Shown here piece by piece: positions 1 to 32,000 of a stretch of DNA of 32,000 nucleotides (the first letter of the stretch is position 1; each line of letters opens with the position of its first letter). Source of the DNA: Candidatus Saccharimonadota bacterium (GTDB lineage: Bacteria > Patescibacteriota > Gracilibacteria > UBA4473). The notes beneath the pieces are model-generated. The model was given only the letters and a program-made list of their open reading frames with translations, ran no database searches and was not told the DNA's origin. The translations under genes were made by a program, and so were the position numbers. The stretch spans positions 330,001 to 362,000 of the forward strand of contig JAUIFI010000001.1 in the NCBI GenBank assembly GCA_030429505.1, given 5' to 3'.

Positions 1-1
1 G

Positions 2-2635
2 ATAGATTTTAAACTAGAGTTCAATCAAAATCTTCTTCCTCAATTTAAAGTACCAAACGGAGAAACGGAAGCAAGCCAACTCAGAAAGCTTTGTGAAGAA
101 AATATTCCAAAGCGATATGGAAAGAGTTCTGTTTCGGAAATCAAAGAAAGGCTTGAGTATGAACTTTCTATTATTGGCAAAATGGGTTTTGAAGCCTATT
201 TCCTTATCGTAGCTGACTTAATAAATTTTGCTCGCAAAAACGAGATCGCAGTCGGACCAGGGCGGGGAAGTGCAGCTGGTTCGATTGTGGCATACCTTCT
301 TGGCATTACAAATATTGACCCCATCAAGTATGAACTTCTCTTCGAACGATTTCTCAATCCAGAAAGAATTTCTATGCCTGATATTGATATTGATTTTTCA
401 GATGAAAGACGAGAAGAAGTCTTTCAATATGTCATAGAAAAATATGGAGCTGAAAAAGTTTCCAAAGTTTGTACTTTTGGAACTTTGAGTGCGAAAGCTG
501 CCCTCAAAGATGTGGGAAGAGCATTAGGGGTTCCCTTTTCTGAAATGAATGCATTTACCAAAATTCTTCCCAACAAGCCAGGATTTATGCTGGAAAATGC
601 TCCTAAAATCCCAGACTTCAAAACCCTCATTGACACGAAATCATATCTGAAAAAAGTCTTTAGCATTGCTCAAAAACTAGAAGGTTGCGTCCGCCATGTT
701 TCCGTTCATGCTTGTGCAGTGATTATCGGTCGAGATGATCTGACTCAATCTACTCCTCTACAATGGGCACCTACTTCAGATCAAGTTAAAATCACACAAT
801 TTCCTTATCAACAACTTGAACATCTTGGACTTCTTAAAATGGACTTCTTAGGACTAAAAAACTTATCAGTCCTAGAAAAAACACTTGTTCACATAAAATC
901 TACCACGAACCAAGACTTGGATTTAAACACAATTCCTATTGATGACACAAAAACATTCGAAATGCTTTCTCGAGGAGAAACTACGGGAGTATTTCAATTT
1001 GAATCATCAGGAATGCGTCGATACTTACGAGATCTTCGTCCGACTGAATTTGAAGATTTAGTCGCTATGAATGCTCTCTATCGTCCTGGTCCTATGGAGT
1101 ACATCCCGATTTATATTCGTGGAAAGCATAATCCTAAAAAAGTTCGCTACGCTCACAAAATACTCAAACCGATTTTACAAAAAACTTACGGTATTGCTGT
1201 CTACCAAGAACAAGTCATGAAAATTGCACAAGTTTTCTCAGGATTCACTCTTGGAGAGGCTGATATTTTGAGGAAAGCCATCGGAAAAAAAATTATCTCC
1301 ATACTCGGAGAACAAAGACAAAAATTTATCAATGGAGCCATCAAAAATGGTTTTGATGAAAAACTTGCTATCAAGATGTTTGATGAGGTGGTCGTTCCAT
1401 TTGCTGGCTATGGGTTTAATCGATCTCATGCAGTCTGCTATGCCAGAATTGCGTACGAAACAGCTTATTTACGAGCCAACTACCCCGTAGAATTCATGTC
1501 CGCCATGATGACTACAGATCGCCATAACACCGACCGGATTGTTCTTGAAATGAATGAATGTCAAAACATGGGTATCGAAGTTCTCCCTCCATCTATTAAT
1601 CAATCAGGCGCTTATTTTACTATTATCAGGCATCCAAACTCTCAAGAACAAACCTCTCTGAAAGATGTATCAGAACCCAAACAAAAAATTCGATTTGGTC
1701 TTATTGCCATAAAAGGTTTAGGGGAAGATCCCGTCAACCAAATTATCCAAGAACGCAAACAAAACGGCTCCTATAAATCGCTCCAGGACTTTGCCCGTCG
1801 AGTTCCAATCAAACTTCTCAACAAAAAGACACTTGAAGCCCTTGCTTTTTCTGGTGCCTTTGATGAGTTTGGCGATCGTAAAGCCATTGTTGATTCGTTA
1901 GATGACTTAGCAAAGTTTGCCAAAGAACACCAAACCAAGACTGAAGCCGGACAAATGGGGCTTTTTGGCGGGATAGACAGTGGTGCGATCGAATTTACCT
2001 TGAAAGATTCAGTAGCCGATAAAAAAGATATTCTTCAGTGGGAACGAGATAGCCTAGGACTTTTTGTATCAGATCATCCTCTCAAAGGACTTGGAGAATA
2101 TTTCAAACGATACGGAAAACTCATTGGACAACTCTCTGAAGAAGAAGATAAAGAGCAAAAGAGGACCATCCATGGCATCGTAACATCTGTACGTAATATT
2201 ATAACGAAAAAAGGAAAACCTATGGCTATTGTCGAAATAGAAGATACTTCTGGAAAAATAGAAGGAGCTATCTTTCCTCAGATATATGAAAAAATAAACA
2301 AAAGTGCGCTAGTTATCGACAGTTTTATCCGAGTGAGAGGCAAGATTGATGAAAGGAATGGAGAACTCACTATCATTATCGATGAAATCAAAGCAGGTAA
2401 TCTCGATGATATTGTCCTGTCAGAAAAAAAACAGAAAGAACCTTTTCTAATAAACATTCCTGACAAAACTCCTCGAGAAAAAGTAGCCGCTTTAAAAGTA
2501 TTTCTTCAGGAAAAAAAAGTAGGAAAAAAAGGATCACCTGTTGAGATTATGATTTCTGGCGAGAGAATTAAACTTCCTTTTATGATTGAAATAACAAAAA
2601 ATATAAAAACAGATATTGATAAGCTTTTTCAGTAG
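2..2635 (+). CDS. dnaE: DNA polymerase III alpha subunit (DnaE), 5'-truncated by the window edge
   Basis: The frame is open from nt 2 (IDFKLEFNQNLLPQFKVPNGETEASQLRKLCEENIPKRYG...), upstream of the tracked ATG at 182. DnaE hallmark motifs are present: MPDIDIDF (catalytic Asp pair), GLLKMDFLGLKNL, ALYRPGPM, VYQEQVMKIAQ and FNRSHAVCYA. A C-terminal OB-fold-like region follows. Stop is TAG at 2633-2635. Confidence 0.95.
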   Translation: MDFKLEFNQNLLPQFKVPNGETEASQLRKLCEENIPKRYGKSSVSEIKERLEYELSIIGKMGFEAYFLIVADLINFARKNEIAVGPGRGSAAGSIVAYLLGITNIDPIKYELLFERFLNPERISMPDIDIDFSDERREEVFQYVIEKYGAEKVSKVCTFGTLSAKAALKDVGRALGVPFSEMNAFTKILPNKPGFMLENAPKIPDFKTLIDTKSYLKKVFSIAQKLEGCVRHVSVHACAVIIGRDDLTQSTPLQWAPTSDQVKITQFPYQQLEHLGLLKMDFLGLKNLSVLEKTLVHIKSTTNQDLDLNTIPIDDTKTFEMLSRGETTGVFQFESSGMRRYLRDLRPTEFEDLVAMNALYRPGPMEYIPIYIRGKHNPKKVRYAHKILKPILQKTYGIAVYQEQVMKIAQVFSGFTLGEADILRKAIGKKIISILGEQRQKFINGAIKNGFDEKLAIKMFDEVVVPFAGYGFNRSHAVCYARIAYETAYLRANYPVEFMSAMMTTDRHNTDRIVLEMNECQNMGIEVLPPSINQSGAYFTIIRHPNSQEQTSLKDVSEPKQKIRFGLIAIKGLGEDPVNQIIQERKQNGSYKSLQDFARRVPIKLLNKKTLEALAFSGAFDEFGDRKAIVDSLDDLAKFAKEHQTKTEAGQMGLFGGIDSGAIEFTLKDSVADKKDILQWERDSLGLFVSDHPLKGLGEYFKRYGKLIGQLSEEEDKEQKRTIHGIVTSVRNIITKKGKPMAIVEIEDTSGKIEGAIFPQIYEKINKSALVIDSFIRVRGKIDERNGELTIIIDEIKAGNLDDIVLSEKKQKEPFLINIPDKTPREKVAALKVFLQEKKVGKKGSPVEIMISGERIKLPFMIEITKNIKTDIDKLFQ

Positions 2636-2686
2636 CTCCAGGATCAACTGGCGAAATGAGAAGGTAGACAAGTCAGAATCACAAAG

Positions 2687-2692
2687 TATGAT
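2687..2692 (+). promoter_or_regulatory. Candidate -10 box (TATGAT) placed 6 nt before ATG 2699, a leaderless-type arrangement
   Basis: The sequence reads aagTATGATtatatcATG. The same 9-mer AAGTATGAT also precedes proS on the minus strand (31984-31992). No Shine-Dalgarno sequence fits in the 6-nt gap. Confidence 0.3.
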
Positions 2693-2698
2693 TATATC

Positions 2699-3667
2699 AT
2701 GAAAGTCCTTATTTTAGCTGGAGGGTTTGCCACAAGACTTTGGCCTCTTACAGAAAAACGAGCAAAACCTTTACTACTTTTAAACGGAAAAACAATTCTG
2801 GCTCATATTTTGGAAAAAATTCCTGAATCATTTGAAATTTTCATTCTCACAAATAAGAGATTTGAAGCTGATTTTCATCAGGAAGTCAAAAAACTAACAC
2901 GAAAAAACACTCAAGTTTTCTGCGAAGATGCCTTTTCTGATGGAGAAAAAATTGGAGCTCTCGGTTCAATTTCTGCTTTTGTAAAATCAGAAAATATCAA
3001 AGAAAATATACTTGTTTTTGCCGGAGATAATCTCTTACCAAATCTCAAAGTTGAACAGCTTTTTCCTGAAGAAGATACGGCAAAACTTGCCGTAAGAGAA
3101 GTAGAATCACTTCATGAAGCTCGAAAGTTTGGGGTAGTTGAAATTGAAACGAAACCAGTACAAAGCAAAACCTGCTTTCGCGTTAAAAATTTCGTAGAAA
3201 AACCTGAGAATCCTCCTTCAAAACTAGTAGCCACCGGTTTTTTAGGTATAGGAAGAGAGCTACTTCCCATCCTGCATAACTTTGCTCAAAAATCTCCTGA
3301 TGCCTTGGGATCGATATTTACGGAGTTTCTTCATCATCAAAAAACCGTTTTAGCAGAAATGATATCCGGAAGCTGGTTTGACGTAGGAAGTTTTGAGACG
3401 TATTTAGCAGCTCATAGAAATCTGCAAAGAAAGCCAATTCATTTCGGAAAAAATATAAAGCAAAGCAGTAATCGTTTTTCTGGAAAAGTATTTATCGGAA
3501 ATGGTTGTACCATTAAAAACTGTCGTATAACCGATAGTATTATTTATCCAGGAACACGTTTAGAAAATTGTCACATTTCTAATACCGTTATTGACGAAAG
3601 TTGTACCTTTACCGGACTCGATCTGAATCAAAAATTAATTCGTCGAAAAACACAATTAGAAAATTAA
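2699..3667 (+). CDS. Sugar-1-phosphate nucleotidyltransferase (NTP_transferase fold plus C-terminal left-handed beta-helix)
   Basis: The N-terminus LILAGGFATRLWPLTEKRAKPLL matches the GGxGTRLxPLT nucleotide-binding signature. VFAGDN and VEKPE motifs are present. The C-terminus shows hexapeptide-repeat-like periodicity (GNGCTIKNCRITDSIIYPGTRLENCHISNTVIDESCTF). Sugar specificity cannot be called from sequence alone. Confidence 0.8.
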   Translation: MKVLILAGGFATRLWPLTEKRAKPLLLLNGKTILAHILEKIPESFEIFILTNKRFEADFHQEVKKLTRKNTQVFCEDAFSDGEKIGALGSISAFVKSENIKENILVFAGDNLLPNLKVEQLFPEEDTAKLAVREVESLHEARKFGVVEIETKPVQSKTCFRVKNFVEKPENPPSKLVATGFLGIGRELLPILHNFAQKSPDALGSIFTEFLHHQKTVLAEMISGSWFDVGSFETYLAAHRNLQRKPIHFGKNIKQSSNRFSGKVFIGNGCTIKNCRITDSIIYPGTRLENCHISNTVIDESCTFTGLDLNQKLIRRKTQLEN

Positions 3668-3700
3668 AAAATTATATCACATCAAAATAACGAATATCGC

Positions 3701-3729
3701 TTGAATAAAAGCCTTTTTTGATGTATAAT
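3701..3729 (+). promoter_or_regulatory. Sigma70-type promoter: TTGAAT - 17 bp - TATAAT
   Basis: TTGAAT lies at 3701-3706 and TATAAT at 3724-3729, with an exact 17-bp spacer ending in a T-tract (cctttttt). ATG 3736 begins 7 nt after the -10 box. Confidence 0.5.
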
Positions 3730-3735
3730 GAAAAG

Positions 3736-4272
3736 ATGAGGTCAAAATCCAAAAAGAAACCAGAAGAAGTCACAGAAAACCTCCATATGGTCCCTAATAT
3801 TTTTTCCTGGGAAGCATATGATTACCATCCTCACACTCGCGGTTGGGTATGGATTTTTATTTTTTCTCTTATCGTTTTTGGGAGCGCTATAGCAGTGCTT
3901 CTTTGGGGAGGGCATTCAGGGAGTGATTGGTTTATGGCTTTCACTTTCTTTTTAGCAGCAGCAGCTTATTTTTGGACACATCGAAAAGGTGAGTCAATGC
4001 ATCAAGTTCAGATATTTCCCAAAGCGCTTGTAGTTGATAACCAAATATACCCCCTCAAGGAGTTTGAAGGATATTGGTTTGTTTATAATGAAACTGCGTC
4101 AATCATCCATTTCCAAATCATAGATAAACGAAGAGACCGAAAACTCTCTTTACAAATGGGAAATCAAAAACCACAAACACTCAGGAAATATCTTGCTAAG
4201 ACTAATCTACCAGAGCTTACCGAGAAAAAAGAAAGTTTGCTCGACCTTTGGATCAGAGCCTTAAAACTATAA
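3736..4272 (+). CDS. Small two-TM membrane protein, function unknown
   Basis: The ORF track starts at TTG 3718. I prefer in-frame ATG 3736 because the promoter at 3701-3729 lies inside the longer version. A FSWEAYDY motif is followed by two hydrophobic helices (WVWIFIFSLIVFGSAIAVLLW; WFMAFTFFLAAAAYFW) and a soluble C-terminal domain of about 100 aa. Its stop is 4 nt before the next ATG. Confidence 0.7.
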   Translation: MRSKSKKKPEEVTENLHMVPNIFSWEAYDYHPHTRGWVWIFIFSLIVFGSAIAVLLWGGHSGSDWFMAFTFFLAAAAYFWTHRKGESMHQVQIFPKALVVDNQIYPLKEFEGYWFVYNETASIIHFQIIDKRRDRKLSLQMGNQKPQTLRKYLAKTNLPELTEKKESLLDLWIRALKL

Positions 4273-4276
4273 TTTC

Positions 4277-6538
4277 ATGGGAGATCAAAAAAAAGTTTAT
4301 CAATATCCAACAAACAATAGCGAAAAAAACCAAGAAGAAAGCAACTATGAAGTTGTAACAACGAGTATGGTTCAATCAAGCTTAGAAGAAGCAGAAACAG
4401 CTCAAGAATCCTTGGTTAAAATGAGGGAATTAAGAACTCAATTTTTAGAACGCAGAAGAATCAATACCCTTAATGAAGTTTTTACCGCCATACAAAATGA
4501 TATTGATGAGACCATACAAAATAGTATCAACCTAGAACCAGAAAGCTTTCGTCTTTTCCTTCAACAATATATGTCTTCACAGACAGACCAAGAAAAAGAG
4601 CAATTATTCCAAAGTGATCTTTCTATCTGGCAGAATGACAAGGAATTTCAAGAAGACCTGAGAAAATTAGAAGAAGCAGTTGAAAAAAAGGTAGAAGAAC
4701 ACGTAGATCCAACTTTTTCGCAGATGGTGGGAAATAGTTTTAAATCAGGATGGCAAAATATAAAACAAAGCGGAGAAAATATTAAAACGGCTTATCAAGA
4801 AGCACCGAGTGAATTTGATCCAGATGGGGCTTGGCTCGGTCTGGTTGGGGGATATGCCTCTATTTTCAAAGACAATGTCACTCCCAAAACATTTTTCATA
4901 GCGGCAGGTATTACAGGAGCCTTAGGAGCTTTTCCTAAAGTAGCTGTTCCTGTTTTTACCGCTGCAGAAGAAGGGCTGAAATTAACTGGAAAATTCGGTC
5001 GCACTCTAGGAGGTGCTTGGTATAACTTTTGGATGTCTTTCTCTCGAGAAGACTATATCTGGGAAAATCCTAAACGTCTTTTTGATGGAAACAGAGAATC
5101 GACTCGAGGACAAATGCACTTAACTCAGAATTTTTATGAACTCGATCAGACCACAGAAAAGTTTGTACCAGATGAAATGAAAGGATGGTATCTGAAGTTA
5201 ATAAAAGGAAAAGAGAAACTCACCCCTGCAGAAATAGCTCAAGCTGCAGAATTCTCAGCACAAGTTTTTGATTCAGACATAACTCTAGATCCTGAAGAGT
5301 ACGATCATCTTTACTTTGAATACATAAGATCCGGAGAATGGAATCAAAAAACTGTCAATCAAATGAGACAAGCAATGATTACGGCTTATGTAGGGAGAAC
5401 TATGGATCACTTTTTATCCACAGAAAATGAAGAAGAATATCAAAAGTTTGAAAAAGTATTTCTCGATACGAGAGCAAGTAATAAAGGAATGAGGGAGATG
5501 AGACAGTCAGGTATAAATGTACCAGTTTCTTTTACAGAAAAGAAACTTGAAAGCATGTTTCAAAATACTATTACCAAGGACTTTGCCAAAGTTGAACGCA
5601 AAGGAATTGGTGGTTTTTTAGAAGGGAATGGACTGGGAGACATTTTGGCAGTCTTTGCCATGATCGCAAGTGCAATAACAGGATTAACAGCAGCAACAAC
5701 CTCTTGGAACAAATGGAGAAAAGAGCAAAAAGAAAAAAAAGAAGACAAAAATAAAGACATTATTTCCAGACATAACAAAAAGAAAATACATACCCTTTTA
5801 GACAAAAAGAAAAAAAATCCCAAGCATGTACGAGCTCTACTAGCCCTTTTAGTAGATAGCAAAGTCATAACTAAAAACGCTAAGAAAAAAGTTATGGCTC
5901 AATTTAATGCTCGAAGGTTATTCAATAAAGGGAGAAGTAAAAAAAACGCTGCTGCTCAAGATTTTTTTCACCATCTTTCTACTGGTCCTTTCAGAAATGC
6001 ATTAAATGGAAGTATCGCTGGTGTTGCCAGCGCCTTTTGGAGTACTCTCAATCAGTCAGAATACTTCAGAGGTTTTGATCGAGCAGACATTGAACGTCCC
6101 TCGAAACTTGCTGCTAATTTTGAATCACTCAAACGCAGAATTCATAAAGAAAGTGCTGAAACTATTCATGTCACTACCAATCATGGATCATTTACCATTT
6201 CCAATATCAAAACCGGTTGGGGAACCGGATGGATCAATAGCTTGAACGACCTACGGCGGGAAGTGCCATCTCTATTTACCAAAGATAAATTTCTCTTTAT
6301 TGGAACTATAGAAGGAGAACCTAATCCATCTAAATTGGTCTTTTCTCGAAAAAAATACGGACTTGGCAATACCTTTGCTCTCTATAAAGTAGACCTAAAA
6401 AATCAAACAAAAAATAAAGATGCTACAATGAAGGGAAGAAATCTCTTACGAGTATCCAAAAACTATAAAGTAACCGCTATGACCTTTGGAGCAGCTCCAG
6501 AAGATTTTGGTAATCAGACCACACCACCTCCAGCATAA
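4277..6538 (+). CDS. 753-aa membrane-associated protein, function unknown
   Basis: Long intact ORF with no signal peptide and an acidic, coiled-coil-like N-terminus of about 185 aa. Gly/Ala-rich hydrophobic segments follow (AWLGLVGGYASIF, FFIAAGITGALGAF). A clear TM (ILAVFAMIASAITGLTAATTSW) leads directly into a Lys-rich stretch at 5708-5950. No catalytic motifs recognised. Confidence 0.75.
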   Translation: MGDQKKVYQYPTNNSEKNQEESNYEVVTTSMVQSSLEEAETAQESLVKMRELRTQFLERRRINTLNEVFTAIQNDIDETIQNSINLEPESFRLFLQQYMSSQTDQEKEQLFQSDLSIWQNDKEFQEDLRKLEEAVEKKVEEHVDPTFSQMVGNSFKSGWQNIKQSGENIKTAYQEAPSEFDPDGAWLGLVGGYASIFKDNVTPKTFFIAAGITGALGAFPKVAVPVFTAAEEGLKLTGKFGRTLGGAWYNFWMSFSREDYIWENPKRLFDGNRESTRGQMHLTQNFYELDQTTEKFVPDEMKGWYLKLIKGKEKLTPAEIAQAAEFSAQVFDSDITLDPEEYDHLYFEYIRSGEWNQKTVNQMRQAMITAYVGRTMDHFLSTENEEEYQKFEKVFLDTRASNKGMREMRQSGINVPVSFTEKKLESMFQNTITKDFAKVERKGIGGFLEGNGLGDILAVFAMIASAITGLTAATTSWNKWRKEQKEKKEDKNKDIISRHNKKKIHTLLDKKKKNPKHVRALLALLVDSKVITKNAKKKVMAQFNARRLFNKGRSKKNAAAQDFFHHLSTGPFRNALNGSIAGVASAFWSTLNQSEYFRGFDRADIERPSKLAANFESLKRRIHKESAETIHVTTNHGSFTISNIKTGWGTGWINSLNDLRREVPSLFTKDKFLFIGTIEGEPNPSKLVFSRKKYGLGNTFALYKVDLKNQTKNKDATMKGRNLLRVSKNYKVTAMTFGAAPEDFGNQTTPPPA

Positions 6539-6594
6539 AAAAATTTCCCTTCGATAAGAAAGAATAAAACCCTGTATTATTCATTAATTCAGCC

Positions 6595-6623
6595 TTGTTT
6601 TAGACTCTTTTTTGTGGTATAAT
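6595..6623 (+). promoter_or_regulatory. Extended -10 promoter: TTGTTT - 17 bp - (TGg)TATAAT
   Basis: TTGTTT lies at 6595-6600 and TGGTATAAT at 6615-6623, preceded by the T-tract ctctttttt. ATG 6643 is 19 nt after the -10 box. Confidence 0.5.
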
Positions 6624-6642
6624 AACGAGATTTAAGCATGCT

Positions 6643-8967
6643 ATGAAAAGGTTTTTTTCTCTCAAAAATATTGGTCTTGCCTTCCTGTTTTTTGGATTAC
6701 TTACTTGGATAGATCCGGGAACGATAGCGTTTGCTCAAGCTAATCCAACTCTCCAGTCATTTGCCAGCATATTGTCACATGTAATTCGTATGCTGACGTT
6801 TTTTACTTTGCTTTTTATTAATTTCGGAGGAGATTTACTGGGGGTCGAATACATTACTGGGGATATTCCTCTTGGAACGATCACAAACTTATGGATTGTT
6901 ATCAGAAATATTACCAACGTCATATTTGTAGTTATTCTACTATTTTTGGTATTTTCTAATATGTTTTCCTTTGGAAGTAATAGTAATTGGACTATCAAGG
7001 AAAAACTTCCTCGGGTAATTATCGCTCTGATTGCAATTAATTTTTCTCTTTTAGCCTTTAAGGTTGTAATCGATGGTGTTAATGTTGGTACCAATGTGAT
7101 TTTATCGATTCCCCAAAGCGTACTAGCTAATCAAGACCGAGATAGTATCAAAAAACTCCTTGAACAAGGAGTAGATGAAGATGGTGATCACTGCCATCCT
7201 CCGCACGATCCAAGTCAGCCAGACCCTTTTCCAGTAGGGCATACATATGCAGGGTTACCTAATAATCCCAACTGTAAAGAATTCTATAAACGTTTTAATG
7301 AGCTCCTTTGTCCTAGTGGGGATTATCTTTATGATGATCAATGTGTCGTGTATCTCAACCCGCCCACGACTATTCTTGCCAATAGCCAGGCAGCTCATAA
7401 CTTGATGCTGGCTTTTGGTGTTTATTTGTACCGTCTTGAACAATTACCTGCCTTAGCTGCTCAAATCGGTTCTTGGAGTGGAGTTGTCACCAATGTACTC
7501 TTTTCGGGAATTATGACTCTGGCCTTTTTTGTATCACTCTTAGCTGTATTTATTGTTCTTATTTTTAGGGTTGTAGCCCTCTGGATTTTTATGGTTTTTT
7601 CTCCCTTGATAATTGCGGCAGCTATCATGGGAATAAGTAAGGGAGGGGAAGGTTCGAAAAAATTCATCACCTACCTTCTTATACCACTCAAAGTGGCAGC
7701 AGCATTTTCCGTAACCTTTATCATGATTTCTGCTATGGTGGGTTTTACACCTCCAGGGAGCCCGGTATTCGTGTTTTTAGGTCCACCTCTTAGTGGGTTT
7801 GGTAATGGTATGACAGGGATACTCTGGCAAATTGCCACTATTGGAATTTTCTGGAAACTGGCTTTCTGGGCAGTTGAAGGAACAGAAGCTAAATTCATAG
7901 TTGATAGCATCAAGGGGGGAGCGGAAAGACTTGGAACAGCTGTTGCTAGATATGCTACCATCGATCGTCCTGTTATTCCTTATGTCAGAAGAGATGGTAC
8001 CACAGGAAGAGTGGGACTTAGTGCATTTATTGCTCCTCCACATGGGCAACAGGGTATTTTGGGACAAATTGCCAGTAAACTCGAGAGACAAGCCAGAGGG
8101 CATAATACGGAATTTTTCCGAGAGTTGGGTTTTTTGGAAGAAGCTATGGATAGAAATAGAGAATCTTTAGAGAGACTAAGAACACAAATGCGTTCAGCCA
8201 ATGGACCAAATGCTGTAGGGCAAGCAACGAAGACAGCCTTACAGGAAGTTGGGATTGATGATCTTGGTACAGAAGTAGGGACACAACTCAAAGCAGCTAT
8301 TAAGGAAAAACTAGATGCAGGAATTGTAAACTTAAATGCTGCTAATCAAGCTATTCTGGATAACTTTGGAAATGCTGGGGTGGTGATAACAGATACGCAA
8401 TTAGCAAACTTAGTAAATGATCTTGCAGACAGAAATATTGCTACTAATGCTGACTTTACTCAAGAAGGAACAAACGAAGGAGCCGGAGCTGGGGCTCCAC
8501 CACCAGCTCCACCAGCCCCTTATGCACATGCAAACACATTCGCTAATATTCCCGATTTGATTGCTGATATTCAAGATCCTGCAACAGGAAATACAGTTCA
8601 AAGGCAAGATTTAGGTAAAATGGCGCGAGATGCTGGAGTAAACATTGCAACACTTAAATCAGAACTTGCTTCTAATAACATTACAATACAAGCTTCAAAT
8701 GATACAAACATAAACGTAGATGCTTCAGGAGGACCAGCTGCTACCAAAATTAATAGTGGAGACAATATTACTGCTGCCAACATTCTTGATCAAATCAAAA
8801 CAGCCGAGCGATCCGTTGATTACAACAATACTGAGTGGGAACATATATATGAAGCAATTAAGGGGCAAACAGTAGCAGGAGAAATAATTGACCCATCAAA
8901 AGTAGGAGCAGATCGGGCTCCATACATAAGAAATTTATTTGTCACCAAGGGGTGGATACCAGCTTAA
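6643..8967 (+). CDS. 774-aa polytopic membrane protein with a large soluble C-terminal tail, function unknown
   Basis: N-terminal signal/anchor (LKNIGLAFLFFGLLTWIDPGTIAFAQA). About 8-9 hydrophobic helices lie in the first 410 aa or so. A hydrophilic loop between them holds all four Cys residues of the protein. The C-terminal tail is about 360 aa and contains an AGAGAPPPAPPAP linker. The topology resembles VirB6/TrbL-type proteins, but this cannot be verified here. Confidence 0.75.
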   Translation: MKRFFSLKNIGLAFLFFGLLTWIDPGTIAFAQANPTLQSFASILSHVIRMLTFFTLLFINFGGDLLGVEYITGDIPLGTITNLWIVIRNITNVIFVVILLFLVFSNMFSFGSNSNWTIKEKLPRVIIALIAINFSLLAFKVVIDGVNVGTNVILSIPQSVLANQDRDSIKKLLEQGVDEDGDHCHPPHDPSQPDPFPVGHTYAGLPNNPNCKEFYKRFNELLCPSGDYLYDDQCVVYLNPPTTILANSQAAHNLMLAFGVYLYRLEQLPALAAQIGSWSGVVTNVLFSGIMTLAFFVSLLAVFIVLIFRVVALWIFMVFSPLIIAAAIMGISKGGEGSKKFITYLLIPLKVAAAFSVTFIMISAMVGFTPPGSPVFVFLGPPLSGFGNGMTGILWQIATIGIFWKLAFWAVEGTEAKFIVDSIKGGAERLGTAVARYATIDRPVIPYVRRDGTTGRVGLSAFIAPPHGQQGILGQIASKLERQARGHNTEFFRELGFLEEAMDRNRESLERLRTQMRSANGPNAVGQATKTALQEVGIDDLGTEVGTQLKAAIKEKLDAGIVNLNAANQAILDNFGNAGVVITDTQLANLVNDLADRNIATNADFTQEGTNEGAGAGAPPPAPPAPYAHANTFANIPDLIADIQDPATGNTVQRQDLGKMARDAGVNIATLKSELASNNITIQASNDTNINVDASGGPAATKINSGDNITAANILDQIKTAERSVDYNNTEWEHIYEAIKGQTVAGEIIDPSKVGADRAPYIRNLFVTKGWIPA

Positions 8968-8980
8968 TTTGTTCTTTCGA

Positions 8981-9003
8981 CTGAAAATTTCAGAGCGTTT
9001 TTT
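8981..9003 (+). terminator. Weak hairpin plus T-run after the 774-aa gene
   Basis: ctgaaaatttcag (AT-rich palindrome, tiny loop) is followed by agcgtttttt. The stem is short and weak, so read-through is likely. Confidence 0.2.
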
Positions 9004-9073
9004 GACAAAAAATATAAAAATATCATAGTAATATCAAACAAACTCAAAATACCTAGTATTTTTCGCTCTTTTC

Positions 9074-9082
9074 TGGTATAAT
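9074..9082 (+). promoter_or_regulatory. Extended -10 promoter element TGGTATAAT
   Basis: The context cgctcttttcTGGTATAATgaagggataaacATG shares its T-tract + TGGTATAAT core with the sites at 6615 and 28102. There is no good -35 at 17 bp. A consensus TTGACA at 9002-9007 may belong to a second, upstream promoter. Confidence 0.45.
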
Positions 9083-9094
9083 GAAGGGATAAAC

Positions 9095-12000
9095 ATGAAG
9101 TTTTTTCTGAATCACCTACGAGCGTTCCAAAATGCCAAAGGAAACCAATTTCTTTGGCACAGTGATGATGATCCCGAGGAGCGAATGGAAGTTGGTGGAA
9201 GTTCGGAAAATTCAAGATCAAAAGAATCTAGTAGTGGGAAAAAAATAGAAGAAGTCCAGAAAGAAGTACAAGAAGCTATCGAAAGAGCACAAAGAACTCA
9301 GGGAAGAAATACTGAGGATTTGTATGACAAGCTCAAGAAAGAAACAGACAGTAGATTACAAACTGCTACAGAAAAATTTGAGAAGCTCTTTGAATCTGCA
9401 AAAGCCCAGATGATAGAAGAGCAGAAAGGAAAAGAACTTACTCCAGAACAAGAGCAAATACTTCAGGAATTAGAAACGAGGTTTCGTGAAGCACACGAAA
9501 TAGCCAGTGAAGTAGTCATCGGTATTTTAGAAACAGGAAAAAGTACAAACGAACAATACAAAAAAGTTTCTCAGAAGGTATCAGCGTTAAACAAACCGCT
9601 TTTAAAGGTATACCAAGAATTGTTAAAAAATGAAAATGACCAAGAAGCGATTGCCACAGCAATAAAAAAACTCTCCAACCTTTGGAATAAAAATAAAAGA
9701 GATCTCAGAAGTGGAATTCGAAACATAAAAGAGATTCTTGATTCTCAAAAACAATTTCATCCAAGATTTAACCAAATGTGGAGTGAAGAACTCTTGGGAG
9801 AAATTGATAATATAGAAGAATCTATTGTTAATCTTACATTAGCCGAAGAGAGGGAAGAAATAATTCCCACTAACTCAAAAGATATAAAAAACTTGTATCG
9901 AAGTTTATTGAATCTCCAAAATCGAAGTGACTTCCTTGGTGGAGGGTTTAATTACCTTCGTGAAAAAATACTTCAAAAACTTGATGATTTTACTAAAAAA
10001 ATAAGTCAGCAAGTAGGGGATATGCCCGAGGTCGGAAATGCACCAGATCATATAAGCCTTAGTATAGTTCCGGCAACTCCCTCAACAACATTTGCCAGTT
10101 TAGCAAATGAAAGCTTGGATCAGCAGGAGCAAGAATTGGATGAAATAAAAGAGGATTTTCAAAAAAACTATCAAGAGGTAGCTCCATTTCTTCCTTTGAT
10201 AGTAAAAGATTTAGATCAAGCCATAAAAGCTTATCGAAGAATAGGAATTCAAGAATTAGGAGGGAGGAGGCAACGAGCGATAGAACAAAAATTAAAAGAA
10301 ATATATGTAATAGACGACCCCTATCTTTTGAATGATAATTTGCCAAAAGTTTTTCAGGCATGGCAACAAATAGATCAAGAGTTTAAAGATGGAGAAGAGC
10401 ATATAGAAGATATAGATTTCTATAAAGAACACCTTCGGGACTTGAAGGCTTTTAAAAATACACTTGTTGAAGCTGGAGAGGATTTAAAAGCAAGAGAAGA
10501 AGCTCTAGAAGCTGAAGCTAGAAAAGGGATGCAAGAGATTGAGAAAGGAAAGGGAAAAAATGAACAAACTTCTACTCATACAGCAGCCGGAATTACCCCG
10601 GCAGTTATCGGTACGGGGGGGGCGGAAGTAAGAGGAACTCCGGAGGGAGGAAGAGACGAAAGTGAAGAAAATGAAAATCAAGAAGAAGATCCGGAAGGAC
10701 AAGATAATCTTGAGCATGAAGAACAGGAAGGTGGCGAACAAGCACCAGTCCAGAATAATCAAAATAACGGTAATAATGATCAACCCGCAGTTGAGGAGGC
10801 TAACGAAGACCAAGAAAATAACGAGCTAGAACCAGATCAGGAAGATGGAGCAGGTGGGAATGATCAAGAGCCAGTACCTCAAAATCCAGAAAATCAAAAT
10901 GATGAAATTGCTCAGGCTGAGATTGAAGCAGGAAAACAAGAATTCCAGAGAGATTTTATCACCTATAAGGAAATTATTGAGCAAGTAGAAGAACACGTTG
11001 AAAAAGATTTACAAGCACTCGCCAATGGTCATTTAACCGAAGAAATCATTCAAGAAAAGTATGGAGTGGAAAGTTCTGAACAGATGAGACAGGTATGGGA
11101 AACTCAAGCTGGATTTAAACAGACTTTTACCGATATAAATCAAGAGTTTGAGGAAGGACGAGCTACTATGGAAAGACTTGGGCACTATAGAGGTCAACAA
11201 AGGCGAATGAAAAGGTATACAGAAAAAGCAGGAAGATTTTTAGAAGAGATGAGAGAATACGAACAACCTTCAAGAGAAGCGTTGAAAAATTTAGAATTTT
11301 TGGGAAACGAAGATGATCCCCCTGATCCAGAGAAGTTTAAAAAGAATTTTAAAGCCAAACAAAAACAATTTAAACAAAGGATAAAACGCTATAATCATCA
11401 TATTAAAAAAGCTCAAAGACATTTAAATGAAGATAAAAATCTTAAAGACAAAGATTTCAAGGAAAAATATGGAGCCAGTAGAGAAGAAATCCATGGAAAA
11501 CTTCAAGGACACCGGAATTTAAGAGAGGTATTTGATTCTGTTTGGAAACCTTTTAAAAAAGGAGATTTTGCTGATAAATGGCTCGAAAAATATAGGCAAA
11601 GTGAGACAGCTGCTTTGAGAGATTTTCGTGATTGGGGCGCAATTGCCAAAGCTTCTGATGAAATAGAGAAAAAAACAAAAGAACTTATGGGATGGAGTCA
11701 AGATTATGAGAACAAGAAAAAAAACATTGCAGAGAGAATAAAAGATCAACTCAAAACCTTTGATTTTAAATTTATCAGCATCAGTGGATTGATGTTGCTT
11801 GGAAAGCGTATTGGAGAGAAGTGGAAACGTGAGACAGAAGATCAGTTCAAAGCAGAATCAGAATCTCTTGGAAGCATTATACCCGGGAGTATTGGTCAAG
11901 AGTTTGAATTACTTGAAGGGAAACGTCATAGCGAAAACGTAAAAGAATTTGAAGGCTTATATGAGGGCAACGAAATCTGGCAAATATTCGACACCATGAA

Positions 12001-13396
12001 GAAATCAAAAGACAAAGATGAGATCATGGCATGTATTAATTTAGCGAATAAAAAAGGCGGTCTAAAGTGGGATAGTATTCCCATCTGGCAAGCACTCAAT
12101 AACCTTAAAACTGGAGTACGTTTCAATGTTCCTCATGATATAGATCACCTTTCATATGCAGAAATTGCAGATAAAGCTAGACGAGCTATTACCCAGGCAT
12201 GGTGGCCGGGAGTGTTTGAAGAATGGGATCGGAGTTTGGCCGGAAACCAAGAATCTATGGAAAAAAACTATGCCCGAAGCTTTGAGCGTGATATTGAAAA
12301 TATTCCCGGAAAAATTGCAGAAATGTTACGTGATTGGAGAAGTGGAAATACAGACCAACTCCATCCAGCAAAATTCCTTTATTACATTAAAAATGGATTT
12401 AAACGGGGAAAATCAGCCGAAGATTTTGGAGTGAGATATTATTTTCTTATTCAAGGAGTCAGTGCTAAAAATCCTCAAGGTGACACACTCTTATCACAAG
12501 AGACCTTTAAAGAACTTACCAAGGGAGAATACTATGCAGAAATGCCACATACAGCCTTTTTTGTAGATAAAAAGTCAAAGAAAAAAGACGGGAAAATCGA
12601 TCCAGTAGAAGGTATTGTGCGTCGATGGAATCTAAACGATTATCGTATTTGGGCACAAGAAATGGGAGATGCTGGCGGTACTTTTGACGTGAAACAAGAA
12701 GAATTAAAAAGAAGAATTCGTGATTTTTTCTATCAAAACATGAATATGTCAGAGAAAGGACGAGCACAAGCACGTTCAAATAGTAAGCAAGTAGATGGAG
12801 ATGATGGTTACATGGATTTCTGCGCCTTTGATAAAGACAAAACCGAACTTGAATTGCAAACTACACCACAAGGTCCAAAGCGTCCTAAAGAATATTGGGA
12901 ATCACAACTAAGGAGTTTTGACCCTTTTATAGAATCCATGTACGCTTATATGCAAGAAGGCGAGTCACGGTATGGAAATAGGCAATCATGGAGGGAAGAA
13001 AAAAATAACACCTTACGCTTTATCGGGGAAAGGTTGGAAAATGCTCTTATTGTTATCCATACAATTCAAGGAAACTATAGACCAAAAAAGCAAAGCTTAG
13101 TATCAGACAAACCTGTTAAAGGAAAAGAAGACCTCTATACATTTCTTAATCTTATGTTTGATTTAACGGCACAAGATCCAGATACCATTAGATATAGAGA
13201 TATTGTGAGAAATCCAAATATTAAAAATAATCAAAACTTGCAATCTCTCAATGCAGATTTTTTAGGAGGACCCAAAAAAGTAGGAAGGCAATTTATCACA
13301 GCTGAGGGAGAGGGGAAAAAGAAATATTTTTCAAACCCAGCAATCATAGAAGCAACACTCAATGCCTATATGCAAAGAAAACAAGCGAGAGCATAA
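9095..13396 (+). CDS. 1433-aa coiled-coil/acidic protein with a Trp-rich C-terminal domain, function unknown
   Basis: Long intact ORF with no signal peptide and no convincing TM. The N-terminal 880 aa or so are highly charged, with heptad-like helices. There is an 84-aa D/E/N/Q-only insert and three divergent copies of a module of about 135 aa. The C-terminal 550 aa or so look globular and aromatic-rich. No Walker A or HExxH motifs found. Confidence 0.8.
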   Translation: MKFFLNHLRAFQNAKGNQFLWHSDDDPEERMEVGGSSENSRSKESSSGKKIEEVQKEVQEAIERAQRTQGRNTEDLYDKLKKETDSRLQTATEKFEKLFESAKAQMIEEQKGKELTPEQEQILQELETRFREAHEIASEVVIGILETGKSTNEQYKKVSQKVSALNKPLLKVYQELLKNENDQEAIATAIKKLSNLWNKNKRDLRSGIRNIKEILDSQKQFHPRFNQMWSEELLGEIDNIEESIVNLTLAEEREEIIPTNSKDIKNLYRSLLNLQNRSDFLGGGFNYLREKILQKLDDFTKKISQQVGDMPEVGNAPDHISLSIVPATPSTTFASLANESLDQQEQELDEIKEDFQKNYQEVAPFLPLIVKDLDQAIKAYRRIGIQELGGRRQRAIEQKLKEIYVIDDPYLLNDNLPKVFQAWQQIDQEFKDGEEHIEDIDFYKEHLRDLKAFKNTLVEAGEDLKAREEALEAEARKGMQEIEKGKGKNEQTSTHTAAGITPAVIGTGGAEVRGTPEGGRDESEENENQEEDPEGQDNLEHEEQEGGEQAPVQNNQNNGNNDQPAVEEANEDQENNELEPDQEDGAGGNDQEPVPQNPENQNDEIAQAEIEAGKQEFQRDFITYKEIIEQVEEHVEKDLQALANGHLTEEIIQEKYGVESSEQMRQVWETQAGFKQTFTDINQEFEEGRATMERLGHYRGQQRRMKRYTEKAGRFLEEMREYEQPSREALKNLEFLGNEDDPPDPEKFKKNFKAKQKQFKQRIKRYNHHIKKAQRHLNEDKNLKDKDFKEKYGASREEIHGKLQGHRNLREVFDSVWKPFKKGDFADKWLEKYRQSETAALRDFRDWGAIAKASDEIEKKTKELMGWSQDYENKKKNIAERIKDQLKTFDFKFISISGLMLLGKRIGEKWKRETEDQFKAESESLGSIIPGSIGQEFELLEGKRHSENVKEFEGLYEGNEIWQIFDTMKKSKDKDEIMACINLANKKGGLKWDSIPIWQALNNLKTGVRFNVPHDIDHLSYAEIADKARRAITQAWWPGVFEEWDRSLAGNQESMEKNYARSFERDIENIPGKIAEMLRDWRSGNTDQLHPAKFLYYIKNGFKRGKSAEDFGVRYYFLIQGVSAKNPQGDTLLSQETFKELTKGEYYAEMPHTAFFVDKKSKKKDGKIDPVEGIVRRWNLNDYRIWAQEMGDAGGTFDVKQEELKRRIRDFFYQNMNMSEKGRAQARSNSKQVDGDDGYMDFCAFDKDKTELELQTTPQGPKRPKEYWESQLRSFDPFIESMYAYMQEGESRYGNRQSWREEKNNTLRFIGERLENALIVIHTIQGNYRPKKQSLVSDKPVKGKEDLYTFLNLMFDLTAQDPDTIRYRDIVRNPNIKNNQNLQSLNADFLGGPKKVGRQFITAEGEGKKKYFSNPAIIEATLNAYMQRKQARA
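10655..10906 (+). other. Acidic low-complexity insert (aa 521-604 of the 1433-aa protein)
   Basis: DESEENENQEEDPEGQDNLEHEEQEGGEQAPVQNNQNNGNNDQPAVEEANEDQENNELEPDQEDGAGGNDQEPVPQNPENQNDE. I find no Lys or Arg in the whole stretch. Confidence 0.85.
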
Positions 13397-13411
13397 GTAG
13401 CTTGATTTTAG

Positions 13412-13440
13412 TTGTTTTTTCCGTTCTAAAAAGTCATAAT
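13412..13440 (+). promoter_or_regulatory. Candidate promoter: TTGTTT - 17 bp - CATAAT upstream of the giant gene
   Basis: TTGTTT lies at 13412-13417 (the same -35 as at 6595) and CATAAT at 13435-13440. ATG 13479 is 38 nt downstream. No TGn extension. Confidence 0.3.
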
Positions 13441-13478
13441 CGTATCTGTAAAAGCCAACAATAGAAAGCTTTATACGG

Positions 13479-13571
13479 ATGTTTTTCTTCATACAAAAAT
13501 CAAACAAAAAAAAATCATTCCTCATATGGTTGATTTTGGTACTCATCTTTTTTTCCGTAAGCACGCAAGCT
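13479..13571 (+). other. Sec-type signal peptide of the giant protein (aa 1-31)
   Basis: MFFFIQKSNKKKSFLIWLILVLIFFSVSTQA|FF has a basic n-region (KKK), a hydrophobic core of about 15 aa, and small residues at -3/-1 (T-Q-A). Confidence 0.7.
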
Positions 13572-16500
13572 TTTTTTGATTTTTTCGATGATAATCTTCC
13601 CCACACTCCCGAAGTCAAGCGCACTCCTGTGGTTTCCCTGCTTGTCGAAGAAAGTTTGCTGGACAATAAAGACCTAAAAGAACGCATCGGGCAATACGCA
13701 CTCAATGTCCAAAAAAAAATAAACGGACAAGTCGTACAACTACCAGTTCCAAAAGATGCATCTCCTCTCGATATTTTTGAGGGAAATGCTCATTTGTATT
13801 TCTCAGGGTTCAATGCTGATGGAAAATCACAATTAGTTGGAACAGTTCTTATTGGAGATATCCCACTTCCTATCGTAGAAAAAAATGGGGCACTTTGGCC
13901 TACCATCTTTCCTTATACTGATATAGAAAGACCTTCATATCTTTGGAATGAAGCCAGTCAGCGGTTTATTTATAATCCCAAAGGAGACCACGAGCCAGAA
14001 ATTTGGCACGGACATATTTACTCCGACACCAATGGGGGAAAAAATATTACTGATCAAGAAGAGGCGGATGAGTTGAGAGATAAAGAACTCATTGCTTACT
14101 TTGATCAAAACCACCTAGTACATACTGGCACTACAACCTATGGAAAAAGAGTTTTATTTGTAGACCTCCTCCTTCAGAAAGAAGGACTCAATACCACCCT
14201 TAGATCTTACTATAATACTTGGGTAAACAATATCGAAGATATTCTCTATTCAAGGTTCAATAAACATTGGGCTCAATCAATCTTGGCAACAGAAAATTTA
14301 GAAAATACAGTTCCTTGGGGGCTTTTATCCGAATCTGCTAAACCTAAAAGTATTCCTAATAACTCAGAAAAAACATCAGGATTGCCGGATATTCAAAGCA
14401 AGCTCCTGATTGAAAAATTTATCAGACCTTATAGTAGTGCTTGGGCAGATTATTTAGATATTCTTTATGAAAGGATCAAAAAAGCTGGTCGTTGGGATGC
14501 TACTCAGATTGATACCACCATTTCATTGGTGACTCGTAAAGATATGGCTTCGGCAATCCTTCTCAAGGGGATGAATGACACCTTGGAAGCAAAGCTGAAT
14601 GAACTTCTCTCTTCAAACAACGTTGCCGCAAGTATCTCTGTTCCTAAAATTACCGATGACTATTTTACCGGAGGAGCTCAACTAGAAGGACAAACTTTGT
14701 ATTGGAATGGTGTAGACAGAACAAATCTTACTACCGAAAATTGTTCACTTCTTCGTGGTGTTACTAAAGACAACACTCATCCTTATGCCCAACTCGTAGA
14801 GACCAATAGAACATTTAATATTGATACGGTAGATTCTTGCGCTTCAGGATACGCAGGTTGTTGTGCCGATAACCTGGAAATTGACTCATCGACTCTTCGA
14901 TATTCTATAAAAACGTCTGGATCTCCCCCAAATATTGTCTCAGCTTGCTCAGTCACACAGGCAACTTTACCAATATTTGATCTAGCTGGAACACGAGAAG
15001 TCACATCTGGAAATCAAGGAGCTTCTGGATGTATTGACATAATAAATACGGATAACGAAGATCCAGATAGAACACACCGTTTTGACTCTCTTATGATTCA
15101 TAATGAGCCGAGAGTTACCACTATCGATACTCAAGTACAATCTATGAAAACCATCGCCATACCGGTCGATGATCCTCGTGGGTTTTCATTTTATGATCAC
15201 TCGAAGACATTCTACCGTCTTAGTTATTTCAATCTATTTGATATGAGAGATTATTTCAAATCAAGCTCGGATGTTACGAGACAGACCCTGCTGAAGCAAG
15301 AAATTCTCAACCAACTCGGAACCAAAATTCAAGAAATCAATACCATTATAAATACTGCCAATACTGCCAGCAATGCCAGACTTGCCGCAGATAGACTTCT
15401 CAATTGGCCTGGTAGCCCAGCTGGTGGAACCTGTAGCTATAGTCAAATAGAAACCAATCCCGATAGCTTTACTACAAAAATCGAATGGACAGAAACTTGT
15501 GTCGCTCCTATAAGCTCGGAAAAAATTGTTCGATACTATGAGACTGCTACAACTCTCTCTGAAGACGTTTTGAAAAATCTTATCCAGTCACTCGATATTG
15601 ATAAAGTGACCGAAAGTATCGTGTGGCTCGACAAAGATTTAAGTAACAAAAATAGAACTGTGCTTGAGAAGGCCTTAAGCACAACCTCTGTTTTTCAAGA
15701 TTTCTTCTTTGATGCCAGTTTCAATGGCTATGAATTTGTCGAAATTATTGGAGAAAAAGCCGAAGACAAAATCCAAGAAAACAAGGGCATCCTCTCTACC
15801 TTTGAACAAGGAGAAAGCGAAGATGGAGATTATGAATTATCAAAAAGAGAATCAAACAAGTTTCAAACGAAAGAGAAAAAAAGAAATACATTTTTAGGGT
15901 TTGATTTTAAAAAAATATTTGTCAAGACTGATGAAAATACTCCAGACAAAAAAATTATCCATGAAGACGTCAATGGAGAAACAAAAATCACAACAAAAAA
16001 TAATGCAGCATCTAGTGAAAGTTTTGTACGATCTATCCAAGTCATTCCTTCAGAAATTAAGCAATCTTCAACCGATTTAACACCCATTGATGTCGAAATA
16101 ACTCTCAAAGATAAAAACGACCATTTTCTATCATCAGACTTTTCTTCACAAGTAACACTCCAGTTTTCCAGCAATGATGCCAGCCGTTTTTTTACAATTC
16201 TCCCCGCAAAAACTCAAACTGTAACCAAAGGAAAAGCTACTTTTCAAATTCTTCCCAAAGGCGAAACATTTGGAGGCAAACTGACACTATCCGCGACAGT
16301 AGGAAAAAGATCCTCAGACCCAGTTCCAATTACCTTAACACCATTTTCACTATTGACAAATATTTCAAGAAAAGAAATTCCTGTAAAAAATAGTGAAGGA
16401 TCACTCATAACTGTAAAAGTTCAAGATCAAAACCAAAATCTTTCTAGGGTAAAGGATAATACCTTAATACGATTTACATCCGATTGGGGGAATTTCTCAA

Positions 16501-19500
16501 AAAATGGTTATACTCGAATTCAAGATGGAAAAGCTTCTATCCAATTTTATCCTGGAACAAAGGCTGGTCAGGCAAAAATCAGAATCGAAACACTAGATGA
16601 AACTGTAGCTCCGCAATTTGAAAATCTCATCATTCTTCCTGAAAAGCCTCTTCGTCTTACCATAAAAACAGCTTCTAATTTTCTTATTCCAGAAGGAGAT
16701 TTTATTCCAGTTGAGGCTATTCTTACTGATCTATACGGTAACAAAGTTTCAACAGAAATATACGAATTTATCTGGAAGACAGAAAATGCAAACACAAAAC
16801 CACTGCTTAACAAAGATTCATCAACCCTTCTCATCCAACCATCTGGTACTAATTTAGACGTGTTAGCAGAAGTATATGTCAAAAGTATCCCTTCACTTCG
16901 AGCTGAAAAAAGGTTTCCTACCACCATCAATCCGAAGATAGATATCCAAGCCTCAAGTACAGAAATTCTAGCCGGATCTGACGCCCCAATTTCATTATTG
17001 TTGACTACAAAAACCAGTCAAAATCAAAAAATAAACACTAATTTTACTGCAGATATATTTATATCTCCAGCAGATTTAGGAGAAATTGTACCCTCCATTA
17101 CATTCGAAAATGGACAAGCACTTTTAGAATTTTTCCCCGGAACCAAAAGTCGACAAGGGCAAATACAAATCCAAATTCCCGGGTTTGAAAAAACCATATT
17201 TGACTTAGAAATATTGCCCGAAAAAGCTGAAAAAATAAATTTGTCCGTCGATAAAAATACCATCAATAGAACCGATGAAACAGATTTGAATCTTACCATC
17301 GAAATTGTTGATCAGTTTGGAAACATTGCCACAGATTTTAAAGGAGAAGTAGCACTCGCTTTTAATGAGGCTGAAATTAGAACTGAAAGTCAAAATGACG
17401 TATTAGTCACACTAGGTGTCTTTGGGGAAGTGAGTAATCAAAAAGCCTATATAGATGAAAATATTAATACTACTGTAGGGAGTCAAGCTTCAGACAAAGA
17501 TCTACTTACCATTAGCGGAGGGAATCTGGTGCGACCTGAAAAAGGGAAGAAAACTGTCGAAGTAACATCATCGACCAAAACAGGACAAGTCTTTCTCACG
17601 GCTAAGTCAGAAGGACTAATCCCAGGGGTCGTAGAATTTGAAGTCATCGATTACTTGACTGTATCCGATATAGAGACACTCAATCCAAAATCACTCTTAA
17701 CCCTTTTTCTCAACTTTGAAGCAGGGGATAAGTCTACTGAAAAAAGCTTTGCCAATCGTTATCTCATGTCAGGAAATTCACAAGCCGTTGGTGCGCTCCT
17801 CAATGATCCAGATCCTTTTGCAAGAAAAGGCTTTATCGACACCAGTGGTGAAGTTTCAAAAGATTTAAAAATACATATCGAACCAGGACCTTTTCTGGAA
17901 ATGAAACTACAAAATTCTGATAAAATTCAAACTACCACTCGACTTAATGTCGTTCCCAACGCTCCTCTTGCCCTCGTTACAGAAAAGCAAAATAAACCTG
18001 GAGTTTATTTTCTCATTGATCCTAAACAAAAAGATGATTTTACTAAAAAAGAAAACACTATTCTTTTTCAAGAGAAACCACTAATAACCCTGCAATCTAA
18101 CGGTGGTATAACATTAGAAATCAGTAAGATTGAGCTCAAACCAACTCCTATTCATTCTCTCTTTGAATGGGATGTATTGATAGATGAAAAAACCCAAGCA
18201 AAATTTCTTATTATTCCTAGTTTTTCCACTATTACCGCCATTGATGATATCACAGAGAGTGGAACGAGACCTGGTATTTGGGTTCAGTCCCTTTCTTCTG
18301 AATATCAAATTGTTCCTGGATTGACTGGGAAAAGTACGAATGAGGATTTAGGCGTCTTTTTTGTTTCTACCACGACCAAAGAAGATACCGAGCGTTTACT
18401 TGGCTCACCACGTCACTCTATTGAAGATATACAAATAAATGAGGATTTGGTTTGGGAGGGACTTTGGAAGCCAGGTACATTTTTGGGAGCTGGAAATTCT
18501 ATCGGACAGTCAAATCTATGGGGAAGTAGTGATGCTTTTATTCTTCTAGGAGATCCATCACTCAATATCGCAAATGATAACACTCGTTCTTCAATTGGTA
18601 TTCAGCCAGATATCGGGAAACAAATCTGGAAAAGTCCAGTAGGAAACATTGATCAGATCTTAGTACTAGACATTAATGGCGACGGCAATGGCGATATCCT
18701 TAATCGAGTTGGCAAAGAAGTCTATGCTCTCTATCAAGACGATGAACAGCTCGATAATTTTCGTTCTATAGGTCCTATTCTCAGATTCTCCGATGGAGTT
18801 AAAACTTTGGCGAGTTTTGATAATGATTTCGATGGTTTTTGGGAACTCTTACAACTCAACGAAGCCGGACAAACTTTTATCCACAAAAATACCAATGGAA
18901 CATTCCATCGACAAAGCATTGACCTAGGCATTCCCAACACAATTCTTCGCATTGAAGATGCAAAGCTTAATACAGATGAATTTCGAGACTTATTTGTACT
19001 AGATGACAAAAACTGCACCTGGAAAATACTCGGGCAAAAGAATGGATTCAATAAACCACAAAACTTAGCTTGCCTGAATCCTGATTTCGTAAAAATAGAA
19101 GAAACTTTTACGGTGGCTGATAATCAGGATCCCAATGATCCGTATTTTACTCCAACCAAATTCAGCCATCTCAATCACTGGCTGGTTTCCTTTAATGGCA
19201 TTGAAAACGATTTGAAAGACGATCCTGACCAAATAAGATACCTGACTACTTTTGAAACAGAACGCACTCCTTTTGTACCTTTTTCCAAAAATAAACAAAT
19301 CGATACAAACCTCAAAATTACCCAGATCCAAGAAAAAGAAGATCCCAAACTCCAAGAAGGAGATACTATAGATATAGAACTCGAAATTGAATCTCAACAG
19401 AAGTTAACCAATGTACAATTTATTCCTTCTAAATTTGAAGGTTTTGCATTTGTAGAAAACTCTCTTCAATGTGATGTTTGCACAAAACCCATAGCATTAA

Positions 19501-22500
19501 AACCTCGTACTCCCGAAGGACTCTGGTGGGCATGGGATATACAGATTCCTGCCAAAGAAAAAATAACCATCACGTGGAAGATGAAGGTATCAGACATCCC
19601 TCCTATTCGTTATTCCATAGATGATTATTACGGAAAAGATGATGTCGACGATATTGTTATTCCTTGGCAAACAAGTAACGACCAGCAAATTCTCAGGCTT
19701 CCTTCCAATAGCAATCCTGCGCATAACTTGGAAATAGAAAATATTCCGGTAGTAGCTCCTATAGACCAAACTTCATTTCTCGCTAGCCAAACCGACACGC
19801 AATTATCAAATGGAATTACCTCTGGTATTAAAGCTGACAGTGATTCGGATGGATATCCTAATCTGTATGATGGACCAGGTATTGGGGATGATATGGATTT
19901 CACAGTCAATGGCATATCCAATGCCATATCTGAACACATGAACACACTCAATAACGAAAAAGAAAGTACAGAATGTCCTCAAAATGATGGACTCCCACTT
20001 ATTCCAGAAGTTTTCTTAGCACCTGGATTTACACCCACCTATACCCCCCCTATTACCGTTCCTGGAGGATTTGATGGAGGAACACCAGCTTTTTGGATAC
20101 CACCATCACCCATTTCCAGCGTGCAAACTTCTGCTATGCGATTTTACGTCATGCCCTCAACTACAGGGAAGGTCTCTTTTGCGACCTGCTTTGGAAGTTA
20201 TCCTTCGAGTATAGTTTCGCCCTTATGGAATGCAAATTGCTTTACTATGGCTCCACCAAATTTACCAAAAAAATGTATGGGACAAATAGCTCCCACTATA
20301 AAAAAGCTCAAAGAAAATCTTTTCTCATATAGTGATCAGCCTTGGAATCAAGGCAGTATGGAGCCAAAAGCTGATCCTACTATTACAAATCAGCAAATTT
20401 CCGGTGTTGACGTTATCAGTACATGGTTGCAAGATCAGTACCGAGAATTTGGAAATAGTTCGCTACCATCATTGAATGTTAAGTCACCAGATCTCAATCT
20501 TGAAAAATCAGATCAAGATCAAGATGTTATTCAGGCTTTATCTGAATCGCCATTTGTAAACCTTCAACAAGAGCAAAGATTAATTCCATATGCAAATGTC
20601 TCAGAAGAGTCACTAGAAAAAATGAAGAAAGATTATGCCGAATGGAACGATCATTTTCAATCATGGGAAAAAGACGGACAAGAAAAAATTAGTAGCTTTG
20701 AACAAGATATAAAAACTGCTGAAAGTGAAGGAAAAGATACGAGCAATGAAAGAGAAATTTTAGTGAATGCCAAAGCTCACTTAAAAGAAGGACAAAATAC
20801 CGCCTTTGCCGTAGAGCAGAAAATGAAAACAGTTGAAAATTATAAAGATCAGCAAGATGTTCTACTTACCATTCCTTCACAAGTCACAGCTATCTTGGAA
20901 GAAGTCCTTCAACATGCCAACACCATGTCTGAATACTTCAAAAGCGTGAATGATTCCGTCACCAGTTCATTGAACGAATGGGAAACTTTTCGAGACACAT
21001 CTGAACCCATTGTAAAATCGTGGGAAGCTGTGCCAGACACCTTAAAATCATTTATCAAGAGTTATCCAAGTTCACAAGTCGATCGAGGAAGTATGCAGGA
21101 ATGGCTTCTTCGCATTTTTCTAAGCGGTGTGGAACTTCCTATTATCGGAGCTCCTAATCTCCCGAATGTAAATCTTGATATATCAGAAATGACTTTTGGC
21201 TTCGATATTATTGCTCCACAAATTCAGTTTGAACCGGTAGATATGGCGATTTTTGAAATACCACCAAAACTTGAGCCATTCCCTCGTTTGCCAGATATAA
21301 ATGATTCTGAGTCCTTTACTCCTCATTCTTCAAACATCGGAGACACCCTCCTCACTACCACCATTAGTCAAGAATCAGCTATTCCCAACGTTGATAGTCC
21401 TCGAGCTTTCCCCACTCAAAAATCAGCCTTTCCCACTACATCAGTTGATTTTCAGCCCATGCCACCCGTCCAAAAACTACCAGAGATGCCCTCTATTGAT
21501 TTCAACGTTCAAGTACCAGAATTAGAGCTTCCCTCAATTCCTGAAATTCCAAGTCCACCAGCTCCACCGAACGCTCCTGATGTTCCGAGTCCGACAGCTT
21601 CTCCAAATACTCCCAATATATCCGACATCCCAGACTCACCAAACACTCCTGACATTCCTGATGCTCCAAGTGTACCAGAAATGCCAAGTATTCCTGATGT
21701 CTTGAGTCCTATTGAAACCATTATGGAAATTCCAAAAGCTCTTCTCCCACTCATGGGGCTACTGAAAACAGGTATCGCTCCAGTTCCCGAATGGTATCTA
21801 AAAGGATATACGACTCAGCTCACTAATCGTACTGACATTATGGGACTTGATTTTGCTCCGGGAGCCTTATCTCCAGTTCCCGCAAAAACGACCACTCCTC
21901 CAGAAATCAACATAAAAGTAGAGCATGATTTTGTTCCCGAACTGAAACAACTGAGTGACACGGTAAACATTTTAGAAGAAACATTTCGATGCGTTGTAGA
22001 AGGTATTCGTAGTTCGACAAAAGGCGACCAAGATTCTTCTGAGTGTTCAACTCAGGGAGAGCCTATCAGTCAAAAAAAATCTCGAAGTTTTGCCTTCCTT
22101 GAATTACTCAAACGAGGTCCCAACATTATTACTTCTCTTGGAACAGCCAAACTAAGAAACTGGCTCGCCACCAACGTTGCTATAGACGAAATTGCGCAAA
22201 GCCTTCCAAGCAATTTCAATGCCACCACCTTTGAAACAACACGAAATGCAACTCCGAAAAAAAATGACGGTATCTATTATTATGATGCAAATACAGACAC
22301 CGCAGAACTCATTACTAAATTTCCTATGACACCACCAATGACAGCTACTTTTGCTGATCTCGGTACTGATGGAAATGAAGAAATTATCTATAGTTTAGGC
22401 GAAGAGCTCTACTTAAAGTATCGAGTTGTTCCCGATGCGAAAGTACGTGAAGACGAAGAAAAAGATGAATGGGAAGCTTTATTTGATGATTTTATCCAGT

Positions 22501-24353
22501 GGTCATTTGAAGAATGGAAAGAAAAATTCTCTCCCACCCAAAAACTCATCTCCGATACCAACGTTGACGGTTCAAATATAAATTTTGAACGTCTATCAGA
22601 AAATATATCCTATTTTGAATGGGTGCTATCAGAACGTCCTGATAATATTTTCGAAATAGGTGATAAAGCAGAAGACAGAAAGTCAAACCAGTGGCAACGC
22701 ACAGCCTTCATTATTCGAGAAAAACCACCTCTCTACGAAATAAGACCCAAGACATCACAGGTGTCTACCATCAAAGGATCTCCCATCCTCTATGCTGCTC
22801 CCGAAGAAGAAGTACCCAAAATGTCCCAGTCAGACTGCGAAGATCCGGATATAATAAAGCCGTTCTATCCCACAGAATCTATTTTAGTTGGAGTAGGACG
22901 ATCATCACGAATGGAAATTAGAGTCCCTCCTCGCGCTGGACAAGAAGAAGAATTTCGAGAAATCGTGCTTCGAAGTGGTGAAGAGACGGTAGTCGAATAC
23001 GCAGAGATTTGCCTCACACGTGGGAAAATAAAACGCATCTCTACCCAAGATCAAGTCAAAGGAAATGCCAGAAAAGGTATCTATCTTCCCTCAGGTTCTC
23101 GTTTCGAACTTGGTCCCAAAGAACGCATTGATTTGACCATCTTTGATGGTACAACCATTACTATCGAAGGCAATGAAACTTATGAAATTTATTATTTTGA
23201 AACTCAAGAAGAGGCTATTGATCACTTTAAGTATTTACAAAGTGGAAATTACTATGGATTTCTCATGGCACAAAAAGGGGATCAAAAAAGCTATTTTCAT
23301 CCATCATTTCTGCATGATCCGCAAACACAAGCCGATACGAGACCTCCAGAAATAAAAATATCAGGGGGAGTGACAATAGACACAACTCTTTTTCAAGAGA
23401 TTCCTATTGACGCTTCAGCTACGATTGATAATGATCGAATACAACGTGTCTGGTGGGATACAGACTCTACAAAAGATAGTGATGGAGATGGGAATTTTAC
23501 CAATGATGTAGATTTTCCTCTCGCCAATGAGTTAGAAAAATATACCCCCAGACAACTCCTCAAAATATCACTTCCAGGATACGAAAATCCCGGTAATTAT
23601 ATTATCACTCTCAATGTCGAAGATCCGGCTCAAAATCAAACTTCACAAGAAATAAAGATTCAAGCCAAAGTTCCATTACTCAAGCTCACAGAAAGCTCTA
23701 TTCGAGATCAAAAAATCAAAGGAAACGTTGAAAGTGGAGAAAGCAATGTTCCTATTCATATCATGCGAAAACGGTCTGGGGAACCCTGGGAAACCCTCAC
23801 CAAAAAACCAATTCTATCTCAACCCAATGGACACTTTGAGACATCACGTCTTGGGGTATCTGAAGGACTAAAAATATACGATTCAAATGAAAAACTCATC
23901 GCAGAAATTCTTCCAAATGGTCGTCCCATCATAAAAGATTCTCAATACGGCTTCATCATAGAATCCGCAACAGGAGAAAACCCTTTTCAAATCAAGATTC
24001 GTGATCGTCGAAATAATCCTATTGCTTTTGTTTCTTTTCAAAGAGAAAAACAAATTCCACTCAAAACAAAAGATACAAATCCCGATGATTCTTTTATCTT
24101 TCAAAAATCAAGCAGCCAAAAGCAAGCGTTCCAAGATGCCATTGCCCTCGTCGATGTATCGAAAAATAAAACGGTTGGTATTCTTGATCAAAGAGGGGAC
24201 TTTTATGTTCTGCCACCTGAACGTATGTTTTTCCGGATAAAAAATGGAATGGATGGAACAACCCCACTAGTCTTCGAAATATTTTCTGCAGACAAAAAAA
24301 AGCGAGGAGAATTTTCTACCACCAGCGCTTCAAAAATATTTTTATATAAATAA
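13479..24353 (+). CDS. 3624-aa secreted giant multidomain surface/adhesin-like protein
   Basis: Single uninterrupted 10.9-kb ORF with an N-terminal signal peptide. It contains five Ig-like repeats, FG-GAP-like Ca-binding blades, a DSDSDGYPNLYDG Ca-binding motif, a PKD-like domain and a PxxPxx repeat. Many Cys residues sit close together in small clusters. There is no C-terminal LPXTG motif or TM anchor. Stop is TAA, followed by a strong hairpin. Confidence 0.9.
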   Translation: MFFFIQKSNKKKSFLIWLILVLIFFSVSTQAFFDFFDDNLPHTPEVKRTPVVSLLVEESLLDNKDLKERIGQYALNVQKKINGQVVQLPVPKDASPLDIFEGNAHLYFSGFNADGKSQLVGTVLIGDIPLPIVEKNGALWPTIFPYTDIERPSYLWNEASQRFIYNPKGDHEPEIWHGHIYSDTNGGKNITDQEEADELRDKELIAYFDQNHLVHTGTTTYGKRVLFVDLLLQKEGLNTTLRSYYNTWVNNIEDILYSRFNKHWAQSILATENLENTVPWGLLSESAKPKSIPNNSEKTSGLPDIQSKLLIEKFIRPYSSAWADYLDILYERIKKAGRWDATQIDTTISLVTRKDMASAILLKGMNDTLEAKLNELLSSNNVAASISVPKITDDYFTGGAQLEGQTLYWNGVDRTNLTTENCSLLRGVTKDNTHPYAQLVETNRTFNIDTVDSCASGYAGCCADNLEIDSSTLRYSIKTSGSPPNIVSACSVTQATLPIFDLAGTREVTSGNQGASGCIDIINTDNEDPDRTHRFDSLMIHNEPRVTTIDTQVQSMKTIAIPVDDPRGFSFYDHSKTFYRLSYFNLFDMRDYFKSSSDVTRQTLLKQEILNQLGTKIQEINTIINTANTASNARLAADRLLNWPGSPAGGTCSYSQIETNPDSFTTKIEWTETCVAPISSEKIVRYYETATTLSEDVLKNLIQSLDIDKVTESIVWLDKDLSNKNRTVLEKALSTTSVFQDFFFDASFNGYEFVEIIGEKAEDKIQENKGILSTFEQGESEDGDYELSKRESNKFQTKEKKRNTFLGFDFKKIFVKTDENTPDKKIIHEDVNGETKITTKNNAASSESFVRSIQVIPSEIKQSSTDLTPIDVEITLKDKNDHFLSSDFSSQVTLQFSSNDASRFFTILPAKTQTVTKGKATFQILPKGETFGGKLTLSATVGKRSSDPVPITLTPFSLLTNISRKEIPVKNSEGSLITVKVQDQNQNLSRVKDNTLIRFTSDWGNFSKNGYTRIQDGKASIQFYPGTKAGQAKIRIETLDETVAPQFENLIILPEKPLRLTIKTASNFLIPEGDFIPVEAILTDLYGNKVSTEIYEFIWKTENANTKPLLNKDSSTLLIQPSGTNLDVLAEVYVKSIPSLRAEKRFPTTINPKIDIQASSTEILAGSDAPISLLLTTKTSQNQKINTNFTADIFISPADLGEIVPSITFENGQALLEFFPGTKSRQGQIQIQIPGFEKTIFDLEILPEKAEKINLSVDKNTINRTDETDLNLTIEIVDQFGNIATDFKGEVALAFNEAEIRTESQNDVLVTLGVFGEVSNQKAYIDENINTTVGSQASDKDLLTISGGNLVRPEKGKKTVEVTSSTKTGQVFLTAKSEGLIPGVVEFEVIDYLTVSDIETLNPKSLLTLFLNFEAGDKSTEKSFANRYLMSGNSQAVGALLNDPDPFARKGFIDTSGEVSKDLKIHIEPGPFLEMKLQNSDKIQTTTRLNVVPNAPLALVTEKQNKPGVYFLIDPKQKDDFTKKENTILFQEKPLITLQSNGGITLEISKIELKPTPIHSLFEWDVLIDEKTQAKFLIIPSFSTITAIDDITESGTRPGIWVQSLSSEYQIVPGLTGKSTNEDLGVFFVSTTTKEDTERLLGSPRHSIEDIQINEDLVWEGLWKPGTFLGAGNSIGQSNLWGSSDAFILLGDPSLNIANDNTRSSIGIQPDIGKQIWKSPVGNIDQILVLDINGDGNGDILNRVGKEVYALYQDDEQLDNFRSIGPILRFSDGVKTLASFDNDFDGFWELLQLNEAGQTFIHKNTNGTFHRQSIDLGIPNTILRIEDAKLNTDEFRDLFVLDDKNCTWKILGQKNGFNKPQNLACLNPDFVKIEETFTVADNQDPNDPYFTPTKFSHLNHWLVSFNGIENDLKDDPDQIRYLTTFETERTPFVPFSKNKQIDTNLKITQIQEKEDPKLQEGDTIDIELEIESQQKLTNVQFIPSKFEGFAFVENSLQCDVCTKPIALKPRTPEGLWWAWDIQIPAKEKITITWKMKVSDIPPIRYSIDDYYGKDDVDDIVIPWQTSNDQQILRLPSNSNPAHNLEIENIPVVAPIDQTSFLASQTDTQLSNGITSGIKADSDSDGYPNLYDGPGIGDDMDFTVNGISNAISEHMNTLNNEKESTECPQNDGLPLIPEVFLAPGFTPTYTPPITVPGGFDGGTPAFWIPPSPISSVQTSAMRFYVMPSTTGKVSFATCFGSYPSSIVSPLWNANCFTMAPPNLPKKCMGQIAPTIKKLKENLFSYSDQPWNQGSMEPKADPTITNQQISGVDVISTWLQDQYREFGNSSLPSLNVKSPDLNLEKSDQDQDVIQALSESPFVNLQQEQRLIPYANVSEESLEKMKKDYAEWNDHFQSWEKDGQEKISSFEQDIKTAESEGKDTSNEREILVNAKAHLKEGQNTAFAVEQKMKTVENYKDQQDVLLTIPSQVTAILEEVLQHANTMSEYFKSVNDSVTSSLNEWETFRDTSEPIVKSWEAVPDTLKSFIKSYPSSQVDRGSMQEWLLRIFLSGVELPIIGAPNLPNVNLDISEMTFGFDIIAPQIQFEPVDMAIFEIPPKLEPFPRLPDINDSESFTPHSSNIGDTLLTTTISQESAIPNVDSPRAFPTQKSAFPTTSVDFQPMPPVQKLPEMPSIDFNVQVPELELPSIPEIPSPPAPPNAPDVPSPTASPNTPNISDIPDSPNTPDIPDAPSVPEMPSIPDVLSPIETIMEIPKALLPLMGLLKTGIAPVPEWYLKGYTTQLTNRTDIMGLDFAPGALSPVPAKTTTPPEINIKVEHDFVPELKQLSDTVNILEETFRCVVEGIRSSTKGDQDSSECSTQGEPISQKKSRSFAFLELLKRGPNIITSLGTAKLRNWLATNVAIDEIAQSLPSNFNATTFETTRNATPKKNDGIYYYDANTDTAELITKFPMTPPMTATFADLGTDGNEEIIYSLGEELYLKYRVVPDAKVREDEEKDEWEALFDDFIQWSFEEWKEKFSPTQKLISDTNVDGSNINFERLSENISYFEWVLSERPDNIFEIGDKAEDRKSNQWQRTAFIIREKPPLYEIRPKTSQVSTIKGSPILYAAPEEEVPKMSQSDCEDPDIIKPFYPTESILVGVGRSSRMEIRVPPRAGQEEEFREIVLRSGEETVVEYAEICLTRGKIKRISTQDQVKGNARKGIYLPSGSRFELGPKERIDLTIFDGTTITIEGNETYEIYYFETQEEAIDHFKYLQSGNYYGFLMAQKGDQKSYFHPSFLHDPQTQADTRPPEIKISGGVTIDTTLFQEIPIDASATIDNDRIQRVWWDTDSTKDSDGDGNFTNDVDFPLANELEKYTPRQLLKISLPGYENPGNYIITLNVEDPAQNQTSQEIKIQAKVPLLKLTESSIRDQKIKGNVESGESNVPIHIMRKRSGEPWETLTKKPILSQPNGHFETSRLGVSEGLKIYDSNEKLIAEILPNGRPIIKDSQYGFIIESATGENPFQIKIRDRRNNPIAFVSFQREKQIPLKTKDTNPDDSFIFQKSSSQKQAFQDAIALVDVSKNKTVGILDQRGDFYVLPPERMFFRIKNGMDGTTPLVFEIFSADKKKRGEFSTTSASKIFLYK
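16032..17651 (+). other. Array of five bacterial Ig-like (Big_1/invasin-like) domains (aa 852-1391)
   Basis: Units of about 95-140 aa repeat the same signatures. One is G(K/Q)A..(F/L)..PG(T)K.GQ..I (KGKATFQILPKGETFGGKLTLSA; DGKASIQFYPGTKAGQAKIRI; NGQALLEFFPGTKSRQGQIQIQI; KGKKTVEVTSSTKTGQVFLTA). Others are L.D..GN (ILTDLYGNKV, IVDQFGNIAT) and ILPEK(P/A) linkers. Confidence 0.65.
18630..19049 (+). other. FG-GAP/VCBS-like repeats (putative beta-propeller blades)
   Basis: LVLDINGDGNGDIL has the DxNxDGxxD Ca-binding loop. FDNDFDGFWELL and NTDEFRDLFVLD follow at a spacing of about 45-55 aa. A further copy, FADLGTDGNEEIIY, lies near nt 22340-22400. Confidence 0.5.
19350..19595 (+). other. Possible DUF11/CARDB-like beta-sandwich
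   Basis: GDTIDIELEIESQQKLTNVQFIPSKFEGFAFVENS...GLWWAWDIQIPAKEKITITWKMKV follows the pattern G-D-x-I-x-hydrophobic ... W-x-I-x-I-x-A-x-E-x-I-T-I. This is a pattern-level resemblance only. Confidence 0.3.
21531..21710 (+). repeat. In-frame tandem repeat: 10 x 18 bp encoding hexapeptide P-x-x-P-x-x
   Basis: The units are PSIPEI PSPPAP PNAPDV PSPTAS PNTPNI SDIPDS PNTPDI PDAPSV PEMPSI PDVLSP, each 18 nt, starting at 21531 (codon 2685 of the giant ORF). An outlying PEMPSI unit at 21480-21497 uses different codons. Confidence 0.9.
23343..23669 (+). other. PKD-like domain near the C-terminus of the giant protein
   Basis: IPIDASATIDNDRIQRVWWDTDSTKDSDGDG...GNYIITLNVEDPAQNQTSQEIKIQ matches the PKD pattern (W-D-x-x-D-G core, G-x-Y-x-hydrophobic-T-L-x-V-x-D). 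Confidence 0.5.
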
Positions 24354-24398
24354 AACGCGTATCATGGTTCACATAGAAGAGGTGGTGATACGCGTTTT
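24352..24398 (+). terminator. Intrinsic terminator hairpin (possibly bidirectional) after the giant gene
   Basis: A perfect 13-bp inverted repeat, AAAACGCGTATCA (24352-24364) / TGATACGCGTTTT (24386-24398), encloses a 21-nt loop. The GC-rich core ACGCG pairs, and the right arm ends in TTTT. The left arm begins AAAA, so the minus-strand reading also ends in a U-run. Confidence 0.6.
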
Positions 24399-24820
24399 AA
24401 GCTATGAGAGCAAGTCCATAAAAGAACAAGCTCAATTGCGCTGACGAAGACGCAAGCTCCCCGATATTGTTAAGGACATTTGTTTCGAGCGGTCCCACGC
24501 TCTATTTGTTTGTGTTTGAAAAAAGTGATTCGGCTCGTCATGCCGAGAAATGGGGAGATAATTTCGATCTTTACACACGATAAACATGGTAAAAACCGAA
24601 AAACTCCACATAGAAATATATCGAAGAACTGTTTATTGTAGCACATATAAAATGAAAATACAAGAAAGAAAAAAGAGTTTTTTGGAAAAGATAAAACGGA
24701 AAAATTAGATCTTTTGCTGCTCAGATGTTAGGAGAAACAATTTATAGTTTTTCAAATGAACTCATGGAAAAGGTGGCGGATGTGCTTTACGGAAGTAATG
24801 TGGAAAATGATCAATAGAAA

Positions 24821-25354
24821 CTACTTCTCGTGATGTTCCTTATACTCCGCCGAACATTCCTCCAGAAACTTTATAGCATCCTTCGCTCCTTTTTTACCCA
24901 AAATTGTTATTTTCCCACCTTTTTTGCGCGATTTATAATTTGCCAAAAACCACTCTATATTTGCCAATAATTCTGAGTCAAGATCAGTAATATCCTTACA
25001 ATCATGATAATCAGAATGCCCGGTAGGAACTGACAAAATCTTGTGATCGAACTCACCCGTATCATCCATCTCGATAATACCAACTATCCGTACCGGAACC
25101 ATAATCCCCGGATGAAAAGATTCACTCGAAATAACAATGACATCCATCGGATCATTATCATATTTATTCCACGTTCTTGGGAAAAATCCATAATTTTGCG
25201 GATAATCGACAGGAGTGCGAAGCACCCGATCCACCACCATAGTACCAAGCTTATCATCGTATTCGTACTTAATACGCGAATTTTTGGGGATTTCAATGAC
25301 CGCGTTATAAACGTCATCTTTATTGTGCAACGGAATGTCAGTAAAAAGATTCAT
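24821..25354 (-). CDS. ppa: Inorganic pyrophosphatase (family I)
   Basis: 177 aa. The stretch VIEIPKNSRIKYEYD...VDRVL...YPQNYGFFPRTW...DNDPMDVIV...PVRIVGIIEMDDTGEFDHKI matches soluble family I PPase signatures. Stop is TAG. Confidence 0.93.
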   Translation of the reverse strand: MNLFTDIPLHNKDDVYNAVIEIPKNSRIKYEYDDKLGTMVVDRVLRTPVDYPQNYGFFPRTWNKYDNDPMDVIVISSESFHPGIMVPVRIVGIIEMDDTGEFDHKILSVPTGHSDYHDCKDITDLDSELLANIEWFLANYKSRKKGGKITILGKKGAKDAIKFLEECSAEYKEHHEK

Positions 25355-25413
25355 GAGATATGGAAAAAATCTTTCTCATCTTACTAATGAAGAGAGAGAG
25401 GTGCAATATTTTT

Positions 25414-26580
25414 TTAAGCAAGAAGAGGTGTTATCCCGGGCAAATCTTTCCCTTCCAGAAATTCCAACATCGCGCCACCTCCGGTAGAGACATGCGAAAA
25501 ACGTGATTCAGAGACTCCAAATGCATGTAGAGCTTTCAAAGTATCGCCCCCTCCCAAAACAGTCTTAGCGGATTTTTGTTCGGCAATGCATGTGAGTATA
25601 GCTCGAGTACCTTCCTCAAAAGCAGGCTTTTCAATCATACCCACCGGACCATTCCATAAAATACTACGAGCATTTCTCAGACCTTCGCAAAATTGTCGAA
25701 TAGCTTTTGGTCCAATATCAAATATACTCATAGATTGAGATACTTTTTCAACATCAAAAACTTCCACCTGAGAACTCTCTTCATCTTCTGCACAAACGAC
25801 ATCAATCGGTAAATGAATATGAGTGTTATGCTCCTTGGCTATGTCAAAAATTTCCCGTGCCGTATCTATATACTCTTCTTCATAAAAACTCTTTCCTATC
25901 TCGTAACCCTGAGCCATTCGGAACGTATTCGCCAAAGCACCACCCAAAAACATATGCTCAGCAAATTGAGCAAAATGGGTCAAAACCGGAATTTTCGTCT
26001 TCAATTTTGCCCCGCCCATAACTATACAAAGCCCGGACATGGTTTCTTCTATCATGAAAGGGGAGAGTGCATCCACTTCTTTCGTTACCAAAAGCCCAGG
26101 ATAAGCAGGGAGAAATGAAGGTAATCCAGTAATCGAAGCTTCCTCTCTATGCGCCACAGCAAAAGCATCCATGACAAATACCTCACCCCCTAAATGACTG
26201 AGCTTTTTTAAAAATTCGGGAGAATTATCTTTGTTTCCAGCCCAAAATCGCACATTCTCATGCATCTGTATACGTTCACTACCGACAGTAAAATCTTTTT
26301 GAAATTCTACTGTTTCGCCCAAAAGTCTTTCTAGTTCAGAAGCAAGGATATTCGTCGATAGATCATCAACTACTTGACCATTCGGACGTCCTAAATGTGT
26401 CAAAACGTGGATGCGCTTTACCTTATTTTCCAGAAGAAATTGAAACGTTGGTAAAGCTGCCATAATCCGAGTATTATCCACAATAGAACCACTTTTAACC
26501 GGTACATTAAAATCGACACGTATCACCACGATTTTATCGCGAACAACCTCAGGCGTAAGTTTTTTGAGCTTCACACACAT
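25414..26580 (-). CDS. pgk: Phosphoglycerate kinase
   Basis: Motifs IRVDFNVP, LTHLGRPNG, VLGGGDT and STGGGAMLEFLEGKDLPG are present. I place the start at ATG 26580 (MCVKLKKLTPEVVRDKIVVIRVDFNVP). The tracked 39-aa extension to 26697 overlaps gatB and looks non-coding. GTG 26574 is an alternative start. Confidence 0.92.
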   Translation of the reverse strand: MCVKLKKLTPEVVRDKIVVIRVDFNVPVKSGSIVDNTRIMAALPTFQFLLENKVKRIHVLTHLGRPNGQVVDDLSTNILASELERLLGETVEFQKDFTVGSERIQMHENVRFWAGNKDNSPEFLKKLSHLGGEVFVMDAFAVAHREEASITGLPSFLPAYPGLLVTKEVDALSPFMIEETMSGLCIVMGGAKLKTKIPVLTHFAQFAEHMFLGGALANTFRMAQGYEIGKSFYEEEYIDTAREIFDIAKEHNTHIHLPIDVVCAEDEESSQVEVFDVEKVSQSMSIFDIGPKAIRQFCEGLRNARSILWNGPVGMIEKPAFEEGTRAILTCIAEQKSAKTVLGGGDTLKALHAFGVSESRFSHVSTGGGAMLEFLEGKDLPGITPLLA

Positions 26581-26624
26581 TATTCTAAAAGAGCTTTTAC
26601 GAAGAAGCAAAACAAAAATTTTCT

Positions 26625-26652
26625 TTGATTTTCTCTTTCCTTTTCCTAGACT
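26625..26652 (+). promoter_or_regulatory. Candidate gatB promoter: TTGATT - 16 bp - TAGACT in the pgk/gatB divergent region
   Basis: TTGATT lies at 26625-26630 and TAGACT at 26647-26652, about 25 nt before ATG 26678. The -10 box is weak. Confidence 0.25.
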
Positions 26653-26677
26653 AGGAGGGCATTTTTTAGCGACTTTT

Positions 26678-28087
26678 ATGGAACTTGAAACCATCATCGG
26701 TCTTGAAATTCACGCCCAATTATCCACAAAATCAAAACTCTTTAGTCCATCAGACAATGATGCTTTTGAAGCAAAACCGAATACTCGTATTAACGCTATC
26801 GATATGGGGTTTCCTGGTATGCTTCCCGTACTCAATAAAGTTGCCTTACAAAAAGCCGCTCGTGCTGCAGTAGCTCTAGGTTGCAAGATACAAAATTTCT
26901 CAAAATTCGACCGAAAAAGTTATTTTTATCCAGACCTACCAAATGGATTTCAGGTATCTCAATATGATCAGCCACTGGCTCTCAATGGAAAAGTAGAATT
27001 TGAAAGAGATGGAAAAAAACACTCAGTCAAAATCACTCGAGTACACCTCGAAAACGATGCAGGGAAACTTACCCATACCAAAAATGCTACACTCTGCGAC
27101 TATAATAGGTCAGGGACTCCACTTATTGAAATAGTAACAGATCCAGATCTTCGTTCTCCCGAAGAAGCACAAAGCTTAGCCAAAGAAATTCAGAAAATAC
27201 TCCGCTTTGTCGACGCATCAAATGCAGACATGGAAAAAGGAATGATGCGTTTTGATGCTTCTATTTCACTCCGACCCAAAAATGAGAAAAAACTCTATCC
27301 TCGAACAGAGATCAAAAACCTCAATTCATTTGTTTCTCTGCTAAAGGCCCTCAAAAAAGAACAATCTAGGCAAAAAGAACTTTGGAAAAAAAATAAACCA
27401 CAAGAAAACGAAATTACAGTAGGATGGCTAGATGACAGCGAGGAAATAAAAATTATGCGTGATAAAGAATCAGCGAACGACTACAGGTATATGCCAGAAC
27501 CGGACATCCCTCCTATTACATTCTCAGACGAAGACATTGCAGACATTGAAAAAAATATTCCCGAACTTCCACTCGCGAAATACAAACGTTATCGGAAAGA
27601 CTACAAACTCAACGAAAACGACGCCCTCAAACTTTCAGAAAGTATTATACTATCTTCTTTTTTTGAAGAAGCCGTCGCACAATCCAATGATACAAAAAAA
27701 TCAGCCAGTCTTATCCTGTCCACAGTTCTAGCTGATAATAATTGGCAACAGACACATATCACTCCCGAACATATAGCTGACATTATAGCCCTTCTCGATA
27801 AAGGTATAATCTCATCTTCCGGAGCGAAAGAAGTAATCATCGCTGCCATGAAAAATGGAAAGTCTGCCAAAACATTACTCAAAGAACTCGGACTAGAACA
27901 AGTATCAAATACTGATGATTTGGAAGCTTGGGTAAATGAAGTGATGCAAAATAACGAGCAATCAGTCCAAGATTATAAAAATGGGAAAGAAAAAGCACTC
28001 CAATATTTAATGGGACAAGTCATGAAACTTTCCAAAGGAGCCGCTAACCCGAAAATGATCTCTGAAATGCTCAAGAAAAGGTTGTAA
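26678..28087 (+). CDS. gatB: Asp-tRNA(Asn)/Glu-tRNA(Gln) amidotransferase subunit B
   Basis: True start is MELETIIGLEIHAQL. Motifs GFPGMLPVLN, FDRKSYFYPDLPNGFQVSQ, RVHLENDAGK and NRSGTPLIEIVT are present, as is the C-terminal GatB/YqeY tail (LMGQVMKLSKGAANP). The tracked start at 26564 adds a spurious 38 aa. Confidence 0.93.
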   Translation: MELETIIGLEIHAQLSTKSKLFSPSDNDAFEAKPNTRINAIDMGFPGMLPVLNKVALQKAARAAVALGCKIQNFSKFDRKSYFYPDLPNGFQVSQYDQPLALNGKVEFERDGKKHSVKITRVHLENDAGKLTHTKNATLCDYNRSGTPLIEIVTDPDLRSPEEAQSLAKEIQKILRFVDASNADMEKGMMRFDASISLRPKNEKKLYPRTEIKNLNSFVSLLKALKKEQSRQKELWKKNKPQENEITVGWLDDSEEIKIMRDKESANDYRYMPEPDIPPITFSDEDIADIEKNIPELPLAKYKRYRKDYKLNENDALKLSESIILSSFFEEAVAQSNDTKKSASLILSTVLADNNWQQTHITPEHIADIIALLDKGIISSSGAKEVIIAAMKNGKSAKTLLKELGLEQVSNTDDLEAWVNEVMQNNEQSVQDYKNGKEKALQYLMGQVMKLSKGAANPKMISEMLKKRL

Positions 28088-28110
28088 TAAAAGGCTTTTT
28101 CTGGTATAAT
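28082..28110 (+). promoter_or_regulatory. Extended -10 promoter: TTGTAA - 17 bp - (TGg)TATAAT
   Basis: TTGTAA lies at 28082-28087 (overlapping the gatB stop) and TGGTATAAT at 28102-28110, preceded by ggctttttc. ATG 28137 is 26 nt downstream, with taagg as a possible SD. Confidence 0.5.
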
Positions 28111-28136
28111 AGAAAGATAAGTAAGGCTATAAAAAT

Positions 28137-28364
28137 ATGAATTTTCTCCTCGAAAACGCCAAAGAAATTATGTACCTATGTTGGGGAGGTGGGTTTTTAT
28201 TGTTGATATTATTCACCATCAGAAGTTTAATTATTGCAACCAGAATCTTACAAAAACTCGATGACCTATCAGACATTTTTATCGAATATATTCAGAAACC
28301 TCTCCAATTTGTCATCCAAATAAGCCAACTTCTCTCAAAGCTAAAAAAGTGGTTTAAAAAGTAA
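28137..28364 (+). CDS. Small single-pass membrane protein (75 aa), function unknown
   Basis: It has its own promoter. One TM (LCWGGGFLLLILFTIRSLIIA) is followed by an amphipathic helix and a basic C-terminus (KLKKWFKK). The architecture recalls DUF948-type proteins, but this is not verifiable here. Confidence 0.55.
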   Translation: MNFLLENAKEIMYLCWGGGFLLLILFTIRSLIIATRILQKLDDLSDIFIEYIQKPLQFVIQISQLLSKLKKWFKK

Positions 28365-28408
28365 GGTTTAAATATTGTCTCAAGGAAAAAAAGGAATAAG
28401 GTAGACTC

Positions 28409-29359
28409 ATGTTTCATATTCCAGCCTTAATAGGGGATTACCCTACAGCTTATTTTGTTTATGAGACCATTACCTGGTTTCTAATATTGGGAATACCATT
28501 CCTTATTCTTTTTGGATGGAAAAGGAATGTATTTATAAAAAAAATTTATATATTCCTAGCCATTACAGGAGCTTTGATATGGGGAACCGTCCTTTACGGG
28601 AGTTTTATCGAGCCGCAAAGACTCGTTGTTCGTGAATTTCATATAACTGACAATAAACTTCCATCACTTCGCTTGGCAGTTATCGCTGATATTCATGTCG
28701 GTCCTTACAAAGACGCTAAGTGGGTAAAAAAAGTCGTAGAAAGGCTAAACAAAATTGAAGATGTCGACGCCTTATTGATTCCCGGAGATTTTGTCTTTGG
28801 CGGAGCTGGAAAATATGTTTCAGAACTTAACTCGCTTAAAGATATTAAATTCACTTACAAATTTGCAACTCTCGGAAACCATGACCATGATATTATCGAG
28901 CCTCGAAATACAATACAAAGCTCTACCGTATCAGTAAAATTAAAAGAACTCGGGCTACAAGAACTAAAAAATAAAAGTTTTTTTTGGGAAGAAAAAGATA
29001 TATGGATTATTGGCGTTGATGATAACGATTTAGGGTACCACGATGTAAAAAAAGCGTTTACTGGAGTTGATGATAAACCGAAGATTTTCCTAGCTCACTC
29101 GCCAGATATCCTAGATGAAATTGAGGAGCGATATAAAACAAACCTTGTTATTTCGGGACACACACATTGCGGACAAATCAGATTGCCTTCGCTAGGAGCA
29201 TTACCATTCACTATCCCAACCAAAAACGGAAAAAAGCTTGAGCGTTATCTCTATAAAAAAAATGGACAAAAAATAATGATCACCTGTGGATTGGGAGAAA
29301 CCGGACCTAGAGCTCGACTCTTTAATCCTCCAGAACTTGTCATCCTAAACATAAACTAA
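28409..29359 (+). CDS. Membrane-anchored metallophosphoesterase (calcineurin-like)
   Basis: Two N-terminal TM helices are followed by the canonical motif series DIHVG, GDFVFG, GNHDH and GHTHCGQ. Confidence 0.88.
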   Translation: MFHIPALIGDYPTAYFVYETITWFLILGIPFLILFGWKRNVFIKKIYIFLAITGALIWGTVLYGSFIEPQRLVVREFHITDNKLPSLRLAVIADIHVGPYKDAKWVKKVVERLNKIEDVDALLIPGDFVFGGAGKYVSELNSLKDIKFTYKFATLGNHDHDIIEPRNTIQSSTVSVKLKELGLQELKNKSFFWEEKDIWIIGVDDNDLGYHDVKKAFTGVDDKPKIFLAHSPDILDEIEERYKTNLVISGHTHCGQIRLPSLGALPFTIPTKNGKKLERYLYKKNGQKIMITCGLGETGPRARLFNPPELVILNIN

Positions 29360-29388
29360 TAGAATAATGTAGTAATAACTTTTTCAAT

Positions 29389-29685
29389 ATGACGTATTTA
29401 CAAGTTCGTATTTCTGATGAAGAAAAAGAAGCTGCTCGTCAGGTTTTAGACGACATGGGACTCAGTTTGTCAGCCGCAGTTAAAATTTTTCTTCGAAAAA
29501 CAGTTCAAGAACAAAAACTTCCTTTCGAAATATCAGCAAAACTCAATAAACCACTTTCCGTAAAAACAAAAGAAAAGACCAAAAAAGGAAAGTCAAAAGC
29601 ATTTGTTTCGAAAAAGAAAGAAGTCCAAATGCCAAGTGAGAGCAGGTTTACTAATTTTGCCAGTCGGGAGATTGAATCTGATTAA
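29389..29685 (+). CDS. RelB/DinJ-family antitoxin-like protein (ribbon-helix-helix) with a Lys-rich C-terminal tail
   Basis: MTYLQVRISDEEKEAARQVLDDMGLSLSAAVKIFLRKTVQEQKLPFEIS aligns by eye with the DinJ/RelB N-terminal domain (V/IR-I/LD..LK..A..VL..MGL..S.A...FL..V.....LPF). The C-terminal 45 aa are KT-rich. No toxin ORF is adjacent. Confidence 0.75.
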   Translation: MTYLQVRISDEEKEAARQVLDDMGLSLSAAVKIFLRKTVQEQKLPFEISAKLNKPLSVKTKEKTKKGKSKAFVSKKKEVQMPSESRFTNFASREIESD

Positions 29686-29758
29686 AGAATAAAAAAAGTA
29701 TTCATATTTTTTATTTTTAAAATATATATTAAATCCTTTAATAAAAAGAAAATAAAAG

Positions 29759-29785
29759 TTTTTGAATAAAATAAATATTCAAAAA
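29759..29785 (-). terminator. AT-rich hairpin downstream of rnhA (minus-strand terminator candidate)
   Basis: TTTTTGAATA (29759-29768) and TATTCAAAAA (29776-29785) form a 10-bp perfect inverted repeat with a 7-nt loop. Read on the minus strand it is followed by a T-rich run (cttttattttcttttt). The stem is almost all A-T, so stability is low. Confidence 0.3.
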
Positions 29786-29803
29786 AAGGGGGATCGGGAA
29801 GTG

Positions 29804-30253
29804 TTAATAATTATTCAAAACTTTGTTAACGATACCATCAGCAATCTTATTATCGTCTCTTTTTATATGACGAAAAGAAATAGTCCCAAAAGACATTTCT
29901 AAGTTTTTTGCTTTTTCAAAAAGTGGTTTGATATTTTTATTCTTCACTTTCCATTTCCCAGACATTTGTTCTACAAGCAATTTTGCATCTAAAAAGACTT
30001 CTAAATCGGTAATATTATGCTTTAAAGCCAATTCAAGCCCCAAAATAAGTCCAGAATACTCTCCAAAATTATTCGTCTGAATACCACAATACAATCCTTT
30101 TTGATCAATTTCTTGGTTTTGAGTATCAAAAAGCACAGCCCCTCCAGCACACTTTCCCGGATTACCACGACTACCACCATCACAGAAAAGCTTTCCTCGT
30201 ACTACATCTTGATTTTTTAAAGGGCGATCAGATTGTGAAAAAAGGTTATCCAT
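29804..30253 (-). CDS. rnhA: Ribonuclease HI
   Basis: Motifs CDGGSRGNPG, NNFGEY, LDAKLLVEQMSGKWKVKN and DNKIAD supply the D-E-D-D catalytic pattern. I prefer ATG 30253 over the tracked GTG 30265. ATG 30253 overlaps the proS stop by 8 nt (ATGGATAA). Confidence 0.88.
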   Translation of the reverse strand: MDNLFSQSDRPLKNQDVVRGKLFCDGGSRGNPGKCAGGAVLFDTQNQEIDQKGLYCGIQTNNFGEYSGLILGLELALKHNITDLEVFLDAKLLVEQMSGKWKVKNKNIKPLFEKAKNLEMSFGTISFRHIKRDDNKIADGIVNKVLNNY

Positions 30254-31967
30254 GACAGAATGCACGAATATTATCTTTCAAATCATCGAAAGACACGTTT
30301 TGAGTCTTCCCACTTTTACGTTCTACCCATTCAACCTCATTTTTTTCTAAAGTCCTTTCCGAAACAACAATACGAAGAGGAATTCCCATTAATTCATGAT
30401 CAGCAAACTTCTGTCCAGGACCGATCTTTTTATCCTGACGATTATCATAGAAAACCTCAATACCAGAATTTTGAAGATCTTCATACAGTTTTTCTGCTCG
30501 AGTATAGACACTCTGATCTCTTCCAATCGGAGCCAAATATACTTGATAAGGAGACACACTTTTCGGCCATTGAATCCCTCGATCATCATGAAATACTTCC
30601 ACCAATACACCCATAAGACGAGAAATTCCGATCCCATAACACCCCATAATCACCGGTATATTCTTTCCTTGCTCGTCAGTCGCAGTAAATCGAAAAGCAT
30701 CTGAGAATTTAGTCGAAAGAGGAAAAATATTTCCAACTTCAATAGCATGAGATATTTCATATATTTCTCCAGTATCAGGGTTTATATCACCAGAGTTTGC
30801 CACTTTAATATCATAAAACTGTTTTGGTTCAGGAATATCACGACCAAAATTAGCATTGATCGTATGATAATCCGTACGATTTGCTCCAGTCTCAAAGTTC
30901 ATACGTCCTTTACAAGACTCATCCATAATGGTCTCGACTTCATCTGGTAAATCAAGAATGCCTGCATAACCAACTTCTGCTTTGGTAACACGCTGAACTG
31001 TTTCACTCGATGCAAGTTTTAACATCTTACATCCTAAAACTTCTTTCAGCTTCAACTCGCTGATATTATATCCTCCCCGGACAGCCGCAGCCACGACTTT
31101 ACCAGTATCTGTCTCAAAGAGCATAGTTTTGGTCGTCTTTTCCACAGGGATTTTCAAAAAATCAGCTAAAGCTTCTACACCCACGATCCCTTTACCTTCG
31201 ACATCTTTTCGAGGAAGCATTTCAGTATCTTGATAACTCACAGCAGGAGCCTGAGAAGGTACTATTTCACGATTAAAATATTCTCCTGTCTTGGTATCAT
31301 AAAACACCATATCTTCTCCAACCTCAGAAATCGTTTGAAACTCATGCGAAAATTTTGAAAAATCTCCACCAGAAGCCGCTGTGATGTGCGTAATATCTCC
31401 AATCCCTAGTCTCTTGTAGACAGTCATATACACTTCTTTCATCTTCTCGTAATACGCCTCAAAATCTTCCTGAGAAGTATGAAATGAATACGCATCCTTC
31501 ATCCAAAACTCTCTTCCTCGCAGTAATCCTGACTTGGCTCGAGGTTCATTGCGAAACTTATCCTGAATTTGATATACACACATAGGAAAATCCTTATGCG
31601 AGCGACAAAAATATTGTACTAATGGCGTAACCGTTTCCTCATGAGTAGGAGCGAGAGCGACTTCTTTTCCGGAAGACATTTCCAACTTATACAAGACATC
31701 GACGCTATCCCAACGGCAAGTTCGCTCCCAGTTTTCTTTGGAAGCAAATGCTGGCATGAGAATTTCCATAGCCCCAACCCTATTCATTTCCTCTCGAACG
31801 ATCGTTTTTATCTTTTCCAAAACCCTCAATCCCAAAGGAAGATAAGAATAAACTCCAGCCATTTCCTTGTGAATAAAACCCGCCCGTATCAAAAGTTCTG
31901 CGTTTTTTGATTCTTCCTGAGCTGGAAGCTCACGTTGAGTTTTGATAAAAAGTTGAGAGTATTTCAT
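30246..31967 (-). CDS. proS: Prolyl-tRNA synthetase (bacterial type with insertion/editing domain)
   Basis: 573 aa. Motifs LIRAGFI, FRNEPRAKSGLLRGREFWMKDAYSFH (class II motif 2 region) and MGCYGIGISRL (motif 3) are present, with a C-terminal anticodon-binding domain. A central insertion of about 180 aa is consistent with an INS editing domain. Confidence 0.95.
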   Translation of the reverse strand: MKYSQLFIKTQRELPAQEESKNAELLIRAGFIHKEMAGVYSYLPLGLRVLEKIKTIVREEMNRVGAMEILMPAFASKENWERTCRWDSVDVLYKLEMSSGKEVALAPTHEETVTPLVQYFCRSHKDFPMCVYQIQDKFRNEPRAKSGLLRGREFWMKDAYSFHTSQEDFEAYYEKMKEVYMTVYKRLGIGDITHITAASGGDFSKFSHEFQTISEVGEDMVFYDTKTGEYFNREIVPSQAPAVSYQDTEMLPRKDVEGKGIVGVEALADFLKIPVEKTTKTMLFETDTGKVVAAAVRGGYNISELKLKEVLGCKMLKLASSETVQRVTKAEVGYAGILDLPDEVETIMDESCKGRMNFETGANRTDYHTINANFGRDIPEPKQFYDIKVANSGDINPDTGEIYEISHAIEVGNIFPLSTKFSDAFRFTATDEQGKNIPVIMGCYGIGISRLMGVLVEVFHDDRGIQWPKSVSPYQVYLAPIGRDQSVYTRAEKLYEDLQNSGIEVFYDNRQDKKIGPGQKFADHELMGIPLRIVVSERTLEKNEVEWVERKSGKTQNVSFDDLKDNIRAFCHG

Positions 31968-32000
31968 AAAAAAAATCGTTCAGATCATACTTATTTTTTA

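Follow-up and report, generated by a model that had tools for sequence, protein, structure and literature searches.

What is a run of five genes without functional names, amounting to about 2% of a 1-Mb genome, for? Such a run occupies much of the window analysed here (the whole stretch of 32,000 nt). Its closest relatives lie among Patescibacteria of the Gracilibacteria/Peregrinibacteria type, bacteria with genomes close to 1 Mb in size and a presumed life on the cells of other organisms. To our knowledge, the molecular basis of such host contact is not understood, and we know of no cultured member among these close relatives. Conserved clusters of orphan genes are common in Patescibacteria; the core of this one is shared across a lineage of class rank but went undetected in every curated family library that we searched. 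The original prediction had seen in the block a candidate cell-surface or host-attachment apparatus. The reading we prefer, which we hold tentatively and a little short of probable, is that the block encodes a lineage-specific, envelope-spanning platform carrying a Sec-exported giant surface protein; by analogy, this platform possibly serves in host attachment.

The window (G+C content of 37–40%) contains five consecutive ORFs on the + strand, with the positions and spacing originally predicted: g1 (3718–4272; a small membrane protein of 184 aa if read from TTG 3718), g2 (4277–6538; 753 aa, starting 4 nt past g1), g3 (6643–8967; a polytopic membrane protein of 774 aa), g4 (9095–13396; a protein of 1433 aa lacking a signal sequence) and g5 (13479–24353; a Sec-signal-bearing giant of 3624 aa). 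The intergenic gaps are, in order, 4, 104, 127 and 82 nt. Products identical to g2–g5 are present in a public protein collection, all of them encoded on one contig of 1,023,206 bp, and carry no functional name there. Pfam searches confirmed that housekeeping genes bracket the block: on the left, an NTP_transferase gene and the C-terminal part of the gene for DNA polymerase III alpha; on the right, the genes for inorganic pyrophosphatase, PGK and GatB and, beyond these, a metallophosphoesterase gene, an RNase H-like gene and the gene for ProRS.

The block had been described as one same-strand run whose only strong terminator comes past the last gene. A terminator-like hairpin (24351–24399, + strand; a 15-bp stem followed by UUUUAAG) lies directly past the g5 stop codon, as predicted, with a folding energy of −21.6 kcal/mol and a z-score of −5.67 (0 out of 200 shuffled sequences fold as well). 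It is the only strong hairpin of the block: none of the three internal gaps contains a hairpin that beats shuffled sequence. There are also promoter-like elements inside the block, however, and a single operon can therefore not be taken as given. The promoter-like site of g1 (3701–3729, + strand) consists of TTGAAT at 3701–3706, a 17-nt spacer and TGTATAAT at 3722–3729. This site stops 6 nt short of ATG 3736, so the true start of g1 is probably ATG 3736 (giving a protein of 178 aa) and not TTG 3718, and the transcript would be leaderless or nearly so. The extended −10 element TGGTATAAT is found at 6615–6623 (+ strand), 20 nt ahead of the g3 start codon, and again at 9074–9082 (+ strand), 12 nt ahead of the g4 start codon; TGNTATAAT has five matches in the window against 1.1 expected. 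Across related loci and the window, the pattern TG.TA.AAT is found upstream of g3 in 15 out of 20 loci, of g4 in 11 out of 20 and of g1 in 13 out of 20, or 13 out of the 19 orthologous loci (up to 120 nt were scanned for g1; the pattern missed the window's own g1 site, as TGTATAAT is without the spacer base). It was found upstream of g2 in none of 20 loci; among the 15 loci whose sequence covers the g5 start, none has it upstream of g5. Elements ahead of g1, g3 and g4, and never ahead of g2 or g5, suggest three transcription units: g1–g2, g3 and g4–g5. The elements are matches to a consensus; their positional conservation is nevertheless hard to account for in another way, and it would tie g5 to g4.

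In most of the loci (L001–L048), the TGGTATAAT-type element starts 11–31 nt before the start codons of g1, g3 and g4, a distance that points to leaderless mRNAs or mRNAs with very short leaders. Most genes of the window show no Shine-Dalgarno-like sequence ahead of their start codons.

None of the proteins g1–g5, searched individually, has a significant match in Pfam, NCBIfam, PHROGs, PADLOC (thus no match to an anti-phage defence system) or the sequences of the PDB, and what the PDB yielded to sequence and profile queries was limited to coiled-coil or chance matches. Two weak PHROG matches (E-values of 0.001–0.004) are to families of unknown function and involve low-complexity or transmembrane stretches of g2 and g4. 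Lenient scans of single members of the families (25 g3 proteins, 10 distant g3 proteins and 12 g4 proteins) revealed no recurrent family, and tblastn searches of plasmids with g3 and of phages with the C-terminal domain of g4 found nothing. Profile searches thus returned none of the confident but unrelated assignments that would have spoken against a common apparatus. A motif scan agrees with the original prediction that the five proteins lack HExxH. Its claim that they also lack a Walker A motif fails to the letter, as [AG]x4GK[ST] occurs at residue 143 of g4 and residue 110 of g5, but stands in substance, since neither site is P-loop-like: orthologues of g5 do not keep the lysine of its site, and the g4 site sits in the poorly conserved N-terminal half of the protein. 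We found no description of a g1–g4 module in the literature searched. The g1–g4 core appears to be new by exclusion, having no detectable homology, rather than as a demonstrated new mechanism.

The first two proteins are small or fast evolving. g1 has a transmembrane hairpin at residues ∼40–90 (from a hydrophobicity scan), and its family shares an N-terminal W.A.DYHPH.RGW motif, the hairpin, a beta-rich C-terminal domain and an invariant terminal LDLWIRALKL. Two transmembrane helices followed by a beta-rich domain of ∼90 aa are also the layout of bPH (YdbS/YdbT-type) membrane proteins; this likeness is architectural only, as a Pfam search at E ≤ 1 gave no bPH_2 match. g2 has two hydrophobic segments (one at residues ∼190–224, weak and placed at 206–224 by the scan, and one at residues 452–475) around a loop of ∼230 aa, with an acidic helical N-terminus and a Lys-rich stretch past the second segment. 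Of the five proteins it evolves fastest: alignment columns average 20% identity, and none is invariant.

For g3, the scan gave at least seven hydrophobic segments; an N-terminal segment is signal-like. Its conserved helical core spans residues 36–462 (6748–8028), with W84, R88, N106, K119, R309, W314, P321 and P348 invariant and D144 nearly so. The protein further has a four-Cys loop (residues 184–234; 7192–7344), in which three of the four cysteines are invariant or nearly so, a highly conserved loop NWTIKEKLPK, and a poorly conserved C-terminal tail of ∼310 aa with an Ala/Pro-rich linker. The AF2 model has a mean pLDDT of 63; the core is mostly at 70–92, and values fall below 50 in the loops at 187–207 and 367–387. 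A profile search of 1.84 billion representative sequences collected 600 clusters (at 50% identity) with E ≤ 1e-30 and 1,151 with E ≤ 1e-10. At E ≤ 1e-3 there are 10,049 representatives, a number that would reflect either a much wider Patescibacteria superfamily or a count inflated by the composition of transmembrane segments; among the best 150 of these 10,049 matches, all named members belong to Gracilibacteria or Peregrinibacteria. Three g3 relatives (P0116, P0126 and P0171; 1257–1328 aa) have an extra N-terminal extension of ∼500 aa, in which a small conserved domain is combined with a long disordered stretch and a transmembrane segment; it has no detectable similarity to g2.

g4 was predicted to be a signal-less coiled-coil/acidic protein, and the analysis supports this description: a hydrophobicity scan found neither a signal peptide nor a hydrophobic segment, and the acidic low-complexity stretch lies in the variable, helical or coiled-coil N-terminal part (∼850 aa). 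We presume the protein to be cytoplasmic. Only the C-terminal ∼600 aa are conserved, with a conserved domain at residues ∼860–1330 (11672–13084). The AF2 model is of low confidence (pLDDT 51.8). In a comparison of 21 diverse homologues, 17 residues of g4 are kept in all or in all but one, and 11 of them are G926, D975, G988, W992, D993, W1036, W1044, D1182, W1186, D1234 and D1237. This Asp/Trp pattern suggests a functional site and not a mere scaffold; in a domain that is predicted to be all-helical, the set looks like a ligand-binding or catalytic site. The D-x-x-D pair at residues 1234–1237 (12794–12805) is invariant across the 21 homologues.

Gene order is the evidence that the block is more than a neighbourhood. 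We gathered the DNA around relatives of g3 and of g4 and scored it by tblastn and with HMMs of the five families; once duplicates at ≥97% identity were merged, 40 distinct loci remained. The complete order g1-g2-g3-g4-g5 is found in 10 of the 40 loci, and with the window in 11 genomes. Most other loci end at contig edges and are compatible with the same order (123--, 1234- or ---45), and at all loci whose sequence extends upstream of g4, g3 directly adjoins g4 and g1 lies ahead of g3. The order g1-g2-g3-g4 is kept in more than 20 distinct loci with differing flanks, down to ∼23–30% protein identity. The g1 HMM matches a gene adjoining g2/g3 in all syntenic loci (at E ∼1e-55 even in the distant L035 and L036), g1 and g2 are spaced by 0–8 nt in nearly all loci, and the g2 position is filled in all syntenic loci (deep-branching relatives sometimes have one extra gene). 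The prediction of a conserved, co-directional unit of genes of unknown function is thus strongly borne out by synteny across many genomes, the test that had been named beforehand.

The unit itself is smaller than was predicted. Around ten further lineages also have g1–g4. The deep-branching relatives (L032, L035, L036, L048, L050, L051 and L052; ∼30% identity for g3 and ∼23–26% for g4) are among them, and no giant gene follows g4 in L032, L035, L036, L048, L051 and L052, where downstream sequence is present. In a distance tree of the g3 core, the deep-branching lineages are basal and the g5-bearing loci form the ingroup. As judged from gene order and this tree, the evolutionary unit is an ancestral four-gene core, g1–g4, to which g5 is linked only in the clade of the window; so of the predicted five-gene unit, the order shared by 11 genomes stands, but the core is g1–g4. 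That deep-branching lineages keep the core without g5 points to a core function independent of an adjoining g5. The flanks differ between clades, consistent with a module that moves as one unit: one clade likewise has dnaE and the NTP-transferase gene ahead of g1, and the deep-branching loci are flanked by rpsF-ssb-rpsR and thrS, or by genes for a P-type ATPase and an aminotransferase. g3 is also found by itself in about 10 loci, which are dispersed in the tree and in which housekeeping genes surround it. All protein relatives of g3 come from Gracilibacteria, Peribacteria, Peregrinibacteria and unclassified Patescibacteria MAGs, and all are labelled hypothetical.

At one locus (L001:1–6732; GCA_965660445.1), two PKD-repeat proteins and a rhomboid protease are encoded directly upstream of the cluster. 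One of the PKD-repeat proteins has an N-terminal T4SS_pilin domain (PF18895); the arrangement is seen in this lineage only.

As predicted, g5 has a signal peptide (residues 1–32) and has neither an LPXTG motif (no match to LP.[TSA][GAN] or LPxTG) nor a C-terminal transmembrane anchor: the only hydrophobic segment is at residues 10–37, is signal-like and ends in ...STQA/FF, and all g5 orthologues have a signal-peptide-like N-terminus. The signal is followed by a conserved Cys-containing N-terminal domain (residues 40–600; 13596–15278), an Ig-like region (residues ∼830–1500), a conserved FG-GAP-like region (residues 1600–1900), a variable coiled-coil and Pro-rich region (residues ∼2330–2900), a conserved C-proximal region (residues 3000–3200 and beyond) and a PKD-like motif (residues ∼3290–3390). 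The adhesin-type modules that had been predicted are less secure: the Pfam signals are all sub-threshold, although the Ig-like and FG-GAP signals recur. For example, Invasin_D3 scores 23.3 bits in g5 against a Pfam cut-off of 33 (E-value of 9e-5), and Invasin_D3 and Big_1 are each found below threshold in three out of 10 sequences (g5 and nine orthologue fragments). FG-GAP_3 was found in one of these 10 sequences, below the Pfam cut-off (E-value of 2.7e-4) and not in the window's g5 itself, where the corresponding region (residues 1600–1900) is a peak of conservation with DxDxDG-like motifs. Neither g5 nor the nine orthologue fragments contain an SLH domain according to Pfam, a domain that the method does detect, as other proteins in related loci gave SLH matches. 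Alignments of g5 with its orthologues stay collinear for more than 3,100 residues, with peaks of identity at residues 1–600 (36–53%), 1600–1900 (33–48%) and 3000–3200 (42–56%) and a variable stretch at 2400–2900, and the gene has no DNA-level repeats; together these argue for a conserved multidomain protein and not a fast-shuffling repeat adhesin.

One g5 orthologue (L003:17998–20547) has a Cys-rich insertion of ∼350 aa inside the N-terminal domain (alignment columns 505–767), with the motif DETGIDCGG.C..C. Cysteine-rich repeat proteins have been reported in Peribacteria, and the insertion is reminiscent of them.

Several known systems pair large surface proteins with dedicated partners. In Mycoplasma pneumoniae, which is a small-genome, host-dependent bacterium with a wall-less or monoderm cell, the terminal organelle combines the coiled-coil/acidic scaffolds HMW1–3, membrane proteins and the P1/P40/P90 adhesin complex; its adhesins are themselves transmembrane proteins, and its genes are spread over several operons. 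The block would be parallel to it in concept only, with no homology: g1–g5 match none of the terminal-organelle families (HMW, P1/P30/MgpC) in Pfam, whose models cover Mycoplasma adhesins, or in NCBIfam at E ≤ 1. The accessory Sec system (for serine-rich-repeat adhesins) and LapA with LapBCE/LapDG provide dedicated partners for the export or retention of giant adhesins, and they contain SecA2/SecY2 or ABC ATPases with recognisable domains. The block resembles them in that a gene for a giant surface protein lies beside genes for membrane and cytoplasmic proteins, but it has neither an ATPase nor a recognisable domain, and the signal of g5 is of the ordinary Sec type.

The closest parallels to g5 are giant proteins from its own group (Peregrinibacteria/Gracilibacteria/Absconditabacteria), in a size range of 1,200–4,200 aa: extracellular proteins of large size, with FG-GAP modules or rich in Cys, are known from Peribacteria (Anantharaman et al. 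2016, PMC4736985), and Vampirococcus lugosii encodes giant membrane/surface proteins (PMC8080830), both read as attachment factors. g5 shares with them a signal peptide and, going by sub-threshold signals in g5 or its orthologues, would also share the FG-GAP and Ig-type modules; it most likely belongs to this known class of giant FG-GAP/Ig-type surface proteins, as judged from these shared features. Those giants, however, were described singly, as variable attachment candidates, without a conserved four-gene partner module (PMC4736985, PMC8080830); g5 is collinear and conserved in our comparisons, not strain-variable.

How could the five proteins work together? In the platform that we favour, g1–g3 would form a membrane assembly, with g4 as its cytoplasmic scaffold or effector domain. 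Exported g5 would be retained by the docking of its conserved N-terminal domain on outward loops of g2 and g3, and would project its Ig-like and propeller-like modules off the surface; touching a host cell is the most plausible purpose. As the block encodes no ATPase, assembly would have to draw on Sec and on energy supplied by genes outside the block. The membrane and cytoplasmic assignments (from hydrophobicity and the helical AF2 core of g3) are consistent with this platform, as is the 82-nt gap between g4 and g5, which contains neither a promoter-like element nor a hairpin. The distribution of cysteines (none in g1 and g2, two in g4, four in the g3 loop and conserved ones in the N-terminal domain of g5) fits an outward g3 loop and an exported g5; against this, simple helix counting would place the g3 loop on the cytoplasmic side. 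The platform also fits the attachment role proposed for the giant proteins of this lineage (PMC4736985, PMC8080830). Against it, adjacency is what would link g5 to g1–g4; the core is found without an adjoining giant in deep branches, g3 is found alone in about 10 loci, and the domain signals of g5 are sub-threshold. g5 is moderately conserved along its collinear length, unlike rapidly diversifying host-recognition adhesins, and the invariant polar or charged residues in the g3 helices, together with the Asp/Trp set of g4, hint at transport or catalysis and not at passive anchoring.

Some of the same observations would suit a quieter role, in which g1–g4 form a housekeeping membrane–cytoskeleton complex (for shape, division or wall/S-layer organisation), and g5 is a structural envelope protein or a mere neighbour, with no specific host-contact role. 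Vertical inheritance, a fixed order over a class-level lineage and housekeeping surroundings are what such a complex would show, g4 is a very long coiled-coil protein like many bacterial scaffolds, and both the occurrence of the core without g5 and a g5 that is collinear rather than hypervariable would be expected. We nevertheless consider this role unlikely, if worth serious attention: the proteins show no similarity to known divisome, elongasome or S-layer components (SLH domains included), the very fast evolution of g2 is unusual for a core morphogenetic protein, and g3 stands alone in several lineages.

The conserved residues of g3 raise a further possibility, namely that g1–g4 are a new membrane channel or a secretion/uptake machine, possibly distantly VirB6-like, that moves DNA, lipids or proteins through the envelope of a cell dependent on a host; in the clade that has g5, this giant would be an accessory, serving as a tip or adhesin. 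The g3 helical core has invariant Arg and Asn residues and a near-invariant Asp, beside the conserved NWTIKEKLPK loop, and Patescibacteria, lacking lipid and nucleotide synthesis, must import these building blocks (PMC4736985, PMC8080830). Comparison of the g3 model with the PDB gave a single lead: TrwI/VirB6 of the R388 type IV secretion system (7o3v_J) has the highest target-normalised TM-score (0.44), but the match is not significant by fold (Foldseek E-value of 9.6, probability 0.13). g3 and VirB6/TrbL proteins (TrwI 7o3v, pTi VirB6, PrgH and Tn916 Orf15) are alike in being polytopic, all-helical membrane proteins, and the Gram-positive VirB6-like Orf15 of Tn916 (725 aa) is similar to g3 in size and in its long tail. 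hhalign sets an invariant S-P of g3 against an invariant G-P of VirB6, yet the probabilities of the g3 profile against pCF10 PrgH, Tn916 Orf15, pTi VirB6 and a five-sequence VirB6 alignment are 0.1–0.8%, and Pfam TrbL/VirB6 gave no signal in the window's g3 or in 25 members of its family even at E ≤ 10. The T4SS_pilin-domain protein just upstream of the cluster in L001 would suit a conduit, but has this position in one lineage only. Neither in fold nor in sequence or profile is g3 significantly similar to VirB6, and the cluster is without a VirB4/VirD4 ATPase, VirB8 or a hydrolase; no VirB4, VirD4 or other conserved P-loop protein is encoded in or next to the cluster at the loci examined, where the neighbours are housekeeping genes. 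A conduit of this kind is therefore, in our estimate, rather improbable. It is far less probable still that the five genes form no system at all and merely share a strand: the internal promoter-like elements, the solitary g3 genes and the lack of any annotation joining g1–g5 would allow it, but mere co-location is largely refuted by the g1–g4 order in more than 20 distinct loci with differing flanks and by the tight g1–g2 spacing.

A bolder extension of the platform, which we regard as doubtful, would make g1–g4 an unrecognised envelope-spanning machine of Gracilibacteria/Peregrinibacteria: g3 would act as conduit or energy-coupling subunit (through its intramembrane Arg, Asn and Asp), the C-terminal domain of g4 would be enzymatic or motor-like (through its Asp and Trp residues and D-x-x-D pair), and in one clade the machine would hold a 3,600-residue extracellular fibre for host capture or feeding.

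If the core does carry the suspected attachment giants, it offers concrete targets for multimer modelling, metaproteomics and cryo-ET, and would serve as a marker set for the lineages that own such an apparatus. Even as a housekeeping envelope complex it would comprise four new protein families, with at least 600 clusters at 50% identity for g3. Its size, its deep conservation and its tie to surface giants make the attachment question directly testable.

The window also offers some observations on the genome itself. The 13 genes of the window (9,983 codons) contain no in-frame TGA, against 599 out of frame, and their stop codons are TAA in 11 genes, TAG in two and TGA in none; the genome thus keeps the standard code, in which TGA is not a sense codon. 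Gracilibacteria are a lineage known for code 25, and many relatives of the block are filed under that name, yet the window uses the standard code. Between the terminator of g5 and ppa there are ∼420 nt of non-coding DNA (24400–24820) with short ORFs only, and with no Rfam match and no tRNA. Further to the right, the longest forms of the pgk ORF (25414–26697, − strand) and the gatB ORF (26564–28087, + strand) overlap head-to-head by 134 nt. Since the Pfam domains do not start until residues 52 and 44, respectively, translation of both genes probably begins at internal Met codons, which would leave a short divergent promoter region separating them.

Follow-up and report, generated by a model that had tools for sequence, protein, structure and literature searches.

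A giant Sec-exported protein with a fixed domain order represents a large family of predicted surface proteins in Gracilibacteria, "Peribacteria" and Absconditabacteria

Introduction

One gene in the window, the whole 32,000-nt stretch of DNA analysed here, encodes a giant protein with an export signal and no recognisable anchor. The locus raises the question of what such a protein does outside the cell and how it is kept there. The original prediction described a secreted giant with a mosaic adhesin architecture. The gene takes up about 1% of its ~1.02-Mb contig (1,023,206 bp), or about 2% together with four upstream partners. Its cost and conservation make it likely that the protein plays a central part at the surface of its producer, a bacterium with a tiny genome that probably depends on a host.

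Sequence comparison places the protein in a large, unstudied family of predicted giant surface proteins that is lineage-wide in Gracilibacteria, "Peribacteria" and Absconditabacteria (Patescibacteria). The preferred reading, to which we assign a probability of about 0.55, is that it forms an extended, Ca-stabilised fibre on the cell surface, which would serve cell contact and be retained by non-covalent means. The features on which the analysis draws are collected in Table 1.

Table 1. Features of the giant gene and of the genes that precede it. Positions are those of the window; residues are those of the giant protein.
Feature	Residues (aa)	Positions	Strand	Basis or remark
184-aa small membrane protein gene		3718..4272	+	first of same-strand run; hydropathy
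753-aa protein gene, two hydrophobic segments		4277..6538	+	hydropathy
774-aa polytopic membrane protein gene, signal peptide and at least 6 hydrophobic segments		6643..8967	+	hydropathy
1433-aa charged protein gene, no TM segment		9095..13396	+	hydropathy, synteny
Giant gene		13479..24353	+	ATG to TAA, 3624 codons plus TAA, 3624 aa
Sec signal peptide, predicted cleavage TQA/F	1-31	13479..13571	+	read from sequence
N-terminal family-defining module	32-800	13572..15878	+	alpha/beta part, Cys-rich insert, helix/sheet part
Cys-rich sub-region, 6 Cys	422-518	14742..15032	+	several Cys invariant in close homologues
Five tandem Ig-like (Big/invasin-D3-like) domains	853-1389	16035..17645	+	iterated HMM, Pfam
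Three FG-GAP/VCBS-like Ca-type blades	1716-1858	18624..19052	+	motifs DINGDGNGD, DNDFDGFWE
DUF11/CnaB-like beta-sandwich	1944-2040	19308..19598	+	mapped from P0037, P0034 matches
TSP3-like acidic Ca motif ADSDSDGYPNLYDG	2119-2132	19833..19874	+	DxDxDGxPD in family consensus
Conserved Cys/Pro-rich module	2166-2270	19974..20288	+	C2166, C2237, C2254 invariant
Helical charged region, conserved Trp and C..C.VDRG motif	2300-2560	20376..21158	+	weak matches
Pro-rich PxxPxx tract	2660-2741	21456..21701	+	family consensus LPxLPxLPxPP
Moderately hydrophobic conserved segment and PVPEWYLK...QLTNRT motif	2745-2795	21711..21863	+	alignments, hydropathy
C-terminal array of beta-sandwich domains	3014-3624	22518..24350	+	AlphaFold, Foldseek
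PKD-like domain with DSDGDG insert	3289-3397	23343..23669	+	profile, Foldseek

Integrity of the giant gene

The giant reading frame contains no in-frame stop, against 177 and 280 stop codons in the two other frames of 13479-24353; it is therefore not a chance product. A gene of this length could also be an assembly chimera or a false fusion introduced by annotation. Such a break would be expected to surface in independent assemblies, more than 20 of which instead hold full-length colinear homologues. These homologues contradict an artefact, as do the uninterrupted frame and a composition that is even along the gene. Nothing was found in favour of an artefact, which can practically be dismissed, and the 3624-aa protein of the original prediction stands. 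A scan for promoters and terminators gave counts no different from shuffles.

Export signal and missing anchor

The protein begins with MFFFIQKSNKKKSFLIWLILVLIFFSVSTQA/FF, in which a K-rich n-region is followed by a 16-residue h-region and a T-Q-A cleavage motif. An AxA-type signal-peptidase site is present in 17 of the 22 family N-termini inspected. These features agree with the Sec signal peptide originally read from the N-terminus, and the giant protein is predicted to be exported via Sec, with cleavage of the signal peptide.

The signal peptide is the sole strongly hydrophobic segment of the protein on the Kyte-Doolittle scale; no later segment, the C-terminus included, exceeds the cutoff. 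An LPXTG-like motif ([LN]Px[TSA][GAS]) occurs nowhere in the protein. Neither Pfam nor an HMM built from SLH domains of the family detects an SLH domain, and Pfam reports no sorting-tail domain. The protein simply ends in ...SASKIFLYK, and the claim that it lacks a recognisable anchor holds for each of these types. An internal TM anchor at aa ~2745-2767 was considered, as homologues score as hydrophobic at the matching positions. It was rejected: the segment of the giant contains Lys and Pro and stays under the cutoff, and Lys residues are retained in the consensus of the family.

The N-terminal module

No part of the protein is larger or better conserved than the N-terminal module (~770 aa). 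Its predicted alpha/beta character is seen in the AlphaFold model (pLDDT 68.8), which is alpha/beta over segment residues 19-360. Model confidence is low in the Cys-rich sub-region. This sub-region had been expected and does exist, but it holds six Cys rather than seven, C652 and C674 lying further on. Family alignments reveal invariant polar residues throughout the module (D148, E174, H177, D229, E253, R259, R338, D355, S537, H541, D564, R567, K724 and E752).

Searches of the module against Pfam, PDB sequences (by profile), PDB structures (by Foldseek) and the viral structures of BFVD (by Foldseek) gave no match. The module is not an adhesin-type fold and resembles nothing known in these databases. 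Aa 120-185 resemble, by eye, the gingipain pattern 'LLIGD..IP...D..Y....D..E(I/V)(W/F).G'. A gingipain/C25-like N-terminal domain was rejected as a candidate: hhalign of the module profile (A3) with gingipain R2, whose sequence was verified against PDB 4IEF_B, returned a probability of 0.2%, and Pfam C25 did not match the protein.

The many invariant polar residues could be those of an enzyme. The protein would then act as an enzyme or effector, either released or displayed on the surface: its N-terminal module, or else the Cys/Pro-helical middle, would be a hydrolase or a membrane-active device directed against the host envelope, with the repeats as mere spacer. The lack of an anchor and the predatory or parasitic habits of relatives would suit this idea, as would a preprint that links giant genes of other predatory bacteria to cell-wall degradation. 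However, no enzyme family was matched by the giant protein in Pfam, NCBIfam or PDB sequences. The caspase matches of the module in Foldseek (caspase-2) are insignificant (E 0.2-0.5), and the gingipain R comparison also speaks against an effector. We consider this reading unlikely and retain the contact fibre.

The shaft

The N-terminal module is followed by the five Ig-like repeats that had been foreseen. With an iterated HMM of the family their number is exactly five, at aa 853-951, 961-1043, 1061-1124 (weak), 1154-1245 and 1253-1389. In a scan restricted to aa 852-1400, Pfam Invasin_D3 exceeds its gathering cutoff (37.7 bits against 33; E 3e-9).

The FG-GAP-like blades were likewise recovered, with a weak isolated fourth at aa 2957-2978. 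Three blades and a weak one compare with about seven per propeller, and the region contains two exact Ca motifs. Pfam FG-GAP_3 is sub-threshold in the giant itself (E 0.016), and it passes at the aligned position of the homologue P0027 (27.8 bits, cutoff 26.9).

A possible DUF11-like sandwich had also been suggested. Two homologues support it at the aligned site: P0037 matches the isopeptide-type fimbrial D2 model TIGR04226 (37.6 bits, cutoff 30), and P0034 weakly matches the DUF11 repeat TIGR01451 (16.9 bits, cutoff 24). The giant itself, however, matches neither model in NCBIfam.

Beyond the sandwich lies the expected thrombospondin-type-3-like Ca motif, of the DSDSDG type. The Cys/Pro module that follows has the pattern C..G.CGLP...APG...FR.Y.MPT.TG..G.A.C.G...NCF, and its profile finds no match in the PDB. 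The proposed charged coiled-coil stretch proved to be charged (31% of residues in aa 2371-2510), but its profile matches to coiled coils and helical bundles are non-significant. The PxxPxx repeat is present as described. Over aa 2140-2800 as a whole (~650 aa), a profile search of the PDB gave only weak coiled-coil matches, and no fold was assigned. Together with the N-terminal module, this leaves about 40% of the protein without a fold match.

The C-terminal tail

The C-terminal region had been described as beta-rich, and its last 600 aa are modelled as beta-sandwich domains, with a pLDDT of ~90 for aa 3014-3275. Foldseek aligns the model with beta-sandwich strings of MG-domain proteins/alpha-2-macroglobulins, S-layer proteins (EA1, SbsB and a Nitrosopumilus S-layer protein), SiiE, SraP and GhpA. 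The S-layer matches have a TM of ~0.1 and reflect generic beta-sandwich strings.

For the PKD-like domain, the family profile matches the PKD domains of clostridial collagenases (E 1.9e-4), and Foldseek aligns the domain with the PKD of ColH (probability 1.00, TM 0.72), as its original assignment would have it. Pfam PKD_4 is sub-threshold on the giant (17.6 bits, cutoff 27; E 0.004).

The whole giant protein finds no match among PDB sequences, and PHROGs and NCBIfam return nothing meaningful for it or its partners. Searched by domain and modelled by segment, it does contain adhesin-type folds (Ig-like and PKD-like domains, and FG-GAP-like blades). The proposed adhesin architecture is borne out in its Ig-like, PKD-like and beta-sandwich parts and probably in the FG-GAP/VCBS-like and CnaB/DUF11-like ones, but not in the N-terminal module and aa 2140-2800, which match no such fold.

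A family with SLH-bearing sister clades

A search for orthologues returned 46 homologues, several of them colinear across 99-100% of the length (P0002, P0004 and P0020 at 99-100% query coverage). Overall identity to the nearest relatives is just 37-41%, and motifs are conserved along the whole length in alignments of 12 and of 46 sequences. The shared order is N-terminal module, Ig repeats, FG-GAP, CnaB-like domain, Cys/Pro module, helical region, Pro-rich tract and beta-sandwich/PKD tail. This architecture recurs end to end in giants of ~3400-6000 aa in MAGs of Gracilibacteria, "Peribacteria" and Absconditabacteria, the Absconditabacteria members measuring 4165-4380 aa. The idea of an idiosyncratic mosaic has to be given up: domain order is fixed from Gracilibacteria to Absconditabacteria, which is unusual for a fast-shuffling adhesin.

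The A3 profile, which the giant matches with 1043 bits over aa 31-799, finds 745 clusters (50% identity), of which 353 reach E<1e-30. With few exceptions the 745 are 3000-5800 aa long and carry the module at the N-terminus. The 20 genome loci recovered all belong to Gracilibacteria, Peribacteria or Patescibacteria MAGs, with one giant per assembly.

SLH domains were found in 75 of 176 family representatives with the family-built HMM; the giant is not among them. The bearers have two to three SLH domains in a C-terminal extension, and in P0037 the assignment is confirmed by Pfam SLH (PF00395; E 1e-27). Such relatives (P0037, P0027, P0036) run ~400-700 aa past the C-terminus of the giant, with SLH and TSP3 repeats. 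The frequency of SLH domains implies that members of this family are surface proteins made for attachment to the wall. At this level the missing anchor finds a partial explanation: by sequence comparison, sister clades end in SLH domains that the clade of the giant lacks.

The same data may be read in another way. The giant could be a structural, S-layer-like housekeeping scaffold of the envelope, and not a host adhesin; it would make up or order the outer layer of protein, with self-assembly mediated by the head. SLH is a hallmark of S-layer and wall-associated proteins, conservation peaks in the head, and across deep lineages the giant gene occurs once per assembly with its domain order unchanged from one end to the other; the Foldseek matches to S-layer proteins point the same way. 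Yet the giant has no SLH domain of its own, its nearest relatives have diverged to the identities given above, and the S-layer matches have the low TM of generic beta-sandwich strings. S-layer proteins of such size are also unusual. The scaffold is a possible reading, clearly less probable than the contact fibre.

Gene neighbourhood

Four conserved, unannotated genes precede the giant gene, and three of them encode membrane proteins. The gene for the 1433-aa protein is the most constant neighbour, lying directly upstream of the giant gene in eight other distinct MAG loci. Its conserved part is the C-terminal ~700 aa; the protein matches no family, and the profile of this part finds nothing in the PDB. 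The gene of the 774-aa protein is syntenic in five other distinct loci. Pfam assigns no domain to any of the 36 homologues of this protein, and its profile has no PDB match. The 184-aa and 753-aa proteins each have a homologue at the same position in locus L003 (E 8e-26 and 2e-30).

This set adjoins the giant gene in a sub-clade only. That it might be universal in the SLH-less clade was rejected, as six loci that include 10 kb of sequence upstream lack it. The SLH-less loci L007, L013, L017, L020, L022 and L023 have different neighbours, so that retention of the giant through the upstream membrane proteins is a tentative suggestion. Two downstream accessory genes, d2 and d3, are conserved in L004, L005, L016 and L026 and have no copy in the window. 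A more elaborate proposal is that the giant and the products of the four upstream genes make up an apparatus for contact or feeding that spans the envelope and is specific to the lineage of episymbiotic Gracilibacteria. Its head, of a fold not seen before, would engage or breach the host, and the SLH versions would be the ancestral, simpler form. We regard it as quite doubtful.

Two loci of the SLH-bearing clade have a type IV pilin-like gene immediately before the giant gene, and T2SSE and T2SSF genes are also present in one of them. This arrangement might indicate a pilus-associated tip adhesin of the PilY1 type, presented by a type IV pilus rather than held by the envelope. However, neither the window nor the other loci examined as DNA have a pilin-like gene or pilus machinery near the giant gene, and no ORF of the window has a prepilin motif. 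The pilin-adjacent members are also SLH-anchored, which argues against pilus display, and the four downstream genes in these loci encode Sec rather than prepilin signals. Presentation by a pilus is very unlikely.

A model of the proposed contact fibre

In the contact fibre, the N-terminal module would form a head of 770 aa carried on a long shaft. The shaft would consist of the five Ig-like domains, a partial, Ca-binding FG-GAP/VCBS propeller, the CnaB/DUF11-like sandwich, the Cys/Pro module, the helical region and a proline-rich spacer. It would lead into a tail of ~600 aa made up of beta-sandwich domains, among them the PKD-like one. Since the C-termini of the sister clades continue into wall-binding SLH domains, the C-terminal end is probably cell-proximal and the head directed outward. 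Some family members have an internal SLH pair near aa 1600, which makes this C-terminus-in, N-terminus-out picture uncertain. The clade of the giant has no SLH, LPXTG or TM anchor, from which we infer a non-covalent hold, perhaps via the C-terminal beta-sandwich region. The upstream proteins (184, 753 and 774 aa, and the cytoplasmic one of 1433 aa) may help in retention.

The likely use of the fibre would be contact with another cell or a surface, such as the host or prey of episymbiotic bacteria. Its interpretation as an adhesin draws on the domain types and the lifestyle of relatives. Conservation is strongest in the head, whereas the tip of a host-specific adhesin usually shows the reverse; judged from the alignments, this pattern would suit an enzymatic or structural role at least equally well.

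The analysis provides several handles on this family: the N-terminal module profile as its definition, a polarity hypothesis derived from the C-terminal SLH domains, and candidate partner proteins. The N-terminal and middle modules are protein "dark matter" with hundreds of homologues, and thus good targets for structure determination.

Comparison with known systems

Close comparisons are offered by SLH-anchored S-layer or wall proteins in general and, within the family, by its own SLH-bearing members. The SLH-bearing members P0037, P0027 and P0036 share with the giant, in colinear order, the N-terminal module, Ig, FG-GAP, middle module and C-terminal beta-sandwich, and differ from it by the additional C-terminal extension with SLH and TSP3.

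Among well-known adhesins, SiiE of Salmonella and proteins of the LapA/MpIBP type resemble the giant in their long strings of Ig-like beta-sandwiches and their acidic Ca-binding motifs. SiiE and a large adhesion protein extender are among its Foldseek matches. Adhesins of the SiiE/LapA type, however, lack a Sec signal and carry either a T1SS signal at the C-terminus or RTX repeats, whereas the giant starts with a Sec signal and Pfam reports no RTX-type domain in it. Its repeats are also few, five against dozens, and most of its mass is unique and non-repetitive. Proteins of the invasin/intimin type share the Invasin_D3/Big_1-like domains (aa 853-1389 of the giant), but the giant has neither their beta-barrel anchor nor their C-type-lectin tip. 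The organism, one of the Patescibacteria, has a Gram-positive-like envelope.

Evidence for life as a predatory or parasitic epibiont exists for few Patescibacteria, Gracilibacteria and Absconditabacteria among them. Aureispira, a predator that depends on cell contact, has a giant surface protein in the grappling hook GhpA (PDB 9FLW). The weak match of GhpA to the giant (Foldseek E 1.2e-3, TM ~0.1) covers a generic beta-sandwich stretch, with no sequence kinship.

A close biological parallel is Vampirococcus lugosii (Absconditabacteria), whose fibrous surface and host attachment have been ascribed to giant membrane proteins (Moreira et al. 2021, PMC8080830). The N-terminal module, the fixed architecture, the split into SLH and non-SLH members and the gene neighbourhood are not part of that account. 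The ten longest proteins of Vampirococcus have DUF11, integrin and PKD domains, given without assignment to the largest, VAMP_16_20 (4163 aa), which is listed as a "hypothetical protein" (PMC8080830). VAMP_16_20 comes from the same lineage group and is close in size to the Absconditabacteria family members. Host recognition and attachment have been proposed for the Vampirococcus giants (PMC8080830), and by analogy a role in host-cell contact is plausible for the giant protein described here.

Extent and coding capacity of the giant gene

The gene of the 3624-aa secreted protein ("the giant") is uninterrupted from ATG to TAA. Because the two alternative frames across it contain 177 and 280 stop codons and its base composition is even over its length, it is a real coding region. 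A homologue search returned 46 proteins, every one of 3388–6066 aa and listed under Candidatus Gracilibacteria or Absconditabacteria; several cover 99–100% of the query at 28–37% identity. The objection that the ORF might be an assembly chimera falls, since many independent full-length copies exist. A profile of the N-terminal module (N-module, aa 32–800), searched against 1.84 billion representatives, matches 745 clusters at E ≤ 1e-3, 353 of which also pass E ≤ 1e-30; with few exceptions the proteins are 3000–5800 aa long and have the module directly after the signal peptide. Scanning GTDB species genomes with one strict peptide pattern yields 20 loci, one per assembly, all from Gracilibacteria, "Peribacteria" or Patescibacteria MAGs. 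The adhesin architecture had been described as a mosaic. This description does not hold, as alignments of 12 and of 46 members place the giant in a family with the same module order along the whole length, with invariant residues scattered over all of it.

The 14 ORFs of the window contain no TGA among 10,232 in-frame codons, and all end in TAA or TAG. In the nearest relative (locus L001), two neighbouring genes carry one in-frame table-11 stop each, the codon identity of which was not read directly, and NCBI calls both products full length. Genetic code 25 (UGA = Gly), with very rare use of UGA, is the probable code of the organism. At locus L004 the giant gene has TGA as its stop codon, pointing to the standard code in at least one genome that carries the family.

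Export and cell-wall attachment

The N-terminus, MFFFIQKSNKKKSFLIWLILVLIFFSVSTQA/FF (a forward slash indicates the cleavage site), has the n, h and c regions expected of a Sec signal peptide, and T-Q-A as its predicted cleavage site. Homologues have AxA-type sites at the equivalent position (VEA/A, AQA/L, SQA/F, ANA/F and others), in agreement with the predicted export. The giant is also without a recognisable anchor, as proposed: it has no LPXTG-like motif, no segment above the Kyte-Doolittle transmembrane cutoff after the signal peptide and no sorting-tail domain in Pfam.

Distant members (P0027–P0037 and others) have strong SLH domains, which in P0037 reach a Pfam E of 1e-27 over three stretches. 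Mapped through the alignment, these domains lie, together with TSP3 repeats, in a C-terminal extension past the last residue of the giant. An HMM built from them matches 75 of 176 family representatives, each time close to the C-terminus, and does not match the giant or its close relatives. So the family is built as a cell-wall-attached surface protein, and the clade of the giant lacks the attaching device. Given the C-terminal wall attachment in sister clades, the C-terminal end of the giant would be cell-proximal and the N-terminal head distal. This orientation is less certain because some members, a subgroup of 5000–5900 aa (e.g., P0035, P0080 and P0117), have a second, internal SLH pair. 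Located near aa 1500–1800, such a pair complicates any simple orientation model.

Domains resembling known folds

With the whole giant as query, Pfam returns only sub-threshold Ig-like matches, and phmmer finds no match in the PDB. Finer tests bear out most of the features seen by eye. Scanned separately, aa 852–1400 match Invasin_D3 with 37.7 bits (cutoff 33), and a family-iterated HMM finds exactly the five Ig-like copies expected. The predicted FG-GAP-like blades are recovered by a blade HMM; two DxNxDGxxD loops are exact, and in P0027 the aligned position scores above the FG-GAP_3 threshold. For the suspected DUF11-like sandwich, aa 1944–2040 align with matches in two homologues: TIGR04226 (isopeptide-type fimbrial domain; 37.6 bits against a cutoff of 30) in P0037, and a DUF11 repeat with a weak score in P0034. 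As claimed, the giant also has the acidic ADSDSDGYPNLYDG motif and, at aa 2660–2741, the PxxPxx tract. The family profile of the PKD-like domain matches clostridial collagenase PKD domains (E 1.9e-4), and Foldseek pairs this domain with ColH PKD (probability 1.00, TM 0.72). The C-terminal region is β-rich as anticipated, its AlphaFold model (aa 2905–3624, pLDDT 77.9) being a chain of β-sandwich domains. The Cys-rich region lies at aa 422–518 and holds six cysteines, not seven, the sole numerical slip in the original prediction.

The N-module and the middle region

Conservation in the giant is highest over the N-terminal ~770 aa. This stretch has no Pfam match even at E 5, and a profile of 13 sequences has none among PDB sequences. 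The AlphaFold model (pLDDT 68.8, pTM 0.61) shows the alpha/beta core foreseen from the sequence, followed by a low-confidence Cys-rich insert and a helix/sheet part; Foldseek finds no match for it in the PDB or BFVD at E ≤ 0.001. A resemblance of aa 120–185 to the gingipain N-subdomain, noticed by eye, was rejected by profile comparison with PDB-verified gingipain R (probability 0.2%). In the middle (aa ~2140–2800) lie an invariant-Cys/Pro module, a helical region rich in Trp, the Pro-rich tract and a PVPEW...QLTNR segment that is conserved. This region has no assigned fold either; a profile of it gives only weak coiled-coil matches.

A core function, structural or enzymatic, would explain the fixed architecture and the strong conservation of the head no less well than adhesion to specific hosts. 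Two other readings are therefore kept: the giant may be an S-layer-like scaffold or a surface effector.

Genomic neighbourhood

A same-strand run of genes ends with the giant gene, beyond which lie the convergent ppa and pgk. None of the four upstream partner genes has a match in Pfam, NCBIfam, PHROGs or PDB profiles. Judged from their sequences, the 184-, 753- and 774-aa products of this stretch (3718–13396, +) are predicted membrane proteins, and the highly charged 1433-aa product is predicted to be cytoplasmic. Another MAG has all four in the same order beside a giant orthologue (BLASTP E of 8e-26, 2e-30, 8e-135 and 2e-51 for the 184-, 753-, 774- and 1433-aa counterparts). In 8 other distinct loci the gene immediately upstream of the giant is 1433-like; a 774-like gene lies nearby in 5. 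This linkage has exceptions: in six SLH-less loci that include 10 kb on the upstream side, the neighbours are different.

Positions of genes, repeats and neighbour regions
Feature	Position	Strand	Description
184-aa gene	3718-4272	+	at least one hydrophobic segment
753-aa gene	4277-6538	+	two hydrophobic segments
774-aa gene	6643-8967	+	signal peptide, at least six hydrophobic segments
1433-aa gene	9095-13396	+	no hydrophobic segment, 34% charged
Giant gene	13479-24353	+	3624 aa
Ig-like copies, five	aa 853-951, 961-1043, 1061-1124 (weak), 1154-1245, 1253-1389		family-iterated HMM
FG-GAP/VCBS-like blades, three	aa 1716-1858		blade HMM
FG-GAP/VCBS-like blade	aa 2957-2978		blade HMM; weak, isolated
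Sister-clade neighbour regions	L005 640-1158, 19662-24272; L026 23032-28055; P0034 locus		

Elsewhere in the family, conserved secreted accessory genes (d2, d3) follow the giant. The SLH-bearing sister clade has four Sec-signal proteins downstream (L005, L026 and the P0034 locus), two of which (~270 aa and ~370–660 aa) also have conserved counterparts in L004 and L016, which are SLH-less loci. Two SLH-bearing loci have a type IV pilin-like gene (GFTLIELL) upstream, one of them also PilB- and PilC-like (T2SSE, T2SSF) genes. The window contains neither d2/d3 nor a pilin-like gene.

Between the giant gene and ppa lies an ORF-free gap of 467 nt (24354–24820) with terminator-like hairpins at 24487–24502 (+) and 24546–24530 (−); shuffled sequence contains such sites at least as often. 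The longest-ORF calls of pgk (25414–26697, −) and gatB (26564–28087, +) overlap by 134 nt; as their Pfam domains begin 40–50 residues into the ORFs, the true starts are probably later. Next to a RelB-family antitoxin ORF (29389–29685, +; Pfam E 6e-13) no toxin ORF was called; the gene that follows it is an RNase H-like ORF on the other strand. The whole window has no tRNA or Rfam match.

Possible role and comparison with known systems

The giant is an exported protein of a lineage-wide family that combines surface-protein folds with two large modules without a known-fold match; sister clades have wall anchoring, and synteny with the membrane proteins is partial. At the cell surface it would most likely form a long fibre that is stabilised by Ca and held non-covalently, possibly via the co-encoded membrane proteins. 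Such a fibre would serve cell contact, which fits the lifestyle of the sole studied relatives.

Giant surface proteins in these bacteria are already known, having been noted in passing; the literature searched holds no account of this family, its N-module, the SLH/non-SLH split or the gene cluster. In Vampirococcus, attachment to the host and the fibrous, sticky nature of the surface have been attributed to giant membrane proteins, the largest of which (4163 aa) is listed as a "hypothetical protein" (Moreira et al., 2021, PMC8080830). A proteome study of groundwater Gracilibacteria detected VCBS-repeat proteins and classed them under adhesion. The best Foldseek matches of the C-terminal model are other β-sandwich strings: it resembles the MG domains of alpha-2-macroglobulin/C3, the S-layer proteins EA1 and SbsB, and SiiE, SraP and GhpA.
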